Source of the DNA: a virus
Direction: 5' to 3' (one strand)
Virus record (IMG/VR): IMGVR_UViG_3300017963_000014
Location: 1 to 64,000 of that record
DNA length: 64,000 nt
Shown here: positions 1 through 64,000 of the stretch, piece after piece
Position numbering within the stretch: position 1 is the stretch's first letter
Layout: the number at the start of each line of letters is the position of its first letter
Notes under the pieces: generated by a model
Databases searched by the model: none
The model's input: the letters and a program-made list of their open reading frames with translations, nothing else
What the model was told of the DNA's origin: nothing
Made by a program: the position numbers and the translations under genes

Positions 1-386
1 AGCTCGGCCGCGAACGAGACCTTCTCGCCCGCGTCCCGCGCCCGGGTCTCCGCGGCGAAGATCCGGAGGCTCTCCTCGAGCGGGACGTCCGCCGCGTGCC
101 TCTCGTCCCGCTTGACCCGCTTCCGAACGACTCGGACCTCCGGGGGGCGGCAGGACTCGGCGCCAGCCTTTAGGACGGCCTTCCGGAGCGCCTCGCGGTC
201 GAACGTCTCGACCCTCTCCTCCGGGACGACGACGACCGGCTTGACCCGCGCGCCCTTGAGTAGGCTCTCGTCCAGGAGGAGGTCCGGGTTCTCGACGAAG
301 TCGAGGAGGACCTCGACGTGCCGGTCGACCGGGAGCTCGACGAACCGCTCGCGCGGCCGCGCGGGGCTAGACCTCAGCGTCTTCAC
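1..386 (-). CDS. Partial gene (runs off window), SbcD/Mre11 C-terminal-domain-like protein
   Basis: Not in the ORF track. Hand translation from GTG at 386 (GGAGG 6 nt upstream): MKTLRSSPARPRERFVELPV...LKGARVKPVVVVPEERVETFDREALRKAVLKAGAE...VPLEESLRIFAAET, open to position 1. Confidence 0.6.
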   Translation of the reverse strand, partial: MKTLRSSPARPRERFVELPVDRHVEVLLDFVENPDLLLDESLLKGARVKPVVVVPEERVETFDREALRKAVLKAGAESCRPPEVRVVRKRVKRDERHAADVPLEESLRIFAAETRARDAGEKVSFAAE

Positions 387-669
387 GGAGGACCTCCAGG
401 AGTTCCGCGAACTCCTCGCGGACGACGGCGCCGACGCGCTTCAGGGCGTCGGATAGGGTCTCGCCCTCGTTCACGGAGACGGTCGAGCCGCAGCCGACCT
501 CGAGCGACTCGTACTTCGCGAGCCGGACCTTCCGCGAGACCTGCGCCCAGACCCGGTCGCCGCCGTCCCGCCGAACCTCGACCTCGAGCTTCTCCGGGGG
601 TCTCCGCTGTATACCGCTCCCCCCGGGGGGAGGGACGAGGTTCTCGGGTCGTAGCTTCTTCTCCGCCAT
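367..669 (-). CDS. Hypothetical protein (100 aa)
   Basis: GC3-rich coding pattern; starts 2 nt after the upstream stop codon. Confidence 0.7.
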   Translation of the reverse strand: MAEKKLRPENLVPPPGGSGIQRRPPEKLEVEVRRDGGDRVWAQVSRKVRLAKYESLEVGCGSTVSVNEGETLSDALKRVGAVVREEFAELLEVLREDAEV

Positions 670-671
670 CC

Positions 672-1418
672 CTAGACCTCCGCGAGGACGACGCCCTTCG
701 GCGAGCGGGCCTCCCCGAAGTCGACATGGATCGAGGAGCCGACGACGGTCACCCGGTCGAGCTCCTGGTGGTGGTGAACGTGCCCCGCGTAGACCCGGAG
801 GACCCGAGGGTCCTCGAGGAGCGCCCGCGGGATCGAGGTCCCGACGTCCCGCTGCGTAACGTCGTCCGGACCCCGCTTCGCCCCCGGGACCTCGAGGTGC
901 GCGAACGCGAGCGCCCGCGCCTTCCGGGGGAGCCCGGACTCGAGCTCCCCCTCCGCGAAGCGATCGAGGAAGCTCTGAGAGTCCTCGAACGCCCCCCGCT
1001 CCCGCGCCTCCGCCTCCGTCACGAACGGGAGGAGGAAGAGAAACTCGCTCCCCTCCCGGACGAGTATCGGTTCCGTAATAACCTCGACCCGCCCCGCGAA
1101 CGCGTCGTCCCGCGCGAGCGCCTCGAGCGGTAGGAGCGAGTTCACGCTACCCCGCGTCCGCTTGTCGTGGTTCCCCGCGAGGACGTAGATCGAGGAAACC
1201 CTCCGCGAGAGCGGGAGGAGGTACTCGAGCGCGACCGCGTACGCCTCCGGCCCCGGACTCGGGGAGTTGAAGAGGTCCCCGAGGTCGACGTAGACGTCCG
1301 GTTTCAGCTCCGACGCGAGCTCGACGATCGCCCGGAGGACCCGCGCCTGCTCCTCGAGCCGCGCGACGCCGTCCGAGACGAGCCCGAGGTGCTTGTCGCC
1401 CGTTACGAGGACCCTCAC
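672..1418 (-). CDS. sbcD: SbcD/Mre11-like metallophosphoesterase nuclease (catalytic domain only)
   Basis: Motifs GDKH, GDLF, GNHD, AH and GHVH; GSS..VDFGE...KG C-terminus. Confidence 0.85.
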   Translation of the reverse strand: MRVLVTGDKHLGLVSDGVARLEEQARVLRAIVELASELKPDVYVDLGDLFNSPSPGPEAYAVALEYLLPLSRRVSSIYVLAGNHDKRTRGSVNSLLPLEALARDDAFAGRVEVITEPILVREGSEFLFLLPFVTEAEARERGAFEDSQSFLDRFAEGELESGLPRKARALAFAHLEVPGAKRGPDDVTQRDVGTSIPRALLEDPRVLRVYAGHVHHHQELDRVTVVGSSIHVDFGEARSPKGVVLAEV

Positions 1419-1714
1419 GACGGGAGACCTCCCCTCCCGCCCTCGATCGCGGCGAGCGCCCGGCGGTAGACCTCCTCCTCCCCCTCGTCGAGGACGACGC
1501 CCTCGCGGAAGCGAACGAGGAGCTCTAGGTACGCCGCGGCGTGCGCGACGAGCTTCAGGAGCCCGCGGTCCTCCGCGGGCCAGCCGCCGGTGAGAACGGC
1601 GGAGAGGGAGAGGAACGAGAGGAACTCCCGCTCGGTTATCCCCTCCGGGATCCTACCGGCGAACTCCCGTAGGAACGCCCGGAGTCTACCCCCGCGCTCG
1701 GGGTCAGTCGTCAT
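1415..1714 (-). CDS. Hypothetical protein (99 aa)
   Basis: Overlap-coupled to both neighbours; helical composition. Confidence 0.65.
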   Translation of the reverse strand: MTTDPERGGRLRAFLREFAGRIPEGITEREFLSFLSLSAVLTGGWPAEDRGLLKLVAHAAAYLELLVRFREGVVLDEGEEEVYRRALAAIEGGRGGLPS

Positions 1715-2873
1715 CCTCGACCTCCTTCGCCTCCTCGGGGGACGGAACCTCCGCGAGGTCTAGCCTCCCGAGCTCCTCCGCGACGCGGGCGAAGCGCGGG
1801 CGGCCGTCCTCCTCCTCCCGGAGCCAGAGTAGGTAGGCCTTCTTCGAGGGCGCGACGAGCTCGCCGCGGTAGAGGTAGCCCTTCCCGGACCGGTACTTCG
1901 CGAGCCCGACGTGGATACTCTCCTCCCGGACCTCCCGCGCGGGGTCGAGCCCCTTCGGGGTCTCCGGCTCGAGGCCGGAGGCGGAGTAGAAGTAGGCGGT
2001 CTCCTCTAGGTGCGGCCCAAGCGAGTTCTTGACTATCTCGACCTCGTGCTTCTGCCCGCAGATCCGGGGCTCCGCGTCCTCGGTCTTGACCCTCGACTTC
2101 GCGCTAACGCGGAGCCGCCAGCCGGCGTCGTACTCGATCGCGACCCCGCCCTTGACCTTGTACCTCTTCTGCCCCGGCCCGGCGTCGAGGTTCTCGACCT
2201 CGCGCCGGACGAAGACGAGGATCTCGTCGCGCTCGAGCGTCGGGAGGATCTTGTCGAGCCACTTCGAGGTTAGCATCGCGCGGAGCGGGTAGCCCCGGGC
2301 CTCGACCTTCCCCTCGATTATCTCCTCGAGCTCCTTCTCCGGGGTGAGCCGGAGGACGGAGTCGAAGACGGCGGCGCAGAAGGCCCCGGGCGGGACCTTC
2401 CCCGCCTCCTTCGCCCTCCGGAACTTCGCCCGGTACTTCTGGTACCTCTCGATCGCCTCCTCGAACGTCCGCGGCTTGTAGTACGCGACCTCCGAGAGGT
2501 CGCCGCAGACGGCGGCGTACCAGGCGAGGTCGACGGCGCGGCACTCGGCGTCGACGAAGAGCCCCCAGCCCCCGGAGGCGTGGACGTCCCCGAGGAGCTC
2601 GGCGCAGAGGAGCGACTTACCGCCGCCCGACTTACCGAAGACGTCGCCGAGCATCCCGCCGGGGATCCCGCCCGAGCGGAGCGCCCGGTTAAGGGACGTT
2701 ATCCGCGTCGGGAGGATCCGGGGGTACTCGACCTCGGACCAGCGGCGGAAGCCCTCGATCCCCGAGAGCGCCGCCCCGAGCGCCTTGCTCCGCGCCGAGA
2801 GCGGGGGAGGGGCGGGGGACTTCTTCTCGGAATCCGTCCCCCGCTTCTCCCGCTTCACCCGCTTCGTCGGCAC
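1704..2873 (-). CDS. recA: RecA/UvsX-like recombinase
   Basis: SLNRALRSGGIPGG, Walker A GKSGGGKS, FVDAE, VFDSV, GGVAIEY, IVKNSLGP. Confidence 0.85.
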   Translation of the reverse strand: MPTKRVKREKRGTDSEKKSPAPPPLSARSKALGAALSGIEGFRRWSEVEYPRILPTRITSLNRALRSGGIPGGMLGDVFGKSGGGKSLLCAELLGDVHASGGWGLFVDAECRAVDLAWYAAVCGDLSEVAYYKPRTFEEAIERYQKYRAKFRRAKEAGKVPPGAFCAAVFDSVLRLTPEKELEEIIEGKVEARGYPLRAMLTSKWLDKILPTLERDEILVFVRREVENLDAGPGQKRYKVKGGVAIEYDAGWRLRVSAKSRVKTEDAEPRICGQKHEVEIVKNSLGPHLEETAYFYSASGLEPETPKGLDPAREVREESIHVGLAKYRSGKGYLYRGELVAPSKKAYLLWLREEEDGRPRFARVAEELGRLDLAEVPSPEEAKEVEDDD

Positions 2874-2876
2874 GGG

Positions 2877-4049
2877 CTAGAACTCCTCGTCCTCGCCGAC
2901 GTACTCCGCGCCGCAGCCCGGGTGCGGACACTTCAACGCGTCCGTCGGTACCTTCTCGCGGCACTTCGGGCAGATGTCGTACTCCTCGCCCTCCTTCGGC
3001 TCCCAGGCGAGCTCCTTCTTCGGCGGGTCCTTCTTCTTCCTCACCGTCTTCTTGACCCGCGGCGCCTTCGCCGGCTCCGGCTCCTTCTCGGTCTCCTTCT
3101 CCTCCTTCTCCGACTCCGGTTCCTTCTCCTCCTTCTCGGGCTCCGGCTCCTTCTCCGGTTCCTTCCTCGCCCTCGGCTTCGTCTTCTCCTCCTTCGCCTT
3201 CGGCTTCCGGAAGACCTCCCCGTCGTTCTCGATCTCGATCTCGAGGTCGTCGCGGACGAGGGCGTCGTTCAGGGCGGCGAGCATCGCGTCGGGGTCGGAG
3301 AGCTCGAGCTCGTCCGAGAGGTCGAGGCACTCGCCGTCGAGAAGCTTCATCAGCTCGTCGTCGTCCGGCCGCTCGGCCGGGCGGCCGCGGGCGGAGTACA
3401 TATCCGAGCCGCTCTCGCGGTCGTCGTACTCGATTAGGAAGGGGTAGGGCTCGAAGAAGGGGTTCCCCTTCTCGTCCCCGCTCTCGTCGACCTCGGACTC
3501 GATCTCCTTCCGGATCTCGGTCGCGAGCGACTTCGCGCCGGCGAGGACCTCGAGCGTCAGCTCCTTCGGCCGCTTCTTCTTCGAGTCCTCGACGAGGACG
3601 GCGGCGACGACGAAGTCGCCCTGCGGCTTTAGGTTCTTCCGGAAGTCGTAGCCCTTCAGGCCGAGGATCTCGCCCTTACAGTACTCGACCTTCCCCCGTC
3701 CCTTCCCGACCGAGAGGATCGTCTCGTCCGGGTCGATATCGTCGCGCGTCCGGAGCAGCTCGCGGAGCGCGGAGAACGGGCAGGCCTTCGGGTCGTCGGG
3801 GACGACGTAGGGGACGGCGACGACCTTCTTCTTCCCCGTCTCCTTCCCGTCGTCGTCCTTCTCCGCGACCTCGCGGTTGAAAAAGACCCGGAGACGGTCG
3901 TTTATCTCCGTATCCGGGTGAAGGTAGATCTTAGCGCGCGGCTTCCAGTCCATACGCTCGGACGAGAAGCTCTTCTGCCCGACCTCCCTCAGTCGGTCGA
4001 CCTTCGCCCGCGCGCGGGCGAGTCGCTCTTCCTTCGTCAGTTTCGGCAT
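2877..4049 (-). CDS. Putative gp32-like ssDNA-binding protein with K/E-rich linker and C-terminal zinc ribbon
   Basis: Position between PolB and RecA; CPF motif; acidic C-terminus EDEEF; CPKC...CPHPGC. Confidence 0.55.
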   Translation of the reverse strand: MPKLTKEERLARARAKVDRLREVGQKSFSSERMDWKPRAKIYLHPDTEINDRLRVFFNREVAEKDDDGKETGKKKVVAVPYVVPDDPKACPFSALRELLRTRDDIDPDETILSVGKGRGKVEYCKGEILGLKGYDFRKNLKPQGDFVVAAVLVEDSKKKRPKELTLEVLAGAKSLATEIRKEIESEVDESGDEKGNPFFEPYPFLIEYDDRESGSDMYSARGRPAERPDDDELMKLLDGECLDLSDELELSDPDAMLAALNDALVRDDLEIEIENDGEVFRKPKAKEEKTKPRARKEPEKEPEPEKEEKEPESEKEEKETEKEPEPAKAPRVKKTVRKKKDPPKKELAWEPKEGEEYDICPKCREKVPTDALKCPHPGCGAEYVGEDEEF

Positions 4050-4634
4050 TTACTCTCTCCCTTTCCGATTCGCTCGGTTCAGCATATTAGGGTCTAGCCC
4101 GGAGCGGGCTAGAGCTAGGTCGGCCTGCTTCCGGAGCGAGGCCATCCGGGACTGCCACGCCTCGTAGAGCTGCTTCGCGAGCGCCCGGTTCCGCTCGTAG
4201 ACTCGGCGGCGCTTCCGCCAGTCGCGGTAGGCGGGGACGTGCGCGGCGACCCAGTCCTCGACCATGTCGACGGTCACGTGCCCGCTCATTCGCGCGCCCT
4301 TCTTCGCCCTCTCGAGGGACTCGCGGGCCTCCCAGGAGAAGTTGCTGTACGCCGCCCGGTAGTGGAGGTCGAACTCGTCCGCCTCCTCGATCGCGGCCTG
4401 GAGGAGCATCCCCGCGCGGCGAAGGTTCGCCTCCGCGCGGTCGATCGCCCGAAGGACGTGCTCGACGCTCCCCCGCCCGTCGCCGAGGGTCAGGTCCCGC
4501 TCGAGGACGCCCCAGACCTCCTCGACCTTCACGTTCTTCAGGCGCTCGCCGAGGAAGGCGAAGCGCTCCGACCTCCGCTCGTGCTCCGCGAGCGCGGCGG
4601 CGGCGGTCCTCATACCCTTGACGCGAGGCGGCAT
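4050..4634 (-). CDS. All-helical protein, possible UvsY-like recombination mediator
   Basis: Long helices with T..MVE.WV...Y and A...R..SL pattern; adjacent to SSB-like and RecA-like genes. Confidence 0.4.
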   Translation of the reverse strand: MPPRVKGMRTAAAALAEHERRSERFAFLGERLKNVKVEEVWGVLERDLTLGDGRGSVEHVLRAIDRAEANLRRAGMLLQAAIEEADEFDLHYRAAYSNFSWEARESLERAKKGARMSGHVTVDMVEDWVAAHVPAYRDWRKRRRVYERNRALAKQLYEAWQSRMASLRKQADLALARSGLDPNMLNRANRKGRE

Positions 4635-4644
4635 ATACCCTCTC

Positions 4645-7512
4645 CTACCCCGCTCTATCCCGGATGCGCTTCGCCCGCGGAGCGCTACGGAGCTCCTCGA
4701 GGTCGGCCTCGAGGAGGATATCGCCCCTGTTCTCCCGGATCCGCGCGACCGCCTTCGAGACCCGCTTCGGGTCCGCGAGCCAGGTCCGGTAGCGGTCGAC
4801 GAGCTTCCGCCGACGAGCGCGACCCTTGATGAGCCACTTCGACCAGTCGATCACGGGGAAGCAGACCTCGAGGATCCGCTGCGAGGCGGGGAAGATCACG
4901 CGGTCCCAGTAGTACTCGGCGTCGTACGCGATCCCTCCGGCGGCGTCCTCGAAGTCACCCCGCGTTACGCCGGAGAGGTTCGGCTTCGTCCCGGTTACGA
5001 CGTACTCGACCTTCATTCCGACGTAGTACTCCCGCCCGGTCTCCCGAATCTCGGCCGCGAGCTTGACGTGCAGCGGCGTCGTCTTGTACCTCTCCGGGTC
5101 CTTCGATATCCCCTTCCCGATCGAGACCTCGTCGACGGAGAGCTCGCCCTCGGCGCAGCGTCGGAACTCCGGCTCGACGACCCCGCGCTCGATCTCGTCG
5201 CCCGAGAGTCCCTCCGTAAGGATCGCGTCCAGGACCCGCTGCTGGAGGCGGCGAGTCATCCCGGAGCAGTCGCTCCGCATCACCTCGAGGCCCTTAACCT
5301 CGACGTGATCCGTCTTCCCCCCCTTGTGGAGGAGCATCCTCCCGGCGTACCGCTTCTTAACGACGAAGAAGATCCGGTCGTAGACGTCCTCGAACTCGAG
5401 TTCGACCCGATTCCAGTCGAGGTTGCAGTTGAAGCCCCGGAGCTCCTCGAGGTAGCGCTCCTGGCAGTACGCGACGAAGCGGTTCCCGGCGTCGAGTATC
5501 TCCTCGATTCGGGCATCCTCGGAGGGCCAGGTCTTACCGGTCGGCGCGAGCTGAACGAAGACCGAGTCGGTGTCACCGTAGAGAACCGCGAACCCGTTCT
5601 CCTTCGCGTACCGCTCCGTTAGGCGGATGAAGTACCGCCCGCTGAGCGTGATCGCCTCCGCGAGCTCGGTGTCGTAGTACCGGGAGCGGGCGTTACCCAT
5701 GTCGCCGTAGAAGCTCAGCCCGAGGCGCTTGAACGAGTACGCGAGCCGGTAGTAGAGGAGGTAAAGGTCGTCCTGCGTCGTCCCGACCTCCTCGAGCCGC
5801 TTCCCCTGAAGGTCCGTGTACTTCTTCCGCCGCTCGAGCGTCCGGACGAACATCTGCGAGATATACCCCTCGCGGTCCCTCCGGAAGGTCGCGCCGCCCT
5901 TCTCGAGCGTCCCCCCGCCCTCGGTCTCGACCTCGACGAGGGGGCAGCGACAGAGCGAGTCCGGTCCGTTCTCCCGGAGGAACGCCTCGCGATCCTCGAG
6001 CTTGACGATCGTCTCGGGCGAGATGTTAAACGCTCGAACCATCGACGGGTAGAGACTCTTGAAATCTAAAGCCGCCACGTTCTCGTGCATCCCGACGACG
6101 GGGGGGAATACGTAGGCGCCCTCGTACTTCTCGGGCTCGGCGGAGGACCAGTACCGGGTCCGGAAGTGCTCCCCCTCCTTGTACCCCTTCTTTAGGAGGA
6201 GCTGGTCGATCTTCGTCGAGATGTTCCAGTCGTTCGCGAAGCCGTTCGCGATCCGGCAGAAGATCTGCTCGATCGAGACGAACCCCGTAAACTCCTCGAG
6301 CTTCCGGAGAATCCTCGCGTCGTACCGGTTATACTCCTCTAACAATTCGGGCTCGTACCGGTAGAGGTTGATAAACTTCGGTACCACCCCCGGGCGACGC
6401 TCACGGAAGGTCGTACGCCAGTCGATCTTCTGCATCTTCAGGACGCGCTCCCCGATCGAGTCGAGGGCGTAGGAGACGGCGTCCGCGCCCGCCCGCGTAT
6501 AATGCCGCTTGAAGACCGGTAGCGGGTCGGCGAAGAGGTGGTACCGCCAGTCGATCCAGATCCGGTGCTTCCGGAAGCGGTAGAAGATAACGGGAAAGTC
6601 GAATCCGAAACCGTTCCACGCGGCGAGGACGTCGTAGCGCTCGACGCACTCTCGCTTAAAGCGAAGGAGCATCTCCCGCTCGGCGGCGTCCGTCTCCTCC
6701 TCGAGTCGAAGGAACCCCGCGTCCGAGGGGTCGGAGTCGAAGCGGTCGCCCTCCCAGGCGATCGAGAGTATCCGGTTCTGCTCCTTCCTCTCGAACCCCC
6801 CGACGGTATCGTCGGTCTCGATGTCGAGAAACCCCATCCGGTACCGAGCCTGGATTTTTAAATCTACGTCCGTCAGGAACCGCTGCTTCGGCGTTAGGTC
6901 CGCCTCGAGAGGCTCAAGACCCTTCCGACGACACCACTCGACCGCCTCGTGAACAGGCTCCCACCGGTCGCGATCTCGGGGGAAGCGGAGCGCGCCCGGT
7001 CGCTCGCCGAGGAAGTAGGGGGTCGCCCAGCTAGAGGCGCGGTCGGGGTCCCCGACGTTCCGGAAGATCCGCTTGTGATCGATCTTCGGAACCCTCCGCG
7101 AGACGTAGACCCGTACGAACCTCTCGGGGTAGAGCGCGTCGGGCTCGACCCGCCGGGCGTGCCGACGGCAGAGCCAGTCCCAGCTCTCGCTCGGGATCCT
7201 CTCGAACTCCTCCCGCCGGAGGAGGAAGTACCACTCGAAGGGGTGAACCTCCTTAACCCGCCTCCCCGTCGCGGGGTCGCGGCGGAGGAGGACGACGTCC
7301 TCGCCCTCGGACCAGCCGTGGTAGTACTCCTTATCGGAGAAAAAGAACCGCTGGTCCTTCATCTCCTCGAAGTCGGCCGCGCTCTCGAGGTCGACCTCGT
7401 CGCGCGAGTCCCGAACCTCCTTCGAGTCGATCTCCTGTACGTAGAACTTCCGCTTCTCCGCGCCCGCGCCGAAGTCCCCTGCGATCCCCTGAGTGTCGGC
7501 GTCCCCGATCAG
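4645..7512 (-). CDS. polB: Family B DNA polymerase with 3'-5' exonuclease
   Basis: ExoI LDIETD, ExoII WNGFGFD, ExoIII YNRYD, motif A DFKSLYPS, motif B KRLGLSFYG, motif C YGDTDS, KKRY. Start uncertain: CTG 7512 or ATG 7362. Confidence 0.93.
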   Translation of the reverse strand: MIGDADTQGIAGDFGAGAEKRKFYVQEIDSKEVRDSRDEVDLESAADFEEMKDQRFFFSDKEYYHGWSEGEDVVLLRRDPATGRRVKEVHPFEWYFLLRREEFERIPSESWDWLCRRHARRVEPDALYPERFVRVYVSRRVPKIDHKRIFRNVGDPDRASSWATPYFLGERPGALRFPRDRDRWEPVHEAVEWCRRKGLEPLEADLTPKQRFLTDVDLKIQARYRMGFLDIETDDTVGGFERKEQNRILSIAWEGDRFDSDPSDAGFLRLEEETDAAEREMLLRFKRECVERYDVLAAWNGFGFDFPVIFYRFRKHRIWIDWRYHLFADPLPVFKRHYTRAGADAVSYALDSIGERVLKMQKIDWRTTFRERRPGVVPKFINLYRYEPELLEEYNRYDARILRKLEEFTGFVSIEQIFCRIANGFANDWNISTKIDQLLLKKGYKEGEHFRTRYWSSAEPEKYEGAYVFPPVVGMHENVAALDFKSLYPSMVRAFNISPETIVKLEDREAFLRENGPDSLCRCPLVEVETEGGGTLEKGGATFRRDREGYISQMFVRTLERRKKYTDLQGKRLEEVGTTQDDLYLLYYRLAYSFKRLGLSFYGDMGNARSRYYDTELAEAITLSGRYFIRLTERYAKENGFAVLYGDTDSVFVQLAPTGKTWPSEDARIEEILDAGNRFVAYCQERYLEELRGFNCNLDWNRVELEFEDVYDRIFFVVKKRYAGRMLLHKGGKTDHVEVKGLEVMRSDCSGMTRRLQQRVLDAILTEGLSGDEIERGVVEPEFRRCAEGELSVDEVSIGKGISKDPERYKTTPLHVKLAAEIRETGREYYVGMKVEYVVTGTKPNLSGVTRGDFEDAAGGIAYDAEYYWDRVIFPASQRILEVCFPVIDWSKWLIKGRARRRKLVDRYRTWLADPKRVSKAVARIRENRGDILLEADLEELRSAPRAKRIRDRAG

Positions 7513-8108
7513 GGACGAGCCGGTTCGGAACCCCTCCCCCGGGGGAGGAGCGCCCTCCGCCAGTTCTCGGCCTCCGTCTCGAGGCGGGTCCACTTCCGGA
7601 GGGTCGCGTTCGGGTGCCGGAGGAGCGTCGCCTCCGCCGTCGTCCCCTCGACCGTCCTCCGGAGCCCGAAGTCGCTTAACCCGAGGGCGACGCCCGCCGC
7701 CCTCCCGAGGACGAGGACCGTCCGGAGGTTCGGGAGTTCGAGTAGTTCCCTTCGAAGGTACCGTTCGGCGCACGTCTCAAGCTCCATTGGGGTCGGGGCG
7801 CGGTTCCCGGGGGTCGCGCACTTCAGGGCGTTCGTCGCGTAGCATCGCCCGAGGTCGAGACCCGAGCGGTCGGCGAGCTCGAGGAAGGCCCGGGTCGAAC
7901 CAGTTAAGAGTACGGGTTCCCCGCCCCGCCTCCGGGTCTCCGCGAGGAGGGGGAGGAGGAAGCAGCCCTCGACCCCGTCCACGGCCCGCCGCGAGGGGTT
8001 GATCCCGACGACCACGACCTCCGCGTCGTCGGGTCCGACGCCGACGCAGCGGGGGAGGCCGGAGGAACCGAGGGTACAGGCTCGGCAGGGGCGGGGGTCG
8101 CACCTCAT
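7509..8108 (-). CDS. Uracil-DNA glycosylase superfamily protein (Fe-S type)
   Basis: CRAC, G.GP.DA.VVVVGINP, YATNALKC, NRAPTPMELETC, LVLGRAA, HP. Confidence 0.85.
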   Translation of the reverse strand: MRCDPRPCRACTLGSSGLPRCVGVGPDDAEVVVVGINPSRRAVDGVEGCFLLPLLAETRRRGGEPVLLTGSTRAFLELADRSGLDLGRCYATNALKCATPGNRAPTPMELETCAERYLRRELLELPNLRTVLVLGRAAGVALGLSDFGLRRTVEGTTAEATLLRHPNATLRKWTRLETEAENWRRALLPRGRGSEPARP

Positions 8109-8653
8109 CGTCCCCCGGTCTCGAGGTGCAGGCTCCCGACGAGGAGCGAGAGCCGCGTCCCCCCGAACCGGTCGGGTAGCCCGGAGACCGCCGCACCGGC
8201 GGCTGCGAGGTTCCCGAGGAGGTCGAGCGGGAGGAGCGGGGCGAGGCGCTCCGAGCGCATGTACGCGACGACCTCGAGGTAGGGGCGCCGGAGGAGCTGG
8301 ATCGCGGTCGGGCAGGCGGGCGGGGGGAGGACCGATACGATCCGACGCGAGCTCGGCTCCTCCCTCCCGATACGCGCCCTGAGATTCCCCGCGTGCCGGA
8401 CGTAGTCCGAAGCCTCCGTCCGGAAGCGCTCCGCGAACCCGACCCCGGGCTCGAGGAGGTCGAGGGCACGTAGGATCGACGGGAGGTCCTCGAAGTCTAG
8501 GACCCGCGGGACGATGTACCTAAACTCGACCCCGCAGTTCTCGACGTAAGTACGCCCATCTACGCAGACGGACTTCCCCGAGGCCCGAAGCTCGACCTCC
8601 TTCCCCCCCGCGAGGACGAGGAGGTCGCGAGCGAGGTCGAAGTTAGTAATCAT
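8105..8653 (-). CDS. Minimal thymidylate-synthase (ThyA)-fold enzyme, predicted dCMP-modifying
   Basis: SSRR, PAC (catalytic Cys), Q, YMRS, LPLD and GSLH align by eye to ThyA DSRR/PC/Q/YQRS/LPFN/GDTH. Confidence 0.7.
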   Translation of the reverse strand: MITNFDLARDLLVLAGGKEVELRASGKSVCVDGRTYVENCGVEFRYIVPRVLDFEDLPSILRALDLLEPGVGFAERFRTEASDYVRHAGNLRARIGREEPSSRRIVSVLPPPACPTAIQLLRRPYLEVVAYMRSERLAPLLPLDLLGNLAAAGAAVSGLPDRFGGTRLSLLVGSLHLETGGR

Positions 8654-9657
8654 CGATTACGCCCCCGACCCTCGGCGAGCTTCTCGGCGTTCCCCCACTC
8701 GTGTGTCGCCGGGGGATCCCCCCGCTCGAGCGCCTTGAGTAACCCGAAGTATTCCCGACGAATCTCCCGCTCGAGGTCGACCTCGGGAAGATCGAGCCGC
8801 TCGCGAACCGCCGCGACCTCCTCGAGGTCGTGTACGAAGTCCCCGAGGTAATCGAGGTCGGGTCGGTAGACCGGGGAGATCGGGACGTCGGAGACGAAGC
8901 GGACGATATCGACGATCTGTCCGTAAGGAAGCCAGCGACCGGAGGCGGCGGGGACTCGACCGGAGAGCCGGACCTCGACCGCGCGGCGGACGAGGAGCGA
9001 TATCCAGGAGTGCGGCGTAACCTCCTTAACGTTCGCGGGGCTAAGGGTGATAAAGGGCTCCCGCTCGTAGAGTCCGGCGGCGCACTTCAGGCAGTCGGCG
9101 ACGCAGGAGTCGCCGTCGCGGATCCCGCCGAAGCCAAACGAGGGGTAGACCTGCAGGAGGAGCTCCGGTTCCCGGGCGAAGGCGTCGACCGCGAAGAGCC
9201 GCCCGGCGAGCTTCGTCAGACCGTAGCGAGTCCGGGGGTTCGCGGGGGTTCGAGACATCGAGATCGGCTTCGCGAGTCCGTAGTCGTCGGGCGAGAGCTC
9301 GGAGGCGGTCGCGAGGAAGACCGTGTAGATCCTCCGCTCCGCTAGAATCCGCGCGAGATCGCGGGGAGCGGCGGCGTTGCAACTCCAGGTCTCCTCCGCG
9401 AGAGTCTCGCAGCGGGTCGTCCCGACGATCGCCCCGGAGTGAACGAAGACGTCCGGCTTCGGGTCGAGGGCGGCTAGCCACTCGAGGTAGCCCTCGCAGC
9501 GGAAGTCCGGCTCGAACTCGCCGGTCGAGGGACTACGCCAGAGTGCGAATAGACGACGATCGGTCGGAGGCTCGAGGCGCTCCCAGCCGAGGGAGGAGAA
9601 CTCGCGGTCGATCTCGCTACCTAGCATCCCGCTCGTACCGGTTACGACGTACCTCAT
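8650..9657 (-). CDS. NAD(P)-dependent NDP-sugar epimerase/reductase (extended SDR, RmlD/GalE-like)
   Basis: TGTSGMLG, PDVFVHSGA, catalytic YGLTK. Confidence 0.85.
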   Translation of the reverse strand: MRYVVTGTSGMLGSEIDREFSSLGWERLEPPTDRRLFALWRSPSTGEFEPDFRCEGYLEWLAALDPKPDVFVHSGAIVGTTRCETLAEETWSCNAAAPRDLARILAERRIYTVFLATASELSPDDYGLAKPISMSRTPANPRTRYGLTKLAGRLFAVDAFAREPELLLQVYPSFGFGGIRDGDSCVADCLKCAAGLYEREPFITLSPANVKEVTPHSWISLLVRRAVEVRLSGRVPAASGRWLPYGQIVDIVRFVSDVPISPVYRPDLDYLGDFVHDLEEVAAVRERLDLPEVDLEREIRREYFGLLKALERGDPPATHEWGNAEKLAEGRGRNR

Positions 9658-10142
9658 CTTCGGAAACCCTCCTCCCCGTTAACGTAGACGACGTCGACTA
9701 CACCGCCGACCCAGGCGAAGACCTCGTCGAACGCGAGAAACTCGGCGTTAAGTCGCCCGTATTCGATAACCTCCCCCCGTCGCTCGATCCGGTTCCGCGC
9801 GGTCTCGAGCGAACTCGTAACGCGGTAGATCTGCTCGACCTCCTCGAGCTGCTTCGCCCGCGCGGCCGGGTTCGCTAGAAACGCCGGGATCGGTCGCTCG
9901 AAGAGCTTGGCGAAGACGAGGGTCGAGACCCAGCCGCGGTCGGCGACGAGGTCGACCCGGGGCGCGAGCTGCTCGAGTAACGAGGCGTGCGCTACGTACC
10001 CCCCGATCCGCGTCTCCTCCGAGTCGAGGCGGAGCCGAACCTTCGCGAGGTCCTCGACGTACGGGATCCCGAGCCGCCGCGCGAGGAGGCGGGCGAACGT
10101 CGTCTTTCCGACCCCGTTCGGACCCTCGACGAGGTGAAGCAT
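9654..10142 (-). CDS. dNMP kinase (thymidylate-kinase-like)
   Basis: P-loop EGPNGVGKTT, DRGWVS, RIERRG lid. Confidence 0.8.
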   Translation of the reverse strand: MLHLVEGPNGVGKTTFARLLARRLGIPYVEDLAKVRLRLDSEETRIGGYVAHASLLEQLAPRVDLVADRGWVSTLVFAKLFERPIPAFLANPAARAKQLEEVEQIYRVTSSLETARNRIERRGEVIEYGRLNAEFLAFDEVFAWVGGVVDVVYVNGEEGFRR

Positions 10143-11242
10143 CAGAGCGCCCTCGGCGCGACCAAGTTCCCGGAGGCTCCTCGGGTAAATCCCGCGAACT
10201 GAGCCTCGTACTCGTTCCGCTCTACGATACTCTCCGGGGTATACCCGAGGAGGAAGCGGTCGCGGGTCGTGAGTCGGAAGTCCTCGGGTCGGTCCTCGCC
10301 CGCGGTCGGGATCCGGATCCCGAGCTGCGCCGCGATCGTCTCGCGGTCGGAACAGCTCTCGTTGAACTCCGCGTACTCGTAGTCGAGCTCGGGGTTCCCC
10401 GGGGCGCTTCGGACCGGGTTTCGACCGCAGCTACGGAAGAGGCAGCCGAAGGCCTCCGAGATCGCGTGAGCCCGGTGGTAACAGCAGGCGCCTACGAAGT
10501 CGCAGCGTGGGCGGAGATACGCGGCGAGGAGCGGGAAGGCGTCGGACTTCGCGAGGCGGTCGCGGAGGAGCCAGGCGACGGCGACGGTGTCCTCCGCCTC
10601 GGAGAAGGTCATCCGACGGGCGCAGAGGTTCTTAAGCGCCGCGTAGTTAACGGAGCAGACGAAGCGGTGAACGACCGAGATCGGGAGCGCCGTCCTCGCC
10701 TCCTGCCAGCTCCCGCGCCCGATCTCGACGATCCTCCGGTACACGAACTTCGCCTCCCTCGCGAGGGCTACGAGGTCCGAGAGTTTACCCGCGCTCCGGA
10801 ACGTCGCCTCGTGGAAGCGAAACGCGATGTCTAGGTGGTTGTTATCGCGGGTCCCCATCGACGCCGCGACGAACCCGAGGCGGGCGCGAACGATCTGGTC
10901 GAACGCCCACCTCGAGAGATTCTCGACCGAGAACGTAAACTTCGGCGCCTCGAGCGCGAGCGGTAGCGCCTGCCCCGCGAGAACCGCCCGAACGACCGCC
11001 TCCCGCGACTCGGGCGCGGCGTCCTCCCAGCGGTCGAGGGAGGAGGAGCTCCAAGTCCCCCAGGTCGCGGTCGCCATGCAGTACATCGCCTTATACGGGT
11101 TCACCGGTCCGTCGAGGAGGTCGACGCGAATCCCCTCGACCCCGCGGTAGAAGCGGGTCTCGAACGGCGGGGCGGAGGAGGGGGCGGTCCCCATCAGTTC
11201 GCGGAGGCGGGCTAGTTCGGCGACGCGGTTCTCGGTACTCAT
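10142..11242 (-). CDS. Divergent ThyX-fold flavoenzyme
   Basis: LE..KFTFSVENLSR....QIVRAR...TR, EARTALP, VNYAALKNLCARR, Cys-rich tail. Start moved to ATG 11242 (ATGA overlap, GGAGG upstream). Confidence 0.8.
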   Translation of the reverse strand: MSTENRVAELARLRELMGTAPSSAPPFETRFYRGVEGIRVDLLDGPVNPYKAMYCMATATWGTWSSSSLDRWEDAAPESREAVVRAVLAGQALPLALEAPKFTFSVENLSRWAFDQIVRARLGFVAASMGTRDNNHLDIAFRFHEATFRSAGKLSDLVALAREAKFVYRRIVEIGRGSWQEARTALPISVVHRFVCSVNYAALKNLCARRMTFSEAEDTVAVAWLLRDRLAKSDAFPLLAAYLRPRCDFVGACCYHRAHAISEAFGCLFRSCGRNPVRSAPGNPELDYEYAEFNESCSDRETIAAQLGIRIPTAGEDRPEDFRLTTRDRFLLGYTPESIVERNEYEAQFAGFTRGASGNLVAPRAL

Positions 11243-12216
11243 CTCTTCTTCCTCCCTTCGGCTAACTCGAGGACCACCGCGAGCGCCTCGCGCGGCCCGG
11301 GGACGCGGACGGCGCCGACGAGCTCTACCCCGGCGTTCGCCTCGCCCTCTACGAGGACGACCGGGACGCCGGCGGCGAGGACCTCGCGCGCGACCGCGGG
11401 GTCGTCCTCGACGACCGCGACGGTCCCGGGGAAGTCCCGGAGGATCCGCCGGTGTTTCTCCCGGTCGAAGAGGACGGCGTCCGCGCGGAGGGCGGAGCGG
11501 TTGAGCCACTCGAGCGTATCGGCGTAGATCCGGGATACCCTCCAGTAGGGGCGAGCGGAGAGGACGACCGCGGTTAGACCGGCGGCGCGGAGCCCGTCTA
11601 AGAGCTCCCGCGCCCCCTCCCGAACCCCCTGCTCACGCTTCGCCCCGCTCTCGCGGTAGCGGTCCTTTAAGTTCTGGTACCCGAGCGCCCCGAGCTCCCG
11701 TCGGAGCGCGGCGGTCGAGGAGAACACGAACTCGCCGGGAACCTCCCAGTCCTCGACGTCGAGGCGGGCCCAGTCAAGGAAGCAGCGGGGGTAGTCGTTA
11801 AGGACGCCGTCTAGGTCGACGGCGACGACCGGGTCCTCGGGGGAGAGCGCGCGGAGGCGGGCCTCCATCGCGTAGCGGTACTCGACGACCTCGCTCTTCC
11901 GCTCGAACTCCTCGAGGATCTCCCCGGGGGAGAACCCCCAGACGTTCGCGAGCCCGAGGAGGAACTTAAGGCAGTCGACCCACTCCTCGAGGACGTTCCC
12001 GCGGACGACCGGAGTAGTCCGCCGGTGGTGCATCTTCCAGGAGGTCTCGCCGAGTAGCTCGTGAAGCTCCCCCTCGAGGTGTAGGACGAAGTCCTTCGAC
12101 CACGCGACGCGCTCCGCCGGGGATAGCCGCGCGATCTCGTAGCCGAGGTCCGAGAAGAACCGCTCGTTGAACCGCCTCTGCCGCGCGAGGATCCCCTCGA
12201 GGGAGGTAGCCTTCAC
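11239..12216 (-). CDS. Fusion of all-alpha dNTP pyrophosphatase (dimeric dUTPase/dCTPase-like) and HAD 5'-nucleotidase
   Basis: N-terminal EGELHELLGETSWK...LEEWVDCLKF; C-terminal VDLDGVL, LSAR, K, VEDD. Start moved to GTG 12216 (GTGA overlap). Confidence 0.8.
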   Translation of the reverse strand: MKATSLEGILARQRRFNERFFSDLGYEIARLSPAERVAWSKDFVLHLEGELHELLGETSWKMHHRRTTPVVRGNVLEEWVDCLKFLLGLANVWGFSPGEILEEFERKSEVVEYRYAMEARLRALSPEDPVVAVDLDGVLNDYPRCFLDWARLDVEDWEVPGEFVFSSTAALRRELGALGYQNLKDRYRESGAKREQGVREGARELLDGLRAAGLTAVVLSARPYWRVSRIYADTLEWLNRSALRADAVLFDREKHRRILRDFPGTVAVVEDDPAVAREVLAAGVPVVLVEGEANAGVELVGAVRVPGPREALAVVLELAEGRKKR

Positions 12217-13136
12217 GAGAGAACCCCCGCGACGTCGTGTAACCGTATCCGGTGGTCCCACCTAGCGAACCTCCCGACGTGCCGGACGAGCCCCGCGTAC
12301 TCGACCTCCGACCGCGGCTCCCCCCGAACCTGGAGGCGGAGCGGCCCGACGAAGTTCGTATCGAAGACGTCCTCGCAGAACCCCGGCGCGAGGACCTCCG
12401 CGGGGTCGCGGTTAAACTCGTAGACGAACCCCTCCCCCTCCGGGAGGAAGGTGACGCGATCGAAGGGGACGCGCGGGTTAGAGACGTAGAGGTAGCGGAG
12501 ACCGGCGGAGGCGGCGTCCCGGACGGGGTCGGCCCAGGCGCGGGCGGCCCCGAGGAACCACTTCGGGCCGGCGTCCCAGGTCCGCTCGAGCTTAGCCGGC
12601 GTTAGCGAGTCGAAGACGGGCGCGGGGAGCGTGTTGACGACCTCCGAGACCGGCAACTTACTAACCCCGTCGAGCTCGACGTCTACCCGTCGCTGAAGTA
12701 TCCAGGGCGCGATGGACGTGACGCGCGCACGGAGTAGCTCGGAACGGACCGTTAGCGCGCGCTCGAGCGCCCGCGTAAGCTCCTCTACCGAGGTACGGAA
12801 GCAGCGGAGGACGCCGGGGGTACCGGAGGAGACCGCGGATCTCGGCGCCCGGCTAGGGTCCCGTCCGCTCCGCCGGAGGTACTCCCGCCGCTCGAGCGGC
12901 GTCGGGTCGGAAGTAACACCGGAGTCGGTCCAGAACCCGAAGCGGACCTCCTCGACCTCGCTCGATAGCCCGAGGTCCTCGAGGACGCGCCCGAGCGCGA
13001 GGGACTCCCAGAGGTAGGAGGGGGCGAGTCGTCGGAGGAGGACGGAACCGCCGAAGATCTCGCCAACGCAGGGGACGCGGAGGAGGTACGCCGCGAGGAG
13101 GCCGACGGGTCCGGCGCCGAGGACGAGTCGACTCAT
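12213..13136 (-). CDS. FAD-dependent enzyme, UDP-galactopyranose mutase (Glf)/HemY-like
   Basis: GAGPVG dinucleotide fold, VVNTLP, PFDRVT, C-terminal GRFARW. Confidence 0.65.
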   Translation of the reverse strand: MSRLVLGAGPVGLLAAYLLRVPCVGEIFGGSVLLRRLAPSYLWESLALGRVLEDLGLSSEVEEVRFGFWTDSGVTSDPTPLERREYLRRSGRDPSRAPRSAVSSGTPGVLRCFRTSVEELTRALERALTVRSELLRARVTSIAPWILQRRVDVELDGVSKLPVSEVVNTLPAPVFDSLTPAKLERTWDAGPKWFLGAARAWADPVRDAASAGLRYLYVSNPRVPFDRVTFLPEGEGFVYEFNRDPAEVLAPGFCEDVFDTNFVGPLRLQVRGEPRSEVEYAGLVRHVGRFARWDHRIRLHDVAGVLS

Positions 13137-13885
13137 CGGCCGCCTCCACCGTAAGCCTCGAAGACCCTGCGCGCCAACTCGAGCGCGGTCTTCTGGAGGT
13201 CCCCGACGTACACCCAGTTCGTCCTCCCGAAGTGCCGCTTCCGTCGCTCCTCCCTATCTAGATGGAGGAGCCCGGGAACCTTCTCCCGCTCGAAGAAGTC
13301 GTCGTCGACGTTAAACTGAAGGTAGAGCCCGCGGAACTTAACCGCGAGCCGACGTACGCCCTCGGGGTCGAAGAACGCGACGTACCGCGGGTTCTCACGA
13401 GGCTTCCAGCCGTCGGGGAGATCCTCCTTAAGGCGCCGAATTATCTCCTTAGCCTCGATCCCCCCGAGGTCACCGTCGCGCTTCCGCTCGCGCCTCCTCC
13501 TCTCGGCCTCCTCGACCGCGGCCCGGAGCGAGTCCGCGTCCCTCCCCCGGGTCGAGACCCCGAGGTTCCGCGCGCGGGAGCGGAGCTCCTCGAGCGAGAG
13601 GGCGGGCTCGCCCTCGTCGTCGCCGAGGACGGCGCCGCAGGCCCAGCAGCGGGGGGAGGTAGCGTTTATCGGGGAGTTACAGCGCCCGCAGGAGTACGAG
13701 AGGTCCTCCCCCCGGGCGCGGAGCGCCTCGAGGACCTCCGCGTACGCGGACTTCAGCGTCTTCGCCCCGACCTCTAGCCCCTCGAACTCCCGGGCGTTCC
13801 GCCGGAGGGTCGGGAGGGCGAGGTACCTCCAGCGCGGGCCCTCGAGCTCCGGGGGGATCGACCCCGTTCCCTTCGCCTTCTTCAT
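13133..13885 (-). CDS. Zinc-ribbon hypothetical protein
   Basis: CGRC...CWAC; coiled-coil middle; alpha/beta C-terminal domain; GAGGAGG RBS. Confidence 0.65.
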   Translation of the reverse strand: MKKAKGTGSIPPELEGPRWRYLALPTLRRNAREFEGLEVGAKTLKSAYAEVLEALRARGEDLSYSCGRCNSPINATSPRCWACGAVLGDDEGEPALSLEELRSRARNLGVSTRGRDADSLRAAVEEAERRRRERKRDGDLGGIEAKEIIRRLKEDLPDGWKPRENPRYVAFFDPEGVRRLAVKFRGLYLQFNVDDDFFEREKVPGLLHLDREERRKRHFGRTNWVYVGDLQKTALELARRVFEAYGGGGR

Positions 13886-13897
13886 CTCGCCTCCTAG

Positions 13898-14515
13898 CTA
13901 GGCTCTATCTAGGAATGTACCCGGGGCGAACGCCCGGCTCGCTAGCTCCCCGAGGAGTAGCTCGACCGGGGGCGCCCGCTCCTCGTCGAGTAGCGCGCGC
14001 CGGAGGAGGACGAGCGCCTCGCCCCGGAGCCGCTCGCCCGCGCGCCGGAGCGCGAGGTCGAGGAGGAGCCGGTCCTCTACCCCGCGGTCGGCGCCGAGCC
14101 GGCGGTCGAGGTCCGCGGGGTCGTCGAGGCAGGGCTCGAGGGAGATCGACTTCGAGAACGTCCGCCGGACGGCGAGGCGGGCGGACTCCTCGCAGAAGTG
14201 CGGGAGCTCGACGAGCTCGACCGGTCCCCTTACGCGGTGCCGCTCCCTCCCGTGCCTCCGGATCGCCGCGCGCTCTAGGAAGGTCCGGCCACAGGGGCAG
14301 AGGTAGACGTAGCGGCGGGCGGCGCGCGAGAGCGCGAGTAGCCCCTCGTTAACGGCGTCGTCGACCTCCGCGAGGACGTTCGCCGAGCCGAAGGAGCGGC
14401 GGGCGGATACGCCGCGGGCGAGGAGCCAGGGTCGGTAGAGGGCGGCGACCGGCGAGAAGTTCCGGTCGGTCGGGTCGGAACGGTAGCGAAGCAGGGCGCG
14501 TTCGGGCTCCTCCAC
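13898..14515 (-). CDS. Sigma-70 region-2-like protein with inserted C2H2 zinc finger
   Basis: VDDAVNEGLLALSRAARRY resembles region 2.2; followed by YLCPCGRTF....IRRHGRERH. Confidence 0.55.
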   Translation of the reverse strand: MEEPERALLRYRSDPTDRNFSPVAALYRPWLLARGVSARRSFGSANVLAEVDDAVNEGLLALSRAARRYVYLCPCGRTFLERAAIRRHGRERHRVRGPVELVELPHFCEESARLAVRRTFSKSISLEPCLDDPADLDRRLGADRGVEDRLLLDLALRRAGERLRGEALVLLRRALLDEERAPPVELLLGELASRAFAPGTFLDRA

Positions 14516-14562
14516 GGGGGGTCTCCTTCGGTATTTTGTTCTTTCGTCGACGGCGAGGCCGG

Positions 14563-14592
14563 ACTATACGCCCGCGCCTTTCCGCCTGTAAA
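14563..14592 (-). promoter_or_regulatory. Sigma70-type promoter for the sigma-like / modification / polymerase operon
   Basis: TTTACA-N18-TATAGT on the minus strand in an intergenic gap. Confidence 0.55.
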
Positions 14593-14602
14593 GTACTATC
14601 TC

Positions 14603-15352
14603 CTAACTCTCGTCGCCCCCTACGCTTTCCCCTACCCCGAGGCTCGCGGCGGTGTTCAGGACCGAGCGGACGGAGGAGGCGTACCAGCGGGCGCCGGCCT
14701 TCGGGCACTCGCCCGCGTCGTTCAGCTCGGCGGCGATCCGGGAGTACGAGCCGCCGGCCTCGCGGAGCGCGCGGATCCGCTCGAGGAGCGCGGTCTCCGC
14801 GGGGTTCGGAACTAGGCGCTCGCCCTCGCGGTCGAAGCCGAAGGGGGTCCGACCGTAGACGCGGCGGGTTCGGCGACAGCGGGCGGTCGCCTCGCGGCAG
14901 CGGGCGGAGATCATCTCGCGCTCCATCTCCGCGAGGGCGGCGAGGATCGACATCGCGAACCGGCCGTGAGGGGTCGAGCCGTCCATCTGCTCGCGGACCG
15001 AGACGAACCCCCGCCCCGCGTCCCGGAGCCCCGAGACGACCGAGAGGAAGTCGAGCGTCGAGCGCGAGAGCCGGTCGATCGAGTAGACGATCAGCGCGTC
15101 GCCCTCGGCCTCGACCCGCTCGAGCGCCTCCCGGAGCGCCGGCCGCTCGAGCGTCTTCCCCGAGAGCCCGGCGTCGACGAGGACGTCGACGAGCTCGCCG
15201 TCGACGAGCTCGACGTAGGCGCGGCACTTCTCCTCCTGCGCCCCGAGCGAGACGCCCCCGCGGGCCTGCTCCTCTGTACTCACACGCAAGTACGCGTAAT
15301 ATTTAACTTTTCCCTTCGGAGCGATCGTCTTTACCCTCGGGCTTCGCTTCAT
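14603..15352 (-). CDS. Serine recombinase (resolvase catalytic domain plus short recombinase domain)
   Basis: YLRVST, D.GLSG...RP.L, DRLSRS, AEMERE.IS.R, GRTPFGF, IAAELN..G, W.ASSV. Confidence 0.92.
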   Translation of the reverse strand: MKRSPRVKTIAPKGKVKYYAYLRVSTEEQARGGVSLGAQEEKCRAYVELVDGELVDVLVDAGLSGKTLERPALREALERVEAEGDALIVYSIDRLSRSTLDFLSVVSGLRDAGRGFVSVREQMDGSTPHGRFAMSILAALAEMEREMISARCREATARCRRTRRVYGRTPFGFDREGERLVPNPAETALLERIRALREAGGSYSRIAAELNDAGECPKAGARWYASSVRSVLNTAASLGVGESVGGDES

Positions 15353-15376
15353 CTTGATCCTCCGTCTCTACTTTAC

Positions 15377-15413
15377 ATCTTATCAGATAGAAAGTATCTG
15401 TCTAGGGGTAAAA
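15377..15413. repeat. 37-bp direct repeat copy 1 (promoter/operator-like)
   Basis: atcttatcagatagaaagtatctgtctaggggtaaaa, identical to 17047-17083. Minus strand reads TAGACA-N16-TAAGAT with an internal CAGATA-N5-TATCTG palindrome. Confidence 0.9.
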
Positions 15414-15456
15414 GGAAGGGGGCGAAAGTTTCTCCCACCCTCTCCCCCACCCGGCT

Positions 15457-17040
15457 CTAACTCTGAACGTAGACCAGCTCGCGGCGCGCGCGGGTAATCG
15501 CGACGTAGAGGCAGTTCGACTCCTGCCCGCCCTCCCGGAAGGAGTCCCAGAGCAGGAAGACCCGGTCGCGCTCGAGCCCCTTCGCGCGGTGCGCGGTCGA
15601 GAGCGTCACCCGCGAGTCGTCGTCGACGTCGGAGAAGAGCTCCTCGAGCCGCGCCCGGAGGTCCGGGAGGGTCGAGGCGACGTCGAGGAGCGCGCGGAGG
15701 CAGGCGCAGCGGTCGGAGAGGAGCTCGAAGAGCCCCTCGTCCGCGTCCTTCTCCTCGAGCTTCCGCCGCTCGTCCGCCTCGTACGACTCGAGCCAGCCGA
15801 CGAGGGCCGCGGTCGTCGCGACCCCGTCCCGCTCCTCCGCCTTCCGGAGGACCCCGAGGAGCTGCCCGAGGACGTCCCGGCCCTGGATAGCGGCGGGGAC
15901 CCGGTCCTTCAGGAGCTCGAGGCAGATCGGGAGCAGGGGCGCGTTCGAGCGGCAGAGGACGAAGTCGCCGGGCTCGACCTCCGCGAGGAGCTTCCCCACG
16001 GCGACCGCGCGGACGGTCCCCGGCTCGTTCCCCGCGGCCGCCTCGTAGTCCGGGACAATCCGCTTCGCCTCCGAGACGATCGAAGTCGCGCAGCGGTAGG
16101 TCCGGGGGAGCGGGAGCGTGACGGCGCCGAGGTCGCGGATCATCCTGGTCAGGAAGTCGGAGTCGGCGGCGCGCCAGCCGTAGATCGCCTGCCGGTCGTC
16201 CCCGACCGCGACGAGCCGCCCGCCGGCCTTCACGGAGTTCCGCGCGAGCTCGAGCTGCGCGGGGTTCATGTCCTGCGCCTCGTCGACGACGACGAGGTCG
16301 TGCTTCCAGGGAGAGAGCCCGAAGAAGTGCGGGAACCAGAGCTGGTCGTCGAAGTCGACGCTCGAGCGGTCGTCGGCGGAGAGCTCCATCGCGCGGGAGG
16401 CGAGCCGCGCGAGCGCCGCGAGTTCGCCCGCCTCGTCCGCGACCGCGTAGCGGTTCGCGAGCTCCTCGATCCCGCGGAGGTCCTTCGGGTCCGTTAGCGT
16501 AATCTTCGCGAGCGTCGCGAGCCGCCGGACCTTCCCCTCGGGGGAGATCACCTCGAGCGCGACCGCGGGGAGCGCCACGCACGCCGCCTTCGCCGCCTTC
16601 TTCCCCTTCTCGGGGTCGACCTCGACGCCCTTCCCCCAGGCCTTCCGGACGGTCGCGAGGCCGACGGAGTTCAGGGTCTTCGCGGAGGCGGTCCGCCAGT
16701 CGAGGCCGGCGGCGCCGATCTTGTTCTGGAGGTCCTTCGCGTTCTTCACGTTGAACGCGCAGGTAAGCGTCCGGTTCCGGGGGTTCCGCCGGGCGTAGCG
16801 GATCACGGCCTCGACCATCGTCGTCGTCTTCCCCGTCCCCGCGCGCGCGAGGACGACGAGGTCGCGCCCGCCCTCGTGGATCCGCTCGACCGCGTCGAAG
16901 ATCGCCTCCTGGTACTCGCTCCAGTTCATCGTCATCGTTCGGCTCCTTTCCGGGACTCCGAAGGGTTCTCTATCCTCTTTAATCTGTTCTAATATCCTCC
17001 TCGCCCTCGCTATCCGCTCCGCCTTACTGAGCTTATCCAT
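15457..17040 (-). CDS. UvrD/Rep-like superfamily 1 helicase
   Basis: ARAGTGKTT, VDEAQD, VGDDRQAIYGWR, TYRC, STAHRAKGLE, YVAITRAR. Alternative start 16935. Confidence 0.92.
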   Translation of the reverse strand: MDKLSKAERIARARRILEQIKEDREPFGVPERSRTMTMNWSEYQEAIFDAVERIHEGGRDLVVLARAGTGKTTTMVEAVIRYARRNPRNRTLTCAFNVKNAKDLQNKIGAAGLDWRTASAKTLNSVGLATVRKAWGKGVEVDPEKGKKAAKAACVALPAVALEVISPEGKVRRLATLAKITLTDPKDLRGIEELANRYAVADEAGELAALARLASRAMELSADDRSSVDFDDQLWFPHFFGLSPWKHDLVVVDEAQDMNPAQLELARNSVKAGGRLVAVGDDRQAIYGWRAADSDFLTRMIRDLGAVTLPLPRTYRCATSIVSEAKRIVPDYEAAAGNEPGTVRAVAVGKLLAEVEPGDFVLCRSNAPLLPICLELLKDRVPAAIQGRDVLGQLLGVLRKAEERDGVATTAALVGWLESYEADERRKLEEKDADEGLFELLSDRCACLRALLDVASTLPDLRARLEELFSDVDDDSRVTLSTAHRAKGLERDRVFLLWDSFREGGQESNCLYVAITRARRELVYVQS

Positions 17041-17046
17041 ATTCTT

Positions 17047-17083
17047 ATCTTATCAGATAGAAAGTATCTGTCTAGGGGTAAAA
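17047..17083. repeat. 37-bp direct repeat copy 2 (promoter/operator-like)
   Basis: Identical to 15377-15413, 1670 bp apart. Confidence 0.9.
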
Positions 17084-17122
17084 CGCCCCTCCGTACAGAA
17101 ACTTTCTATCCAAGATGAGCAG

Positions 17123-17716
17123 CTAGCCGTAGACGCGGCGAAGCGCGGCACGGTCGCGGGCGGAGAGCCGGCCCGAGCGCTGCTCGGAGGCGACGGGGAA
17201 CATCACGGAGCCGCGCTCCCCGTCGTCGTCGAGCCCGAGCGCGTGCCCGAGCTCGTGGAGGACGACGCGCTCGAGGAGCGGCGTCCCCGGCGCGATCGAG
17301 ACCGTCGCCGAGAGGATCCGGCCGGTCCGGAGGTCGTACCGGTGCTCCGTCGTACCGCCCGCCCCGAGCCCGGGGTCCCGCGGACGGACGTAGACGAGTG
17401 CGGCGGTCGCGCCGACCGGCTCGCGGTCGAGCCGCCAATCTAGGGGAGGGGAGAGCGCCTCGCGCCCGACGGCGTCGTTTAGCTCCGCGCGCGCCGACTC
17501 GAGCGCGGGGTAGACCTCGCCCGGTAGGTCGGGCGAGACGAAGAGGTCGAGGGGGAGGAACGCGCGGTCCCAGCGGAGCTCGACGCCGCCGCGCCGGAGG
17601 AACCCGGGGTCGCCCGGGCGGCGAACGAGGGCGTAGACGAGCCCGGCGAGGGCGGCGAGGAGGATCGCCGCGCCGGCGGCGGTCGTCCAGGGGTTCGCGG
17701 CGAGGAAGGCTAGCAC
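17123..17716 (-). CDS. Membrane-anchored metzincin (matrixin-like) metallopeptidase
   Basis: N-terminal hydrophobic helix, HELGHALGLDD, Met-turn SVMFP, LSARD..AL..VYG. Confidence 0.8.
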   Translation of the reverse strand: MLAFLAANPWTTAAGAAILLAALAGLVYALVRRPGDPGFLRRGGVELRWDRAFLPLDLFVSPDLPGEVYPALESARAELNDAVGREALSPPLDWRLDREPVGATAALVYVRPRDPGLGAGGTTEHRYDLRTGRILSATVSIAPGTPLLERVVLHELGHALGLDDDGERGSVMFPVASEQRSGRLSARDRAALRRVYG

Positions 17717-17943
17717 GCGGCCCCCTCTAGGAAGCGCCGCGCCTCCTCGACGTGGACGAGCCAGCCCCGGCGCCCCTCCGGCCGGTGCGCCCGGAGCGCG
17801 CCGGTCCGGACGGCGTAGAGCGCGCCCGCGCGGGTCACCCCGCGGAGCTCCGCGACCTCCGGGAGCGGGAGGAACGTCCGCCGGGGGCGTCGCTCCGCTC
17901 GGGACGGCGGGTCGGAGTCCGAGGACGGGATCGAGATAGGCAT
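17710..17943 (-). CDS. Excisionase-like helix-turn-helix protein
   Basis: LPLPEVAELRGVT...LYAVRTGALRA...W.V. Confidence 0.7.
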   Translation of the reverse strand: MPISIPSSDSDPPSRAERRPRRTFLPLPEVAELRGVTRAGALYAVRTGALRAHRPEGRRGWLVHVEEARRFLEGAAC

Positions 17944-17965
17944 CCGCGGGGGCCTCCTCCGGCCC

Positions 17966-19132
17966 CTAGGCCCGCCTACGGGCGCCCCGGAGCCGGAGAC
18001 GGGCGCGGGGGCGCTCGAGCTCTCCCGGGGCGCGGAGGGCGGCTAGGAGCGCCTCCTCCGGCGCGTCCCCGGGGTCGGTCCCGCGGGGCATCGGCCGGAA
18101 CTCGGCCCGGGTCGAGGCCCCGAGGGCGCCGCGGACGGACTCGAAGAGGGTAGCGCCGCCGGCGTCGCCGTCCGCTAGGTGGATGACGCCCGGCGCCCCC
18201 CGGATCCTCGCGGCCTGCCGCGGGTAGAGCCGCGCCCCGAGGACCGCGACGACGTTCCCGAAGGGGACGTCCGAGACCCCGGGGTTCCGGAGGAGGAGCG
18301 CGCGGACCCGCTCGGCGTCGAGGATCCCCTCGACGAGCGCGACCGGGCGGTCGAGGTCGAGGGGGTCGGGGGCCCAGAGGAGGCCGGCGTCCCGCGGTCC
18401 GGCGACGCCGGGGCAGTAGCGGCCCTTCTCGCGGGAGGGGACGCGGAAGATCGAGCGGACGAACCAGTTCGCGGGCTCGCCGTCCTCGCCCGCGATAGGA
18501 AAGATAATTCCGGGTGCGGTTCTCTTTAGGGTTCGGCCGAAGCGGTCGCTAGCTCGGAGGCTCCGGACGGCGCGGACCCCGAGCTCGAGCGCCCGCGCGA
18601 GCGGGAGCCCGCGACGCTCGGCGAACTCCCGGAACTCCGGGGGCGCGTCCGCGAGCGGGGCGGAGGGGGGCCAGGCGAGGGGGAGGAACTCCGGCCTCGC
18701 GAGGACCGCCTCGCGCCGGCGGAGGACCGCCTCGCCCGCGCGGTCGGCGTCGATCGCCTCCTCGTCGAGGTACTCCCGGCGGAGGAACCGGGCGGCGTCC
18801 CGCCGCTCCTCGGAAGTCGGGGGGCGGTCCCAGGCGTCCGAGCGGACGCGGGCGACGAGGTCGAGGAAGTCGAGCCCGCGGAGCCCGGCCTCGCCGGGGT
18901 GGCTCCAGCAGTTGAAGCGCCCGAGGAGCGAGCCCCCGTCCCGCGCCGGGACGTCCTCGACGCAGACGTGGAAGCTCGGGTTCGCGTCGACGTGCGCGGG
19001 GTCGGGGCACGGGCAGTAGGCGTCCGACCCGACGCGATCGACGACCTCGAGCCCGAGGTCCTCGAGGACCTCCTCGAGGTCGAGCCGCCGGAGGAGGCGC
19101 TGCGTCCGCTCGAGTTCCCGCTTCCGGCCCAC
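17966..19132 (-). CDS. dnaG: DnaG-like primase (zinc-binding domain plus TOPRIM)
   Basis: CPDPAH.D.NPSF...CWS zinc domain, IIFPI, VEGILD, DGDAGG, DPGD. Confidence 0.8.
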   Translation of the reverse strand: MGRKRELERTQRLLRRLDLEEVLEDLGLEVVDRVGSDAYCPCPDPAHVDANPSFHVCVEDVPARDGGSLLGRFNCWSHPGEAGLRGLDFLDLVARVRSDAWDRPPTSEERRDAARFLRREYLDEEAIDADRAGEAVLRRREAVLARPEFLPLAWPPSAPLADAPPEFREFAERRGLPLARALELGVRAVRSLRASDRFGRTLKRTAPGIIFPIAGEDGEPANWFVRSIFRVPSREKGRYCPGVAGPRDAGLLWAPDPLDLDRPVALVEGILDAERVRALLLRNPGVSDVPFGNVVAVLGARLYPRQAARIRGAPGVIHLADGDAGGATLFESVRGALGASTRAEFRPMPRGTDPGDAPEEALLAALRAPGELERPRARLRLRGARRRA

Positions 19133-19135
19133 GGG

Positions 19136-19399
19136 CTAGGGGTCCTCGCTCGGACCGAGCCCCCGGCGGGCGCGGAGCTTAAGCTCGTCACGAAAAGCAG
19201 ATAGAACCGTAGACGCGCTCCGCTCAGATACCCTCTTAGCCCGCTCGAAGTAGGGCCCCGGGTCGATCCGGAGGGAGTGAAACTCGGCGACGATAGAATC
19301 GAACGCTAAACGCCGCTTATCGAGACTGGAGAGGCAGACGGGCATCGCGTTTAAGCAGTCGCGGAGAATTCCTAGATTTAAAGATCCGATTTTCCCCAT
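19136..19399 (-). CDS. Hypothetical protein (87 aa)
   Basis: Fills the gap between DnaB and primase; TAATG overlap. Confidence 0.55.
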   Translation of the reverse strand: MGKIGSLNLGILRDCLNAMPVCLSSLDKRRLAFDSIVAEFHSLRIDPGPYFERAKRVSERSASTVLSAFRDELKLRARRGLGPSEDP

Positions 19400-20748
19400 T
19401 AGTCAGTCCGCTTCTCGAAGGTCGTCGACTCCTTCCCGATCCGGCAGACCTCGGGGTAGAACTCGAAGCCGACGACAACCTTCTGCGGCCCCCTCCGCTG
19501 CTTCGCGATCTCGACCTCGAGGATATCGTCCTCGGCCGCCTCCGGGTCGTAGTACTTCTCGCGGTGAATCAGGAGTACGAGGTCCGCGACCTCCTCGTAG
19601 CCGCCGGAGTTCTTCAGCTCGTGGAGCTGCGGCCGGAGGTTCGTCGACTTCTTCCCGATCCGCTTGTCGAGCCTCCGGATCTGGTGAACGACGACCGCGC
19701 AGAACTTCCGCCGCTTCGCGAGCTTCTTCAGGCGGCGGAGCGAGTCCGTAACGAGCGAGGGCTTCAGCTCGCCCTTCAGGAGGTACTCGTATATATCGAG
19801 AATTACTAGGTCGTAGCTCTCCTCCTCGACCCGGGCCTCGAGGTCGTCGAGCGAGTCGAGCTCGTCGTCGAAGGAGATGCACTCGTCGTCGAGGATCAGC
19901 TTCGCCGCCTTCTCGATCTTAAAGAGTTCCTCCTCCGTGAGCTGGTCCGGGGTCTTGATCAGCCGCTCCGCCTCGAGCTCGAGGTTCGCGCAGACCATCT
20001 GCTCGACGACCGAGTCCGTCCCCGCCTCGATCGGGGCGGAGAGGACCCGACGCTTCCTCCGGGACTGCCGGCGGGTAAGTACCGAACACAACGTACTTTT
20101 TCCCATACCGGGCCGACCGGCGAGGACGACGACGTCCCCCGGGCGGAGCCCGCGGTAGAGGTGCCGGTCGAGCGGCGTGAAGCCCGTCTCCCGGAAGTTC
20201 TCGGCGCGGTTCCGCGCGACGTCCTCGAGCCCCGCGAACCACTCCCGCCGGAGGCTCTCCCCGCGGCGGAGGCGGGCGTCCCTCCGTCCCTCCCGGAGCT
20301 TCCGGAGGACGCCGAGGGCGGAGGCCTCGGTCTCCGCGAGGTCCGCGTGCGGGTCCTCGAGGTTCGCGTAGAGCTCGGCGAAGTCGTCGGCGGTCCCCGC
20401 CTTCCGCGCGGCCCGGCGGACGAGCCCGAGGTGGAGCGCGAAGTTCCGCTCCGGGAGCGCGGCGAAGTTCCGCTCGAGGTCCGCGAGCCACTTCAGGGGG
20501 AGCTCGCCGTCCGAGAGCTGCGCCGCCGTGTCCCGCGCGTACGCCCCGCCGTCCGCGCGGATCCTCCGGAAGACCTCGACCGCCTTCCGGTTCCGGGGCG
20601 AGACGAACTCCTCCGGCCGGAGGCGGGGGAGCTCGCGGCGCCAGGTTTCGGGGTCGTTCGCGAGGGCGCCGAGGACGATAAGCTCGTTCTCGACGTCGAC
20701 GTCGAGCGAGAGCTCGGAGTTCCCGCGGGGTTTCCTCTCGTCGCTCAT
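19399..20748 (-). CDS. dnaB: Replicative DNA helicase DnaB
   Basis: TGF..LD, AGRPGMGKS, Q..R, RPQLHELKNSGGYEEVAD, IAKQRRG. Confidence 0.92.
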   Translation of the reverse strand: MSDERKPRGNSELSLDVDVENELIVLGALANDPETWRRELPRLRPEEFVSPRNRKAVEVFRRIRADGGAYARDTAAQLSDGELPLKWLADLERNFAALPERNFALHLGLVRRAARKAGTADDFAELYANLEDPHADLAETEASALGVLRKLREGRRDARLRRGESLRREWFAGLEDVARNRAENFRETGFTPLDRHLYRGLRPGDVVVLAGRPGMGKSTLCSVLTRRQSRRKRRVLSAPIEAGTDSVVEQMVCANLELEAERLIKTPDQLTEEELFKIEKAAKLILDDECISFDDELDSLDDLEARVEEESYDLVILDIYEYLLKGELKPSLVTDSLRRLKKLAKRRKFCAVVVHQIRRLDKRIGKKSTNLRPQLHELKNSGGYEEVADLVLLIHREKYYDPEAAEDDILEVEIAKQRRGPQKVVVGFEFYPEVCRIGKESTTFEKRTD

Positions 20749-21380
20749 CTAGACCCCCGGAAGCTCGGGGCGGAGAAGACGATCGACTCGAACTCGTTCA
20801 GGAGGTCGCGGAAGCGCTCGGAGAGCCCGTCGTCGGAGTTGAGCGTGAGGATCGTCGGCGCCTCGAGCGCGAGCCGCCGCTCGATCGTCCGCTCGACGTA
20901 GTGCTCCTCCCCCCGGAACCCCTCGACCCGCGCGACGTCGTCGAGGACGAGGAGCGACGAGGTCTCGAGCCGCTCGCGGAGCGCCTCGCGCCGGTCCTCC
21001 TCCTCGTCGTCGCCCCTGCCGTAGAGCGCGCGGAAGCGGAGGTCGACGAGGTCGGACGCGGGGAGGAAGAGCGGGGCGGTCCGGAGGAAGACCGAGGGAA
21101 TCGAGGCGTAGTACTCGCGGAGTAGCCAGACGGCGGAGCGGGTCTTCCCGCTCCCGATCGAGCCCCGGAGCGCGAGGAGGACCGGCTCCTCCGCCGCGAC
21201 GAGTCGGTCGCGGGCGCGCTCGAGCTTCCGGAGCAGCCCGCGGTAGGCGTCCCGCTCCTTCGAGTCTCGGGGGAGGCTCATATCCGCGAGGTCGAGCCGC
21301 GCGAACTTCCGCGGCGCGTTCGTTCGGCGGACGAGGAGGCGGAGCCACTCGGGGGAGCCCCTCTCGGGTCGACGGTTCAA
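20745..21380 (-). CDS. DnaC/IstB-like AAA+ helicase loader
   Basis: GSIGSGKT, LLVLDDV, TILTLN; between initiator and DnaB; TTG start in a TTGA overlap. Confidence 0.8.
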   Translation of the reverse strand: MNRRPERGSPEWLRLLVRRTNAPRKFARLDLADMSLPRDSKERDAYRGLLRKLERARDRLVAAEEPVLLALRGSIGSGKTRSAVWLLREYYASIPSVFLRTAPLFLPASDLVDLRFRALYGRGDDEEEDRREALRERLETSSLLVLDDVARVEGFRGEEHYVERTIERRLALEAPTILTLNSDDGLSERFRDLLNEFESIVFSAPSFRGSR

Positions 21381-22546
21381 ATTATTCCCTCTTTCCTCCA
21401 GCGCTCGGTCTGCTTCCGCGACTCCTCCCGCCAGTAGGCGAGGTCCGCTCCGCGCTCGTCGTTAATCTCCCGGGGCGAGCGCTTACGCCCGCTCCCGGGG
21501 GTTCTATCCAGGGATGCGAGGACGCCGCCGTTGTACGGCGAACCGAAGAAGTACGCGAAGGCGACGGGCTTCCCCCGCGCCGGCGCGGTCGAGAGGACCT
21601 TATCGACGGCGGAGCGCCAGCGCTCTACGGATCCCTCGAGCTGCCGGTCTACGTACGCGCGGACGCCGTGAACCGCCCTCGACCCGTAGTTCCCCGAGCC
21701 GAAGGTCCCGCCGACGAAGTCGGGGTCCTCCCTCCCGAGGACCTCGCGGAAGCGGACGACCCAGTAGCCGACGAGGTCGGCGTTCCGCCAGGAGGCGTCG
21801 GAGTCCCTAGAGCGCCAGGCGAGGTACTCGGGGCGCTCGCTCGGGGTCTCCGCGTACTCCTCCCCCGATCCCGGTTTCGGGATCCTTCTCTTTCGCGGGG
21901 CGCCTTCCTTCTGAGTCGAGGCGGAAGCCGTCCCCCTCTTTCGCGAGGCGCTACCGTCGTCCTCGTAGGGTTCTTCGCCGGCGTCTGCCTCCGGGTCGAC
22001 GTCCCCCGGTTCCTCGAGCGCCGGCGGAGTCGGCGCCCGATCTCTACGGGTACTCTCTTCTACTACTCTCTTAGTGGTATCACCTCGATACCTATCACCT
22101 GTATCACCACGATACCGATCACCGGTATCGCCACGATACCTATCTGGACCGTCTTCCTCCTTTCCGTTTGCTAATACAGAATCTTTCTGTACAGCTTTCT
22201 GTACACGGGTAAGGAGAAGACTCTCCCCCTCCGCGGCGAGCCACTCGGGCCAGAGCGGGCGGTACTCGGTTAGCTTCCTCCCGCCGTCCCGGCGAATACG
22301 CACCTCGAGGAGTCCCTCGCGCTCGAGTTCCCGAACGACCCGGGGGAGGTTTCGACGGTCGATCCCTGAGATCTTCGAGAGTAGTCGGCTCGAGAGATGT
22401 CGGGTTCGGTCGCTTCGGAGGTAGGTGAAGATCCGGGTCCAGACGATCTTCGAGGCGACTCCGACCCGCTTGGTATCCGCGAGGGGTATCGGGTACTTCA
22501 AGAAGAGGTAATCGTCGGGCGAGTGCGGCGACTCAGTCCTCGACAT
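21377..22546 (-). CDS. Replication initiator (lambda O-like): N-terminal wHTH, internal repeats
   Basis: wHTH N-terminus, (G/P)DRYRGDT x3, directly upstream of loader and DnaB. Confidence 0.7.
   Translation of the reverse strand: MSRTESPHSPDDYLFLKYPIPLADTKRVGVASKIVWTRIFTYLRSDRTRHLSSRLLSKISGIDRRNLPRVVRELEREGLLEVRIRRDGGRKLTEYRPLWPEWLAAEGESLLLTRVQKAVQKDSVLANGKEEDGPDRYRGDTGDRYRGDTGDRYRGDTTKRVVEESTRRDRAPTPPALEEPGDVDPEADAGEEPYEDDGSASRKRGTASASTQKEGAPRKRRIPKPGSGEEYAETPSERPEYLAWRSRDSDASWRNADLVGYWVVRFREVLGREDPDFVGGTFGSGNYGSRAVHGVRAYVDRQLEGSVERWRSAVDKVLSTAPARGKPVAFAYFFGSPYNGGVLASLDRTPGSGRKRSPREINDERGADLAYWREESRKQTERWRKEGII
22076..22147. repeat. Three 24-bp iteron-like repeats, putative replication origin
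   Basis: ggtatcacctcgatacctatcacc / tgtatcaccacgataccgatcacc / ggtatcgccacgatacctatctgg; each has a GTATC-N5-GATAC palindrome; AT-richer flanks. Confidence 0.75.
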
Positions 22547-22886
22547 AGAGCACCTCCTCCCGGAGAAAGCGCTTCCCCTCCTCAGCGATCCAGTCGGGCC
22601 AGAGGAGGCGGTACTCGACGATACCCGCGGTCTCGGTCTCCCCGACCTCGAGGAGACTCAACTCCCGGAGCTCCCCGATAGCCTCCTCGACCTCCGCTCG
22701 CTCGAGCCCGAGAGTCTCCTCTAGGTACCTCGCCGGGAGGGGTTCCTCGTCGCTCGGGTAGAGGAGGCGCGTGTGGATCGCGGACCAGACCTTCGAGGCA
22801 TTCCTTCCGACGCGCTCGCTCGTCGCGAGCGGGAGCGGGACCTCTAGGTGCTGGTAATCGACGGCGGCGGCGCTACGCGGTGGCAT
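22533..22886 (-). CDS. Stand-alone wHTH protein, paralog of the initiator N-terminus
   Basis: PLPLA..ERVG....VW...LLEV...EYRLLWPDWIAEEG matches the initiator's EYRPLWPEWLAAEG. Confidence 0.75.
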   Translation of the reverse strand: MPPRSAAAVDYQHLEVPLPLATSERVGRNASKVWSAIHTRLLYPSDEEPLPARYLEETLGLERAEVEEAIGELRELSLLEVGETETAGIVEYRLLWPDWIAEEGKRFLREEVLYVED

Positions 22887-23214
22887 CCTCGACCTCCGTC
22901 TCCGAGACCGCCCGGAGGGCGGCGAGGACGCGCTCGCGGGTACCGGGGGCGAGCCAGTCGGGGAAGAGCGGCTCGAGGTCGACGAGGCGCCCGGAGCGGC
23001 GCCTACGAAGGGCGAGGAGTCCCTCGGCCTCGAGGCGGCGGGAGAGTTTGCAGGCCTGCGAGGCGGGCATCCCCGCGCGGCGCCCGACCTCGGAGAGGGT
23101 CAGCGCGACCTCGGGGTCGCGGTACTTCGCCTCGAGCGCGACGCCCCAGAGGATGGCCGGGCTCCGGCGGACTCGTTCGAGGATATCGAGCGGTATCGAG
23201 ACGACGGTAGGCAT
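22873..23214 (-). CDS. Stand-alone wHTH protein, paralog of the initiator N-terminus
   Basis: IPL..LERV...LW...LEAEGLL...PLFPDWLA. Start placed at ATG 23214 by RBS spacing. Confidence 0.7.
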   Translation of the reverse strand: MPTVVSIPLDILERVRRSPAILWGVALEAKYRDPEVALTLSEVGRRAGMPASQACKLSRRLEAEGLLALRRRRSGRLVDLEPLFPDWLAPGTRERVLAALRAVSETEVEDATA

Positions 23215-23375
23215 CTTTCTCACTCCTCCCTACAGTTGAATACTTTAGCCCTTTTACCCCGAGGTACTACCTTACTAATAGTGAAATGTAAATAGGGACT
23301 AGCGCCCGCCCGCGGACCGCGGTATAACCTCGGGGTCGACGGCGCGCGAGAACGCGCCGCACTCCTTCGGGTGGG

Positions 23376-23418
23376 AACCCCCGGTCGTCCAGAGAGTCGA
23401 CCGGGGGTTTCGTTTTTC
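23376..23418 (+). terminator. Intrinsic terminator oriented on the plus strand
   Basis: 12-bp stem aacccccggtcg/cgaccgggggtt followed by tcgtttttc. Confidence 0.6.
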
Positions 23419-23425
23419 TACCACC

Positions 23426-23506
23426 CCGCCGTCCGTTTCTCGGGGGGAACGTTGCAAACCCGTTGTCCGCCGTCCGCTTCTCGGGGGGAACGTTGCAAAA
23501 CCGTTG
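23426..23506. repeat. Tandem 40-bp repeat (2 copies, period 41)
   Basis: ccgccgtccgYttctcggggggaacgttgcaaaMccgttg twice, 2 mismatches. Confidence 0.85.
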
Positions 23507-23523
23507 CCCGTATACTTCGCGTT

Positions 23524-23838
23524 CTACCAGATCTTCTCGACCTCGTCTCCGTCGCCCTCTGCCTCCTGGATAAAGGTCTCGCAGGCGGGGCAGTAACCGG
23601 AGTTCCCCCCGAGGACGGGTTCTAAGCAGCCGGGGTAGTCGCAGAGGCGGACGCACGGGAGCCGCCGTATCTTCGCGTGGAAGTACCTCCCCGCGCTCGG
23701 CGCCTCGAGCAGGCAGAAGGCCTCCTCCGCCGCGCCGGGGTAGCGGTAGCGGGCGCCGGAGCGGAAGCGGACGAGGAGGTCCTCGCCGTCGACCGCGACC
23801 GCCGCGAGGTTCGAACTCTCGACCTTGACGGCCTTCAC
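23524..23838 (-). CDS. KTSC domain protein with C-terminal Cys4 zinc motif
   Basis: VESSNLAAV...L.VRFRSG..YRY...LLEAPSAGRYF...IR; CDYPGC...CPAC. Confidence 0.85.
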   Translation of the reverse strand: MKAVKVESSNLAAVAVDGEDLLVRFRSGARYRYPGAAEEAFCLLEAPSAGRYFHAKIRRLPCVRLCDYPGCLEPVLGGNSGYCPACETFIQEAEGDGDEVEKIW

Positions 23839-24323
23839 TTTATACCTCCCTCCGCCTCCCGGGCCTCCGCCGCGAGCTCCCGCGCCCGCCCGGCGACGAT
23901 CCGCTCGAGCGCGGGGGCGAGGAGGAAGAGCGCGTTCGCCTTCCCCCAGGGGGAGAGGCGGGCCCAGCGGATAGCTATCGAACCGAGTTCGACCCGGTAG
24001 GGGGCGGAGCGGTTACTGTCTACGGTTAGGATCGAGAGGACGACCTCGAGAACTCGGTACGCTCCGAGCGCGAGGACGTCCGCGGCGAACCGCTCGGTCC
24101 GCGCGCGGGAGTAGACCTCGCGGAAGCGCGGGCAGTCTCCGGCGTCCTCGGAGAAGGTCGACTCCCGGCAGTCCTCGACGAACTCGCAGTTCCCGCAGTC
24201 GAGCTCGAGGGGCGCTCGCTGCGCGTCCTCCTCGAAGACGAATCCCTCGAGCTCCTCCTGGACGGAGTAAACCCGCCCTCCCGCGGGGGCGGCGGTCCTC
24301 GAGTCCTCCAACTTATCGCCCAT
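23835..24323 (-). CDS. Hypothetical protein with four-Cys cluster
   Basis: CGNC..VEDC...DCPRF; coupled to neighbours. Confidence 0.6.
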   Translation of the reverse strand: MGDKLEDSRTAAPAGGRVYSVQEELEGFVFEEDAQRAPLELDCGNCEFVEDCRESTFSEDAGDCPRFREVYSRARTERFAADVLALGAYRVLEVVLSILTVDSNRSAPYRVELGSIAIRWARLSPWGKANALFLLAPALERIVAGRARELAAEAREAEGGIK

Positions 24324-25935
24324 CGTTCACCTCCAGCTCCCGGAGGATCTCGCTCGTCAGCTGGACCCGCTCGCCCGGTCTCTCCGAGTACCAGACCCGG
24401 TGCGGGGGCTTGACCGCGTTCGCGACCGCCCGCGCGTGCCCCGGGAGGACGAGGCGGTCCCAGAAGTAGAAGTAGATCGCGTCCGCTTTTCCCGGACTCG
24501 GCCGCTTGAACCGCCCGAACTGCTGCGTAAATCGCCCCGCGTTCGCGGCCGCTGGCGTGCAGCCGAAGCCGCGGTCGAGCCGCGGAACGTCGAGCCCCTC
24601 GTCCGCTACGGAGGTCCCGACCGCGACCCGGAGCGAGCCGTCCTCGAGGCCGGCGGCGACCCGGTCCTGCTCGCGGGCGTCCCGGCCGCCCATCAGGCGG
24701 CCGACCTCGACGCTCCGGCGCTTAAGCCAGGCCTGGAGCTCGAGGCAGAGCTCGCGGCGGTCGGCGAGGAGGAGGCAGCTCCGCCCGGCCCGGACCTCCG
24801 GGAGGAGGTACTCGAGGATCCGCGCGCGCCGGAGCGGGTCGCGGGTCGCCTCCTCGAGGAGGTCCGCGTAGGTGTTCAGCGGACCGCGCCACTTCGTCGC
24901 CCTCGCCCACCTCCGGGCGGCGGAGACCGCGTTCTCGCGCTCGAGCCGCTCGAAGCCCTCGGCCGCTAGGCGACGCTCCCAGTTCAGGTCGAACTCGAGC
25001 TCGGTCGGGACTAAGACGACGTCGACCGGGACGACCCGCCCGGCGCGGTCGAGGTCCTCGTCCCGGATCTCGAAGAGGACCCGCGGGCGCCGACTCGAGA
25101 GCGCGGGCCCCGGGACCTCCTCCCCGAAGACCTGCGCCGTGAACGGCTCCCGCCCGTCCCGCCGCTTGAGCGTCGCGGTCGCGCCGAAGCGGTTCCGCGC
25201 CGGGAGGGAGTTCACGACCTCGGAGAAGGAGTTAGCCGGCGCGTGGTGGACCTCGTCGAGGATCACGGTACCGAAGCGCCGCCCCCAGGCGGGGTCCGCC
25301 TTCAGGCGGTTCCGGACGGAAGGGATCAGACCGATAAGGATCAGACCGTCTCGCTTCGCCTTCCCGTAGAGGACGCCGACCGCGCGCTCCCGGAGCCCGT
25401 AGTGCTCGGCCGCGCGCTCGACCCACTGCCGGAGGATCCGCTCCGTGTGGCAGAGCACTAGCGTCCGCTCCCCGAGCTCGGCCGCGACCGCGAGGAGGAT
25501 AGTGGTTTTGCCTGCCCCACACGGAGCGAGCAGTAGCCCCGCGCGCCGGCGGACGAGCGCCCGGACCGCGCTCCGCTGGTCCGCCCCGAGCTCCCAGCCC
25601 CCCGGGGTCCGGAAGCGGAGCCCGGTCGGTCCGGTCTCGCGGACGGTTCGGTCGACGACCGGGAAGAGCCCGGCGCCCGCTCGCCGCGCGAGGAGGCGGA
25701 GGACCGCGAGCCGGCCGCGGGGGAGGACGAGGAGGTCCGGTCCGTCGCGCTCGACGAGGGAGAGCGCGCGGGGGACGTTCCCGGTCCAGAGCCCCATCGA
25801 CCGCTTCTTGAAGTACTCCGGGTTCGCGACCTCGAACGCCTCCGTAAGCTCCCGGACCGAGAGCCCCGCGACCTTCAGTACGGAGCGGCGGACCCGGAGG
25901 CGGGAGTCGACGACGACCTCGATCGTGTTTCTCAT
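24313..25935 (-). CDS. Superfamily 2 DExH helicase (XPB/ResIII/UvsW-like)
   Basis: APCGAGKT, DEVHH, TAT.KRRDG, EGLDVPRLD, QQFGR.KR. Confidence 0.9.
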   Translation of the reverse strand: MRNTIEVVVDSRLRVRRSVLKVAGLSVRELTEAFEVANPEYFKKRSMGLWTGNVPRALSLVERDGPDLLVLPRGRLAVLRLLARRAGAGLFPVVDRTVRETGPTGLRFRTPGGWELGADQRSAVRALVRRRAGLLLAPCGAGKTTILLAVAAELGERTLVLCHTERILRQWVERAAEHYGLRERAVGVLYGKAKRDGLILIGLIPSVRNRLKADPAWGRRFGTVILDEVHHAPANSFSEVVNSLPARNRFGATATLKRRDGREPFTAQVFGEEVPGPALSSRRPRVLFEIRDEDLDRAGRVVPVDVVLVPTELEFDLNWERRLAAEGFERLERENAVSAARRWARATKWRGPLNTYADLLEEATRDPLRRARILEYLLPEVRAGRSCLLLADRRELCLELQAWLKRRSVEVGRLMGGRDAREQDRVAAGLEDGSLRVAVGTSVADEGLDVPRLDRGFGCTPAAANAGRFTQQFGRFKRPSPGKADAIYFYFWDRLVLPGHARAVANAVKPPHRVWYSERPGERVQLTSEILRELEVNDGR

Positions 25936-25963
25936 CTCTACGGGGGTCTATCTCGAGATGAGT

Positions 25964-26428
25964 CTACTTCGCCGCCGCCGCCCGCTGCTCGAGTGCCTCG
26001 AGGCTCGCCTCCGGCGGTCGGAGCCGCGGGAGCCTCGTCGCCCGCGGGAGCGCCGGGAGCGGCGCCGGCGCGTCCTCGCGCTCCAGGCTCCGGCGGAGCG
26101 GCGCCCGAACCCTCCGGCGGAGCGCGAGCTCGAGGACCGCGCGCGAGAGCCGGTCGAGGTCCCCCCGGAGCTCGCCCCGGAGCCGCTCGCTCCGGCGCTC
26201 CGAGGCCTCCGCGAGTCGGTCGAGGTCCCTCCGGAGTCCCTCGAGCCGCCCCTGGAGCTCCGCGACCCGCCGGGCCTTCTCCTCGTTTACCTTCTCGAGC
26301 GTCCCGCGGGAGGCGGCGTCGCAGCCGCGGACCGCGGAGAAGGCGCCGGGCGCGGAGAGGACCGCGTAGGCTAGTAGGAGCGCGAGCGCGCGGCCGCGGG
26401 TCTGCGTCTGCGTATCCGCCTCGGGCAT
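25964..26428 (-). CDS. Membrane-anchored coiled-coil protein
   Basis: N-terminal hydrophobic segment followed by heptad repeats. Confidence 0.55.
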   Translation of the reverse strand: MPEADTQTQTRGRALALLLAYAVLSAPGAFSAVRGCDAASRGTLEKVNEEKARRVAELQGRLEGLRRDLDRLAEASERRSERLRGELRGDLDRLSRAVLELALRRRVRAPLRRSLEREDAPAPLPALPRATRLPRLRPPEASLEALEQRAAAAK

Positions 26429-26430
26429 CG

Positions 26431-26811
26431 TCAGGTCTTCCTCGGGGCGAGCGCGGCCGCGGGGACCGCGGGGTAGCCCGGACCGGTCCGGGACCTCCGG
26501 CTCCGCCGAACCTCCTCCCGGAGGCGCTCGGCGAGTCCCCGGACGTCCTCGGTCGCGCGCTCGGCGAGCTCGGCGGCCGCGAGCGCCCGGCGCCGGGGGT
26601 TCGGCGAGGCTAGCTCGCGGCGGATCCGGAGCGCGTCGCGGAGCGCGTCCTCCTCGACGATCCCGCGGTTCCGGAGCAGCTCGGCGAGGACCTCGTCCTC
26701 GCTCATCCCGCGGGCGAAGCGCTCGAGCTCCTCGACCCTCGACTTCGGGACCGCCCCGATCGAGACGAGGACGGCCGCGAGGGACTCGCCCCCGTTCGGA
26801 CCGCGGCTCAC
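26431..26811 (-). CDS. MshEN/GspE-N-terminal-like tandem helical motif protein
   Basis: SLAAVLVSIGAV....VEEL and VLAELLRNRGIVEEDALRDAL resemble tandem RLGxxLxxxGxxxxxxLxxAL motifs. Confidence 0.5.
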   Translation of the reverse strand: MSRGPNGGESLAAVLVSIGAVPKSRVEELERFARGMSEDEVLAELLRNRGIVEEDALRDALRIRRELASPNPRRRALAAAELAERATEDVRGLAERLREEVRRSRRSRTGPGYPAVPAAALAPRKT

Positions 26812-27053
26812 GAGAAGGACCTCCGGAGCTCGCGGATCTCGTCCCGCGAGCTCTCTAGCGTCGCTCGGAACTCCGCGGTACTCCCGACGTACTTCTCCGA
26901 GAGCGTGTAGAGCCGGTCGGAGAGCGCGACGCAGCGGCGCCAGAGGACGGCGACCGCGAGGGAGAGGGAGGCGCAGAGGAGCCCCCAGGGGGCGCCGGAC
27001 TCGAGGAGGCCTTCGAGGAGGGGGGTCATCGGGCGGGTTCCGCTCCTTCTCAT
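26808..27053 (-). CDS. Small single-TM protein, BhlA-like holin candidate
   Basis: GAPWGLLCASLSLAVAVLW followed by a charged coiled coil. Start may be 27029. Confidence 0.5.
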   Translation of the reverse strand: MRRSGTRPMTPLLEGLLESGAPWGLLCASLSLAVAVLWRRCVALSDRLYTLSEKYVGSTAEFRATLESSRDEIRELRRSFS

Positions 27054-27122
27054 CGGAAACTCTTTCCGACTCCGTAGAGGGTAACCCGCCTAACTAAATT
27101 CGGGCGGGGTTATGCGCTCGCG

Positions 27123-27962
27123 CTAGCTCAGAACCGCGTCGATCGCGTCGGAGAGCCCGTTCGAGCGGACGCGGATCCGCGCTATATCCGAGGCGACGAG
27201 CCCGGTCAGCGCGGCGTGAGTCAGCTCGATCGAGGCGTCGGTCCAGGTCGCGGCGGGCGTCGGACCCGTGTTCGACTTCGGGAGCGCCGCTACGCCGGCG
27301 ACCGAGAGCGAGTTCGCGGCGAAGTTCCCGACCCCGCCGGCGAGCGCGGTCTCGGGCGTCGCGGGCGTCGCGGTCCCGACGCCGCCGCCGGTGCACATCA
27401 ACCGCCCCTTCGCGGTCGCGTCCGAGTTGACGAACGTCGCGATCGCGTTCGCGGTGTCGACCCCGGCGTTGAAGCCGATCGTCCACTTCGTCCCGTCGAA
27501 CGCGACCGAGAGCGAGCCGGTGTTAACGAGCTCGAGCGTCTGCCCGGAGTCCCCCGGGGTCAGGAGCTCGAAGTCGACCTGGTCGGCGCCGCTCCCGATC
27601 GTGATTCCGTCCGGGAGCTGCCCCTGGAGCAGGTCCGAACCGAGGACGACGACGTCGCCGCCGGCGGCCGCTACCGCGCCGTCGACCGCGTCGAGTAGCG
27701 GCGGGGCGTCCATCGCGGCGCGGGCGGACCAGACCTCGGCGAAGCGCTCGAGCTCGAGGTTCGTCAGCGGCGCGCCGCCGTCGAAGACGACCTCGGAGTC
27801 CGCCGCGAGGACGTCAGCCGCGAGGACGCGTTGCCAGTCGCGGTGAATGAGGAGAATCGACGCCGGGATAACGCCGCTCGCGTCGTTCGCGAGGCTCCCG
27901 ACGTAGGGGGAGACCCGGTCTCCGCCGCTCACGTTCTTAACTGTTACCAGCTTCTCGGACAT
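27123..27962 (-). CDS. Putative virion structural protein (279 aa)
   Basis: G/A/T-rich beta composition, T.LAGG motif, located next to fibre genes. Confidence 0.5.
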   Translation of the reverse strand: MSEKLVTVKNVSGGDRVSPYVGSLANDASGVIPASILLIHRDWQRVLAADVLAADSEVVFDGGAPLTNLELERFAEVWSARAAMDAPPLLDAVDGAVAAAGGDVVVLGSDLLQGQLPDGITIGSGADQVDFELLTPGDSGQTLELVNTGSLSVAFDGTKWTIGFNAGVDTANAIATFVNSDATAKGRLMCTGGGVGTATPATPETALAGGVGNFAANSLSVAGVAALPKSNTGPTPAATWTDASIELTHAALTGLVASDIARIRVRSNGLSDAIDAVLS

Positions 27963-28030
27963 CTTCTCGCCCTCTCGTTAGGGGGGTTTCTAGGGTTTAC
28001 TTCCGCCGTTCGCCGCGCGCGCCTACGTCG

Positions 28031-28255
28031 TCAGCCGGCGCGAGCGCGGGCCTCGCTCATCCGGCGGTTGAAGCAGCGGTCGCACCTACGGTGCTCCGCC
28101 GGTACCTCCGGGTCCCGGGCGCCCTTCCCGCATTGCGGGCAGCAGGGGCGGCCGCAGTCGGCGCAGACGTACTTCGGGAGGTCCTCGCCCGGGGGCGAGC
28201 GGAAGCCGCAGCCCTTCTCGGCCGGGTCGCAGTAGCCGTTGGCCCAAATCGCCAT
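28031..28255 (-). CDS. Small Cys-rich zinc-finger protein
   Basis: C.....GC, CADC...CCPQC, CDRC; GAGGAG upstream. Confidence 0.6.
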   Translation of the reverse strand: MAIWANGYCDPAEKGCGFRSPPGEDLPKYVCADCGRPCCPQCGKGARDPEVPAEHRRCDRCFNRRMSEARARAG

Positions 28256-28319
28256 CTTCTCTTCTCTCCTCGCGCGGTTATAACCGCGCGCTTTGGGGTT
28301 AACGCGGCGTTACCTACCT

Positions 28320-30131
28320 CTACGGTTCCTGACTGAGCTGCGAGCGGACGTTCGCGACGGAGCCGCTCCAGGGGTCGGAGATCCCGATCGAAGTCTGAGC
28401 CCCGGCGAACCCGTCGGGGTGCGCGACGAACCCGTCGAGCGAGATCTCGCCGCCGGAGGCGGAGAAGCCCGAGAGGTCCTCGGTCCCGTTCTCGAACTGT
28501 ATCGAGCTCCCGTCCGGCGCCTTGATGCAGAACCCCGAGTTCCCCGTCCCCGTGATCTTCCCCTCGATCCGGATATCCGAGCCGCGGGCGTAGATCGGGT
28601 CGACCGCGTTCGAGATGTCGACGTTGTTCCCGAGCGTCACGCCGCCGTTGATCGCGGTGATCCCCCCGAGCGTCGGGAAGGGGTACCCGAACGGACGAAA
28701 CCCGCCGAGGTAGCACTCCTCCCACTCGACGACGAGGTCGAGCTTCCCGTTCCCGATCTGCGTGTTCGCGAACGTCGAACCCTCGCGGACGCGTACGCCG
28801 GCGCCGGGGCAGGAGTTGCAGGTCAGCTGCTCGCCGACCGCGCCGTAGAAGTTGACGAACCCGCCGCACCACTGCACGAGCCCGTCGTTGAAGTAAATCG
28901 ACGCCGGACCGCCGACGACGCCGACGCCGGCGAAGTTCCCGGCGAGGTCGGAGCCGCCGCCCATGACGGCGGGGTCGCGCGGGGTATTGTAGAACCCGCA
29001 GGCGTTGTCGCGCGCGTACGCGATCTCCCAGCGCCAGAGGTTCCCGACCCCGAGCTGCGCGCCCTTGTCGATCACGCAGGCGGCGACCTTCACGCCGCCC
29101 TTCGTGATCGTGAACGGGAGGTTCCCCGCGAGCGTGAAGCGCTGGATCCAGAGCGTACCCTCGCCCGAGACCGCCCACTTCCCGACCCGCGTACTCGCGT
29201 CGAACGAGAACGGTGCGCCGTTGACCGTGATCGTCGAGCTCGGCCGGACGATATCGAACTGAACCAGTCCCGGGTCCGCCGGAAACTCCCGCCCCTCGGT
29301 ACACGGCGAGAAGTTCGAACCGTCGTGCGTCGAGACCGTCCAGATCCCGGCGCCGGGGCCGGTGTAGACGCGGAGCATCTCGCCCTTGAGCGTATTCGGG
29401 GTAAGCGCGAGGCCGGAGTAGCCGATCGAGGTCAGGGAGGAGGCGTCCGCCGTGAACGGCGACCCGCCGTTGTCGAGAACGACCGTGAGCCCGTCGCCGC
29501 CGTCGATCACGCAGTCGTTCCGGTCGAAGATCGAGAGCAGGACCGACTCGACCGGACCGAGCGTGTGGTCCCCGGGCGCGTGCAGGACGAACGGGTGCTT
29601 GAATCCGATCTGGGCGAGAACCGCGATCGCGCGGTTGAATGTCTTCCACGGACCGACGCCGCCCGCCCCGGGAGTGTCCGAGAGACCGTCGTTCGAGTCG
29701 TCGCCCGCGACGGTGTCGACCCAGTACTCGCGCGCCGCGGTCGAGAGCTTCGTCAGCCGCTCGTCGGCCTCGGTCAGGTACGGGTTCGAGGCCGAGGGGG
29801 TCCCGGCCGATCCCGCGAGCGCCGCCTTCTCGTCCGCGGAGAGCGGGGCCCCGCCGACGACGAGCGACCCGGTGTTGTACTCCGGGAAGCCGTCCCAGAC
29901 GAAGTCGATTTCGCCGAGGACGCGCTGCGCCTCGAGCAGGGAGTAGTCCGCGAGCTCGAGACCGCCGTCGACTCCGTTGACGGGGTCGACCGTTTTGCTC
30001 GGTTTCAGCTCCGAGGTCAGGTCGAGCGGGGTCCCCCGGTTCGGGGGATCGGCGCTCAGCGGTAGGGTTCGGATCGGGTTCCCGGCCGCGAGGTCTACGT
30101 CGGCGGCGGTCTTGTTGAAGCCGTAGAGCAT
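28320..30131 (-). CDS. Tailspike/fibre with probable parallel beta-helix
   Basis: YWVDTVAGDDSNDGLS...PWKTFNRAI motif precedes G/N-rich beta repeats. Confidence 0.65.
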   Translation of the reverse strand: MLYGFNKTAADVDLAAGNPIRTLPLSADPPNRGTPLDLTSELKPSKTVDPVNGVDGGLELADYSLLEAQRVLGEIDFVWDGFPEYNTGSLVVGGAPLSADEKAALAGSAGTPSASNPYLTEADERLTKLSTAAREYWVDTVAGDDSNDGLSDTPGAGGVGPWKTFNRAIAVLAQIGFKHPFVLHAPGDHTLGPVESVLLSIFDRNDCVIDGGDGLTVVLDNGGSPFTADASSLTSIGYSGLALTPNTLKGEMLRVYTGPGAGIWTVSTHDGSNFSPCTEGREFPADPGLVQFDIVRPSSTITVNGAPFSFDASTRVGKWAVSGEGTLWIQRFTLAGNLPFTITKGGVKVAACVIDKGAQLGVGNLWRWEIAYARDNACGFYNTPRDPAVMGGGSDLAGNFAGVGVVGGPASIYFNDGLVQWCGGFVNFYGAVGEQLTCNSCPGAGVRVREGSTFANTQIGNGKLDLVVEWEECYLGGFRPFGYPFPTLGGITAINGGVTLGNNVDISNAVDPIYARGSDIRIEGKITGTGNSGFCIKAPDGSSIQFENGTEDLSGFSASGGEISLDGFVAHPDGFAGAQTSIGISDPWSGSVANVRSQLSQEP

Positions 30132-30162
30132 CTTTCCGTCTCCTTCCGAGGGTTACCGACGC

Positions 30163-30411
30163 TTAGGTCGGGACTCCGTTCGCGTTGACCCAGGCGGTTC
30201 CGTTCCACCAGTTCGGGGCGCCGTCCGAGACGTTGAAGATCCACTCCCCGACCTGGTTCCCCGCCGTCGGGCGGGTCGAGGTCGAGTAGACCCGGGTCCG
30301 GAGCTCGTTCAGGAGCCGCGGGAGGTGACCGGCGGGTTCGCTTAGGGGCTCGGTGAGGTTGCTTCCGCCCTGGAAGTGGTCGTCCTTCAAGGGGAATTGA
30401 TTCAGGGGCAT
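30163..30411 (-). CDS. Small fibre-associated protein
   Basis: RPT...GEWIFN...PNWWNGTAWVNANG motif typical of tailspike/fibre modules. Confidence 0.55.
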   Translation of the reverse strand: MPLNQFPLKDDHFQGGSNLTEPLSEPAGHLPRLLNELRTRVYSTSTRPTAGNQVGEWIFNVSDGAPNWWNGTAWVNANGVPT

Positions 30412-30505
30412 CTACCCGTCCTTTCGCTCGAAGACTATCTGTACGGAACGGGTAAAGAGTAAACCCCCGGCCGGGGGCGATCTCCGCGAGAATGAGGGGA
30501 GAGCG

Positions 30506-30991
30506 CTACCGCGAGGCGCCGACCGCGCCGACGCAGGCGCCGGCGCCGGCGATCAGGCCGGCGACGAGCGAGACGTACGGGGTTTTGTACCAGGGGATCG
30601 CCGGCGAGGCGAGCGCCCGCTCGTAGATCCGGCGCTCCCTCGCGAGCGCCTCCTCCGCCGCCGCCCGCTTCGCCCGCTCCTCCCTAAGCTCCGCCTTACC
30701 CCGCCTCCGCTCGGCCTCGAGCTCCGCCTTCGCCCGCTCCCGCGCGGCCTTTAACTCGACCGCGGCCCGTCTCTCGACCCGCTCGACCTCCGCGACGAGC
30801 TTCGCGAGGGTATCGGTCGAGAGGAGAACCCCGTCGAACGGGGCGGGTTTACCGCGCTCGAGCTTGACCCGCCGCTCAGTTTCCGCCCCCGCCGAAGGAT
30901 CGGCCCAGGATCGAGTCGAGACGCTCGAGCAGAGCGTCGGGATCGTTAGCAAGCTCGCGAGCGCGAGCGCGCGCGTTCTCGTCGGCCTCAT
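30506..30991 (-). CDS. Exported coiled-coil protein with C-terminal TM; spanin-like candidate
   Basis: Signal peptide, G.PAPFDGVLL, coiled coil, WYK plus hydrophobic tail; overlaps the 3' end of the upstream gene. Confidence 0.5.
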   Translation of the reverse strand: MRPTRTRALALASLLTIPTLCSSVSTRSWADPSAGAETERRVKLERGKPAPFDGVLLSTDTLAKLVAEVERVERRAAVELKAARERAKAELEAERRRGKAELREERAKRAAAEEALARERRIYERALASPAIPWYKTPYVSLVAGLIAGAGACVGAVGASR

Positions 30992-31241
30992 CTAACTCCG
31001 CCTTTCGCCGGGAGGCGACCTCCCGGAGCTCGGTTTCCAGTTCCCGCGCGACCCGCTCGGCCTCGACCCGCTTCTCCCGCTCGGCCTCGAAGTTCGCGCG
31101 GATCCGCGTACTCTCGCTCTCCGCGAGCGCCGCGCGGTCGACGTCTCGGCGGGACCCGAACCTCCGGAGGAGGAGCCAGAGCCCGAGGGCGACGAGAGCC
31201 GCGAGGCCGGCGCCGAGGAGGAGCCATCCCCACCAGGGCAT
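30876..31241 (-). CDS. N-terminal TM plus coiled coil; i-spanin-like candidate
   Basis: MPWWGWLLLGAGLAALVALGLWLLL followed by a charged helix. Confidence 0.55.
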   Translation of the reverse strand: MPWWGWLLLGAGLAALVALGLWLLLRRFGSRRDVDRAALAESESTRIRANFEAEREKRVEAERVARELETELREVASRRKAELDEADENARARARELANDPDALLERLDSILGRSFGGGGN

Positions 31242-31840
31242 CAGCTAGGTTCCCCGTTCGGCTTCGAGGCGGCGACCGCGGCCTCCGCCTCGGGGATCTT
31301 CGCGAGGATCATCGCGCGGAGCTTCCGGCGGGCCTTCTCCGAGCCGCCGAACCGGGCGTCGACGGACTCGACGAACTCCCAGGCCCAGCGCTCCTTCTCC
31401 GCGCTGGGACTCTTCGGCTTACCCTCCCCGAGCGCGGACGCCGCCTTCTTCTCCGCGTAGAGCGCGGCCTTCCCGCCGAGCGCGTCGAGGGTCTCTAGAT
31501 CGACCTTTAAACCTATCTTCCGGAGTAGGGCGAAGAGGAGGACGGAGAGGACCGGGACGAAGATCGCGAGGGTAGCTTTGATGACGTCGACGAGGAGCGC
31601 CTGCCACCAGCTCTGTCTCTCCCCGTCCCTCGACTTCGTCTCCCCCGCCGGGTCCTTCGCTTCGTCCCCAGGTTTCTTTGTATCGTCCCTCGGAGCCTTC
31701 GTCTCGCCCGCGGGGGCGTTCGGGGGAAGGGTTTCTCCCGATAGTACAGCTCCGCCGCCCCCTCCGTCCGGGGCGGCCGAGAGCGAGGCGGGGGCGAGGA
31801 GTAGGGAGAGGATCAGGGTTAGAAGTAGGGTCGGTTTCAT
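31241..31840 (-). CDS. Holin-like membrane protein with N-terminal signal peptide
   Basis: Signal peptide, linker, TM, then A..YAE.....S.EK...A pattern resembling LL-H-type holins. Confidence 0.5.
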   Translation of the reverse strand: MKPTLLLTLILSLLLAPASLSAAPDGGGGGAVLSGETLPPNAPAGETKAPRDDTKKPGDEAKDPAGETKSRDGERQSWWQALLVDVIKATLAIFVPVLSVLLFALLRKIGLKVDLETLDALGGKAALYAEKKAASALGEGKPKSPSAEKERWAWEFVESVDARFGGSEKARRKLRAMILAKIPEAEAAVAASKPNGEPS

Positions 31841-31869
31841 TTCGCGTTCTCCTTTCGAGAGAGGTTTAA

Positions 31870-34389
31870 CTACTCCTTCGGGCCCGAGAGAACCTGCTCG
31901 TCCCAGACCTCGAGGTGATCGAACTCGCAGGTCCGGACTACGGCGTCCCCGAAGTTCCGGAATCGGAAGAACGGGCGAACCCGCTTATCCGCCCACTCCC
32001 CCGCGGCGAGCCCGCCCGGGCGGACGGTCGCGGTAGAGGGAAAGGACATCCCGGTCATCCAGTACTCGACTGAGTTCGTCGAGAGGTCGAGGACGAAGTA
32101 GAAGTCAGCCCAGCCGTCGTCGTCGTTGATTAACCCCGTTAGATCGGGGGGAGCGGCGACGTTCGCGGAGGGGTTCAGGGCGTTCGTAATGCAGTAAAGC
32201 TCCCAGTTCGCGGCCTGTACCCCGGTATTGTTGTTTATCCGGAACCCGACGACGTTGTTCGCCGGAGACCCGGTATAGATCCCGAATTCTAGGTACATAT
32301 ACGTCGAGTCGCCGTGAAGCCGCGCCCGTCCGTAGAACCGGAGCCGACGGAAGACCTCCGGCGGACCCGTTCGCCGTAGAACCGCGAGCGGGGTCGAGCT
32401 CTGCTGAAACCCGTCCCCGTCTGCGATCCCCGCGGTCTCGAGCGCCATTACGTCGCCCTGCGCCTGCATCCCCGCGAGGAACGTATCGTCGTTGAACCCG
32501 TAGTTCCCACCGTTCCCGACGATCGCGGCGGTCCAGTACTCGTTCGGTAGAGTCGCGAGCGGGTTATAGGCGAAGCGCTCTATCCAGCGGTGCGAGTCCG
32601 CGAGCCGGGCGCCCGGCTCGAGGCGCATAACCTCGGCCTCGGAGTCGTGTGTAAAGACGCCCACGATCCGGTGACTCGGTCGCCCGCCGTAGATCGAAGG
32701 GTGCGGCATCGGGCGGACGTTCAGCGCGTACTTGTCCGCGGCGCCCGCGCCGATAACCTGCGTCCGGAAGTCGATCCCTAGCTTCCCGTGGACGTTCTGC
32801 TCCCCCGCGACCGTCCCTAACCACTCCCCGGTCTGGAGCTTCGCCCCCGGTGACCCGGCGGCGGTGAAGAACTCGACGAACGCCGCGTTCAGCGGTTCGG
32901 CGTACCCGGTTACGGGGCTCTTCCGCGCGGTCAGGATCCGGACCCTCCCGGCGTCCCCGAGGGGGAGCACGTTGAAGTCCGCGGCGTTCCCCGCCCCGTC
33001 CTGAAGCGCTACGGTCGTCCCGTTCCAGAACGAGATCTTACTCCCCGGGGGGACGCCCGTCAGGACGTCGCCGCCGGCGACGACGAAGCGGGGGATCACG
33101 ATCCGGACGGTGCAGGTCCCGGCGGGCCAGCCGCCGGGGACCGCGTCGGGGATCGCCCGGAGCGTGAGCGAGTTCGCGGTGAAGGATTCGATCAGGTAGA
33201 GCCCCTGCTGTACGCAGTCCTCGAGGACGACCATGTGGATCTGTGGCGAGATCTGGAGCGACGCCGCGAGGAGGTTTACCGCGCCGCGGGTCAGGTTAAC
33301 GACGTCCGCCCCGGCGAAGGACCCGGGCTCGCCGGAGAGGAGGTCGGTACCGGAGGAGAGCGGCTGGACCGACGCGATAGGAATACCCCGCTCGTTCGAG
33401 AGGAACTGAAGCTGCGCCTGGAACTCTAGCGTCGGGTCGAGGCGAACGAGTCGGCGCTGCCCCCACCACGTGTCGAAGCTCCCCGCCGCGCCGTCCGGGG
33501 TCGTGTCCTCGAGCGCCCCGGCGTCTACCGTTACCCTCCTTCCGCTTCCGTCCGCTCCCGCCGGTCCGCCGTCGTAGGCGAGGTCGCGAGTCGGGTTAAG
33601 TCCGGCGGAGACGTCGATCTGCTGCGACGTGTCGAACGCGCTCGGCTGTACCCCCGCCCCCGCCCCCGTGACGCTCCCGAGGAACGCGAACGGATCGGTT
33701 ACCCGTAGATCCGTGTTCCTCCGGATCGTTACCCCGGTCGCCGCGACCGCGTAGTCGCCGGCCGTCGTCGAGACCGCCCCCTGCCCTAGCGTCCCGACCG
33801 TCGTTACGACGTTCTTTCCGCCGACCCAGGCGACGGTCAGGTCGCGCTCGATCGCTACCGACTCGTCGAGCGTCTTCGGGACGTTCAGCCAGACGGTTAC
33901 CTTCCGCCCCGCGTGCGAGACCCCGACCTCGAAGACGGAGTCGACCTCGAGCTGTATCGTCCCCCCGAGGTCGGTAACGGCGTCCGGAACGCCGGAGACG
34001 CCTACGGAGTCCTCGAGGAGGTCGTAGAACTTCGTGCTTATCCGCGGGTTCGACTGGACGCCGCTCGGGATCAGGCAGTGTCGAGCCCCGACGTAGTACG
34101 TAACCCCGAGCGCGTTCTCGAGATAGATCTGCTCCGCCGCCGCGGCGTCGAGGATCAGGACGTGCCCCTCCCCGTCGAGGAGCTCGACCGGTAGCGTCGA
34201 GACCTTGATCCGATCCGTACCGTCGCCCTGTAGAACCGCCGTCCCGAAGACCCCGCGGCGGGAGCCCCACATCCGACGGGCGTTCTCGAGGATCTGAAGA
34301 AGGAGGTAGTCGAAGAACGTGTCCTTCGCCCGCTGCTGCGGCACGTGCCGCTTGTCTACGAAGTTCGTGCGGTTGTTCCCGGTCGGCAT
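31870..34389 (-). CDS. Tail fibre protein
   Basis: Follows baseplate wedge genes; beta-rich with lectin-like C-terminus. Confidence 0.6.
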   Translation of the reverse strand: MPTGNNRTNFVDKRHVPQQRAKDTFFDYLLLQILENARRMWGSRRGVFGTAVLQGDGTDRIKVSTLPVELLDGEGHVLILDAAAAEQIYLENALGVTYYVGARHCLIPSGVQSNPRISTKFYDLLEDSVGVSGVPDAVTDLGGTIQLEVDSVFEVGVSHAGRKVTVWLNVPKTLDESVAIERDLTVAWVGGKNVVTTVGTLGQGAVSTTAGDYAVAATGVTIRRNTDLRVTDPFAFLGSVTGAGAGVQPSAFDTSQQIDVSAGLNPTRDLAYDGGPAGADGSGRRVTVDAGALEDTTPDGAAGSFDTWWGQRRLVRLDPTLEFQAQLQFLSNERGIPIASVQPLSSGTDLLSGEPGSFAGADVVNLTRGAVNLLAASLQISPQIHMVVLEDCVQQGLYLIESFTANSLTLRAIPDAVPGGWPAGTCTVRIVIPRFVVAGGDVLTGVPPGSKISFWNGTTVALQDGAGNAADFNVLPLGDAGRVRILTARKSPVTGYAEPLNAAFVEFFTAAGSPGAKLQTGEWLGTVAGEQNVHGKLGIDFRTQVIGAGAADKYALNVRPMPHPSIYGGRPSHRIVGVFTHDSEAEVMRLEPGARLADSHRWIERFAYNPLATLPNEYWTAAIVGNGGNYGFNDDTFLAGMQAQGDVMALETAGIADGDGFQQSSTPLAVLRRTGPPEVFRRLRFYGRARLHGDSTYMYLEFGIYTGSPANNVVGFRINNNTGVQAANWELYCITNALNPSANVAAPPDLTGLINDDDGWADFYFVLDLSTNSVEYWMTGMSFPSTATVRPGGLAAGEWADKRVRPFFRFRNFGDAVVRTCEFDHLEVWDEQVLSGPKE

Positions 34390-34407
34390 CTCTAGAGCGT
34401 CCTTTCC

Positions 34408-37164
34408 CTACCGGCTGCTAACCGGCGGTCCGATCCGAACGAGGTCGATCGGCTTCTCCGCGACCTCGACGTAGGTGGAGTTTAGGCGCTGCCCCGCCGC
34501 CGCCGCCAGCCCGAGGCGACCCGACGCGGGGAACGTCCCGGTCGCCTCGACGAGGAGGTTCCCGTCTAGGAAGGCCTGGACCCGATCCCCCTCGACGTCC
34601 GCGTGCAGGATGTACCCTACCCCCGGGTCGAAACCCGGGAGCGAGTACGAGCCTAGCGTCGTCCGAACTCCCCCGACGACCGCGTCGAGGAGGAAGTCCG
34701 CACCGAGCGTCCCGGTCGGGGATAGCCGAAGCGCGAGGAAGTTGTCCTCGTCCGCGAGGTTAAACCGCAGCTCCCCCCACGCCGCGGCCGCCGCGCTCTC
34801 GAGCCGGAGGTCCGCGCGGACGATCGGCTCGGTCCAGGTAACGTCCGCGAGGACGTTCGTCCGGACGAAGCTCTCGGCGCCGGCGTCGTAGAGCTCGACC
34901 TCGCCGGCGACGTAGTCGAAGGAGGCGCCGCCGGACTCGACGACCCAGGGCGACTCCTTGCGGAATCCGTCGAGGAAGGCGACGTAGCGGACGAAGTACC
35001 GCTCGTTCGCCGGGCGGAGCACCGCGACGAGCCCCTCGACGAGGACCCGGTTCACGTCCCGGCCCTGTACCGAGACGTACGACGTGTACTCGCTCGGGTC
35101 CGTCCCCGCGCGGTAGTCGTCGGGGTCGGTCGAGGGCGCGCCGCCCTGGTCCATATCCCCCTCGACGTACGCCGAGAGGTTCCCCTCGACGTCCGCGGTC
35201 CAGGTCCCGTCTTCCGTAGTCCGCGAGGGGAGCGCGAGGATCCGGACGTCCCGCGGGGTCGCGCCGGGAGCGCCGCCGACGAGCTCGAGGTTCTCTAGGA
35301 GCGTCGAGAGGTCGAAGCGGAGGGCGGAGCCGTCCCAGGAGACCGAGTCGGGGCGGGCGGAGGTCGTCATCTCCGGGCGGTCGGTTAGCCAGAGGTCGGC
35401 GCCGCCGACGCCGGTCCAGCCGAGCTCCCACTCCTCGAGGAGGCAGCGGAGGTCGAACCAGTTCTCGACGTTGACCTGCGCGCGGAGCGTCGTCTCTAGC
35501 GCGTACTCGAGACCGTTCTCCGTTCCGCGCCGCTTCCAGAACCGAACCGCGAGGTGAATAAGCGTCCTTAGCTCCCCCTCGTCGAGCCCGGCGACGAGAT
35601 CGTCGTAGCGCGAGGTTAGGCCGACGATCCAGCGGAGGAAGTCGAGCGCCTCCGCCGGCGCCCGCTCCGGGTCCTTAAGGTCGAGGAGGGCGTAGATCCG
35701 GGCGTAGAGCGCGCGCCACTCGACGTCATAGGAGCCGTCGCAGATCCGCTCGACGAGCCTCCCCCCGTCCCGCTGGTCCGCGTCCCGGAGCGACTGGAGG
35801 AGGAAGAGGTAGATCCGGTGCGGGAAGTAGACCTCCCGCTCGACCTCCTCCGCCGCGGGGAGGACCTCGAACGAGATCGAGTCGTCGAGCGTCTCGGAAA
35901 AGACGGTCTTAACGACGTACGCGACCTCGATCGTCGCTCCCGCCTCGAACGGGCGCTCGCGCCGGAGGACGTAGACGAAGCGCTTCGAGGTAACCTCCGT
36001 TACCTCGACGGTCCAGCCCTCGACGCCGGGGGCGCCGCCGGGTCCGAACCAAGCGATCTCGCCGTCGATCGTTATCAGGGTCTCGCCCGGCTCGATATCG
36101 TCGACCTCGCTCTCGAAGTCGAGGAGGATCGGCGCGTTTCCGAGTACCCCGGTATCCGCGTCCTCGGGCGAGGACTCCTTTAGGTAGGGAGGGGGACCCG
36201 CGGCGGAGTAGACCCCGACCGCCGTTACGAGGTTCGCGTCGGGCCAGGTCGGGGAGGACCAGGAGCTTCCGTCGGTCGTCTCGTACCGGACGTTACTCGT
36301 CAGGTTCACGTTCGCGGCGACGACGAGGTTCGCGTCGACCCCTACGATCGTCTCCGCCGGGGAGAGCGGGGAGTTGCCCGCGACGCCCGAGGTGAACTGG
36401 ATCGCCCAGGCGGAGCCGTTCCAGAACGAGACCCGGTCGTTAGAGACGTTCCGGCCGAAGACCCAGATCGCGGAGTCGGAGGCGGCCCAGACCCCGGCGA
36501 GGTCGTTTATCGAGACGGAGCCGCCGACGAGGGACCAGGTCGCGCCGTCGTAGCGGACCACGCGACCGATACCGTCGGCCTGGGAGGTCCAGGCGAGGTA
36601 GAGGACGCCGCCTAGCGCCCAGGCGTCGACGACGTAGCGGAACCCGACCGTGAGCCCGATCGCGGTCGCCATCTCCGAGAAGCGGTTCGACCAGCTCGAA
36701 CCGTCGTCGTTCGAGTAGTAGAGGTTTAGCCCGGCCTGGTCCGTTACCCAGAGCTCGCCCGCGGCCGTAACCGCGACGTGCCCGTTTACCGTCGCGCTCG
36801 GGAGGTCGGTTAGACCGGCCCAGACGCTTCCGTTGAACTTGTCGACCTTCGCCCCCCGAACGGCGTAGACCGCGTTAGCGGCGAAGGCGAACGCGTTCGC
36901 CTGGGGGCCCGTAACGCCCGCCGTCGCCTTGTACGCCCAGGTCCCGGGGGAGCCGGGCGTGAAGTGACACCACTCGCTCCCGGCGTTCCCGCGCCAGCAG
37001 ATTATCCCGCCGCCGGGAACCCCTACGAGCGCGTCGCCCGCGGTCGAGGGACCGAACGCGGGCTGCGGGGAGAAGACCTTCCAGGGCGGGGCGACGCCGG
37101 GGTCCCGCTCGTAGAGGACCTTCGACGGGCCGGAGATCGCTATCGGTCGGTAGGCGGGCGACAT
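34408..37164 (-). CDS. Multidomain baseplate wedge protein containing a P2 gpI-like domain
   Basis: DPERAPAEALDFLRWIVG...AVRFWKRRGTENGL; N-terminal WD/BNR-like repeats; C-terminal SGRLGL lectin-like domain. Confidence 0.7.
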   Translation of the reverse strand: MSPAYRPIAISGPSKVLYERDPGVAPPWKVFSPQPAFGPSTAGDALVGVPGGGIICWRGNAGSEWCHFTPGSPGTWAYKATAGVTGPQANAFAFAANAVYAVRGAKVDKFNGSVWAGLTDLPSATVNGHVAVTAAGELWVTDQAGLNLYYSNDDGSSWSNRFSEMATAIGLTVGFRYVVDAWALGGVLYLAWTSQADGIGRVVRYDGATWSLVGGSVSINDLAGVWAASDSAIWVFGRNVSNDRVSFWNGSAWAIQFTSGVAGNSPLSPAETIVGVDANLVVAANVNLTSNVRYETTDGSSWSSPTWPDANLVTAVGVYSAAGPPPYLKESSPEDADTGVLGNAPILLDFESEVDDIEPGETLITIDGEIAWFGPGGAPGVEGWTVEVTEVTSKRFVYVLRRERPFEAGATIEVAYVVKTVFSETLDDSISFEVLPAAEEVEREVYFPHRIYLFLLQSLRDADQRDGGRLVERICDGSYDVEWRALYARIYALLDLKDPERAPAEALDFLRWIVGLTSRYDDLVAGLDEGELRTLIHLAVRFWKRRGTENGLEYALETTLRAQVNVENWFDLRCLLEEWELGWTGVGGADLWLTDRPEMTTSARPDSVSWDGSALRFDLSTLLENLELVGGAPGATPRDVRILALPSRTTEDGTWTADVEGNLSAYVEGDMDQGGAPSTDPDDYRAGTDPSEYTSYVSVQGRDVNRVLVEGLVAVLRPANERYFVRYVAFLDGFRKESPWVVESGGASFDYVAGEVELYDAGAESFVRTNVLADVTWTEPIVRADLRLESAAAAAWGELRFNLADEDNFLALRLSPTGTLGADFLLDAVVGGVRTTLGSYSLPGFDPGVGYILHADVEGDRVQAFLDGNLLVEATGTFPASGRLGLAAAAGQRLNSTYVEVAEKPIDLVRIGPPVSSR

Positions 37165-37174
37165 TCCGGGGCTC

Positions 37175-39634
37175 CTACGCGCTCGGCGGGACGATCGTTA
37201 TAACGAACGACCCGGAGTCGGGGAAGGGGAGCTCGTCCTCGAGGAGCTCGACGTCGCTCGCGGGCGAGAGGACGTCGACGTCGAAGACGTTCCCGGGCGA
37301 GATCGCGAAGACCTCGGCCGAGATCCGCGAGAGCGGGACCCGTCCGCCGAAGCGCCAGACGTACTTAACCCCGCCCTTCCCGTCGGACTCGAGCGCGGTC
37401 GGGTTGAGGAACGCGACGAGACGAGTAATAACGAGCGCCTCGGTAAGCTCCGCCGTCGCCTCGATCGCGATCGTCGGTCCGAGTAGCCGCGGCGAGAAGT
37501 TATCTACCGTTACCTCCGCGTTAGCGCCGCCGACCCCTCCCTCGCCCGTTACGGGGTCGCCGTTGAAGTACTCCTCGAGCTCCGCCTTGTCCTCGGCCGA
37601 GATCAGGACCCCGTTCGTCCCGACGACGACGAGTCGAATCGTCTTCGGTCCGTAGCCCTCCTCGACCGCCTTCGCCCGGACGACCGGGCGGGAGCCGCGG
37701 GAGTTCGTCCAGGCCACCGCTAGCGTCTCGTACTCGTCCGGGGCGCACGCCGTCCGGCCGGTCCGGAGCGACGCCGGACCGGCCTCCTTAACGAGCGCGA
37801 GCGACTCCTCGTCCGCGCCCTCGGCGATCTTCCAGCCCGAGGCGGGGCGGGGGTTCGTTACGGAGGCGATCAGGGAGCCTCCGTCGGAGTTGACGACGAC
37901 CGTGTTCGCCCCAACGTTCCCGTCGTTCGCGGCCTCGACCCGGTACTCGAACCGGATGTTATCCGTCCCGAGCGGCGGGACTCTCCCGCGCTCCCCGTCC
38001 CCGAAGGCGACCGTTAGGACCCCGCGCGAGTCCTGATCGACGACGAAGTGCCGGTCCGTCGAGCCGGAGGTCAGGAGTCGCTCGTCGAGCGCCGTTAGGT
38101 TCTCCCACTCGACCTCGCCCCCGCCCTCGTCGACCCAGACCCGGACGGTGTTCCGGAGCCCGGGCGAGACCCCGAGCTCGAACCGCTGACTCGGCCTCCC
38201 GTTCGAGCTCCGGAGGTCCTCCGTGTCGACCGTCCGCCCCTGTACCCCCGTCTCCAGTACGTACTGTGACCCCCCGTCGATTATCGCACGATCTAAGATC
38301 GGCGCGGTCGGGGTAGAGACCGAGACGAGGCGGTAGCGGATGAAGAACCCGCTCGAACCGTTTACCTCGAGCGGTTGCCAGTTCTCGCGAAGCCCCTGCG
38401 GTAGCTCGTACTCGACCGATCCGTCGGCGGAGAGGTCGGAGGTCCCGTCGACGAGCTCGGGGAGGGGGTTCCAGTCGGTACCGACGACGTAGTCCGCTAC
38501 GTCGAACGAGGGTGTCCCGGTCTGCCCGAGGAACGCCGTAACGTCGAGGACGTTCTTCCCCCCGACGAAGCTCGAGGGGAGGAGCTCGGAGATCCCGGTC
38601 GGGAGGTACCGCGCGCGGACGAGCGCGCCGCTCCGGTCGGGGGTCCCGAGAAGGGACGAGAGGTCGAAGCGGAGGAACCCGCCCTCGTCCGTGACCGCGT
38701 CCGGGTTCTCGTCCTCCTCGTCCGGGTCGTAGTACTCCCAGACCCCGGAGATCCCGGCCCCGACGGTGTCGAACGTCAGGTCGAGCGGGGTCCAGAGGAC
38801 CCAGAAGCTACCGACGTAGAGCTTATCCCCCGCCTCCGGGTCCGCCCAGGGCGTGAAGTCCGGCGCGCCCGCGGTGTTTAACGCGGTCGAGCCGTCGGCG
38901 GTGTACGCTCGGATCCGCCAGGTCAGGTTCGTCTCCGGCGCGAAGAGCGGGTCCGGGTTCCCGAGCGTCCCCGCGAGCTTTACCCGCGATACCGCGCCGC
39001 TCGCGAGGATCGCCGCGAGTCGGAAGACCCCACCGTTCCCGTAGATCGAGTCCTCTACCTCGACCTCCTTCCCGATATCCCCGACGGTTACCGCCATCGA
39101 CGTCGACTGGAGCGCCGTCGGGTCCTCGAGAACGGTCTCCCCGTCCGTCCCCGAGCGGTCGAGCTCGAGCCCGAAGGCGGCGTCGACTACGTTCGAGGGA
39201 CCGACGTAGGACTCCTCGAGTACCTCGAACGGGACCGGCTCCGCGTCCTCGGTCCGTCGGGTCTCGAAGAGCGCCGCCGCCTCGTGCAGTTGCTCCGACG
39301 CCCCCGGAACCCGCGAGAGCTCGAGGAGGAGTTCGACGGTCGCGGGCGAGTAGTCCTTGATGTAGTAGTCGATCAGCCGGAGGAGGAGCCGGACCGAGTC
39401 CTGGAGGTGCGCCGTCGGTACGTACCCCTCCTGCGCGACGAGGTCGAGTAGGACGTTGTTGTAGTGCCCGACGAGCGCGTAGCTTCGCTCCCCCTGGATG
39501 AAGGGCTCCTCCTCGACCTCGGACGTGATCTCGGGCGCGTTAACCCGGTTGAAGAGCCGGAGCCTCCGGAGGAGGTCGGCGTAATACGTACCCGAAAACT
39601 CGTAATCCGGTACCACTATTCTGGTGCTAGCCAT
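37175..39634 (-). CDS. Baseplate J-like wedge protein
   Basis: SNGRPSQRF.L, V.FGDGERGRVP, GNVGANT, VTNP..A.G...E, TAC..DEYE.LA. Confidence 0.88.
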   Translation of the reverse strand: MASTRIVVPDYEFSGTYYADLLRRLRLFNRVNAPEITSEVEEEPFIQGERSYALVGHYNNVLLDLVAQEGYVPTAHLQDSVRLLLRLIDYYIKDYSPATVELLLELSRVPGASEQLHEAAALFETRRTEDAEPVPFEVLEESYVGPSNVVDAAFGLELDRSGTDGETVLEDPTALQSTSMAVTVGDIGKEVEVEDSIYGNGGVFRLAAILASGAVSRVKLAGTLGNPDPLFAPETNLTWRIRAYTADGSTALNTAGAPDFTPWADPEAGDKLYVGSFWVLWTPLDLTFDTVGAGISGVWEYYDPDEEDENPDAVTDEGGFLRFDLSSLLGTPDRSGALVRARYLPTGISELLPSSFVGGKNVLDVTAFLGQTGTPSFDVADYVVGTDWNPLPELVDGTSDLSADGSVEYELPQGLRENWQPLEVNGSSGFFIRYRLVSVSTPTAPILDRAIIDGGSQYVLETGVQGRTVDTEDLRSSNGRPSQRFELGVSPGLRNTVRVWVDEGGGEVEWENLTALDERLLTSGSTDRHFVVDQDSRGVLTVAFGDGERGRVPPLGTDNIRFEYRVEAANDGNVGANTVVVNSDGGSLIASVTNPRPASGWKIAEGADEESLALVKEAGPASLRTGRTACAPDEYETLAVAWTNSRGSRPVVRAKAVEEGYGPKTIRLVVVGTNGVLISAEDKAELEEYFNGDPVTGEGGVGGANAEVTVDNFSPRLLGPTIAIEATAELTEALVITRLVAFLNPTALESDGKGGVKYVWRFGGRVPLSRISAEVFAISPGNVFDVDVLSPASDVELLEDELPFPDSGSFVITIVPPSA

Positions 39635-39650
39635 CTCTCGGTCCGTCCTC

Positions 39651-40061
39651 TCAGCCGCTACGCGGGCTAGTCCGGTTCGAGTCGACGAGGTTCCCCTCGA
39701 ACTCCCGCTCCTCGTCCGCCTCGAGGTCGACGTAGCGGACGTTCGCGATCAGCTCCTCGCCCTCCGCCCGCGTTTCGATCCCCCGCTCCGGGTCGAGTCG
39801 CGCGATCCCGGCCGCGCGGATCCGACGAAAGAAGCGCGTAACGTCCCTCCGGGCGGTCGAGGCGGCGGCGGAGGAGTTCACCTTGAAGATCGTCCGCTCC
39901 GAGACCCCGACGTCGACGCCGTCGCCGCGGAGGAACGGGTTCTGCGATAGGTTCGGGGTCAACCCCGTTCGGATCGTCTGGTCCGTGTACGGCGTCCCCT
40001 GGATAAGGACCGCGCCGCCGCGGCGGTTGACTCTTACGGGTACGGCGAAGCCTCGGGCCAT
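39651..40061 (-). CDS. gp25/gpW-like baseplate protein
   Basis: Size and position between spike and J; G.AVP N-terminus. Confidence 0.6.
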   Translation of the reverse strand: MARGFAVPVRVNRRGGAVLIQGTPYTDQTIRTGLTPNLSQNPFLRGDGVDVGVSERTIFKVNSSAAASTARRDVTRFFRRIRAAGIARLDPERGIETRAEGEELIANVRYVDLEADEEREFEGNLVDSNRTSPRSG

Positions 40062-40068
40062 CGTCTCT

Positions 40069-40737
40069 CTACTCCGTCTTGACCCGCGTCGAGAGCCAGC
40101 TCGACGCGGCGTTCCGAAGGGCGGTTACCGCCGGTTTGTAGGCGGTCCAGGCGTTCACGAGGTCCGTGAACCCGACGTTAAGCGGGAGGAGGGGGGGAGC
40201 GCCGCTCGCGGTCACCAGCTTCCCGAGTCCTATGAGGATGTCCGTCGCGAGCGTCTCCTCCGCCGCGAGGTAGGCGTCGAGCGCGGAGTTCAGCGTGTCG
40301 CCCCGGACGACCGGGTGCGTCGCCTCCTCTAAACCGAGCCGGAGGGCGGCGGAGACGAGCGCGGTGAGCGCCTTCGCCCGGTCCTGGAGGAAGACCTCCG
40401 CCCCGAACTTCACCCCGCCGCGGCTCGTCGGGTCGCTCCGGAACTCCGCCGGGATCGGGTCCCGGTCCGTGTAGCGGAAGCCCGTTACCCGGGCGTCGAT
40501 CTCCTCCGTCCCCCGCTCGGGGTCGGCCTCGACCTCGAGGACCGCGAGCGCGTCCTCGTTCGGGGGGTAGTAGAAGCCCTCGCCGCCGCCGGCGAAGGGG
40601 AAGTCGACGGGGAACCAGGCGTCGTCGCCCTCTAGCGGGACTCCCTCTACGAGGGTCCCGGCCTCGACCCGCGCCCGACCCTGCCGCTCCGGGTCCGCGG
40701 CGGAGACGACCCGCGCGAAGTGCTTCTCCGGCCTCAT
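40069..40737 (-). CDS. Baseplate spike gpV/gp5 OB-fold protein
   Basis: ARVV...DPERQGRARV, W.PV..PFAGGG.G.Y.PP. Confidence 0.8.
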   Translation of the reverse strand: MRPEKHFARVVSAADPERQGRARVEAGTLVEGVPLEGDDAWFPVDFPFAGGGEGFYYPPNEDALAVLEVEADPERGTEEIDARVTGFRYTDRDPIPAEFRSDPTSRGGVKFGAEVFLQDRAKALTALVSAALRLGLEEATHPVVRGDTLNSALDAYLAAEETLATDILIGLGKLVTASGAPPLLPLNVGFTDLVNAWTAYKPAVTALRNAASSWLSTRVKTE

Positions 40738-41942
40738 TACTGCTCGGCCTCCTCCCCCCGGACCGCCGAGGTGTTCTCGGGCGAGCCGAGGACGCTCCGA
40801 AGGACCCGCTTCCGCGCGTCGAACCGGACCTCGTAGAGGCTCCGGGCTTGCTGCTTGTGAACGACCCGCCGCAGTACCCAGTCCCCGGAGTACCGGGGTC
40901 CGAGCCCCTCGAAGTCGTGGATCTGCCCCCGCCGGAGGTCGGGCGAGCCGACGATAACGCCGGAGCCCGAGACGAACTCGCGCTCGCGCGCGGAGTACCA
41001 GGCGGCGGCCCAGCGCTTCGCCTCCGCGGTAGAGCGGAAGGCGAGCCCGGCGACCGCCTCCTCCCGCTGCCCGTGCGTCGTGACCGTGACCGCCGGCCCG
41101 TTCGGGATCTTCTCCTGGAGCCTCTCGAGCCCGATCGCCGCGTTGAACCCCGTCCGCTCCGCCTCCTTGCTCCGGACCTTAACCGTGACGCGGTGCAGCT
41201 TCCTCGTCTTCGGGTCGGTCCAGGAGACCTCGAGCTCCGTCGTCTGCGACGATATCGAGGTCCGCGGCGAGAACTCGAGGAGCGTCGCGTCCGCCTCGCC
41301 GGTCCCGTAGACGAAGCGGCGCCGCTCCTCCTGCCCCTGCGCATCCGGCGGTCCGAAGTAGCCGATCCAGGCCCGCTGCTCCGTGTCCCAGTAGACCTGG
41401 ACGACGAAGTCGTGCAGCTTCGCGAGCCGACGGAGAAACTCCCAGCGGTTCGTCCCCTTCTTCCGCGTCCGCGTCTGGAGCCGCTTCGTCCGGTAGACGA
41501 ACGGGACGACCCCGGCGGAGCGGAAGACGGCGGAGGCGATATCCGAGTCCGTCTGCCTCGAGTAGCTCTTCCCGCGGTCGCGGCCGGGGACGGTCATCAG
41601 GTCGAAGGAGGCGTCGACCGCGACGACGCGGAGGTTCGGGATACCGCCCCGGGGGAAGCTCGGCTCGGGGGCGACGATGAAGCCACGGTTCATAAAGCGG
41701 AGCGGCTTCCCGGCGTAGCCCATCCAGAGGTCGAGTTCGTTACCCTCCGCGAATACCCTCTCGTCGAGGAAGCGGAAGTCGACGTTGTTTACGTCGATCG
41801 AGATCTTACTCGCCACGTTCTCCCCCTCCTCGTACTCGACGCGCGAGACGAAGGAGGTTACGTCCTCGCCGAGACCCTTCCCCTCGACCGAGAGGAGGAA
41901 GCGGGGGGCGAGTAGGTCGGTGTTCGGGGCGAAGGACGGCAT
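40737..41942 (-). CDS. Baseplate hub, late control gpD-like
   Basis: TDSDIA, NRWEFLRRLA, GSPDLRRG....EGLGPRYSG.W....V.H. Confidence 0.85.
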   Translation of the reverse strand: MPSFAPNTDLLAPRFLLSVEGKGLGEDVTSFVSRVEYEEGENVASKISIDVNNVDFRFLDERVFAEGNELDLWMGYAGKPLRFMNRGFIVAPEPSFPRGGIPNLRVVAVDASFDLMTVPGRDRGKSYSRQTDSDIASAVFRSAGVVPFVYRTKRLQTRTRKKGTNRWEFLRRLAKLHDFVVQVYWDTEQRAWIGYFGPPDAQGQEERRRFVYGTGEADATLLEFSPRTSISSQTTELEVSWTDPKTRKLHRVTVKVRSKEAERTGFNAAIGLERLQEKIPNGPAVTVTTHGQREEAVAGLAFRSTAEAKRWAAAWYSAREREFVSGSGVIVGSPDLRRGQIHDFEGLGPRYSGDWVLRRVVHKQQARSLYEVRFDARKRVLRSVLGSPENTSAVRGEEAEQ

Positions 41943-41948
41943 CTCGCG

Positions 41949-42776
41949 CTAGAACTCCTCCGGCGAGCCGTCGGCGTAGATAGCGAGGTACCGGTCGCGG
42001 TTCCGGAGCTCGAGGAGCCGCCGGAGGTTCTCCTCCGCCGCCTCGTAACCCGGTCCCGTCCGGAAGCCGTGAAACGCCGGCCGTAGCCGGAGCGTCCGGA
42101 GGTAGTCCTCCGGGAAGACGTGGACCCCGTCGTTCGGCCGGAGGTCCGCGAGCGGCATGCCCGGGACGCGCGGGTTTAGCTGCCGGAGTAGGACCCCGAG
42201 GAGCGCGTCCCCGTACTCGTCGCGCGCGATCGTCTCGTAGGTGTCCCCGGCCCGCGCCCGTCTGACCCGCGTGAACTGCTGCGGTACCGAGGGATCGGTC
42301 ACGACCCAGTCGACCTCCTCGTACCGGAGGAGAGTGATCGTTAGCGAGACCCCCCGGAGCGTCCCGTCCTCGCGGACCTCGTCGTAGGTTACGCCGCCGA
42401 TCGATCGGACGAGGCAGTCGAAGCGGAGCGTCGCGAGCGAGCCGAGCCCGAAGTTACAGACCGGCGGTCGCCCGAGGTCGGAGTTCCGACGAACGAGCGT
42501 CTCGAGTCGGACGAGCCGGTCCTCGACCGTGAAGTCCTCGCTGTCCGCGGCCCAGAGCTTCGCGCGGAAGGAGACCTCCTCGACCTCGCCCGATATCCAC
42601 TGGAGGATCGGCCGATCGAGACCGACGCTCTCGCCGACCGCGATCGAGCCCGCGACCGTCTTCGATAGGTCCTGCGGCGTGAACTGCCCGACTATATCGT
42701 CCCCGCGGTCGAGGTCGGTCAGGACCCAGAGCTTCGGATCCAGGCCTAGTCCTCCGATACCGGCGTTCGAGGCCAT
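41949..42776 (-). CDS. Tail tube initiator (gpU-like) plus LysM/gpX-like domain
   Basis: QFTPQ, P.LQW.SGE, GDTYETIA..EYGD...L.QLNP. Confidence 0.75.
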   Translation of the reverse strand: MASNAGIGGLGLDPKLWVLTDLDRGDDIVGQFTPQDLSKTVAGSIAVGESVGLDRPILQWISGEVEEVSFRAKLWAADSEDFTVEDRLVRLETLVRRNSDLGRPPVCNFGLGSLATLRFDCLVRSIGGVTYDEVREDGTLRGVSLTITLLRYEEVDWVVTDPSVPQQFTRVRRARAGDTYETIARDEYGDALLGVLLRQLNPRVPGMPLADLRPNDGVHVFPEDYLRTLRLRPAFHGFRTGPGYEAAEENLRRLLELRNRDRYLAIYADGSPEEF

Positions 42777-42781
42777 TTACC

Positions 42782-45283
42782 CTAACCTCCCGCCCCGACC
42801 GGGGAGAGGTTCCCCGAGAGTAGGAGCGAGCGGTCGCCCGGTCGGAGTCGACCGCCGCGCTCGAGCTCGTCGAGCTGCACCTCCGCTACCGCCCGCGCGA
42901 GCTCGCGCCCGTCGACGGTTAGCGGGACCTCGATCCGGTAGGTTCCCCCGCCCCCGCCCGCGGACGCCGGGGAAGGCGATACCCGCCCGGGGTCCCCGGT
43001 ACCGAGCGCTCCCGCGGTAGCCGCCCCGAGGAGTCCCCCGGGGGTTCGCGAGGTTACCGCCGCCGCGAGCTCCGCGCGGTCGAGTAGGACGTCGCCGGGG
43101 GAGGCGTTAACGTACCCGCCGGAGCGGACGAGCGCATCGCCCGCCGGAGCCGGGGTCGGGGTCGTCTTAGCCGGGCGCGTCGCGGGGAACCGCGCGAGCT
43201 GCGTCGAGATCGACGCTAGCGCCCCCGCGATCTGCTCCTGCGTGAAGTTGTTCCTCCGGAGCGTCTCCGCGATCTTCGCCTCCGCGAAACCGCGCGTAAC
43301 CGCCCGGCGCTCTCCCCCGGCCTCCGTAACGAACCCGCTCTTGATCCCCGCGAGGTTCGCCGAGATCTGCCGCGCGGTCGTCTTCGCGACGTCCTCCGGA
43401 CTCGCCGCCGCCTGCCGGAACCCCTTCCCCCCGAGCGCCTGCGAGAAGAACCGCCCGAGGTCCCCGGAGCGTATCTCGTTGTAGAGATCGATTATCGCGC
43501 GCCAGCCCGCGACGACGCGCTCGATCACCTTCAGGATCGCGGCGAAGGCGGCCCCGACGACGGTTCCGAAGGTCTTCCAGCCCTCGGTCGAGCCCTGCAC
43601 CCCCAGGATCGAGGCGAGGAGTCGACCGAACGCGCGCCCGAGCCCCTTGATCTGATTCCAGAGTTCGCCGAGGACGCCCGATCCGGAGATCGCGTTCGTG
43701 AATCCTTGCCAGAGCGCGCGAGCGTTGTCCAACCCCATCGATAGCGCCAGGAGAGCGCCGACGATCCCGACCGGACCGAGGATACCGAGGAGCGGCCCCA
43801 GGATCTTCACGACCCCGAGGGCGATACTCCCGAAGCCCCCGAGAAGCTTAGTTACCCCGAAGAGCGCGATCGAGACCGGTCCGATCGCCGCGAGTAGTAG
43901 GGCGAACTTCGTAACTACCGCCGCGATTCCCCGAGCTCCGGAGTCGCCGGTGAAGCCGAACCACTTCGCTACGCTCTTCAGCGAAGCGATCACGCTCGAG
44001 ATCGCGGACTTCGCCGCCTCGAAACCCTCCTTGATCCCCTTCGCGATCTCGAGGTAGACGGGCGGCATCTTCTCGAGGATCGCGAGCGTCTTCGGGTCCG
44101 TTATCTGCTCGCCCTGCACGACCCGGAGCGCTACCGAGAGGTTCGAGAGCATCAGCGTGATCCTCGCGATCCCGCTGGAAAACCCGCTCCCTACGAACGT
44201 GAAGAGCGCGTTATTCGTCGCCTCGAGCGCGGAGCGGAAGAGGACGATCTTCTGCGAGAGGGGGAGCATCATAATCTCGACCATCGTCTTCGCGGTCGCG
44301 CCCGTCTCCTTCCGGAGCTCCGCTAGCGTCTTGTTGAACTTAGCTAGGTTCGCCTTATCGAGCGCGCTCCCGATCGCGAGCCCGCGTACCCCGAAGATCT
44401 TCGCCGCGATCGCGGCCCGCTTCGACCGCTTCTCGAACTTCCCGAGCTTGTTGGTAATCGCCGTAAAGAGCCCGACGACGTCCCCTTGGTCGATAAGCTC
44501 CGAGACGACGTCCATCGAGATCCCGAGCTGCGCGATCCCGCTCTTCGCCTCCTTCGTCGGCTTGATCAGCCTCGTTATCGCCGTCCGGAAGGCGGTCCCG
44601 GAGAGGGTAGCCTTCAGGCCGATATCTGCGAGCGAACCTAGGATCGCCGCCGTGTCCGCTAGCGGCGCCCCGACCTGCCGCGCCGAGACGCTCGCGAACT
44701 TTAGCCCCTGCTGGAGCTCGGACATATTCGTGTTCGTCCGCGCCGAGGTCAGCGCGAGGACGCCCGCGACGCTCGCCGCCTCCTTCGCGTCGATCGAGAA
44801 GCCGCGTAGGTTCGAGGCGACCATATCCGCGGCCTCCGCGAGTCCGATCCCCTCGGCCGCCGCCGCGGCTAAGGTACCCTCGACCGCGCCGGCGACCTCG
44901 TCGACCTCGAGGCCGGCGCGCTTAAGGGCGGTCATCGCGTCGACTGCCTCGGAGGCGGAGAACTTCGTCGTCGCGCCCATCGTCTTCGCGAGGGACTCGA
45001 GGCCCTTCGTCATATCCCCGGTCGTGTCGAGCGAGACCGCGCGGAGCTTGCTCATCGCGGTCTCGAACTTCATCCCGTCGCGGAGCATCAGACCGAAGGC
45101 GGCGGTAACGGGGGCGGAGGCGAGCGCGATCGAGCCGAGCCCGCGCCCGACGAACGCGGCGCCCCTCCCGATCCCCGCGAACTGCGTCTTTAGCGCGGAG
45201 GCGGCTCGACCGAGGCGCCCCATCGCGGCGGTCGCCCCCTTGTCGACGAACTCGAGGATCGCGGCGAGACCGAACTTCCTCAT
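42782..45283 (-). CDS. Tape measure protein (TP901-type core)
   Basis: FETAMSKLRAV, AKTMGATTKFSASE..DAM..L.RAG, helical A/G-rich repeats. Confidence 0.92.
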   Translation of the reverse strand: MRKFGLAAILEFVDKGATAAMGRLGRAASALKTQFAGIGRGAAFVGRGLGSIALASAPVTAAFGLMLRDGMKFETAMSKLRAVSLDTTGDMTKGLESLAKTMGATTKFSASEAVDAMTALKRAGLEVDEVAGAVEGTLAAAAAEGIGLAEAADMVASNLRGFSIDAKEAASVAGVLALTSARTNTNMSELQQGLKFASVSARQVGAPLADTAAILGSLADIGLKATLSGTAFRTAITRLIKPTKEAKSGIAQLGISMDVVSELIDQGDVVGLFTAITNKLGKFEKRSKRAAIAAKIFGVRGLAIGSALDKANLAKFNKTLAELRKETGATAKTMVEIMMLPLSQKIVLFRSALEATNNALFTFVGSGFSSGIARITLMLSNLSVALRVVQGEQITDPKTLAILEKMPPVYLEIAKGIKEGFEAAKSAISSVIASLKSVAKWFGFTGDSGARGIAAVVTKFALLLAAIGPVSIALFGVTKLLGGFGSIALGVVKILGPLLGILGPVGIVGALLALSMGLDNARALWQGFTNAISGSGVLGELWNQIKGLGRAFGRLLASILGVQGSTEGWKTFGTVVGAAFAAILKVIERVVAGWRAIIDLYNEIRSGDLGRFFSQALGGKGFRQAAASPEDVAKTTARQISANLAGIKSGFVTEAGGERRAVTRGFAEAKIAETLRRNNFTQEQIAGALASISTQLARFPATRPAKTTPTPAPAGDALVRSGGYVNASPGDVLLDRAELAAAVTSRTPGGLLGAATAGALGTGDPGRVSPSPASAGGGGGTYRIEVPLTVDGRELARAVAEVQLDELERGGRLRPGDRSLLLSGNLSPVGAGG

Positions 45284-45502
45284 CTACCGACTCCTCGCGC
45301 GCCCCCCGCGGGGCGGTCTCCTCCGCCGCCTCTCCGCCGCTTCCCGCGAGCGCTTCAGACGCGCGAGCGTCCAGCGGCGTTTCTCCGGGCTCATCGCCCG
45401 GACGTCCTCGCTCCGGATAGCACCCCCGGAGCCTACGAGAATCGCGAACTCCTCCTCCCAGAGCTGCTCCCGCGGCGTTACCGGGAGGAACTCGCGAAAA
45501 AA
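45284..45502 (-). CDS. -1 frame extension of tail assembly chaperone (gpGT-like)
   Basis: Reached by slippage at T TTT TTC (45502-45496): FFREFLPVTPREQLWEEEF...MSPEKRRW. Confidence 0.75.
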   Translation of the reverse strand, partial: FFREFLPVTPREQLWEEEFAILVGSGGAIRSEDVRAMSPEKRRWTLARLKRSREAAERRRRRPPRGGRARSR

Positions 45503-46377
45503 ACGTCGTACGTCCAGGGGATCGCCGCGGTGAAGGTATCCCCGCACTTCGGGCAGCGGTCGGAGACCTGCATCACCGGCCCGCCGCCGAGCGCGTCGAT
45601 CTCGGAGACGACGCGGTTGATCTCCCGGGTCCTCATCGTCCGGAGGTGCTCCGCCGTGAGGAACGTCGGCCCCGCGGGCGCGCCCTCGATCCCGACGACC
45701 CCGCTCGAGATCATCGCGAGCTTCAGCTTCGCGGCGTTCGAGAACATCCCGGGGTTGTCCTCGATCATCGCCCAGCGGACGGGCGCGATCTTCAGTACCT
45801 TCAGTCGCTTGCCCGCGAACTCTACCCCGTGCTCGAGCTCTACCCGCCCCTCCGGAACCTCGTCGAAGGTCTTGACCTCGATCGTCCGGAGGTCGGCCGA
45901 GAACTTCGGGATCTCGTACCCGCAGCGGTCGCACTCGACGTCCTTGAGCTTTAACTCCACGCCCTCGGCCGCGATCCGGACCCAGACGTAGGCGTAGAGG
46001 GCGTCGGCGAAGAAGAGGCGGCGAACGAGGAGCCGCCGCTGACTCCGCTTCAGCTCCCGGACGTCGATCGTCCCGACGCGGGTTAGGCCGGCGGCGATCA
46101 CCTCGGACATATAGGTCGCGAGGTTTATCTTCCGATCCTTCTCCGAGATCTCGCCGAGCGACTCCTCGACCGCGTAGTTCCAGTCGACGACCTCGAAGTC
46201 CGCGTGCTTCGTCCCGTCCGCGTCTACGAACCCCGTCGGGAACCGCTTCCCGAGCTCGTCGAGCGTCGGGAGCTTCGCCCCCGAGCTAGACGGGTCGCCG
46301 TCGAGCCGCGCGAGCTCCGGCGGAACCGGTCCCAGCGGTCCCGGGTCCGTCCTCTCCTCCGTCGATTCGTTCTGCAT
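45478..46377 (-). CDS. Tail assembly chaperone with two CxxC motifs
   Basis: Between tube and tape measure; CDRC and CPKC; ends DVFF at a slippery site. Confidence 0.75.
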   Translation of the reverse strand: MQNESTEERTDPGPLGPVPPELARLDGDPSSSGAKLPTLDELGKRFPTGFVDADGTKHADFEVVDWNYAVEESLGEISEKDRKINLATYMSEVIAAGLTRVGTIDVRELKRSQRRLLVRRLFFADALYAYVWVRIAAEGVELKLKDVECDRCGYEIPKFSADLRTIEVKTFDEVPEGRVELEHGVEFAGKRLKVLKIAPVRWAMIEDNPGMFSNAAKLKLAMISSGVVGIEGAPAGPTFLTAEHLRTMRTREINRVVSEIDALGGGPVMQVSDRCPKCGDTFTAAIPWTYDVFFASSSR

Positions 46378-46523
46378 CTCGTTCCCTCCAGTCGGGACCC
46401 TCCGCGGGTCCGTTGCGAGGTCTAAAGGTCCGCTCCCCCCGCGGTCGCCCCGGTCGCCGGCGCCGTCCCCCGGGAGGGAGACGACTTACCCGGTCCGTGG
46501 GCGCCCCGCGCGCCAACGAGCGA

Positions 46524-46961
46524 CTAGATCGGGAGGATCCGGTCGCCCTTGAACGTCCAGGTCGTCACGTCGAGATCGCCCTCGTTCTCCATCTCGAGGT
46601 CCGCGGTTTCTCTCATCGACGGGAACGTCCCGAGGAGGTTGTAGCTCTTGACCTGGAGGTTCGAGACGGAGCGCTTCAGGAGCGTCGCCGCCCGCTTGTA
46701 CCCCGGCGTCCCGAGCTGCGCCGCGAGGAACCAGGCCTCGAGGTACGCGTTCTCGACCGCGTGGTGTGTCGGGTGCGTCGCCGTCGTCTCGAAGCTCTTC
46801 GTGTTACCGCCGCTCGCGACCGTCCGGTCCGGGAGGTCGACGGTCTCGAGCTCCTCGGGGATCCCGTCGAAGGTCACGAACGTCAGGATCGGCGGACCGC
46901 CGACGACGATCAGCTCGTAGTTGTTGACCGGAATATGGTCTGGAAGGATCATACCTTTCAT
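46524..46961 (-). CDS. Tail tube protein (T4 gp19-like)
   Basis: 145 aa after the sheath; YKR.ATL, YNL.GTFPS. Confidence 0.8.
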   Translation of the reverse strand: MKGMILPDHIPVNNYELIVVGGPPILTFVTFDGIPEELETVDLPDRTVASGGNTKSFETTATHPTHHAVENAYLEAWFLAAQLGTPGYKRAATLLKRSVSNLQVKSYNLLGTFPSMRETADLEMENEGDLDVTTWTFKGDRILPI

Positions 46962-47039
46962 TTCGCGACCCTCTCTCCTTCTCGCCCCCTATCCCGGGGG
47001 ACGGTTTCTCCGCGCGCGGGTCTCCCTCCGGATCGCCGC

Positions 47040-47351
47040 CTACTGCTCGGCGAAGAACCGGAAGACGCCGTCGGCGGCGTTAACGTCGTCGGCGCCGCCG
47101 AGCGAGAAGCCGGTCGGGAGCAGCGTCGGTCCGCCGGTCGTCTCGAGCGTCCGGGTACCGTCGGCGGCGGTCTTGAAGTAGCTCCCGTCCGCCATACCCT
47201 CGAGGTGCTCGACCTTCACGAGCGCGGTCTCGGTCCGCTCGATCGTCAGTCGCCGGGGCTTGAACCCGACCTTGTCCTCGGCGATCACCAGGGGCGCGAC
47301 GCCCGTTCCGACGTAGCTCCCGCTCACGTTCCGTGCGATTCCGCTAGCCAT
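47040..47351 (-). CDS. Hypothetical virion protein (103 aa)
   Basis: GSYVGTG...GFKP motif; AAGGAG RBS; between sheath and tube. Confidence 0.6.
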   Translation of the reverse strand: MASGIARNVSGSYVGTGVAPLVIAEDKVGFKPRRLTIERTETALVKVEHLEGMADGSYFKTAADGTRTLETTGGPTLLPTGFSLGGADDVNAADGVFRFFAEQ

Positions 47352-47423
47352 CGTAACTCTCTCTCCTTTCGCTCCCCCGCGCGGGGGAGGGGTTCCGATT
47401 CGAAGTATACCCGCCAGGGGGCT

Positions 47424-49778
47424 CTAGACGACCGCGTCGAAGATCCCGGCGCGTCCGATCACGACGCGGAACCGCTCGACGGTGTCGGCGAGCTTCAGCG
47501 TCAGCTCCGCGTTAAGGTCCCCGTCCGCGAGCGTCGCGTCCGTGTTGTTCTCGGAGTCGATCTTCAGCTCGAACGCCTCGCCGTCGAACTTCCGACCGCG
47601 GAGCGCGCCCTTAACCCACTCCGGGAGGAAGTAGTCGCGGAAGGAGGTCGCGACGCGCTGCCAGGCGGTCTCGTTGTTGATCGCGAAGACGATCCAGTCG
47701 AAGTTCTCCCGAATCACGTTCTCGTAGTGCGACATCTGGCACCGCTGGTGGTACCACCTCCACTCGCTCGTCGGCGAGAGCGTCCGGTCGCCCCAGATAA
47801 TAACGACGCCCTGCCGGAACTTCACGACGTTCAGCCCCTGCGGGTTCAGCCGCTCCTCGTCGAGCTCCGGCTGCGTCTCCGCGTCCCCGGTCGGGAGCTC
47901 GAGGACCTCCGGAAGCGTTACCTCGATCCCCGCCGGCGCCTTGTGGTACCCCTCGTACTGCCGCGCGACGAGCGCCTCGCGGCCGAGGATCATCCCGACG
48001 AGGGTCTGCTCCTTCAGCGGCGTGACCTCCGCCCCCGGCGTCGCGTCCGGGTCCGGGACCGAGCCGAATGAAGGCCAGTCCGTCGAGGCGTACTCGGAGC
48101 GGCCGAGGGTACCGTTGACCCAGTCGATCGCCTCGGCCTCGGTCGTGTACTGCTTCGGAACCTGGACCTTGAAGCTGTAGTTCCGCGCCGCCGCGTACTC
48201 GACCCCCGAGCGCTGGAGTGTCGCGGAGGTCAGGCCCGGGGTAGCGAGCTTCACGAGCCCCTTGTTCTTCCCGAAGATCTTGTTCAGCGTCGAGACGTTC
48301 GGGTCGAACGCGTCGAGGAAGTCCGCGTCCGTTACCGGCGACCCGTTGTGCCCGCCCTCGAACTCCTGCGCGTACTCGAGCAGGAAGAGGTCGCCCGCGG
48401 CGATCGAGCCGCCGTCGGTGAGGTCGAGGCCGGCGCGAACCGAGACGCTGTCCCGGTCGTTGGCGTCGATCCGGAACGCGAGGTTCGGCGTCCCGACGAA
48501 GTCGGGGTAGACGAGCCCGCCGACGAGCTCGTCCGGGATCAGCGCGAGGACCTCGATCACGACCTCGTCGCCGTCGACGAGGGCGGTCCCGCCGTTCGTC
48601 ACGGTCACGGTCCCGATCTCGGGACCGAGGTTAGTAGCTACGCCGGTGAACGCGGCCTGGAGGACGTCGAGCGGACCGATCGAGGTAGTCCAGCGGATAT
48701 CCGCGCCCGCGTTCTCGACCGTCCCCGTGAGGATCTGCGACCGAACCGCCGCGCCCTTGACGAAGACCGTCGTCGGGTCCGCCCCCGCGACCGGGGAGTC
48801 TACCGTGACGTCCGGGTCCGGAAGCGTGAGCGTGAGCGCCGTCAGCGTCTTGCTCTGCCCGTAGAAGTTCGCCGGCCGGACCGCCGCGACGGTCTTGTCC
48901 CCGACGTAGAGGTCCTCGGCGAAGATCTCCCGGTTCGACGGGTCCTGGTTGATCACGTTAACCCAGTAGTTCGCCTTCGTCGGGTCGGTCGAGAGGTTCC
49001 GGTACCGACTCGAGACCTCGGCGCCGTCGACGAATACGCGGAGCGAGAACTCGGTCGAGGGGTTCTCGTCGCCGTCGCCGACGATAACCGCGAGGTGATC
49101 GTCGTTACCGAGGTAGTCGACGTTATCGCGCGTCAGGACGTAGCGGTTCGCCGGGCTTCCACCGCCGGCGGCCCAGTCCGCGGCGAGGTCCTGGTCCGCC
49201 TCGACCGAGATTACGCCCGCGGCGGTATTCCCTACGATCCGGTAGGTCTTCGTCGTGACCTTCTTGAGGTCGAGCGTTCCGCCGGCCCACTCGTTCTCGA
49301 TCATCGCGTCGCCGGTGTCGAGCGTCGTCGCCGTTAGGTCGCCGCCGCCGGTGATCTCGTCGATATACGTCTCGCGCCGACCGCCCCAGACCCCGCCGTT
49401 CTTCGCGTAGAGCTTCCCGAGGACCTTTCGACCGGAGGCGGGCGGCGCCGCCGTCCCCTGCCGGGTGTAGAGCGTGAGCTCCGCCCGCTTCTCGTCGCCG
49501 GCCGTGACGCGGTACGGGATCAGCTCGCCCGCGCCGCGCCCCATCTTGTAGAAGTCCTGCGCCGCCTTCGGCGCGTCCCCCTGCGGGATCCTCCCTCCGT
49601 ACCGACGGTCGAAGTCGATCCGACCCGAGGGGAACCCGGGCTCGCCCACCTCGCCCCGCTCGTACTCGCCGAGTAGGACGGTAACGCCGAGGGGGGCCTC
49701 CTGGATCTCCTTCTGCGCCTCCCGCTCCTCGACCGAGACGCCGGCTCCTTTCACGGGCCCGAATCTTCTAACGGTCAT
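47424..49778 (-). CDS. Contractile tail sheath protein
   Basis: GV.VEE N-terminus; HKAPAG, LNPQGLN, IWGDRTLS, W.VF..N...W, GALRG. Confidence 0.93.
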   Translation of the reverse strand: MTVRRFGPVKGAGVSVEEREAQKEIQEAPLGVTVLLGEYERGEVGEPGFPSGRIDFDRRYGGRIPQGDAPKAAQDFYKMGRGAGELIPYRVTAGDEKRAELTLYTRQGTAAPPASGRKVLGKLYAKNGGVWGGRRETYIDEITGGGDLTATTLDTGDAMIENEWAGGTLDLKKVTTKTYRIVGNTAAGVISVEADQDLAADWAAGGGSPANRYVLTRDNVDYLGNDDHLAVIVGDGDENPSTEFSLRVFVDGAEVSSRYRNLSTDPTKANYWVNVINQDPSNREIFAEDLYVGDKTVAAVRPANFYGQSKTLTALTLTLPDPDVTVDSPVAGADPTTVFVKGAAVRSQILTGTVENAGADIRWTTSIGPLDVLQAAFTGVATNLGPEIGTVTVTNGGTALVDGDEVVIEVLALIPDELVGGLVYPDFVGTPNLAFRIDANDRDSVSVRAGLDLTDGGSIAAGDLFLLEYAQEFEGGHNGSPVTDADFLDAFDPNVSTLNKIFGKNKGLVKLATPGLTSATLQRSGVEYAAARNYSFKVQVPKQYTTEAEAIDWVNGTLGRSEYASTDWPSFGSVPDPDATPGAEVTPLKEQTLVGMILGREALVARQYEGYHKAPAGIEVTLPEVLELPTGDAETQPELDEERLNPQGLNVVKFRQGVVIIWGDRTLSPTSEWRWYHQRCQMSHYENVIRENFDWIVFAINNETAWQRVATSFRDYFLPEWVKGALRGRKFDGEAFELKIDSENNTDATLADGDLNAELTLKLADTVERFRVVIGRAGIFDAVV

Positions 49779-49813
49779 CTCCGATTCCTCCTGTCTGGAG
49801 AGACGCGCTCATC

Positions 49814-51148
49814 CTAGTGCGTCTCGGGGGTCGAGGCGGGGACCGGGGCCCCGCTCGCGAGCGCGTCCGACTCCCGCCGGGAGTCGACGTTCGCCCAGGT
49901 GGTCTTGACGGCGAGCACGCCGAAGGTGTCTCGCTCCGGCCGGAGCTGCGCGGCGACGTCTACGAGGTCGAACCGGGTCTTGAACGCCCGGACGTCCCCG
50001 ACGTCGCCCTCGATCGGAACGGCCGAGAATTGCTCACGAAGTATCGTTCTAAACCGCCGGTCCGTCGCCCTCGAGCGAACGAAGGGTCCGACCTCTCCGG
50101 GCGGCCCGGCGACGATCGCGCGGGTCGCGGCCTCGAGTAGACCCGCCTGCTCCCGGCTCCTGTCGGTTCGGAGCTCCATCTCTATCCGGTAGGTCGTTCG
50201 GTGCGGGGGCAGGATCTCAACGGCTTCTCCGGTGTCACTCCGTACGGTACCCCTCGCCGCGAACGCCGGGTAATCGGATGAGGAGACCGAGTCCGCGTCC
50301 CGTAGCGCGACCTGCGGGACCTTCCCGATCTCGAGGAAGTCCTCCGAGGTGTCCCAGGCGACGACCGGGCGGACCCGTAGGACGGGGTAGGGGACGCCGC
50401 CGACCGGGATCGGGGCGGAGAGCGAAATTACCCGCGTCCCCGGGTCGTACGAGGCGAGGAGGTCGACGAGGAGGTTCGGGTCGTTCGAGAGGTCGTACAC
50501 CTCCTCGACGTCGACTATCTGTAAACCCGCGTCGTCGCGGTAGTCGTCGAGATCGATCGAGGCGACCGGAGCGGTAACCACCGGCGGTAGCGCGAGCCGG
50601 AGCCGGAAGTCGAGCGCCTCCTGGTAGGTCGCGGTCAGGGAGTCGACGAGGGCGTCGGCGTACCAGTCGACGGTACCCTCCCAGAGGAGGGAGAGGCAGG
50701 CGACGGAGGGGGTAACGCGGTCGTCGGTCGTCCGGAGGTTTAGGACCGGCGCGAACTCCCGCGTCGACTTTACGTCGTACGTCGGGAGCGCCGCGTTAAG
50801 CTCCTCGATCGTGTTCCACTCCCCCGGGTTCGGGGCGCGCCAGGAGCCGCCGTCGAAGTAGAACTCCCCCGCGCCGTCGAAGAGCCGGAACCCGACGGAG
50901 GTCCCCTCCGGGAGCTCGGCCTCGAGCTGCGCGATCAGGAGCTTTCGAACCGCCTCCGGCCGGGCTATCGGCGGGCGGACGTAGAGGTCGGCGTCGGTCG
51001 GGTAGCGGAAGGCGGCGTTTAGCTTCAGCTCCGCGCGGAAGGTCCGGGGGTCGACCCGGACCTTCGCCGGGTCGGAGAGGGTACTCCCCGCGATCGCGTC
51101 GAAGCCGCGGCCGGGTTCCCAGTAGAAGTCGGTGATTACTCGACTCAT
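49814..51148 (-). CDS. Probable tail completion/terminator protein with N-terminal extension
   Basis: Position directly before the sheath; P.VALRD and YRIEMEL pattern. Confidence 0.5.
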   Translation of the reverse strand: MSRVITDFYWEPGRGFDAIAGSTLSDPAKVRVDPRTFRAELKLNAAFRYPTDADLYVRPPIARPEAVRKLLIAQLEAELPEGTSVGFRLFDGAGEFYFDGGSWRAPNPGEWNTIEELNAALPTYDVKSTREFAPVLNLRTTDDRVTPSVACLSLLWEGTVDWYADALVDSLTATYQEALDFRLRLALPPVVTAPVASIDLDDYRDDAGLQIVDVEEVYDLSNDPNLLVDLLASYDPGTRVISLSAPIPVGGVPYPVLRVRPVVAWDTSEDFLEIGKVPQVALRDADSVSSSDYPAFAARGTVRSDTGEAVEILPPHRTTYRIEMELRTDRSREQAGLLEAATRAIVAGPPGEVGPFVRSRATDRRFRTILREQFSAVPIEGDVGDVRAFKTRFDLVDVAAQLRPERDTFGVLAVKTTWANVDSRRESDALASGAPVPASTPETH

Positions 51149-51741
51149 AACCCGTTAAGGGTAGCTTTGACGGACTCGCCGAAGGCTAACTCAATGCGGG
51201 GGACCGCGGCCTCGAACGGCTCCCGGAGGAAGGGGCGACCGCGGACGCGCCAGGTCCGCGCGCCCTCGCCGCCCTTCCCCTCGAACCGGACCTTCCCGCC
51301 CCGGCGCTTCCGGAGCTCGGCGAAGACCGCGGCCCGGACCTTCTCCGTGACGCGGATCACGAACCCCTCGTGAAGCGAGACCGCGACGTCGACGAGTCCC
51401 CGACCCCCGGCGTTCCGCGCGGTCCGGAGCACGCCGACGGCGCCGCGGAGCCGGACCGCGACCGCGTTCGAGCCCTTCGCGCTGACCCCCGTCCGGATCC
51501 CCGCCCGGAGGTCGCCGCGGTCAACGAGCGGGCGAGAGCTACCCTTGATTAGGACCGTGAGCGGGGAGTTCGGAACCCCGTGCCGCTCCCCGTCGATGTA
51601 CCCGACGACGTCCCGGCGGAGGAGCTCGACCTGCCGCCTCATCTCCCGCCGGACCTTCTTCCGGAACTCCCTCCGAGCCCGCTTAGGTTCGAGGAAGCGG
51701 AGGAACTTAGCCCAGTCTCCGCCGAGACGGAACTTAAGCAC
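51145..51741 (-). CDS. Virion morphogenesis/neck protein (HK97 gp10/gpG-like)
   Basis: PNSPLT..IKGSSRPLVDRGDL, GRPFL. Confidence 0.75.
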   Translation of the reverse strand: MLKFRLGGDWAKFLRFLEPKRARREFRKKVRREMRRQVELLRRDVVGYIDGERHGVPNSPLTVLIKGSSRPLVDRGDLRAGIRTGVSAKGSNAVAVRLRGAVGVLRTARNAGGRGLVDVAVSLHEGFVIRVTEKVRAAVFAELRKRRGGKVRFEGKGGEGARTWRVRGRPFLREPFEAAVPRIELAFGESVKATLNGL

Positions 51742-52195
51742 CCCCGCCCCCGAGCCGGTCCGTGAACTGGACCTCGAGCAGCGTCAGCCCGTCCTGGTCC
51801 GGGTACCCCGCGACGTCCCGGAACCAGGCGATGTACAGCGAGGTCGAGCGGCGTCCGACCCGGGAGATCCGATCCCCGCGGGAGAGGAAGATCGTCAGGG
51901 TCCCGTCCGGGTTCTCCTCCGCGAGGTTCCAGGCGAGGAGGTCGACGACGCGGAAGAGGAGGTAGCCGGCCCACTTCTCCTCGACGCCGGCGGGGTGGTA
52001 GTCCGGCTTCCGGATACTCCCCCGGTTGTAGTCGACCTGCGCCTCGACCTCGACCGGTTCCCCGAGCCCGGGCCCGCCGCCGAGCCGCCAGACCTGCCGG
52101 ACCGGCTCCCGCGCGACGGGGTCGAAGACGGTAGAGCCCTCGACCTTGCGCTCGAGGACGACCGGGAGCGGGTGAATTAGATTAGGGACGGGCAA
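51734..52195 (-). CDS. Head closure/stopper protein
   Basis: Position, size, beta-rich, RGDRI. Confidence 0.55.
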   Translation of the reverse strand: MPVPNLIHPLPVVLERKVEGSTVFDPVAREPVRQVWRLGGGPGLGEPVEVEAQVDYNRGSIRKPDYHPAGVEEKWAGYLLFRVVDLLAWNLAEENPDGTLTIFLSRGDRISRVGRRSTSLYIAWFRDVAGYPDQDGLTLLEVQFTDRLGGGGA

Positions 52196-52206
52196 TTCCG
52201 ATTCTC

Positions 52207-53202
52207 CTAAATCCGGGGCCCGAAGCGCCGGTTCACCGTCCGCGGGGCCCCGACCTTTATCGGCGCGCGGTACGCCGCGAGGATCTGGTCGACCTCTGGG
52301 TCGCCGGTCGTCGAGTGCAGCTTCGACCCGACGAACGGGTCGCCGTACCTCCGACGATGCCGGTCCGTCTCCTCCTCGACGATCGGACCGAACGCGGTCG
52401 AGCCCCCGCCGCCGACGACGGAGTAGAGTCCGCGGGAGGAGCGGGCGACGAGCTTCTTGATCGCGTACTTAATCGGCTCCGGCGTACTCCCGTCGGTCTC
52501 TACGTACCCGAAGGTCCCGTCGAGGACCTGGTTCTGCTCCCCGACCTCGAAGACCGCCGAGGTCGTCCCGAGGTAGCCCGTCCCCTCGAAGATCGAGCGC
52601 GAGCCGGAGAGGAGCTTCACCCGGGGGTTCCGCCGGTCGTCCTGCCCCGATCCCCCCCGTCCGGCGTAGACCTTGTACGTCCCGGGGTCCGCGGCGGAGG
52701 CGCTCCCGTTGAGGTAGAGCGCCGCGATCGAGATAATCGGTACCGGGAGCTGTAGGAGCGCCGTCCCCGTCCCGTCCCGGACCCAGTCGAACGCCCGGGG
52801 CGTGAACCAGAGCCGGGTGCAGCGCTCGACGAAGGCCTGCCAGGTCAGGATCCGGGAGAGGAGCTGCGCGTCCGAGACGGAGGCGGGGACGCCCTCGGCC
52901 CTCATCTCGTCGAGCGTTACGTAGAGCGCGTCGGTCTCCCCGAGGATCGGGTCCGAGAGCGAACTCTCCTGGAGCGTCGTCGTGTTGAAGTAGCTCGTCT
53001 TGTACCAGTCCGTCGGACTCCCGCCGAGGTCGTCGTAGTAGTAGACCGAGACGCCCGCGACGAACGGGATCCGGGTCGCGGGGGTCGTGATCTCGACGTA
53101 CGGACCGCCCTCGACCGCGGCTCGGAAAACGCGAATGACGTCGAAGATCGTTACGACGTTCTCGATCTTGTTGACGTTTATCGTTACCTTGATAACGGGC
53201 AT
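52207..53202 (-). CDS. Head-tail adaptor with N-terminal Ig/Fn3-like domain
   Basis: YVTLDEMR, FVERCT...F, GY......PEPIK.A, IL..YR. Confidence 0.7.
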   Translation of the reverse strand: MPVIKVTINVNKIENVVTIFDVIRVFRAAVEGGPYVEITTPATRIPFVAGVSVYYYDDLGGSPTDWYKTSYFNTTTLQESSLSDPILGETDALYVTLDEMRAEGVPASVSDAQLLSRILTWQAFVERCTRLWFTPRAFDWVRDGTGTALLQLPVPIISIAALYLNGSASAADPGTYKVYAGRGGSGQDDRRNPRVKLLSGSRSIFEGTGYLGTTSAVFEVGEQNQVLDGTFGYVETDGSTPEPIKYAIKKLVARSSRGLYSVVGGGGSTAFGPIVEEETDRHRRRYGDPFVGSKLHSTTGDPEVDQILAAYRAPIKVGAPRTVNRRFGPRI

Positions 53203-53204
53203 CG

Positions 53205-53582
53205 CTAGCTAACCTCCTTCGCCCCGATTATGCGCGGCCGGAGATTCGTCGCCGCGAGGAGCTTCGGGACGAGCTCGACCGCGGCCGAGAGGCTCGGGAC
53301 GCCCCCGTCGGCCCCGCCGGTCGAGAGGACTTCAGTATCGTAGTACGCGTAGAGGACGTCCCCCGGATCGTCCGCCGCGCCCTGACTCGGGAGCGGGGGG
53401 AGCTTCATTCGGAAGGTCCCGGCGTCGGGGTCGAGCTCGACCCAGCCGTTCTCGAGCTCGCGCTTCAGCTGCTGCCCGTTTAGGAAGACGACTAGCGAGT
53501 CCGCGCGGTAGTGCGTCGGGACGGAGAAGTCGCGGTTCACGCCGTCTACGACGCCGGCGACGGGTTCGAGGCGGGAGGGCAT
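53205..53582 (-). CDS. Virion beta-domain protein (paralog of next gene)
   Basis: GVVDGVNRDF...VFLNG...ELDP..GTFR. Confidence 0.65.
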   Translation of the reverse strand: MPSRLEPVAGVVDGVNRDFSVPTHYRADSLVVFLNGQQLKRELENGWVELDPDAGTFRMKLPPLPSQGAADDPGDVLYAYYDTEVLSTGGADGGVPSLSAAVELVPKLLAATNLRPRIIGAKEVS

Positions 53583-53821
53583 TACGGGGTCTCCTCCGCG
53601 AAGAAGACGTAGACGACGTCCCCCGGGACCGGCGCTCGACGGAGGCGGAAGGTCCCGAGCGGGGGGTCGAGCTCGTCGTACCCGTCTTCGAAGTCGCGCG
53701 CGAGTAGTCTCCCGTTCCGGAGCGCGCGGAGCGTCCCGGGCTCGTACGGGAGGGGCGCGGCGAAGTCCTTGTTGACCCCGTCGATCGTCCCGAGCGCCTC
53801 GAGTAGTCGGGTCTGAGCCAC
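53582..53821 (-). CDS. Virion beta-domain protein (paralog of previous gene)
   Basis: GTIDGVNKDF...RNG...ELDP..GTFR. Confidence 0.65.
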   Translation of the reverse strand: MAQTRLLEALGTIDGVNKDFAAPLPYEPGTLRALRNGRLLARDFEDGYDELDPPLGTFRLRRAPVPGDVVYVFFAEETP

Positions 53822-53839
53822 GCTTCGCCGCTCTCCTTC

Positions 53840-54250
53840 CTACGCGTACTGTACCTCTAGGAATAAGACCCCGTCGATCGTCCCGTCGGGGGTAAGACCG
53901 GGGGAGGAGCCCCAGAGGATCCCGACCTCGTCGCCCTTATCCGCGACGATCTCCCCGGGGGTTATCTCCCAGATCTTCTTAGACCCGGAGTCGACGTCTA
54001 CGTACTTCCCCGTCGGTACCCCGTTCTTAGTAAGCTCGAAGCGGAGAAAGCCTCCCGTTACCGACTCGCTAAGGACGATCCCGACGGTTACGAGTGAGGC
54101 GATACGGGGTAGCGGGAACTCGACGATACTCGCGGGGAATCCCGCGATCGGGAGCGACGCGCCCGTCGTCTCCCCCGCCGCGAAGTCGCTCCCGCTCCAG
54201 AAGACGGGGAGGAAGGCCCGGGGGCTCTTTACGGTGGTCTCGTTCGACAT
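53840..54250 (-). CDS. Putative virion decoration protein
   Basis: Beta-sandwich composition within the structural operon. Confidence 0.55.
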   Translation of the reverse strand: MSNETTVKSPRAFLPVFWSGSDFAAGETTGASLPIAGFPASIVEFPLPRIASLVTVGIVLSESVTGGFLRFELTKNGVPTGKYVDVDSGSKKIWEITPGEIVADKGDEVGILWGSSPGLTPDGTIDGVLFLEVQYA

Positions 54251-54251
54251 A

Positions 54252-54860
54252 TCAGAAGGCCTCCGCCTTCACCCCGATGATCTGGATCGCGACGTCCGAG
54301 GTGTCGCTCGCGTGCGACCCGTCCCGCCCGACCTGAAGCGCGAGCGCGTCGTCCTCCTCGAAGGAGGAAGCGTCGAGGTAGAGGACCGCCCCGAAGACCT
54401 CGCCGATCGTATCGTAGGAGACGGTAACGTCGACGTACTGCGCGTCGGCCCAGCCCTCGGAGGAGTCGTCCCCGACCCCCTGCGCCTTCGCCCGCGCCCC
54501 GATCCGAACGACGGTCCCGGTTCCGCTCTCCTTGAGGATGAACTTAGCGGAGACCTTCAGCGAGGCCTTCGAGTTACTCTCGTGCGGCCAGCGCCCCTGG
54601 ATCGCCCCCCAGCCCGTCGCGCCCGCGGCGACCTCGATCGCCGGTCGATCGTTAGCGACCACCGAGGTAGCGCCCGGGAGGACCGCCTCTACGTAGGGGT
54701 CGGTTACGACGTCCCTCGGGCAGCGGCACTCGAGGACGCCGAGTCCGTTGGGGTCCAGCGAGTGCGCGGGGTTCGTGGGGCACTCCGTCGGGGTGTCCTG
54801 GGACCAGACGTACTTGTACGCACCCTCGGTCGCGCAGCGGATCCGGTAGTACTTCAGCAT
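54252..54860 (-). CDS. Putative virion decoration protein
   Basis: Y.I.C.TEG...W...PTECP.NP.H N-terminus; RDG.HASDT C-terminal module. Confidence 0.55.
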   Translation of the reverse strand: MLKYYRIRCATEGAYKYVWSQDTPTECPTNPAHSLDPNGLGVLECRCPRDVVTDPYVEAVLPGATSVVANDRPAIEVAAGATGWGAIQGRWPHESNSKASLKVSAKFILKESGTGTVVRIGARAKAQGVGDDSSEGWADAQYVDVTVSYDTIGEVFGAVLYLDASSFEEDDALALQVGRDGSHASDTSDVAIQIIGVKAEAF

Positions 54861-54868
54861 CCGACCCC

Positions 54869-55381
54869 CTAGAAGAGGATGAGGATCGCGTGGATCCTCA
54901 CCCGGTTATTCCCCCCACCCCCCGTCCGCTTAACCTCGATCGAGAGCGACGTCGGCGCCGTCGGTACGTTCGAGATCGCCCCGAGGTCCGTTACCGTCGG
55001 GTACGCGTTCGCGGTCGAGACCGAGGCGATCGTCTGCGCGTTCGGTACGTCGTAGAGTCTGCACTCCACGGAGGTCGCGCCGTTCGGGTCGAGGATAGCC
55101 TTGATCGAAGTCGGCGCTCCGACGAGGTTCGAACCGGGGAAGAGGTAGTCGCAGACCCTCGTGTAGTCGGTGTTCGCCGTCTCGAAGTACGGGGTACCGT
55201 TAAGTCCGCTGGCCCCGAACGAGATCGCGACGTGCGCGCCCGGGCGGAGGGACTCCCAGACCCCGCTTCGGTACACGCGGAGCCTACCGAGCGCGGAGTC
55301 GAAGTAGATCAGCCCCTCCGAGGGACTCGCGGGCGGGGTCGCGACCGGTTCGAGGAGCGCGGACTGTAGGCTTAGCGGCAT
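54869..55381 (-). CDS. Putative fibre/decoration protein
   Basis: PASPSEGLIYFDS....L.VY N-terminal module. Confidence 0.6.
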   Translation of the reverse strand: MPLSLQSALLEPVATPPASPSEGLIYFDSALGRLRVYRSGVWESLRPGAHVAISFGASGLNGTPYFETANTDYTRVCDYLFPGSNLVGAPTSIKAILDPNGATSVECRLYDVPNAQTIASVSTANAYPTVTDLGAISNVPTAPTSLSIEVKRTGGGGNNRVRIHAILILF

Positions 55382-56776
55382 CTACGCGCTCTCGCCGTCC
55401 TTCATCGCGATCCAGTTCATCTGGAGGAGGTTCGCGACGTTGTTCGCCCCGACGTTGATCGTAAACCCCCCGGCGACCTGCGACTCGACGACCGGCGAGA
55501 ACTGCTGGTTATTCTGTGTAACCGGCGTCAGGACGACCGCGTAGTTCGCGTCCCCGAACGCGGTCGCGAACGTTACCGTCGCCCTCTTCGGGTTCCCGGC
55601 GAAGGAGCCGACGGGGACCCTCCCCGCCTTCTGGTCGAGCGCCTGCTGATCGAGCGCGTCGTCGATCCCCTTGAGGTGCGCCGTCAGGTGGTCGACGTCC
55701 GTAACCTCCGGCGGCGAGGTGTCCGGCGTATAGTTCGTCGGCGTGAAGTCGATGTCGAGCCGGTCCCCGTCGACCTCGTCCCCCCCGTCCTTGATGTGCC
55801 GCGCCGCGTGCGCCGAGACGTCGACCCCGTCGACGAGGTTCACGTTCGTTACGTTGTTTCCCCCCATATCGAGGTCGCCGGCCATCGCGCGGGCGCCGGA
55901 GACGAGGAGGTACTGCGTGTGGTCGTCGTTCCCGAGTCCGATCAGCGCCGAGTGCTGGACCGCGTTCCCGAACGACCCCCAGACCGAGCCGTTGAAGAAG
56001 TAGTATATGTTCTCGTCCTCGACCTTCAGCGCGAAGCCCTCGTTCGGGGTCGTGAAGATCCAGGCGCTCGCGCCGTCCCACTCCGCGATATCGTCCTTCT
56101 TCCCGTTCCAGGCGTCCTCGGAGAACTCGACGCTCCCGTCCGCGGTCGCGTCCGTCAGGTCCTCGTTTACCGTAATCTCCGTGTTCGGCGCGTTGTAGAC
56201 GATCGACGCTACCGTATACGTCCCGTCGTTTCCGGTCGAGCCGACGATATCGAACTCCTCGGTCGCCGATAGCTCCGCCGTCTTGTCCCCGGCGATCGAG
56301 ACGACCTCCGTCGCGGGGTTCACCGCGACGATCGCGTAGGAGTGAACCCCGACTATGTACCGGTCCCCTCCGACCGGGACCGCCGGGGGCTTCGCGAGGT
56401 CCTTGTCGAGGACGGAGTTCTGCCAGTCGAGCCCCTTTAGCTTCGAGTTAATCTGCTCGGTCGTCCAGCTCTCGCTCGCCGCGTTGAACCCCGCGCCGCT
56501 CCCGCCTACGTTCGTGATATCGTTACCGCCCATATCGACGTCGCCGGCGAGCGTCGGACTAGCCGTCCGCGCCTGCTCGAGCGTCGTCGTGTGCGGGTTC
56601 GCGGTCGAGGTCGAGTGCGCCGTGAACGTTACGTTGTCGACAAGCGTATCCGTCGAGCCGTTCCGGTAGAGCTTCAGCTTCTTCTCGGTAACGTTGTACC
56701 AGATCTGCCCCTCTACCGGACTCCCGGGGTCGGAGGTAAGCTCGTCGAACTCGATCGCGAGTATCTTTAAGCCCAT
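55382..56776 (-). CDS. Fibre-like protein (DUF2793-like segment, lectin-like C-terminus)
   Basis: PP..PVGGDRYIV...AWNGK..DIAEW...W.F.TP.EG; L.GL.NDDHTQY; ATVTFATAF...YAV. Confidence 0.65.
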   Translation of the reverse strand: MGLKILAIEFDELTSDPGSPVEGQIWYNVTEKKLKLYRNGSTDTLVDNVTFTAHSTSTANPHTTTLEQARTASPTLAGDVDMGGNDITNVGGSGAGFNAASESWTTEQINSKLKGLDWQNSVLDKDLAKPPAVPVGGDRYIVGVHSYAIVAVNPATEVVSIAGDKTAELSATEEFDIVGSTGNDGTYTVASIVYNAPNTEITVNEDLTDATADGSVEFSEDAWNGKKDDIAEWDGASAWIFTTPNEGFALKVEDENIYYFFNGSVWGSFGNAVQHSALIGLGNDDHTQYLLVSGARAMAGDLDMGGNNVTNVNLVDGVDVSAHAARHIKDGGDEVDGDRLDIDFTPTNYTPDTSPPEVTDVDHLTAHLKGIDDALDQQALDQKAGRVPVGSFAGNPKRATVTFATAFGDANYAVVLTPVTQNNQQFSPVVESQVAGGFTINVGANNVANLLQMNWIAMKDGESA

Positions 56777-56777
56777 A

Positions 56778-57239
56778 TCACGTCTCTCCGTTAGCGATCG
56801 CGTGCCACCCGACGCGATCGAGGTTGGCTAGGTTCCCCGAGCCGAGGTCGACGTCGAACCCCGCGGCGGTCTTCGACGTGACGCCGGGGGCGTAGATCTT
56901 CCCGTTGATCGTCTCGACCGCGAGGGTAACGGCGTAGTCCGCGGAGGGGTAGGCGGTCGCGAACGCGACCGTCGCCCGCTTCGGGGTCCCGGAGAAGTCG
57001 CCGGGGATCAGGACCCCGGACTTGATCTCCCGCTCCGCGAGCGCGGAGAGCGTAACGACCGGGACGTCGAACCACTTCGAGGAGGAGGACCCGAGGATTC
57101 GGAGCACCTGACTACAGAGATACGATAGCGTATTCGCTAGGTTTACCGCGTTCGCGTCGTGCTGCGTCGGGTCGAGCGAGTCGTCGATCGCCCCGCGCTC
57201 GCTGTGTATCGAGTCCTGTCTAAGCCTAGGTCTGGCCAC
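56778..57239 (-). CDS. Short fibre-tip-like protein, paralog of previous C-terminus
   Basis: FSGTPKRATVAFATAY..ADYAV...GW.AI. Confidence 0.65.
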   Translation of the reverse strand: MARPRLRQDSIHSERGAIDDSLDPTQHDANAVNLANTLSYLCSQVLRILGSSSSKWFDVPVVTLSALAEREIKSGVLIPGDFSGTPKRATVAFATAYPSADYAVTLAVETINGKIYAPGVTSKTAAGFDVDLGSGNLANLDRVGWHAIANGET

Positions 57240-57292
57240 GGGGGCGCGCTCCAGACGTTAGGGTAGAGACGGAAGTATCCGAGACCCTATCG

Positions 57293-57658
57293 CTATGAAC
57301 CCGCCGAAGGTATCCACCTCGGACGCCCCCGGCGGTCGAGGTCGACTCGAACCCGTCCCGCGCGCTCGCCCGCGCGGAGGAGGATCGAGAGCGCGACGCC
57401 CCCGACCTCGACCCGGAGCCGCTCTCCCGCGAGCGTCCCCGAACGGTCGTGGAGGACCTCCGCGCGGTACCGAACCTCCCCCCGGAAGCGCCGGGGGAGT
57501 GGGAGGTCGACCCGCCCGGCGTCGCTCCGGAGGGCGAGCGAGGTTACGGAGGAGAGGAAGGCGGGGTCGCGGGAGGAGGCCTCCCAGGCGCGGAGCTCGG
57601 GGGGGTTCGAGAGGTCCCAGAGCAGGGTCTGCCCGTCCCGGAGGGTCGCTAGAAGCAT
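57293..57658 (-). CDS. Hypothetical protein (121 aa)
   Basis: Coding pattern, in operon. Confidence 0.55.
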   Translation of the reverse strand: MLLATLRDGQTLLWDLSNPPELRAWEASSRDPAFLSSVTSLALRSDAGRVDLPLPRRFRGEVRYRAEVLHDRSGTLAGERLRVEVGGVALSILLRAGERAGRVRVDLDRRGRPRWIPSAGS

Positions 57659-57667
57659 TCGGCGGGG

Positions 57668-58096
57668 CTAGCGCTCGCTCGGCTTCGTCGCCGGGGGCTT
57701 CGCCGCCGGCTTCGACTTCGCGGGCTTCTCCAGGCGAACCGGATTCGGCTCGGGGGGCTTGACCTTCCCGCGCTTCCGGAGGACCTCGAGTCGCCTCCCC
57801 GGCGGGAGGTGCCCGATCCCCTCCCGCTCCGCGAGTCGCTCGACCTCGGCCTCGGACGCTCCGCGTCGGTCGACTCGCTTGCTCTCGACGTACTTCGCGA
57901 CTCGAAGCCTAGCGAATAGCTTCGGCTCCTTCTTCTCGATCCACTCGAGCTCCTCCCGAGTGATCGCCCGCGGGATCCCCGCGAAGAGTCGGAGCGCGCC
58001 GAAGCAACTTCGATTCTTCGGCGCCTCCTTCCCCTCGGGGAACTCGATCTCGACCGAGCCCTGCGAACGGAGCACGACCGTTACCTTTTCGCTCAT
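57668..58096 (-). CDS. Hypothetical capsid-adjacent protein
   Basis: ATGA overlap; K/P-rich tail. Confidence 0.6.
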   Translation of the reverse strand: MSEKVTVVLRSQGSVEIEFPEGKEAPKNRSCFGALRLFAGIPRAITREELEWIEKKEPKLFARLRVAKYVESKRVDRRGASEAEVERLAEREGIGHLPPGRRLEVLRKRGKVKPPEPNPVRLEKPAKSKPAAKPPATKPSER

Positions 58097-58449
58097 TTCG
58101 ACTCGCCTCCTTCCCGGGGCGCGAGGTCCCGGACCTCGAACCGACCGTTCCGGCGAACCCGTCGGAGGACGCGAGGGTCGAGGATCGGGACCGGTCGGTT
58201 CCGTCGGAACCTAACGCCCCTAACCTCGAACGTATCGCCCTCGACGAGCTCGACGATCCCCGGTCGCTCCTCCGGAGGGACCTCCGGGGTCGCGACCCTC
58301 GGGGGTTCCGGCGCCTTCGGTGACTCCGGCTCCGGTTCCCTCGTCGGCGTCGTCTCCGGCTCCGGCTTCCGCTCGACCTCGTCCGCGACTACCTTCGTCC
58401 GCGGACTCCGTCGGGCGGGAGCGGGGGGTTTACCGCTAGGTTTCTTCAT
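58093..58449 (-). CDS. Hypothetical capsid-adjacent protein
   Basis: GGAGG RBS; P/E-rich N-terminus; G.RF.R..PVP small domain. Confidence 0.6.
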   Translation of the reverse strand: MKKPSGKPPAPARRSPRTKVVADEVERKPEPETTPTREPEPESPKAPEPPRVATPEVPPEERPGIVELVEGDTFEVRGVRFRRNRPVPILDPRVLRRVRRNGRFEVRDLAPREGGESK

Positions 58450-58525
58450 AAGGCACCTCCTCCGCGTCGCGGGGGGCTCGAGTCCCTACCTAGAGAAGAG
58501 ACCCGGACCCCCGGCGTCCGTGGCT

Positions 58526-59719
58526 CTACTCGATCCCGATGTTGATGCCCTTAACGACCGCGGTGACCTCCTCGATCTGGACCGTGTACTTCGTCGTGAT
58601 CGCGAACTGGTTAACGCCCGCGTAGATCTCGCGCGCGGTCTCGATCCGGATGTCCCGGCCGATCCCCATGATAAGATTCTGGAAATTGGCCAGCGCGATC
58701 TGCGCGAGCGTCCGGTACGTAACCTTGTACGGACCCGCGACGGCCATCCCCTGCGCGGCGACGGTCGTGATCTCGCCCGTCGTCCGGTCGACCGTGTAGT
58801 CCGTCCCCTCGACGTACGGGGTAACCGGGGTCGAGCCGAGGGTAACGGGGGTGATGATCACCTCGTCCGAGATCGGACCGTACCGGAGCGACTGCGTGTC
58901 GGGCGCGGCGCCGAAGGTCACGTGCTCGACGACCTTCGGATCGGGGTCGAGGAGCGGGACCGGGACCAGCGGCACGCCGTAGACCGGGATCGAGTTCGAG
59001 GAGGTCATCGCGTTGTCGCCCGCGGTCGTCGCGCGCGAGGCGACCTTCTCCCTCCAGTTCTGCTCGATATCGAGGGCGAGCAGGAACCGGAGGTCCCGGC
59101 GCGTGCGGCGGAACTTGACCGGCATCGCCTTGATCATCCCGGAGAAGACCTTCAGCGACGCGTTCTCCCCCTCCGCGTCGTAGATATTCCCGGCGTCCAT
59201 CAGCCGCCACCAGCCGTCGAAGAGCGCGAGGAAGGTATCCTTGATCACCTTGTCCGTCGCGCCGCCGTCGAACAGGTCGTTCTCGATCTGGGCGACCCCG
59301 AGGGTGTCGCCGTTGACCATCCCCTCCTCCATATCGTTCGCGGTCTGCGTCGCCATCAGCCGGACGACGGTGTCCTCGACCGCCTCGCCCTCGATATTCA
59401 GCTCGGCGAAGTTGTCCGAGATCTCGAACGGGGTCATGATCTCGCGCGGCGTGAGGACGACCTTCGAGGTCGTTACCCCCCGGCGGATACCGGGGTCACG
59501 GGCCTCCTCCTTCGGGACGCTCACGCGGCGACCGACGCCGATCTTGTCGATCTGGAGGTTCTCCGGACGGAACCGGACGACGCGGACGGCGCCGCGTAGC
59601 TCCGTGACGTCGATCACGAAGTCGATGAACTGATCCGACTGCTCGTCGTTCAGCTTCCCGCCGGCGGCAAGGTCGTTGCTGGTGATAATCGCTCTCTGGA
59701 CGAGTTCCTCGTTCGTCAT
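58526..59719 (-). CDS. Major capsid protein (HK97 fold) with insertion domain
   Basis: GGKLNDEQSDQFID, IDKIG.G.R, NIEG...ED, .NGDT, DGW, NLIMGI.RDIRIE. Confidence 0.9.
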   Translation of the reverse strand: MTNEELVQRAIITSNDLAAGGKLNDEQSDQFIDFVIDVTELRGAVRVVRFRPENLQIDKIGVGRRVSVPKEEARDPGIRRGVTTSKVVLTPREIMTPFEISDNFAELNIEGEAVEDTVVRLMATQTANDMEEGMVNGDTLGVAQIENDLFDGGATDKVIKDTFLALFDGWWRLMDAGNIYDAEGENASLKVFSGMIKAMPVKFRRTRRDLRFLLALDIEQNWREKVASRATTAGDNAMTSSNSIPVYGVPLVPVPLLDPDPKVVEHVTFGAAPDTQSLRYGPISDEVIITPVTLGSTPVTPYVEGTDYTVDRTTGEITTVAAQGMAVAGPYKVTYRTLAQIALANFQNLIMGIGRDIRIETAREIYAGVNQFAITTKYTVQIEEVTAVVKGINIGIE

Positions 59720-59796
59720 TTTCTCTACCCTTTCTCCTTAGTTCCCTCGTCGGTTACCTACCGACGTTCACTTCTCTCTCGGTTTCGCTCGCGGTC

Positions 59797-61560
59797 TCAG
59801 CCGTTTCGGTTTCGACCGGAGAAGCGCTCGGTGACCACGCCGATCGCGCTCCCGGCCCACTTGCTCACGGGCTTCTCCGGCTCCGGCGCCGGCGGGGTCG
59901 TAGTCGCCCCCGGCGCGCTCTCGCCCCTCGCCTCGGCCCGGATCTTCTCCGTCCGCTCGCCCTGCTCCTTGACCTCCTTCTCGAGGCCCGCGAGCCGATC
60001 GTCGATCGGGGCGAGGGCAGACTTCACGGCGTCGGCGACGATCTTACCGACGTCGACTTCGGGGGAAGCCGGGGGCGGCGGCGCCTCGGTCTCCGGATGA
60101 TTCGAGGGCTCGGTCGGGGCCGGGGTCTCCCCGCCCTCCCGCTTCTCCGTCGAGGCTTCCGGGGGCTTCGGGGGTTCCTCGCTCGGGGGCTTCGGGGGCT
60201 TCTGGGGCTCGGGACTGGGCTGATTCTCGGCGCCCTCCCGCTTCTCCGTCGTCTCCTGCTTCTGTTCTGGGCTCGTCATCTTATCCTTCCTCCTCTTGAT
60301 GAAAAACAACTCCTCCTCGTTCGCGCCGGCGTCGACGACGGAGAACTCCTCGACGACTAGTCCGACGAACCAGTTCTCGATCGGGTCTTCCTCGCCCTTC
60401 TCGACCCGCTCGAAGTTCCTACGCTTCGCGAGCGCGAGCTCCTCCGGTCCGTCCGGCCCGACCTCGTCAGCCGAGACCCGGCGGGCGCGCCCGCCGAAGG
60501 AGAGCCCGTTTAGCTGCCCGTTCCGGACCTTCTCGACGATCGGGGGGTCGTCGGAGAAGAGCTGGACGTACCACGTCCCGTCCGCGATCTTCTTCGTCCC
60601 GCCGTCCGGGAGCGGGAAGTCGAGGTCGGTCGGCGCGATCACGTTCTGGATCAGCGTGACCTTGTCCGAGACGTCCTTCTTGTGCATCAGCCCGATCGTC
60701 CCGAAGTCCCGCATAAACCCTTCGTTCGCCCGCGCGATCTCGGCCTTCGTCTGCGCGTCCCCCTCCGAGTCCGCGACGTTCGGCTTCGCGACGATACCGA
60801 AGAACCGGACCTCCTTCGAAGGGTCCTCCCCCTCGTCCTCGGACTTCGCGACGAAAATCTCGCCCCGCTTCGCGAACCGGACGAACTTCGAGAGCTCGTC
60901 CTTGAGGTCCGCGGGAAGGAGCGCGTCGAGCGGGTCCTCGGGGTCGAAAGAGGGCTCGATCCCGAAGCGTAGCTCCGCCCGAACGATCCGCTCGTGCACG
61001 ATCGCCTTCGACCGCTCGAGCTCGTAAGTCCCGGCGTTCTGCTTGAACCGTACCCGCGCGTTAGCCGCCCGCTCCTCGGTCTCGACCGGGAACTTAAGGT
61101 TCACGGGGTCGGCGTAGAGGTTCTCCTCCGTCGGACCGTCCGCGGGGAAGGAGAGGTTCTCGCCCTTCCCCTCGAGCGCCTCGATCCCCCAGCGCTCGGC
61201 GCGCGCGGCCTGCGCCTCCCGCTTCTCCTCGTTCGAGGCGTCCGCGTCCGGTACCGCCCGGCGGACGGGCTCGTCCCGCCGCTCGCGGGGGGTCCCGACG
61301 AGGGCGACGACGTCGCGCGAGAGCTTCTCCCGCCGGAGCGAGCCGTCCTCGAAGTCCCCCTCCGCGCGGACGCGGGCGAGGATAACGTCCCGGCGCTGCC
61401 GGACCTCGCTCGGCTTCAGCCCGTGGTTGACGGCGAACGCCTTCGCCGCGGCGACCCCCCGGAACTTGTCGAGCGCGAGCTCGAGCGCCGCGACGCTCTC
61501 GACCGTCAGGTTGAAGGGGAGCAGGAGCGCGTTACCGCGCGCGATCTTCTCCTCGTCCAT
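59797..61560 (-). CDS. Prohead protease (XkdF-like) fused to scaffold, with extra N-terminal domains
   Basis: G.V..P..ADSEGD, IGLMH, GTW, V.NGQLNGLSFGG, EFSVVD.GAN; P/E-rich linker and coiled coil. Confidence 0.85.
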   Translation of the reverse strand: MDEEKIARGNALLLPFNLTVESVAALELALDKFRGVAAAKAFAVNHGLKPSEVRQRRDVILARVRAEGDFEDGSLRREKLSRDVVALVGTPRERRDEPVRRAVPDADASNEEKREAQAARAERWGIEALEGKGENLSFPADGPTEENLYADPVNLKFPVETEERAANARVRFKQNAGTYELERSKAIVHERIVRAELRFGIEPSFDPEDPLDALLPADLKDELSKFVRFAKRGEIFVAKSEDEGEDPSKEVRFFGIVAKPNVADSEGDAQTKAEIARANEGFMRDFGTIGLMHKKDVSDKVTLIQNVIAPTDLDFPLPDGGTKKIADGTWYVQLFSDDPPIVEKVRNGQLNGLSFGGRARRVSADEVGPDGPEELALAKRRNFERVEKGEEDPIENWFVGLVVEEFSVVDAGANEEELFFIKRRKDKMTSPEQKQETTEKREGAENQPSPEPQKPPKPPSEEPPKPPEASTEKREGGETPAPTEPSNHPETEAPPPPASPEVDVGKIVADAVKSALAPIDDRLAGLEKEVKEQGERTEKIRAEARGESAPGATTTPPAPEPEKPVSKWAGSAIGVVTERFSGRNRNG

Positions 61561-61573
61561 CGTTACTACCTCC

Positions 61574-62578
61574 TTAACTCTCCGGAACTACTACAGTTCG
61601 ACATCTTCCGTGATACGGCGGTAACGCCAACCCGGCGTTCGCTAGGTCGCCGCGCTCCGCGAGCTCGCGGGCCTCGGCCGCGGTACGCCAGCCGGCGATC
61701 GACTTCACGTCCTCCGGGTCCTCGGCCGAGACGAGCCGGTCGACGAGCGAGCGGCCCTCGGAGACGGCGAAGGTCCGGTTATGCATAAAGCGACAAATTT
61801 CCGAGGTCCTTTCGTCTAAAACCGCCTCTATTCTGTACCTTACGAAGCCCCCGGCCTCGAACGCGGAGACCGAGCCGAAGGCGAGCCCCCGCGTCCGGAC
61901 GTCGCCCGCTAGCTGCGCGAAGTACGCCTCGGGCGAGCCGCGGTAGGTCCCGGGGACGGCGGCCATCGGGAAGGTCCCGTTAACCGCGCCGCGGAGGATC
62001 TGCCCTACCTCGAGCCGCCCGAGTCCGCGGAGGGCGGCCTCGCGCTCGACCGTCGCGAGGATCGTCCGCGAGAGGTGCCGCCCCCAGTACTCGCCGATCC
62101 AGTAGACGCCCTGGTTCGAGAGCGACCCGATCTCCCGGATGTTACCCCGGGTCAGCGTCAGCTCGATCCTTCGACCGGACTCGCCCGCGAGGTCCCGGAC
62201 CCGGCGCTTCGCCCCGAGGTAGAACGCCCCGAGGGCGATCCCGAGCGAGGTCAGGGCGGAGGAGGTGTCGCGCTCGCGCATCCGCGCGTCGGTCCTCCCG
62301 AGGAGCCGCTCGACCTCCGGGATCGAGACCGCCTCCGCCGGGAGGTCGAGGAGCTCGTCGACGAGGATCGGGTCGAGGTCGCCGCGCCAGTCGTCGAGGA
62401 GCTCGCGCGAGAGCCTCCGCTCGGCCGCGGTCGCGCGGTCCTCGACCTTCGCGACCTCCCGCCCGACCCGCTCCTCGACTGCGTCGACGAGGGCGAAGAG
62501 CTCCTCGTCCCCGAGTCCCCGGAGGAAATCCGGAGTAACGGACGCGGCGAAGCGGGGGTCGAGGTCGGGGAGGAGCAT
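61574..62578 (-). CDS. Head morphogenesis protein (Mu gpF/SPP1 gp7 family)
   Basis: AVLDERTSEICRFMH, PPYHGRCRT. Confidence 0.9.
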   Translation of the reverse strand: MLLPDLDPRFAASVTPDFLRGLGDEELFALVDAVEERVGREVAKVEDRATAAERRLSRELLDDWRGDLDPILVDELLDLPAEAVSIPEVERLLGRTDARMRERDTSSALTSLGIALGAFYLGAKRRVRDLAGESGRRIELTLTRGNIREIGSLSNQGVYWIGEYWGRHLSRTILATVEREAALRGLGRLEVGQILRGAVNGTFPMAAVPGTYRGSPEAYFAQLAGDVRTRGLAFGSVSAFEAGGFVRYRIEAVLDERTSEICRFMHNRTFAVSEGRSLVDRLVSAEDPEDVKSIAGWRTAAEARELAERGDLANAGLALPPYHGRCRTVVVPES

Positions 62579-64000
62579 CTAGGCGTCCCCCTCCCCCTCG
62601 CGGAGGTCGAGCGCCGGCGGGACGAAGCCACCGAAGCGCCGGGCGGCCTCCGCCCGGAGGAGCTCGGCGAGCCGCTCGAGCGGCTCGTCCGCGCGATCGA
62701 CCGTTCCGGCGGGCTCGAGGTCGCGGTCGCGCTCGCCCTCGGTCGCGACCTGAAGCCCCGCCCGCCCCTGCGACGTCGGTTCCCCCCCGCCGGGGGCGGC
62801 GGAGGCGGAGTTCGTCTTCATGATCTCCGCGAGCGTAAGCGAGAAGGGCTTGTCCGGGTCGAGCAGCTTCGGGTCGACCTCGCCGAGGTCCTCGTTCACG
62901 ATCCGGGAGAGAATCTTCCGCGCGATCCGCGGGGTCGCCCCACCGGTCTTCTCCCCGCCCGCGAGGATCCGAACGAGATCCGCGTTCTCCGCGACGTTCG
63001 GCCCGTTCGAGCGGAAGACGGAGTTAACGATATTCAGCCGGAGGAGGACGTCCCGCGTGAAGAACCGGTCGACCTTGTCCCGCTCCGGCTCGAATACCTG
63101 CTCGTCCCCGAGCCTCCTCGAGGCGTCGACGACGTCCCCGGAGTAGTCCTCGGCCTTCCCTACGAATAGCGAGGGGAAGCGCCAGACCCGGCGGACGGAC
63201 TCGTCGTTCGCCGCCTTGTAGTTGACGAAGAGCGCGTCCGTGTGCTGCTCCTTCGTCAGCGGCGTTATATCGATCTTCATCGAGCCGGGGTCGCGCATTC
63301 CCTCCATCACCGGCTCGGCCTCGATAAGGAGGAACTTCGAGTAGTTGTCGTCCCCCTGGATCGCCGCCTCGACGAACTCGTCGATACGCTCGATCGACTC
63401 GTCGTCGAGCTTCCCGTTCGATACCGAGATCGCGAGCGACGGGACGTTGTTGTTCTTGAACGTCGTGTAGTTGATCTCCTCCGACGCGCGGGAGCCCATG
63501 ATCGCGAAGAGGTTCCCGATATAGCGCGGGAGCCCGTAGGGGGAGCGCGGGCAGTAGATCCGCTGGTGTCTAACCGGGTTCGCCGCGTCCGCGACGGGGA
63601 AGCCGACGAAGGAGTTCGTCCGGACGACGACGCTCCCGTTCGAGAGCGTAAAGCGCGTCGCCCGCTCCTTGTTCCCCTCCGTGAGCTGCTCCCTCGTTAC
63701 GACCTCGCCCGTCCGGGAGGAGATCAGGCGGGGGTCGCCGAGCTCCTTGAACCAGACCGCGCGCCCGCCCTCGAGGACCTGTACGTACCTCCGGAACCGC
63801 TTCCTCCGGAGGTGCTCCTCCCTCCGGTACCGGACCTCGACCGGGAGCTGCTTCCGGACCGCCGCCTCGCCCTCCCCCGGCTCGGGGGGAGCGAGCTCGC
63901 CCGGCTCCCCCGCCGGGGGCGGGGGCGGGAAGGAGACCTCCTTTACGACGCGGTAGTCGACGTACTCCGTCGGCTCGTCGTCCGGCTTCGTGATCCGCAT
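62579..64000 (-). CDS. Portal protein (probably 5'-truncated by the window edge)
   Basis: YGLPRYI, FKNNNVP, D..F..Y...N...V...WR.P...VG; directly upstream of the gpF-like gene. Confidence 0.8.
   Translation of the reverse strand: MRITKPDDEPTEYVDYRVVKEVSFPPPPPAGEPGELAPPEPGEGEAAVRKQLPVEVRYRREEHLRRKRFRRYVQVLEGGRAVWFKELGDPRLISSRTGEVVTREQLTEGNKERATRFTLSNGSVVVRTNSFVGFPVADAANPVRHQRIYCPRSPYGLPRYIGNLFAIMGSRASEEINYTTFKNNNVPSLAISVSNGKLDDESIERIDEFVEAAIQGDDNYSKFLLIEAEPVMEGMRDPGSMKIDITPLTKEQHTDALFVNYKAANDESVRRVWRFPSLFVGKAEDYSGDVVDASRRLGDEQVFEPERDKVDRFFTRDVLLRLNIVNSVFRSNGPNVAENADLVRILAGGEKTGGATPRIARKILSRIVNEDLGEVDPKLLDPDKPFSLTLAEIMKTNSASAAPGGGEPTSQGRAGLQVATEGERDRDLEPAGTVDRADEPLERLAELLRAEAARRFGGFVPPALDLREGEGDA

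Follow-up and report, generated by a model that had tools for sequence, protein, structure and literature searches.

Lineage-specific depletion of the CA/TG step throughout the genome of an uncultured phage

About two thirds of all CA/TG steps are lost from both strands of the phage genome described here, protein changes included, and only a single phage lineage shows this bias. In the window, that is, the whole 64,000-nt stretch of DNA that was analysed, the symmetrised CA/TG odds ratio was 0.319, with 2,192 CA+TG observed versus 6,862 expected, whereas the other symmetrised ratios were 1.37 for CG, 0.96 for TA and 1.70 for GA/TC. The whole genome yielded a CA/TG ratio of 0.309, and no 4-kb bin was exempt (0.21-0.39). 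Fold depletion was therefore ~3-fold overall, reaching ~7-fold at free sites, and leaves ~3,300 CA/TG in the genome, or ~1 per 31 bp. We favor, with moderate confidence, sustained selection against the CA/TG step on double-stranded DNA, the likeliest agent being a host DNA-targeting system.

The window covers the initial 64 kb of a phage genome that is complete at 101,796 bp and bears a 123-bp direct terminal repeat (DTR), and the bias runs unchanged through to the genome end. The phage is uncultured and originates from sediment, the samples being sediment and seawater metagenomes; contigs from two public runs were identical. The features relevant to the extent of the deficit are the following:

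1-64000, no strand: genome-wide depletion of the CA/TG step, from the odds ratios of window, genome and 4-kb bins
841-1140, minus strand: first example stretch, within a calcineurin-like phosphoesterase gene (672-1418; Pfam Metallophos)
18001-18300, minus strand: second example stretch, within a primase-like gene (17966-19132; PHROG DNA primase)

The preliminary description of this DNA had singled out the two example stretches for their few CA+TG, and recounting confirmed it: each holds one CA and three TG, against 30.9 and 24.1 expected in 841-1140 and 18001-18300, respectively. Its remark that survivors are mostly forced by codons also held, as six of these eight belong to Gln, His or Met codons (CAG, CAC, CAG and one GTG in the first stretch; ATG, CAC, CAG and one GTC|ATC junction in the second). 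His, Gln, Met, Trp and Cys codons force 54% of coding CA/TG, and avoidable CA/TG per gene had a median of 0.12 of expectation.

The avoidance had been proposed to cross codon boundaries and to act on DNA rather than on codons, and both proposals were borne out. Odds ratios for CA and TG were 0.33 and 0.75 at codon positions 1-2, 0.21 and 0.21 at positions 2-3, and 0.25 and 0.22 at the 3|1 junction. CA and TG were equally avoided on the coding strand, and the deficit extended to intergenic DNA (0.30), where each segment of at least 60 nt was depleted. A shuffle preserving each protein and the codon usage of each gene predicted 2,817 ± 32 junction CA+TG, of which only 765 were observed (z = -64). 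When the protein was left unchanged and third bases were sampled from the global position-3 composition, 7,454 CA+TG were predicted in total versus 3,094 observed. This short word is therefore under-represented beyond composition, amino acids and codon usage. Moreover, all 16 xCAy contexts were depleted and the eight CA/TG-containing trinucleotide pairs all fall within the nine rarest, which indicates that the avoided unit is the dinucleotide and not longer sites.

The compensating TpA and CpG of the preliminary description were likewise evident, TA being 0.99 versus 0.25-0.61 in GC-rich relatives and CG 1.35 versus ~1.05 in relatives. Across aligned orthologous codons, a loss of 2,613 CA/TG was accompanied by gains of 1,912 CG and 669 TA, so that CG takes up most of the loss and TA just about a quarter. 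Because the density of pyrimidine-purine steps is unchanged (218.7 per kb in the phage; 223.3 and 229.0 in relatives) while CA/TG were removed, the CG and TA excess is arithmetic and carries no separate signal.

Near relatives were found via the family B DNA polymerase gene, and a further stretch allowed comparison with a divergent relative from the same samples:

4645-7773, minus strand: family B DNA polymerase (Pfam DNA_pol_B, 4e-46), 65-72% identical in relatives
49186-49733, minus strand: stretch compared with the co-occurring divergent relative (807-nt contig, ~87% identical)

CA/TG odds ratios ranged from 0.59 to 1.50 across 83 related loci. The 39 loci with GC>0.6 spanned 0.64-1.12 (median 0.93, sd 0.12), which places the 0.31 of the phage five standard deviations under their mean. 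The two fully sequenced near relatives, G001 and G003, scored 0.79 and 0.91, with CA/TG being rather low (0.64-0.93) in the nearest clade, G000-G003. The co-occurring relative is not depleted either, its two segments aligned to 49186-49733 containing 20 and 9 CA+TG versus 8 and 3 in the phage. Elsewhere in this phage family, different extreme purges occur, with AG/CT down to ~0.4 and CG at ~2.3; given these, dinucleotide-level arms races may recur in this phage group.

The depletion is also imprinted on the proteins. Over ~19,000 aligned orthologous codons the phage holds 1,900 CA+TG, as compared with 4,513 and 5,708 in relatives; His, Gln, Met, Cys and Trp are all reduced through asymmetric replacements, and His, Gln and Met lie 35-55% below the orthologues. 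The tolerated changes are His to Arg, Gln to Arg or Glu, Met to Leu, and Trp to Tyr or Phe. Avoidance peaked in the early/ORFan block, which is poorly constrained and in which His, Gln, Met, Cys and Trp together amount to 3.4%, and was lowest in the virion genes, that of the capsid included, the extreme being:

58526-59719, minus strand: major capsid protein gene, with the weakest avoidance in the genome

In this gene avoidable CA/TG rose to 0.37 of expectation, CTG+GTG made up 22% of Leu+Val codons versus ~8% elsewhere, and the His/Gln/Met content of the product was not lowered. The capsid protein has 639 homologues, the best with 77% identity, and recombination rather than translational selection could explain its weaker avoidance. 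A capsid-profile scan of genome contigs for the host yielded only four matches to MAGs, all of them distant and probably mis-binned.

To separate mutation from selection, ~11,000 codons whose amino acid is conserved were classified by which base of the step is synonymously free. Odds ratios in the four configurations were 0.05-0.06 (C3|A1), 0.13-0.18 (T3|G1), 0.11-0.12 (C2A3) and 0.08 (T2G3), against 0.41-0.86 in relatives. Depletion was thus alike whichever base is free, a result that speaks against mutation of one base alone and in favor of selection on the double-stranded step. Two routes suggested earlier are thereby disfavored: RIP-like CA>TA change predicts depletion only where the mutable base is free, and glycosylase-biased TG>CG repair is also a one-base route. 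RIP indices formally point to RIP (TpA/ApT 1.30 and (CpA+TpG)/(ApC+GpT) 0.32, versus 0.51 and 0.82 in G001), but its other hallmarks, namely absorption of the loss by TA, a lowered GC content and nonsense mutations, were not found, as GC content is 0.69 versus 0.70 in G001 and ORFs are intact. A six-frame search of the genome with PF00145 returned no match to a C5-cytosine methyltransferase, and the sole methyltransferase is an N6/N4 (DPPY) enzyme common to relatives. Decay by methylation and deamination was rejected on these grounds together with the depletion of all four configurations.

A broader mutational explanation supposes that both bases of CA/TG are hypermutable and that the genome drifted to a new equilibrium without benefit, for example through changed phage polymerase or repair genes, or through CpA deamination plus T>C correction at TpG. 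A process striking both bases of the step would look identical at compositional equilibrium, where the fate of lost sites hides the route. Besides the RIP-type indices, the phage does encode its own PolB, a UDG-superfamily glycosylase and a dCMP-deaminase-like protein, and the free-site ratio of ~0.12-0.17 resembles that of vertebrate CpG decay. We nevertheless regard this bias as unlikely, since any single route predicts two of the four configurations, which were all equal, and since relatives that are not depleted also carry the polymerase, glycosylase, deaminase and N6/N4 methyltransferase (59-74% identity); the missing C5 methyltransferase, the preserved GC and ORFs, and the small share of the loss absorbed by TA weigh in the same direction. 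Host mimicry, that is, codon usage adapted to a CA/TG-poor host genome, could be anticipated because phage signatures usually track those of their hosts, and depletion is equal or greater in all genes, 18 kb of lineage-specific ORFans among them. However, the most highly expressed genes avoid CA/TG least, the opposite of adaptation to a depleted host, and avoidance at junctions and in intergenic DNA is no effect of codon usage. A survey of >15,000 bacterial genomes, in which TpA was the most depleted dinucleotide and CpG the most dispersed, does not single out CA/TG either (PMC11282364), and we consider mimicry quite improbable. Least credible of all is selection at the RNA level, under which mRNAs would shun CA and UG, for instance because ribonucleases cleave there or translation starts spuriously. 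About 95% of the genes are on the minus strand, so that the genome is read in essentially one direction, and UG occurs in all start codons; yet the reverse-complement pair is depleted equally in every configuration, as predicted for double-stranded DNA and without an RNA-level reason, and depletion is just as strong in the few genes on the plus strand and in the spacers between genes.

The remaining alternative is a constraint imposed by the phage on itself, through the following locus:

7509-13136, minus strand: nucleotide-modification operon (Pfam/PHROG matches)

The operon encodes a UDG-superfamily glycosylase, a 182-aa ORF, an SDR/epimerase, a P-loop kinase, a ThyX-like protein, a dUTPase_2/kinase-like fusion and a 307-aa ORF. 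Installation or replication of its modified base might fail beside A (or G), or the base might not be tolerated there, which would leave CA/TG steps unprotected or badly copied and hence selected against. With a pyrophosphatase, a ThyX-like protein, a kinase and an SDR, the operon does look like a base-replacement pathway; the ThyX-like gene is restricted, among 20 large relatives, to the nearest clade, that of rather low CA/TG; and this explanation, being also selection on the step, passes the four-configuration test. Nonetheless, G001 holds all operon genes, intact and syntenic (46-69% identity), and combines them with a CA/TG of 0.79 and a TA of 0.47. The bias therefore does not co-occur with the pathway, and the earlier attribution of the bias to the operon is not supported. 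G003, with a partial operon, is at 0.91. No comparable deficit was found in 15-50-kb samples of the base-hypermodifying phages T4 (1.08), PhiW-14 (1.33), M6 (1.02) and SPO1 (1.04), and no modification gene peculiar to this phage was recognised. A bulky modified base in CA context, as put forward earlier, may still contribute but is weakened by G001, and we deem the self-imposed constraint rather improbable.

Of the earlier interpretation, action at the DNA level stands, whereas the operon link, RIP-like CA>TA change and TG>CG repair do not; its proposal of escape from something that reads CA/TG is the one most consistent with the data. As the phage is purged and its closest relatives are not, something in the infection cycle appears to read the step. 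Under selection against the step, each CA/TG left would represent a small cost, and the phage would shed steps wherever a synonymous codon, another order of codons, non-coding DNA or a tolerable replacement permits, retaining them where protein function or the efficient translation of highly expressed virion genes demands them. As ~1 CA/TG per 31 bp remains, the phage cannot have escaped a cutter in an all-or-none manner, and any benefit must accrue site by site; an enzyme of the classical restriction type that cuts every CA/TG was discarded for the ~3,300 sites left. Our best guess for the agent is a DNA-targeting defense of the particular host of the phage, with very short recognition and dose-dependent action, such as a frequent-cutting nickase, a restriction-modification-like enzyme or a system drawing guides or spacers beside CA/TG. 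More tentatively, we envisage that either a hitherto undescribed bacterial immunity or the replication or modification chemistry of the phage itself reads the bare step site by site, and that the lineage rewrote its genome and part of its proteome.

If selected, this depletion points to a reader of a 2-bp DNA step. The phage offers a clean natural example for telling selection from mutation bias in dinucleotide composition, and the four-configuration test is applicable to other purged genomes. Methods based on k-mers will mis-bin genomes of this kind, whose composition can also mislead host prediction. We did not find in the full-text literature any non-palindromic dinucleotide purged genome-wide to the point of lowering His, Gln and Met this far. 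To our knowledge, there is neither a CA/TG PAM nor a nickase of the chlorella virus kind for CA, and evasion of Argonaute through composition has not been described.

CpG decay and fungal RIP (CpA>TpA) resemble the present case in that one dinucleotide is strongly depleted and related ones are enriched, and in the RIP indices; unlike them, the present genome encodes no C5 methyltransferase, shows the same behavior at either base of the step, has kept its GC content and ORFs, and makes up for the loss chiefly with CG, less with TA. That phages avoid motifs is already known for restriction sites and PAMs. Avoidance of restriction sites by dsDNA phages (Rusinov et al. 2018, PMC6286503) similarly involves a short word under-represented on both strands beyond composition and codon usage; there too, the bias affects a single phage lineage and alters which synonymous codons are used. 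The known sites are, however, 4-6 bp long, mostly palindromic and eliminated or nearly so, whereas the step purged here is a non-palindromic 2-bp one with ~3,300 copies left, and its purge extends to amino-acid composition. CRISPR PAM depletion in phages, ascribed to selection (Kupczok & Bollback 2014, PMC4246573), shares a 2-3-nt motif, a quantitative per-site cost and the lack of depletion in phages of other hosts, although the reported depletions are modest. Chlorella virus nickases (Nt.CviPII, ^CCD; Nt.CviQII, R^AG, with an AG methyltransferase; PMC3017599) demonstrate that 2-3-nt specificity exists, and as their nicks scale with site number, partial depletion would be useful. They are eukaryotic-virus enzymes with other specificities, and no nickase/methyltransferase pair of this type was found in the phage. 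Finally, the DNA guides of Thermus thermophilus Argonaute (TtAgo) mostly begin with 5'-dC-dA (reviewed in PMC4390867). Although only an analogy, as our samples are sediment and seawater metagenomes and not Thermus habitats, TtAgo exemplifies a prokaryotic DNA interference that is marked by CA, strand-symmetric and dose-dependent.

Dinucleotide counts along the window fully bore out the avoidance of CpA and of its reverse complement TpG (CA/TG) that the preliminary description had read from the sequence, and both odds ratios and codon shuffles placed it far beyond chance. The original hand counts were exact, with 4 CA+TG in each of two 300-nt stretches where 30.9 (841-1140) and 24.1 (18001-18300) are expected, and the claim that most survivors are codon-forced held in these examples, as 6 of the 8 sit in Gln, His or Met codons. 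The deficit extended over all genome bins, codon positions and intergenic DNA.

Odds ratios of CA/TG (symmetrised over both strands) and, by codon position, of CA and TG
Window: CA/TG 0.319
Whole genome: CA/TG 0.309
Each 4-kb bin: CA/TG 0.21-0.39
Codon positions 1-2: CA 0.33, TG 0.75
Codon positions 2-3: CA 0.21, TG 0.21
Codon junction 3|1: CA 0.25, TG 0.22
Intergenic DNA: CA/TG 0.30

Depletion was present in all intergenic segments of at least 60 nt. The nine rarest trinucleotide pairs include all eight with CA/TG (0.25-0.57), and 16 of 16 xCAy contexts fell to 0.11-0.52 of the flanking-dinucleotide prediction, those hit least being forced by Gln codons or lying within AT-rich signals. The avoided unit is therefore the dinucleotide, not a set of longer sites. 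Once dinucleotides are allowed for, the remaining word signals are ordinary: GGCC and CTAG stand at 0.43 and 0.44 of expectation, TCGA and CTCGAG at 1.5 and 2.0, in the window and the whole genome alike, and the GGCC shortfall looks like ordinary avoidance of HaeIII-type sites. About 3,300 CA/TG are still left, i.e. one per 31 bp. A sequencing or assembly artefact, or a misread modified base, was ruled out by the intact and homologous ORFs, the retention of conserved His, Gln, Met and Trp, and the coherent adjustment of codon context.

The complete IMG/VR virus record, whose first 64 kb form the window, spans 101,796 bp (GC 69%), with a 123-bp direct terminal repeat and, by our own gene calls, 119 CDS (~90% coding), nearly all on the minus strand.

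Gene content of the focal phage
Replication and recombination: family B DNA polymerase (PolB), DnaB-like and UvrD-like helicases, primase, RecA-like recombinase, Mre11/Rad50-like pair, RuvC-like resolvase
Nucleotide metabolism: class II ribonucleotide reductase, dCMP-deaminase-like protein, N6/N4 (DPPY) methyltransferase
Virion and lysis: portal, prohead protease, capsid protein, amidase endolysin with peptidoglycan-binding domain
Upstream of PolB: the nucleotide-modification cluster (7509-13136) of the preliminary description
98,588-99,430 of the complete genome (G000), outside the window, minus strand: position of the N6/N4 DNA methyltransferase listed above (PF01555, 1.9e-22; DPPY motif)

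The peptidoglycan amidase endolysin indicates a bacterial host; no tRNA genes were found in the window. The public runs in which it occurs come labelled as metagenomes of sediment and seawater; the contigs of runs X1 and X2 are identical, so they provide no independent second sighting, and the two are probably a single data set filed twice. Against the phage collection, neither megablast with 20 kb nor tblastn with the ThyX-like protein returned a match, and the closest capsid homologues, in Logan contigs, are 77% identical. Among cultured viruses, PolB (window 4645-7773) finds its nearest matches in haloarchaeal tailed viruses and cyanomyophages, with an identity of only ~25%. In the near relative G003 (25,698-30,071, locus L004), the PolB match covers 4,374 nt rather than ~3,070, with piecewise tblastn coverage, which suggests that this polymerase gene carries an insertion, either an intein or a homing element. 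The ThyX-like ORF of the focal phage (455 aa; window 10142-11509) overlaps the upstream pyrophosphatase-fusion ORF (11239-12261) by ~270 nt; its orthologue in G001, the other fully sequenced near relative, is an ATG-started ORF of 388 aa, and the real start in the focal phage probably lies near 11,240 or further downstream.

We set these figures beside those of 83 related loci, recovered from IMG/VR scans with PolB and with a capsid profile and carrying capsids 44-80% identical. Their CA/TG odds ratios ranged from 0.59 to 1.50; in the 39 with GC >0.6 the range was 0.64-1.12, so that the focal value of 0.31 lies five standard deviations lower, and TA stood at 0.25-0.61 versus 0.99 in the focal phage. 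Both near relatives share synteny with the focal phage; CA/TG and TA are 0.79 and 0.47 in G001 (105.9 kb, GC 0.70), and 0.91 and 0.50 in G003 (105.4 kb). A divergent relative co-occurring in the same samples (807-nt contig, ~87% identical) had 20 CA+TG versus 8, and 9 versus 3, in the same segments, and most differences between the two sequences make or remove precisely a CA/TG step. The bias is thus lineage-specific. Two distant members of the capsid family showed distortions of other kinds, even along their contigs: L080 (IMGVR_UViG_3300028840_003621, 13.6 kb, GC 0.48) has AG/CT 0.38-0.48, CG 2.2-2.4, CA/TG 0.6 and AA/TT 1.6, and L048 (IMGVR_UViG_3300009509_000013, 21 kb of 74 kb) has AG/CT ~0.6, CG 1.8 and TA 0.21-0.27. 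Purges confined to single lineages and aimed at different dinucleotides seem to recur within this family.

To apportion the coding deficit, mononucleotide composition predicts ~9,480 CA+TG; with the proteins preserved and third bases sampled from global third-position composition the figure is 7,454, with per-gene codon usage preserved as well it is 5,146, and the actual codon order holds 3,094. This stepwise fall assigns roughly one third of the deficit each to amino-acid sequence, synonymous choice and codon context. The proposed crossing of codon boundaries was evident in four-fold boxes, where codons end in C in 5.9% of cases before an A-starting codon versus 46-71% otherwise, and end in T in 1.0% when the next codon starts with G. 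Two-fold NNY codons took the T form in 28% of cases before A and 1% before G, versus ~4-5% everywhere in G001. His, Gln, Met, Trp or Cys codons force 54% of the remaining coding CA/TG, and avoidable steps fell to a per-gene median of 0.12 of expectation.

The focal proteome is itself reshaped, as revealed by ~19,000 orthologous codons aligned to G001 and G003.

Amino-acid usage, and replacements relative to G001
His: focal 1.0%; G001 1.6%, G003 1.5%
Gln: focal 1.6%; G001 2.4%, G003 2.6%
Met: focal 0.8%; G001 1.7%, G003 1.7%
Cys: focal 0.8-0.9%; G001 1.1%, G003 1.1%
Trp: focal 1.5%; G001 1.8%, G003 1.8%
His>Arg: 35; reverse 7
Gln>Arg: 66; reverse 18
Gln>Glu: 54; reverse 24
Met>Leu: 95; reverse 23
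Trp>Tyr/Phe: 46; reverse 20

These strongly asymmetric replacements track biochemical similarity and point to no particular mutational route. The capsid protein is not depleted in amino-acid composition and hence is no marker for sister lineages. Beyond the window, G001 and G003 lack a block of 18 kb with ~29 early/ORFan genes (G000 67,900-86,300; L103:3900-20000 plus L104:1-2300); it has the lowest CA/TG (0.24), and His, Gln, Met, Cys and Trp make up 3.4% of its residues.

The accompanying claim of compensating TpA and CpG was also upheld, since from G001 to the focal phage CA+TG dropped from 4,513 to 1,900 in aligned codons, while CG rose from 7,236 to 9,148 and TA from 516 to 1,185. Pyrimidine-purine steps were essentially as frequent (218.7 per kb versus 223.3 and 229.0 in the relatives), and only their make-up shifted, from 37-45% to 15% for CA+TG, from 48-58% to 75% for CG and from 5-7% to 10.5% for TA. 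Where C is barred before A, the other three bases substitute roughly by general third-position preference, with no special favour for TA. The gain in CG and TA is arithmetic compensation.

Selection and mutation were then weighed by comparing depletion according to which base of the step is synonymously free, over ~11,000 codons with a conserved amino acid. Under a strand-symmetric process hitting one base, a mutable C (CA>TA; on the other strand TG>TA) would deplete only C free before fixed A and G free after fixed T; a mutable A/T (CA>CG, TG>CG, for instance through T:G correction that is biased) would deplete only the configurations in which A is free behind a fixed C or T is free ahead of a fixed G.

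Odds ratios in the four configurations
C3|A1 (C free, A fixed): focal 0.05-0.06; relatives 0.41-0.75
T3|G1 (T free, G fixed): focal 0.13-0.18; relatives 0.56-0.73
C2A3 (C fixed, A free): focal 0.11-0.12; relatives 0.71-0.86
T2G3 (T fixed, G free): focal 0.08; relatives 0.45-0.60

All four were depleted alike, irrespective of the free base, and a single deamination or repair route therefore cannot account for the pattern; neither the RIP-like CA>TA nor the glycosylase-biased TG>CG route proposed earlier found support. Either both bases are equally hypermutable or the step itself is counter-selected, and we regard such a two-sided mutation bias as unlikely. On the coding strand CA and TG were equally depleted, and plus-strand genes behaved alike, which points to double-stranded DNA and not RNA; together with the depleted junctions and intergenic DNA, this supports the earlier view that avoidance acts on DNA rather than on codons. 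The least avoidance was seen in virion genes, including that of the capsid (avoidable CA/TG 0.37; CTG+GTG 22% of Leu+Val). We read this as translational selection working against the purge, and it suggests that the preferred codons of the host are not CA/TG-free.

A constraint imposed by the phage's own DNA chemistry is, in our judgement, slightly less probable still. The modification operon, previously put forward as the cause, was not supported by comparing relatives with and without it: every gene of the cluster has an intact ORF in G001, in conserved order, yet CA/TG is 0.79 there, and having the operon is thus not enough to bring about the bias. Of 20 large relatives, only those of the nearest clade, G000-G003 (CA/TG 0.31, 0.79, 0.67 and 0.91, respectively), carry the ThyX-like gene, and only G000 and G001 the 182-aa ORF of the cluster. 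Samples of the base-replacing or hypermodified phages T4, PhiW-14, M6 and SPO1 gave CA/TG of 1.02-1.33. The N6/N4 methyltransferase, the dCMP-deaminase-like protein, the UDG-like glycosylase and PolB were discarded as simple causes, all being common to non-depleted relatives; the methyltransferase gene, which is not among our gene calls, sits between RuvC-like and SMC/Rad50-like genes and is ~60% identical to the G001 and G003 copies. No C5 methyltransferase, D12 methyltransferase or TGT/DpdA was found encoded in the focal phage. The search for a focal-specific enzyme in the 18-kb block (genome 68-86 kb) and in the remaining genes peculiar to the focal phage yielded no Pfam, PHROG or NCBIfam match beyond a matrixin-like peptidase and DUF2158; the largest proteins of the block (640, 630 and 350 aa) belong to no family in these databases and have no IMG/VR relatives, and the 640-aa ORFan has no homologue among 5.8 billion proteins. 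Searching genome contigs for a host with the capsid profile retrieved four distant matches, in MAGs bearing the labels archaeon, Myxococcales, Bdellovibrionales and Hyphomicrobiales; CA/TG is normal in all of them, and as host pointers they are uninformative.

The best explanation, to which we give an even chance, is that a putative, probably host-specific reader would select against this step in double-stranded DNA. Since one CA/TG per 31 bp persists, the benefit must accrue per site and not be all-or-none. By analogy only, frequent-cutting nickases with 2-3-nt sites and cognate dinucleotide methyltransferases exist (PMC3017599), PAM-dependent spacer acquisition and interference is a system of the per-site type (PMC4246573), and the DNA guides of Thermus thermophilus Argonaute mostly start with 5'-dC-dA (PMC4390867). 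A survey of >15,000 bacterial genomes found TpA the most depleted and CpG the most variable dinucleotide, without singling out CA/TG (PMC11282364), and our full-text literature searches turned up no phage described as purged of CA/TG. The closest known kind is the avoidance of short words by phages (PMC6286503), from which the present case differs in targeting a non-palindromic dinucleotide, in spanning the whole genome without being complete, and in extending to amino-acid usage.

What the first reader, a model, noticed from the sequence alone, without database searches (positions are those of the whole stretch)
8105..8653. 182-aa ThyA-fold enzyme with the dCMP determinant but no folate site
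Seen: RSERLAPLLPLD is in exact register with E. coli ThyA RSCDVFLGLPFN (166-177): N177>D, D169>R, plus H147>P and Y209>E; the catalytic Cys and phosphate-binding RR/RS are kept. Established: Asp at this position confers dCMP specificity (T4 dCMP hydroxymethylase D179), and D169 contacts the folate. Inference: Cys-activated C5 chemistry on a cytosine nucleotide with a non-folate co-substrate, possibly an NDP-sugar, since it is coupled to the SDR gene.
Basis: partly seen in the sequence, partly recalled or inferred. Interest (0 to 1): 0.75.

Follow-up and report, generated by a model that had tools for sequence, protein, structure and literature searches.

The report
Mini thymidylate-synthase-like phage dCMP enzyme
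A complete 102-kb uncultured phage genome encodes a 182-residue, stripped-down relative of thymidylate synthase that keeps the machinery to grip and attack a cytosine nucleotide but has lost the usual folate-binding parts, so it probably makes an altered cytosine for the phage DNA by chemistry still unknown.

Summary
ORF 8105-8653 (minus strand, 182 aa) has no Pfam, NCBIfam or PHROG match. Its AlphaFold model (pLDDT 94) nevertheless matches only thymidylate synthases, T4 dCMP hydroxymethylase, MilA and the flavin-dependent dCMP hydroxylase AfhB (Z about 12). All of these are invariant in the nine known family members.

The folate-contacting D169 position is R, C or L. About 40 residues around W80/W83 and the last 50 residues are missing. 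Loss of the folate site is therefore likely but untested.

The proposed link to the SDR and an NDP-sugar is not supported. Nearly all genes in this operon overlap. A related phage keeps the SDR but lacks the mini-TS. No glycosyltransferase was detected.

The gene lies in a phage nucleotide module with an NTP pyrophosphatase-HAD fusion, a ThyX-like protein, a dNMP kinase, a UDG-like protein and PolB. The best reading is pre-replicative C5 modification of dCMP. Flavin/O2 hydroxylation is the only known non-folate precedent, but its D169N signature is absent here.

This scan has already found other mini-TS enzymes in other phages. I class this one as a new variant of a known kind.

The parts
8105..8653 (-). 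Mini-TS (P0001, 182 aa): minimal thymidylate-synthase-fold protein with a cytosine-type active site
   Evidence: AF2 pLDDT 94. Foldseek and VIA match TS, dCH, MilA and AfhB. hhalign is in register. Invariant residues: R103, R104, C114, Q119, R133, S134, D144, S174, H176.
8650..9657 (-). RmlD-like extended SDR (335 aa) with GxxGxxG and YxxxK kept. Neighbour; a functional link to the mini-TS is not shown.
   Evidence: Pfam PF01370 at 3e-10 and PF04321 at 3e-7. PDB 2ggs at 2.7e-5. Y145 and K149 are invariant in 11 relatives. Present without the mini-TS in L012.
9654..10142 (-). P-loop dNMP kinase (162 aa). Candidate kinase for the modified dNMP.
   Evidence: phrog_761 thymidylate kinase at 2.5e-10. 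Pfam AAA_33, with dNK, Thymidylate_kin and Cytidylate_kin at weak E-values.
10142..11242 (-). Divergent ThyX-like flavoprotein. The real start is probably the Met near 11242, not the longest ORF start at 11509.
   Evidence: Pfam Thy1 at 8e-11. The sequence upstream of that Met is an Arg-rich read-through overlapping the previous gene. L002 and L012 homologues align from residue 1 of the short form.
11239..12261 (-). Fusion of an all-alpha NTP pyrophosphatase (dUTPase_2/MazG type) with a HAD-type phosphatase carrying a DxDGV motif
   Evidence: Pfam dUTPase_2 at 4.6e-6. phrog_173 and phrog_415. The motif is read.
12213..13136 (-). 307-aa FAD-type Rossmann protein of the amine-oxidase / UGM / renalase / PPO superfamily
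   Evidence: GxGxxG is invariant. AF2 pLDDT 90. Foldseek: putrescine oxidase 2.5e-11, UGM 6.5e-11, renalase 8e-11.
7509..8108 (-). UDG-superfamily protein (199 aa) with a GINPS motif. Present or absent together with the mini-TS in the three related phages.
   Evidence: Pfam UDG at 2.7e-13 and TIGR00758 at 1.9e-13. Present in L002 and absent from L012.
4645..7773 (-). Family B DNA polymerase. The true start is probably downstream of 7773.
   Evidence: Pfam DNA_pol_B at 4e-46. The L012 PolB aligns only from residue 81.

Best explanation
P0001 is a very divergent, minimal member of the thymidylate synthase / dCMP hydroxymethylase superfamily. It is encoded in the replication and nucleotide-metabolism operon of a complete 101.8-kb phage genome from sediment and seawater metagenomes.

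Shown:
- It has the TS fold.
- It keeps the two Arg of the RR pair (contributed across the dimer in TS), the R-S phosphate clamp, the nucleophilic Cys, the Gln five residues after it, and the His of the GSLH strand.
- It has an invariant Asp where dUMP enzymes have Asn.

Inferred mechanism:
- It works as a homodimer that binds dCMP by its 5'-phosphate.
- Asp144 reads N3 and N4 of cytosine.
- Cys114 adds to C6, making C5 nucleophilic.
- A C5-substituted dCMP is released, phosphorylated by the phage dNMP kinase and host NDP kinase, and built into DNA by the phage PolB.
- The NTP-pyrophosphatase/HAD fusion and the dCMP deaminase reshape the canonical nucleotide pools.

The group added at C5 is not known. 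Canonical folate determinants are missing, so a non-folate donor is more likely than CH2-THF.

My split of the probability:
- Flavin/O2 hydroxylation like the 5hodCMP synthases: about 0.3.
- Folate one-carbon transfer through a remodelled site: about 0.2.
- Another electrophile: about 0.25.
- No C5 substitution, or inactive: about 0.25.
For: Fold.

Register and invariant catalytic residues.

Asp at the N177 position agrees with the reference enzymes aligned here. T4 gp42, RB69 gp48 and a 'pyrimidine hmase' have Asp; E. coli ThyA and phage Lydia dUMP hydroxymethylase have Asn. PMC13326640 gives the rule (section 24).

Folate determinants: D169 is replaced by R, C or L, and the chain ends at about ThyA residue 214.

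Genome context:
- No PF00303 gene elsewhere in the genome.
- Neighbours are a dNMP kinase, an NTP-PPase/HAD fusion, a ThyX-like protein, a UDG-like protein and PolB.
- dCMP deaminase and a class II RNR lie elsewhere in the genome.
- The same gene order is found in a second complete phage of 105.9 kb, where the mini-TS is 46% identical.

Precedent for non-folate chemistry on this fold: PDB 9iqu and 9iqc are the top or tied structural matches, and PMC13326640 describes the chemistry.
Against: - No biochemical data exist. No ligand could be modelled and no coordinates inspected, so 'no folate site' rests on alignment and chain length only.
- The two published signatures of the hydroxylating and hydroxymethylating branches are absent. 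The D169 position is never Asn, and the L143 position is Pro, Ala or Ser, never Asp or Glu.
- Y209, which contacts the 3'-OH in TS, is not conserved (E, D, P, K, A or R). Ribo versus deoxyribo specificity is therefore open.
- The arginine matching R21 is conserved in only 7 of 9 members.
- A third related phage has the whole module without the mini-TS, so the enzyme is an accessory part, not the core of the pathway.
- Structural Z-scores to AfhB, MilA and ThyA are tied (12.5, 12.4, 12.0) and cannot pick a branch.
Confidence: 0.6

Rival explanations
1. It is still a folate-dependent dCMP methylase or hydroxymethylase. The pterin site is remodelled, with E80 and aromatic positions 77 and 84 taking the place of E58, W80 and W83, or it is completed by a partner protein.
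For: T4 dCMP hydroxymethylase and RB69 gp48 also lack most of the ThyA C-terminus. An invariant Glu and two always-aromatic positions lie on the long helix 73-97. The ESM Atlas structure search lists TS domains fused to separate pterin-binding domains, so pterin binding can be outsourced.
Against: The D169 position, kept as Asp in the folate-using T4 gp42 and in ThyA, is R, C or L and is not conserved. The chain is 60 residues shorter than the shortest folate-using enzyme aligned here. No DHFR or other folate gene was seen among the genes scanned.
Confidence: 0.2
2. One reading: the C5 carbanion attacks a sugar-derived electrophile (an NDP-sugar or keto-sugar) made by the adjacent RmlD-like SDR.
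For: The SDR is RmlD-like with its catalytic YxxxK kept. A UGM-superfamily flavoprotein lies in the same operon. SDR-then-mini-TS adjacency recurs in a second phage.
Against: Gene overlap is generic in this operon. The SDR and the flavoprotein persist in phage L012, which lacks the mini-TS. No such chemistry is known for this fold. The flavoprotein cannot be told apart from amine oxidases or renalase.
Confidence: 0.05
3. It does not install a C5 substituent. Instead it uses Cys addition at C6 for another outcome, such as hydrolytic deamination or C5 exchange or dehalogenation, or it acts on CMP rather than dCMP, or it serves as a nucleotide-binding, non-catalytic subunit.
For: Y209 and H147 equivalents are not conserved. 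The enzyme is dispensable in a related phage. It co-varies with a MUG-like UDG rather than with the kinase.
Against: Invariance of Cys, Gln, RR, RS, Asp and His across members only 32-45% identical to the query argues for retained covalent catalysis. The phage already has a zinc dCMP deaminase.
Confidence: 0.15

Closest known systems
Flavin/O2-dependent 5-hydroxy-dCMP synthases (HY126 AfhB, PDB 9iqu/9iqc; RB69 gp48; DLP3 gp80; PMC13326640)
   Same: TS fold, best though tied structural match (Z 12.5, rmsd 2.9 A, 158 residues). Catalytic Cys. Asp at the N177 position. Shortened C-terminus. Phage-encoded and placed next to a dNMP kinase and the DNA polymerase. A non-folate cofactor is plausible.
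   Different: These enzymes are 217-240 aa. Their diagnostic D169N is absent (R, C or L here). L143 is Pro, Ala or Ser, not Glu. No arabinose or UDP-sugar genes or glycosyltransferases were found. No significant sequence match.
T4 gp42 dCMP hydroxymethylase (PDB 1b49/1b5d)
   Same: Asp at the specificity position. The GSLHV strand motif is identical. In-register alignment of Cys, Gln, RS and Asp. Pre-replicative role next to the polymerase gene.
   Different: 246 aa and folate-dependent, with D171 kept and an acidic residue at the L143 position. The match is not significant by sequence (E 1.7).
MilA CMP hydroxymethylase (PDB 5b6d/5b6e/5jnh)
   Same: Tied structural match (Z 12.4, 156 residues, 18% identity). 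Cytosine-nucleotide specificity through Asp.
   Different: 318 aa. Acts on the ribonucleotide in antibiotic biosynthesis and uses folate.
ThyA thymidylate synthase (E. coli, L. casei)
   Same: Core fold and the positions of R126/R127, C146, Q151, R166/S167 and H207.
   Different: N177>D, D169>R/C/L, H147>P/R, and Y209 not kept. About 40 residues around W80/W83 and residues 215-264 are missing. No PF00303 match for any family member.
Mini-TS domains found earlier in this scan in marine phages (150-158 aa, free-standing or fused to a dNMP kinase; e1-5355071, e1-5995264 and others)
   Same: Same theme: a stripped-down TS fold with the cytosine-type Asp, next to a kinase and the polymerase gene.
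   Different: No shared sequence words with them. This family is high-GC and free-standing. Only eight other members turned up among 1.84 billion cluster representatives (15 billion proteins), and it lacks the flavin-branch signature that at least one of those reports claims.

Membership tests
Thymidylate synthase / dCMP hydroxymethylase superfamily | TS alpha/beta fold with the central sheet | tested here: met
   AF2 pLDDT 94. All 50 listed Foldseek hits (382 at E <= 0.001) are TS-family, best E 2e-6. VIA Z 12.5-10.8 over 150-160 residues. BFVD and ESM Atlas agree.
Thymidylate synthase / dCMP hydroxymethylase superfamily | Nucleophilic Cys after Pro/Ala, with Gln five residues later | tested here: met
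   C114 and Q119 are invariant and in register with C146 and Q151.
Thymidylate synthase / dCMP hydroxymethylase superfamily | Phosphate-binding arginines (R21, R126', R127', R166) and S167 | tested here: met
   R103, R104, R133 and S134 are invariant. The R21 candidate, R23, is kept in 7 of 9 members.
Thymidylate synthase / dCMP hydroxymethylase superfamily | Match to Pfam PF00303 | tested here: not met
   No match for any of the 9 members even at E 10. No PF00303 match in the genome. Homology is seen only by profile-profile comparison (82%, E 1e-5) and by structure.
Folate-dependent TS-type enzymes (ThyA, T4 gp42, MilA) | Asp at the D169 position contacting the pterin, plus the W80/W83 helix and a closing C-terminus | tested here: not met
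   Position 136 is R, C or L. The chain ends at about ThyA residue 214 and has only two helices between strand 2 and the RR strand. Folate binding itself was not testable.
5-hydroxy-dCMP synthases (flavin branch) | D169N diagnostic residue (PMC13326640, section 28) | tested here: not met
   No member has Asn at position 136.
5-hydroxy-dCMP synthases (flavin branch) | N177D and an acidic residue at L143 | tested here: inconclusive
   D144 is invariant, so N177D is met. Position 111 is Pro, Ala or Ser, so the acidic residue is not met.
5-hydroxy-dCMP synthases (flavin branch) | Bound flavin and O2-derived hydroxyl | not testable with these tools
   Needs purified protein and 18O2 labelling.

The most novel reading that the evidence does not exclude
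This Pfam-invisible 182-aa family is a third cofactor class of the TS superfamily, neither folate- nor AfhB-type flavin-dependent. It would install a so far undescribed C5 group on dCMP. Together with the conserved ThyX-like, FAD-oxidase-like, RmlD-like and NTP-PPase/HAD genes, it would belong to a new pre-replicative pyrimidine hypermodification pathway in high-GC phages.
Probability: 0.2. Interest if true: 0.8.

Novelty: new variant of a known kind. Interest (0 to 1): 0.55.

Why it matters
Phage TS homologues are the entry points to modified pyrimidines in DNA, which block restriction enzymes and CRISPR nucleases. In 2025-2026 the fold was shown to have switched once from folate to flavin.

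This family is smaller than any characterised TS-type enzyme and cannot be found by standard annotation. It carries the cytosine determinant but neither the folate Asp nor the flavin-branch Asn. It is therefore a compact test case for what the minimal catalytic core of this fold is, and for whether further cofactor switches exist.

It also marks an operon of unassigned nucleotide enzymes that may encode a new DNA modification.

Tried and rejected
- **Family libraries.** Pfam, NCBIfam and PHROGs gave no hit for P0001. Pfam on all nine members at E 10 gave nothing relevant.
- **PDB by sequence.** phmmer of P0001 against the PDB gave only chance hits.
- **Word-indexed protein search.** It found only the protein itself.
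- **Phage GenBank collection.** No DNA or protein match.
- **The look-up of encoding contigs.** The contigs of seven of the eight relatives could therefore not be read.
- **The search for related loci.** The whole family alignment had no usable conserved stretch. The close subgroup found one viral locus and nothing in metagenome contigs. The distant subgroup found nothing in viral or genome contigs.
- **One spurious hit set aside.** P0010 is a 973-aa repeat protein at E 7e-4.
- **Complex prediction.** Two mini-TS copies plus the SDR gave no verdict, with scores 0.00, 0.44 and 0.00. This is not evidence either way.
- **Sequencing runs.** No RNA holder was listed. The DNA is held by one sediment and one seawater metagenome, which may be the sources.
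- **Glycosyltransferase families.** PF00535, PF00534 and PF09198 gave no match in the genome. A divergent enzyme among the many unassigned ORFs is not excluded.
- **L012 227-aa protein.** I considered that the 227-aa protein following the SDR in L012 might be another TS variant. It is ParB-like, with a DGFHR motif and no similarity to the family.
- **Choosing a TS branch by structure.** The structural scores are tied.
- **He et al. paper on AfhB.** It is not in the library.

Full report
**What the window is.** The window is the first 64 kb of a complete IMG/VR virus record of 101,796 bp with a 123-bp direct terminal repeat and 69.5% GC. Almost all genes lie on the minus strand. The genome shows head, tail and terminase genes and a replication block with DnaB, primase, a UvrD-like helicase, RecA-like protein, PolB, 5'-3' exonuclease and a class II RNR. 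The DNA is held by one sediment and one seawater metagenome. The host is unknown.

**The observation.** ORF 8105-8653 (minus strand) encodes 182 aa (P0001) with strong third-position GC (0.87). Its start overlaps the stop of the upstream gene as ATGA, and its stop overlaps the start of the next gene.

| E. coli ThyA | P0001 |
|---|---|
| R126/R127 | R103/R104 |
| C146 | C114 |
| H147 | P115 |
| Q151 | Q119 |
| R166/S167 | R133/S134 |
| D169 | R136 |
| N177 | D144 |
| H207 | H176 |
| Y209 | E178 |

The spaced motif occurs in 1 of 200,000 shuffles of the protein. It occurs in no other ORF of 100 aa or more in the genome.

**Is it really a TS fold?**
- Family libraries see nothing.
- An exhaustive HMMER search of 1.84 billion cluster representatives found eight true relatives. 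They are 177-232 aa and 32-45% identical to P0001, all metagenomic singletons, some on contigs of 59-106 kb.
- In their alignment the invariant columns are G26, G33, E38, G41, E80, L91, R103, R104, C114, Q119, V128, R133, S134, P139, L141, D144, S174 and H176. These include the TS catalytic and phosphate-binding set plus the specificity position.
- AlphaFold2 with this alignment gives pLDDT 94 and pTM 0.89.
- Foldseek against the PDB gives 382 matches at E <= 0.001. The 50 listed are all thymidylate synthases, DHFR-TS, MilA or T4 dCMP hydroxymethylase.
- VIA-align gives Z 12.5 (rmsd 2.9 A, 158 residues) to 9iqu, the dCMP hydroxylase AfhB of phage HY126. It gives 12.4 to MilA and 12.0 to a bacterial ThyA, which are ties.
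- BFVD and the ESM Atlas agree.
- Profile-profile comparison with a small alignment of ThyA, T4 gp42, RB69 gp48 and two phage hydroxymethylases gives 82% probability and E 1e-5, in the same register. A global run aligns residues 2-182 with ThyA 1-213.
- The sub-threshold PDB profile hit to T4 dCMP hydroxymethylase aligns Cys, Gln, RS, Asp and an identical GSLHV.

The fold and the homology are therefore established as far as computation can do so.

**The folate site.**
- The D169 position is R in five members, C in two and L in two. The folate-using references aligned here keep Asp, and RB69 gp48 has Asn.
- The model has only two helices between the second strand and the RR strand, and it ends a few residues after the GSLH strand.
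- The ThyA segment that carries I79, W80 and W83, and the last 50 residues that close over the cofactor, therefore have no counterpart.
- The role of these residues in folate binding is established knowledge of ThyA. Their absence here is read from alignments, not from a ligand test.
- A caution: E80 is invariant and positions 77 and 84 are always aromatic. Some cofactor pocket may therefore remain. I could not inspect coordinates.

**Surroundings.** Upstream to downstream on the minus strand the operon reads as follows.

| Coordinates | Gene product | Calls |
|---|---|---|
| 13898-14515, 13133-13885 | Two unknowns | 4, 16 |
| 12213-13136 | 307-aa FAD-type protein; the model matches putrescine oxidase, UGM, renalase and PPO equally | 82, 87, 90 |
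| 11239-12261 | dUTPase_2/MazG-type pyrophosphatase fused to a HAD phosphatase | 4, 6, 55 |
| 10142-11242 | Divergent ThyX-like protein | 4, 55 |
| 9654-10142 | dNMP kinase | 4, 6 |
| 8650-9657 | RmlD-like SDR with YxxxK kept | 4, 53, 70 |
| 8105-8653 | Mini-TS | see above |
| 7509-8108 | UDG-superfamily protein with a GINPS motif | 4, 5, 55 |
| 4645-7773 | PolB | 4 |

Elsewhere the genome encodes a zinc dCMP deaminase, a class II RNR and an N6/N4 DNA methylase. There is no PF00303 gene. There is no match to glycosyltransferase families 1 or 2 or to the T4 glucosyltransferase.

**Related phages.**
- A second complete phage (105,878 bp; L002/L013) has the same order, including the mini-TS (46% identity) and the UDG-like gene.
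- A third phage (75 kb, 74% complete; L012, with L011 a fragment of a near-identical one) has the module from the unknowns through the SDR, and PolB. Between them, instead of the mini-TS and UDG-like genes, it has a ParB-like protein, a 138-aa protein and a PAPS-reductase/DUF3440 protein.
- The mini-TS and the UDG-like gene thus come and go together as an accessory pair, and the SDR does not depend on the mini-TS.

**Mechanism.**
- Shown: the fold, the conserved residues, and the placement among nucleotide enzymes.
- Inferred: a dimer binds dCMP, Asp144 selects cytosine, Cys114 attacks C6, C5 acquires a substituent, and the neighbouring kinase and PolB carry the product into DNA.
- The only published non-folate chemistry for this fold is flavin/O2 hydroxylation to 5-hydroxy-dCMP (PMC13326640, sections 24 and 28; PDB 9iqu and 9iqc).
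- That family's diagnostic D169N and its acidic L143 position are not present here. I therefore give that specific reading about 0.3, a remodelled folate site about 0.2, another electrophile about 0.25, and a non-substituting or inactive role about 0.25.

**Comparison and novelty.**
- It works like the phage dCMP-modifying TS homologues. It is a structural member of the superfamily but fails the sequence-family test (PF00303) and the signature tests of both the folate and the flavin branches.
- Earlier reports of this scan describe other stripped-down TS domains with the cytosine Asp in marine phages, and the ESM Atlas lists a 183-aa viral cluster of 448 members nearby. The theme is therefore not new.
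- This particular family, its signature and its operon are new. I class it as a new variant of a known kind, with interest 0.55.

Noticed in passing
whole genome (window 1-64000 and beyond): There is an extreme, uniform depletion of the CA/TG dinucleotide. The odds ratio is 0.31 genome-wide and 0.21-0.36 in every 10-kb window. GA/TC is 1.69, CG is 1.35 and TA is 0.99. Codon counts: CTG 111 against CTC 752, and GTG 65 against GTC 647. Met and His are each 0.8% of codons. At codon boundaries, C|A occurs 287 times against 1468 for G|A. The related phage L002, which has the same mini-TS module, shows CA/TG 0.76 and TA 0.46, so the depletion is specific to this phage. It is unexplained.
   Followed up: partly
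window 7509-8108 (-): The UDG-superfamily protein matches family 4 models but has a MUG/TDG-like GINPS motif. It is present or absent together with the mini-TS across three related phages.
   Followed up: partly
window 7509-7773: The longest PolB ORF overlaps the 3' end of the UDG-like gene by 265 nt. PolB of phage L012 aligns only from residue 81, and no start codon follows the UDG stop. The real PolB start is therefore probably inside the overlap, some 60-80 codons downstream of 7773.
   Followed up: partly
window 11239-12261 (-): This is a fusion of a dUTPase_2/MazG-type NTP pyrophosphatase with a HAD phosphatase (DLDGV motif). It could take a dNTP down to the nucleoside and may serve to exclude a canonical nucleotide.
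   Followed up: no
window 12213-13136 (-): This 307-aa protein has no Pfam hit but folds confidently (pLDDT 90) as an FAD amine-oxidase / UGM / renalase-type protein. About 20 relatives are known, all metagenomic. It is conserved in all three related phages.
   Followed up: partly
window 10142-11509 (-): The longest ORF of the ThyX-like gene begins with about 90 Arg/Pro/Gly-rich residues that overlap the previous gene. The conserved protein starts at the Met near 11242. It scores far below the ThyX equivalog cut-off (26.6 against 87.9 bits).
   Followed up: no
L012:11005-13310: In the related 75-kb phage, the slot of the mini-TS and UDG-like genes holds a ParB-like protein (DGFHR motif), a 138-aa protein and a PAPS-reductase/DUF3440 protein. 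This is an IbrB/IbrA-like pair.
   Followed up: partly
genome 87875-88669, 89540-92284 and 98588-99637 (L005): A zinc dCMP deaminase, a class II ribonucleotide reductase with a TSCPD domain, and an N6/N4 DNA methyltransferase.
   Followed up: no

Follow-up and report, generated by a model that had tools for sequence, protein, structure and literature searches.

An uncultured phage encodes a protein that is predicted to keep the fold of the flavin-dependent thymidylate synthase ThyX while its signature motif is rewritten. Taken together, the evidence tips towards a flavoenzyme that has taken on a new function, the synthesis of a non-canonical uracil-type deoxynucleoside monophosphate (dNMP) modified at C5. 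The presence of a canonical ThyX in related genomes, together with the conserved gene cassette around the ThyX-like gene, argues against a plain dTMP synthase.

Gene boundaries and predicted fold

The window is the whole 64,000-nucleotide stretch that was analysed, positions 1 to 64,000 of IMG/VR record IMGVR_UViG_3300017963_000014. The phage genome is complete (102 kb, with direct terminal repeats) and belongs to an uncultured phage of marine or sediment origin; the public runs that contain the stretch are sediment and seawater metagenomes, available as contig assemblies. The ThyX-like gene occupies positions 10142..11242 on the minus strand and encodes a protein of 366 residues, P0001. Its open reading frame extends over 10142..11509, and the true start is the ATG at 11242, because this codon shares bases with the upstream gene's stop (ATGA), is preceded by a GGGAGG Shine-Dalgarno sequence and is where the homologs begin. 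At the other end, the stop codon runs into the ATG with which the following gene begins (TGATG). The protein is divided into an N-terminal helix (residues 1–30), a Thy1/ThyX fold (approximately residues 30–232) and a family-specific C-terminal extension (residues 233–366).

The ThyX fold, which the first-pass annotation had proposed from the sequence, is confirmed by profile matching and by a predicted model. P0001 matches Pfam Thy1 (PF02511) with an E-value of 4.8e-11 and 43.2 bits, above the gathering cut-off of 24.8. The AlphaFold2 model (pLDDT 94, pTM 0.93) matches solved ThyX with a Foldseek probability of 1.0, and VIA superimposes it on ThyX with Z scores of 16–17 (best 17.3) and an rmsd of 2.3–2.8 Å over about 205 residues. 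The structural matches are M. tuberculosis (Mtb) Rv2754c (PDB 3GWC) and T. maritima (Tm) TM0449 (PDB 1O26). The fold is common to ThyX (FDTS, EC 2.1.1.148) and P0001 across the whole catalytic domain, at only 16–19% identity. A phmmer search with the single P0001 sequence found nothing among the PDB sequences at E ≤ 1, and ThyX was reached by the family profile alone (Mtb 3gwc, E 5e-10; T. maritima 3g4c/1kq4, E 2e-7). Against the TIGR02170 thyX equivalog model P0001 scores 27.4 bits, below the cut-off of 87.9. No PHROGs family matched P0001, tblastn against 50,697 deposited phage genomes gave no match at 1e-3, so that no homolog from a cultured phage is available, and literature searches found no characterised ThyX-like hydroxymethylase or hydroxylase. 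Automatic annotation labels the family 'thymidylate synthase ThyX'.

A rewritten signature motif

The canonical ThyX motif is H-Q/E-x-x-R-H-R-x7-S-x-R-Y. The corresponding segment of P0001 (10844..10900, minus strand), D115-Q-x-x-R119-A-R121-x8-G130-T-R132-D133 by profile alignment, reads F114-D115-Q116-I-V-R119-A120-R121, then 8 residues, then G130-T131-R132-D133; in place of R-H-R-x7-S-x-R-Y the protein has R-A-R-x8-G-T-R-D. Upstream, the GHxSxxEH segment has degenerated to G90-QALPLALE98-A99 (10946..10975, minus strand), with Glu98 kept and both histidines lost. The first-pass annotation had described the two segments as DQIVRAR-x8-GTRD and GQALPLALEA, and both descriptions hold.

Profile alignment to solved ThyX bears out the individual losses (H53, H79, S88 and Y91) and the retained arginines that had been read from the sequence. 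It equates E98 with Tm E52, A99 with Tm His53, D115 with Mtb His91, R119/A120/R121 with Tm R78/H79/R80, G130 with Ser88, R132 with Arg90, D133 with Tyr91, R183 with Tm Arg147 and R210 with Tm Arg174, with one extra residue in the substrate loop. P0001 thus keeps the equivalents of Tm R78, R80, R90, R147 and R174, Mtb R87, Glu52, Asn163 and Asn169. The RHR triplet has become RxR without the histidine, so that the His79 equivalent is lost, and Ser88 is replaced by Gly, Tyr91 by Asp, Glu86 by Ser or Ala and His53/His47 by Ala/Leu. P0001 has gained invariant W61, W72, D115, E215 and D218, the N-terminal helix and a Cys-rich tail of 135 residues.

We counted conservation over 95 homologs of 30–76% identity, a collection of the kind proposed in the first-pass annotation, and these homologs keep the rewritten motif. 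R111, R121, R183, R210, E98 and G130 are present in all 95, D115, D133 and R119 in 93 each, and R132 in 89, with Lys in four more. His is never the conserved residue at position 120, and the Tm His53 position holds Ala, Ser, Val or Thr across the clade (Ala99 in P0001), so the folate-side His is missing. The alignment confirms that the motif changes are fixed across the clade and are not due to chance. In homolog P0063 an intein lies directly before the rewritten loop, and some members carry an intein at that loop. Inteins are typically inserted at functionally critical sites.

The arginines that bind dUMP in ThyX (Tm R78, R90, R147 and R174; Mtb R87) all have counterparts in P0001: R119, R132, R183, R210 and R111. 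In Mtb ThyX, dUMP is held by R87, R95, R107 and R199 (PMC6514825), which correspond to R111, R119, R132 and R210; Mtb R172, the equivalent of Tm R147 by profile, corresponds to R183. In PolB and ThyX structures, uracil O4 accepts a hydrogen bond from the SxRY Arg, while the residue equivalent to Arg174 contacts O2 (PMC5003785). The residues replaced in P0001 have a different role: Ser88, Tyr91 and His53, the partner of Tyr91, are strictly conserved and critical for methyl transfer in ThyX, and Y91 mutants are about 1000-fold slower (PMC8316439, PMC11940539). Flavin binding by the ThyX-like protein is uncertain, as judged from the alignment, in which the equivalents of Arg78, Arg80, Asn163 and Asn169 are retained but several flavin-contacting residues are lost. 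Among the lost residues are the equivalents of His79 and of Arg165 and His178, flavin contacts in T. maritima ThyX.

A Cys-rich extension and a viral clade

The C-terminal extension is about 135 residues long throughout the clade. Its Cys-rich part (10352..10504, minus strand) aligns C247, C253, C272 and C297, together with D248, H256 and R274. The cysteines are conserved in 90, 89, 89 and 80 of the 95 homologs, respectively, and in a few members they are jointly replaced by Asp. This Cys4 pattern is probably a metal site, either Zn or Fe-S. P0001 carries the complete clade signature (D115-Q116, R119-x-R121, G130-x-R132-D133-N134, W61, W72 and E98) and the tail residues C247, C253, C272, C297, D248 and R274.

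In the tree, the clade is monophyletic (59 rows, support 100) and stands apart from canonical ThyX. The clade is virus-only: the Atlas clusters that hold it consist of 86–97% viruses, and a scan of contigs from 185,579 species genomes with a 20-sequence alignment of the ThyX-like family found just 6 that carry it, all of them MAG contigs.

A conserved nucleotide cassette

The ThyX-like gene belongs to a same-strand cassette with overlapping stops and starts, in which a MazG-HAD gene, a flavoprotein gene, a small kinase gene and an adjoining polymerase gene are all found. We examined 26 IMG/VR loci over ±8 kb around the ThyX-like gene, and the cassette is conserved in them, in phages of the PolA, PolB and PolIII-alpha types and of both high and low GC content.

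The translationally coupled upstream neighbour (11239..12261, minus strand) encodes a MazG/dimeric-dUTPase-like NTP pyrophosphatase fused to a DxDGV HAD phosphatase (Pfam dUTPase_2, E 4.6e-6; PHROG 173/415) and has a homolog in 23 of the 26 loci. Beyond it, ORF307 (12213..13136, minus strand) encodes a small GxGxxG flavoprotein with a UDP-galactopyranose mutase (UGM)/renalase/amine-oxidase fold; its AlphaFold2 model has a pLDDT of 90, the top Foldseek matches are UGM, renalase and amine oxidases, and it or a divergent homolog is again present at 23 of 26 loci. On the downstream side, the start of a small P-loop dNMP/deoxynucleoside kinase-like gene (9654..10142, minus strand) overlaps the ThyX-like stop. 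This gene matches PHROG 761 thymidylate kinase (E 2.5e-10) and, weakly, Pfam dNK/Thymidylate_kin, and an equivalent small kinase is found in at least 17 related loci.

Two accessory members follow. An RmlD/epimerase-type SDR gene (8650..9657, minus strand) has homologs in 11 of 26 loci (RmlD_sub_bind E 1e-25 for the homolog at L004). A mini ThyA-fold gene of 182 residues (8105..8653, minus strand) has SRR..C..RS.D/E..GS.H motifs in common with two mini families of 11 other loci, so that such a gene occurs in 12 of 26; Pfam PF00303 core matches adjoin the ThyX-like genes of G007 and G009. Next comes a protein with a Family-4-like UDG domain (7509..8108, minus strand; Pfam UDG, E 2.7e-13), a domain that in relatives is either free or fused to PolA or PolIII-alpha. 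A Family B DNA polymerase (4645..7773, minus strand) closes the cassette. Elsewhere the genome has genes for a dCMP deaminase and a class II RNR, which means that the phage runs its own supply of pyrimidine dNTPs.

Five of ten related genomes (G001, G003, G004, G008 and G009) carry, in addition, a Thy1 gene whose GHE..EH and RHR-x7-SxR[YF] motifs are canonical; both nearest relatives (63–66% identity) are among them. The ThyX-like gene is the sole full-size thymidylate-synthase-like gene in the complete genome studied here and in G002, G005, G006, G007 and G010.

Comparison with other thymidylate synthase paralogs

PolB of Streptomyces cacaoi (PDB 4P5A/4P5B), the UMP/dUMP C5-methylase of polyoxin biosynthesis, is a ThyX paralog that was recruited to a secondary pathway in an organism whose genome also has a housekeeping ThyX (PMC5003785). 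Structurally it ranks level with ThyX as a match to the P0001 model (Z 16.8). PolB keeps the ThyX motif (Ser96, Arg98 and Tyr99), has Tyr124 and Tyr126 in its Loop 1 and still methylates, with thymidylate synthase activity, only its substrate range being altered through two loops (PMC5003785), whereas in P0001 the Ser and Tyr are replaced.

Bacillus phage SP-15, whose DNA contains 5-dihydroxypentyluracil, has a second Thy1-family protein, gp130, hypothesised to be a hydroxymethyl-dUMP synthase (Kropinski et al. 2018, PMC5977210). SP-15 resembles the relatives that carry both a canonical ThyX and the ThyX-like gene in having a pair of Thy1-fold genes, of which one is proposed to make a modified dUMP. 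The structural match of gp130 to the P0001 model is weak (BFVD rank 15, E 1.5e-6). Its sequence has neither the DQ..RxR..GxRD motif nor the Cys-tail motifs, and gave no tblastn similarity to P0001 in the search of 50,697 phage records.

The Pbunavirus 'FAD-dependent thymidylate synthase', ORF59 of Pseudomonas phage 14-1, is likewise a rewired Thy1 protein (THQLVRTR) without the folate-side His, and it shares the P-x-C-x5-C start of the tail with the ThyX-like family, to which hhalign relates it with a probability of 97.7%. Its gene adjoins the polymerase module, as the ThyX-like cassette does. ORF59 nevertheless belongs to another clade: it retains the His that D115 replaces and the Ser that G130 replaces, and the motif Tyr is Ala in ORF59 but Asp in the ThyX-like family. 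Of its neighbours, ORF66 shows no match to the flavoprotein, and the resemblance of ORF57 to the HAD domain is weak; on this comparison we rejected the presence of the same cassette in phage 14-1. Pbunavirus DNA carries sugar-like thymidine hypermodifications (PMC12191111), and since the neighbours do not clearly match the cassette, this mark is not transferable to the ThyX-like family.

The ThyA-fold phage paralogs (the dCMP hydroxymethylase T4 gp42, the SPO1-type dUMP hydroxymethylase, and RB69 gp48 and DLP3 gp80) show a similar pathway logic, in which a thymidylate synthase paralog acts together with an NTP pyrophosphatase and a dNMP kinase to provide the phage polymerase with a modified dNTP. 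RB69 gp48 and DLP3 gp80 are flavin-dependent 5-hydroxy-dCMP synthases, and in the ThyA-fold paralogs the hydrophobic, water-excluding L143 has become Asp or Glu (PMC13326640); in P0001 it is the Tyr lid that has become Asp. Their fold is unrelated to ThyX, and the ThyX-like family does not have the catalytic cysteine mechanism.

Possible function of the ThyX-like protein

For the protein and its cassette, we infer flavin binding, the substrate, the product, the metal site and the roles of the partners as follows. The ligand of the ThyX-like protein would still be a (deoxy)nucleoside monophosphate with a uracil-type pyrimidine base, which would probably stack on flavin in the manner of ThyX. 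The protein would be unable to run the reductive methylation from folate via flavin N5 to dUMP, because the acid/lid residues Ser88 and Tyr91 and the folate-side His53 are gone. A different transformation at C5 would take place, most likely giving 5-hydroxymethyl- or 5-hydroxy-dUMP, and Asp133, where ThyX has the solvent-excluding Tyr lid, may be the general base in a reaction with water or oxygen. The cassette would work by the logic of T4 gp56/gp42/gp1: the MazG domain would convert dNTP to the dNMP substrate and deplete the competing dNTP, the ThyX-like enzyme would modify the dNMP, and the overlapping kinase would phosphorylate the modified nucleotide again for use by the phage polymerase. 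Electrons may be supplied or removed by the UGM/renalase-like flavoprotein together with the tail's Cys4 site. The earlier suggestion of other chemistry, whether hydroxylation, reduction or another reaction, gains from the loss of the methyl-transfer residues, the canonical ThyX in five of ten relatives and the nucleotide-pool cassette. One point conflicts with our reading: a MazG-HAD protein acting as a 'dTTP destroyer' is at odds with the canonical ThyX of some relatives.

We consider it rather unlikely that P0001 is a divergent ThyX that still makes dTMP with substitute residues, for example with Asp133 standing in for the Tyr/Ser acids, a C1 donor such as free formaldehyde replacing stacked folate, and electrons arriving from the partner flavoprotein via Cys4. 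P0001 does score above the Pfam Thy1 threshold and keeps every dUMP-binding arginine, and folate is dispensable for ThyX when free formaldehyde is available (PMC8316439). Moreover, this phage and five of the relatives have no other full-size thymidylate-synthase-like gene, and a dCMP deaminase in a phage with no other dTMP synthase would most simply mean that the ThyX-like protein still makes dTMP, which counts against the modifying enzyme that we favour. However, the five related genomes with a canonical ThyX represent independent lineages, which would be unexpected if the two genes were redundant, mutations of Ser88, Tyr91 and His53 cripple ThyX (PMC8316439, PMC11940539), and P0001 falls far under the thyX equivalog cut-off. 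A conversion of dCMP to 5-methyl-, 5-hydroxymethyl- or 5-hydroxy-dCMP, which would make the protein a ThyX-fold analogue of T4 gp42 with the MazG domain as dCTPase, appears improbable. The gene set fits the T4 paradigm (canonical thymidylate synthase, its paralog, a dCTPase-type MazG, a dNMP kinase and a dCMP deaminase), the new invariant acidic residues D115 and D133 in the substrate loop might read N4 or protonate N3, and Asn177 to Asp in ThyA shifts specificity to dCMP (PMC13326640). The first-pass annotation had likewise suggested that the new Asp residues would suit cytosine. This idea is weakened by the retention of R132, which corresponds to the O4-bonding PolB R98' and would face the N4 amino group unfavourably, and of R210, which corresponds to the Tm R174 that binds O2 and activates N3-H; uracil or thymine fits this pair better, and the dCMP deaminase makes dUMP.

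That the ThyX-like protein is instead a redox partner, such as an NAD(P)H:flavin reductase that would pass reduced flavin to the mini ThyA-fold enzyme on the model of the flavin/O2-dependent 5-hydroxy-dCMP synthases, or a nucleotide-sensing non-catalytic subunit, seems very improbable. ThyX enzymes have NAD(P)H oxidase activity, and the mini ThyA-fold gene shares the operon here and occurs at 11 other loci. The ThyA-fold 5-hydroxy-dCMP synthases need reduced flavin (PMC13326640). Yet the mini gene is absent within ±8 kb at 14 of the 26 ThyX-like loci, the five conserved arginines that bind nucleotide phosphate and base would be needless in a flavin reductase, and the intein lies at the substrate loop. 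On these grounds we rejected a simple flavin reductase serving the mini ThyA-fold enzyme as the main explanation.

A neofunctionalised enzyme could also run a folate-independent flavin chemistry that is new to the ThyX fold, in one of two versions, although we regard this as speculative and give it a small chance. In the reverse-hydride version, the last step of ThyX would run backwards on dTMP, with a hydride passing from the C5-methyl to oxidised flavin to give an exocyclic methylene. Vanillyl-alcohol oxidase and p-cresol methylhydroxylase, which use quinone-methide chemistry, provide a model. Water activated by Asp133 would then add to give 5-hydroxymethyl-dUMP, and electrons would exit via Cys4 to the partner flavoprotein. 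This version would explain why every folate/carbinolamine residue is lost, why a canonical ThyX coexists and what a pyrophosphatase converting dTTP to dTMP is for. In the larger-aldehyde version, formaldehyde would give way to a larger aldehyde, whose adduct with flavin N5 (a UGM-like iminium) would condense with C5 of dUMP and begin a polyhydroxyalkyl side chain like that of SP-15 DNA. We know of no ThyX-fold protein with such folate-independent flavin chemistry.

Implications

To our knowledge, all known pre-replicative pyrimidine modifications of phages (hmC, hmU, 5mC and 5hoC) begin with a ThyA-fold paralog. If the modifying role that we favour is true, the ThyX-fold enzyme would be a second, independent origin of pre-replicative modification, probably with new flavin chemistry. 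The ThyX-like protein is small, has a high-confidence predicted model and is open to the published in vivo assay for 5-hydroxy-dCMP synthases. With the family labelled automatically as ThyX, viromes are probably mis-scored for both dTMP synthesis and DNA modification. Among uncultured phages the cassette is widespread, across three polymerase families, and it could mark DNA that is resistant to restriction, CRISPR or sequencing-based detection.

Fold and active site of the ThyX-like protein

The Pfam Thy1 model matches residues 47–231 of P0001, the 366-residue ThyX-like protein encoded on the minus strand at 10142–11242, with an E-value of 4.8e-11 and 43 bits (cut-off 24.8). The curated thyX equivalog model TIGR02170 scores it far below threshold (27.4 versus 87.9 bits), PHROGs has no matching family, and a search of PDB chains with the single sequence returned no match. 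An AlphaFold2 model built from 95 homologs has a pLDDT of 94 and a pTM of 0.93, and its best structural matches are all to ThyX or to PolB, a paralog of ThyX (Foldseek probability 1.0 and identity 16–19% for the top matches; by VIA, Z 15–17.3 and rmsd 2.3–2.8 Å over ~200–210 aligned residues).

Residue equivalences were taken from the family profile aligned to the ThyX proteins of M. tuberculosis (Mtb; E 5e-10) and T. maritima (Tm; E 2e-7). E98 and A99 correspond to Tm E52 and His53, D115 to Mtb His91, R119/A120/R121 to Tm R78/H79/R80, and R111 to Mtb R87. G130, R132 and D133 stand at the positions of Ser88, Arg90 and Tyr91 in a loop one residue longer, and R183 and R210 correspond to Arg147 and Arg174. 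The first-pass annotation had described a rewritten signature with retained arginines, and both alignments agree with it exactly. Across 95 homologs at 30–76% identity, R111, R121, R183, R210, E98, W61 and G130 never change; D115 and D133 are each found in 93 and N134 in 90, and A, Q, T or S occupies position 120.

ThyX depends critically on Ser88 and Tyr91, which are strictly conserved; Tyr91 hydrogen-bonds His53, its mutation slows flavin oxidation ~1000-fold, and Arg174 activates dUMP (PMC8316439, PMC11940539). The Tyr also acts as a lid keeping solvent off uracil C5 and flavin N5, and dUMP is held by four arginines and the Ser (PMC6514825). In the paralog PolB, uracil is contacted at O4 by the SxRY Arg and at O2 by the Arg174 equivalent, with Glu94 bonded to ribose O3' (PMC5003785). 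P0001 retains both base-contacting arginines and has Ser/Ala at the Glu94 position. Retention of these arginines predicts that the phosphate and base grip for a uracil-type nucleotide is preserved; judged by sequence, P0001 has lost everything that serves only to stack folate or handle the carbinolamine.

Gene and genome context

The virus record is complete (101,796 bp with direct terminal repeats), the window being its first 64 kb at ~69% GC; matching DNA comes from sediment and seawater metagenomes. The P0001 gene starts at an ATG at 11242, which lies downstream of a GGGAGG site and overlaps the preceding gene's stop codon (ATGA), and its stop shares bases with the ATG of the following gene (TGATG), so it is translationally coupled to both neighbours. 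A longer GTG-started frame extends to 11509, and the added Arg/Pro-rich stretch is missing in homologs. This extension (11243–11509, minus strand; 89 open codons encoding an Arg/Pro/Gly-rich peptide) overlaps the end of the MazG-HAD gene and is most likely a non-coding artefact of high GC.

A virus-only clade with a Cys-rich tail

A word-indexed protein search found 109 homologs, mostly from metagenomic contigs of up to ~110 kb, the named ones labelled 'thymidylate synthase ThyX'. Exhaustive search of 1.84 billion representatives returned only 194 proteins at E ≤ 1e-3, and Atlas clusters containing homologs are 86–97% viral. No homolog was found in deposited phage genomes; a set of 185,579 species, each represented by one genome, gave homologs on just six MAG contigs. 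When 123 Thy1-fold sequences were placed in a tree, those of the DQ..GxRD type grouped as a single clade (59 rows, support 100), distinct from canonical ThyX and other rewired groups, HQ..RTR..GGRD among them.

The clade has an N-terminal helix, the specific invariant residues W61, W72, E215 and D218, and a C-terminal extension of ~135 residues (model pLDDT ~80–98) in which C247, C253, C272, C297, D248, H256 and R274 are conserved. The Cys residues, which we take as a putative metal site, are replaced jointly in a few members, often by Asp. One homolog, P0063, carries an intein (Pfam PF14890) immediately before the S-x-G-x-R-D loop; the long representatives P0111, P0114, P0115, P0134 and P0151 align in two separate segments and may carry the same type of insertion.

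ORF59 of Pseudomonas phage 14-1 (L032:5848–6765), a Pbunavirus protein annotated 'FAD-dependent thymidylate synthase', is part of the wider rewired set, and its Cys tail begins like that of the clade (hhalign 97.7%). It has THQLVRTR, ETSRA and a P-x-C-x5-C tail and lacks the folate-side His. Thymidine hypermodifications are present in Pbunavirus DNA (PMC12191111).

A conserved cassette

Clustering of ORFs across 25 IMG/VR loci and the window (26 in all) placed the ThyX-like gene in a conserved cassette, all on the same strand. A MazG/dimeric-dUTPase-type pyrophosphatase fused to a DxDGV HAD phosphatase (window 11239–12261, minus) is present in 23 of the 26 loci; alignment A5 shows the active-site motifs of both domains conserved, and the domains are separate in L007. 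A small GxGxxG flavoprotein (ORF307, 12213–13136, minus) or a divergent homolog is equally frequent (23/26), its model resembling UDP-galactopyranose mutase, renalase and amine oxidases. One cluster of small dNK/TMK-like kinases occurs in 16 loci; in addition, the window and L002 have divergent copies. A UDG-like domain stands alone or is joined to PolA or PolIII-alpha; the window copy is free-standing and adjoins PolB polymerase, so the cassette travels with three replicative polymerase families. The domain is family-4-like (L004:8929–11328; L003:4129–7929; L019:4098–4658) and, where fused, lies at the PolA C-terminus or the PolIII-alpha N-terminus, depending on the phage.

Accessory members are an RmlD-type SDR (11 loci), a dCMP deaminase (8 loci) and mini ThyA-fold genes (12/26, counting the 182-aa window gene at 8105–8653, minus; others include L009:9180–9728 and L003:3205–3684). 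The mini ThyA-fold genes encode 137–244 aa in two sequence types, both with SRR..C..RS.D..GS.H.Y motifs; L010 carries both types, and the window copy has RSER at the RS.D motif. Gene order in L002, the closest relative, runs flavoprotein, MazG-HAD, ThyX-like, kinase, UDG, PolB, which marks the SDR and mini ThyA-fold genes as additions in the window. The L002 PolB polymerase (9912–14375; 1487 aa) contains a large insertion resembling an intein. In L009, an AT-rich relative, the interval from kinase to ThyX-like gene holds an aldo-keto reductase plus a radical SAM/SPASM enzyme (5548–7632), and the window SDR is placed comparably; all three look like variable tailoring enzymes.

Thymidylate synthases and the proposed function

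The complete genome (G000) contains no Pfam ThyA, no second Thy1 and no recognisable canonical thymidylate synthase. Outside the window it encodes a dCMP deaminase (87875–88669, minus; 264 aa) and a class II (B12-type) ribonucleotide reductase with a TSCPD domain (89540–92284, minus). Among ten large related contigs searched for Thy1 and ThyA, five (G001, G003, G004, G008 and G009, including both nearest relatives of G000) carry a second Thy1 gene scoring 97–163 bits, against 42–74 bits for the ThyX-like genes of the ten. All five second genes have the canonical RHR-x7-SxR[YF] motif and four the full GHE..EH-type segment; the G009 copy (L040:179–889) reads GHHAMIEF, without the second His. Its Pfam match ends at position 153 and it diverges past an ARAVLP motif; it looks truncated and may be decaying or recombined.

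That several lineages keep a canonical ThyX beside the paralog argues that the paralog does something else. Continued synthesis of dTMP by the paralog draws its main support from G000 and the other five related genomes, in which the paralog stands alone, and we regard it as improbable. The first-pass annotation proposed other chemistry, with the new Asp residues suiting cytosine; its observations on fold and residues are confirmed and its interpretation is supported in part. The T4 analogy favours a cytosine nucleotide, but the phage's own dCMP deaminase and the retention of the arginines that bind O4 and O2 make this substrate less likely.

We lean, with some reserve, towards a neofunctionalised flavoenzyme with a uracil-type dNMP as its bound substrate and a C5-modified, non-canonical dNMP as its product. 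ThyA-fold hydroxymethylases differ from methylases by an L143-to-D/E change (PMC13326640), and the Asp that stands here in place of the solvent-excluding Tyr lid is a parallel substitution. With His53, Ser88 and Tyr91 gone, folate-independent chemistry (hydroxylation, or oxidation of dTMP) would be favoured about equally with hydroxymethylation. Our literature search turned up no rewired ThyX that had been characterised by experiment; the sole published suggestion of this kind appears to be a hypothesis that assigns hydroxymethyl-dUMP synthase activity to an unrelated Thy1-fold protein, SP-15 gp130 (PMC5977210). The most plausible role for the partner flavoprotein and the putative Cys4 site would be to carry electrons. 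By analogy, the cassette would follow the logic of T4 gp56/gp42/gp1, and the C5-modified product of P0001 would be incorporated by the phage polymerase.
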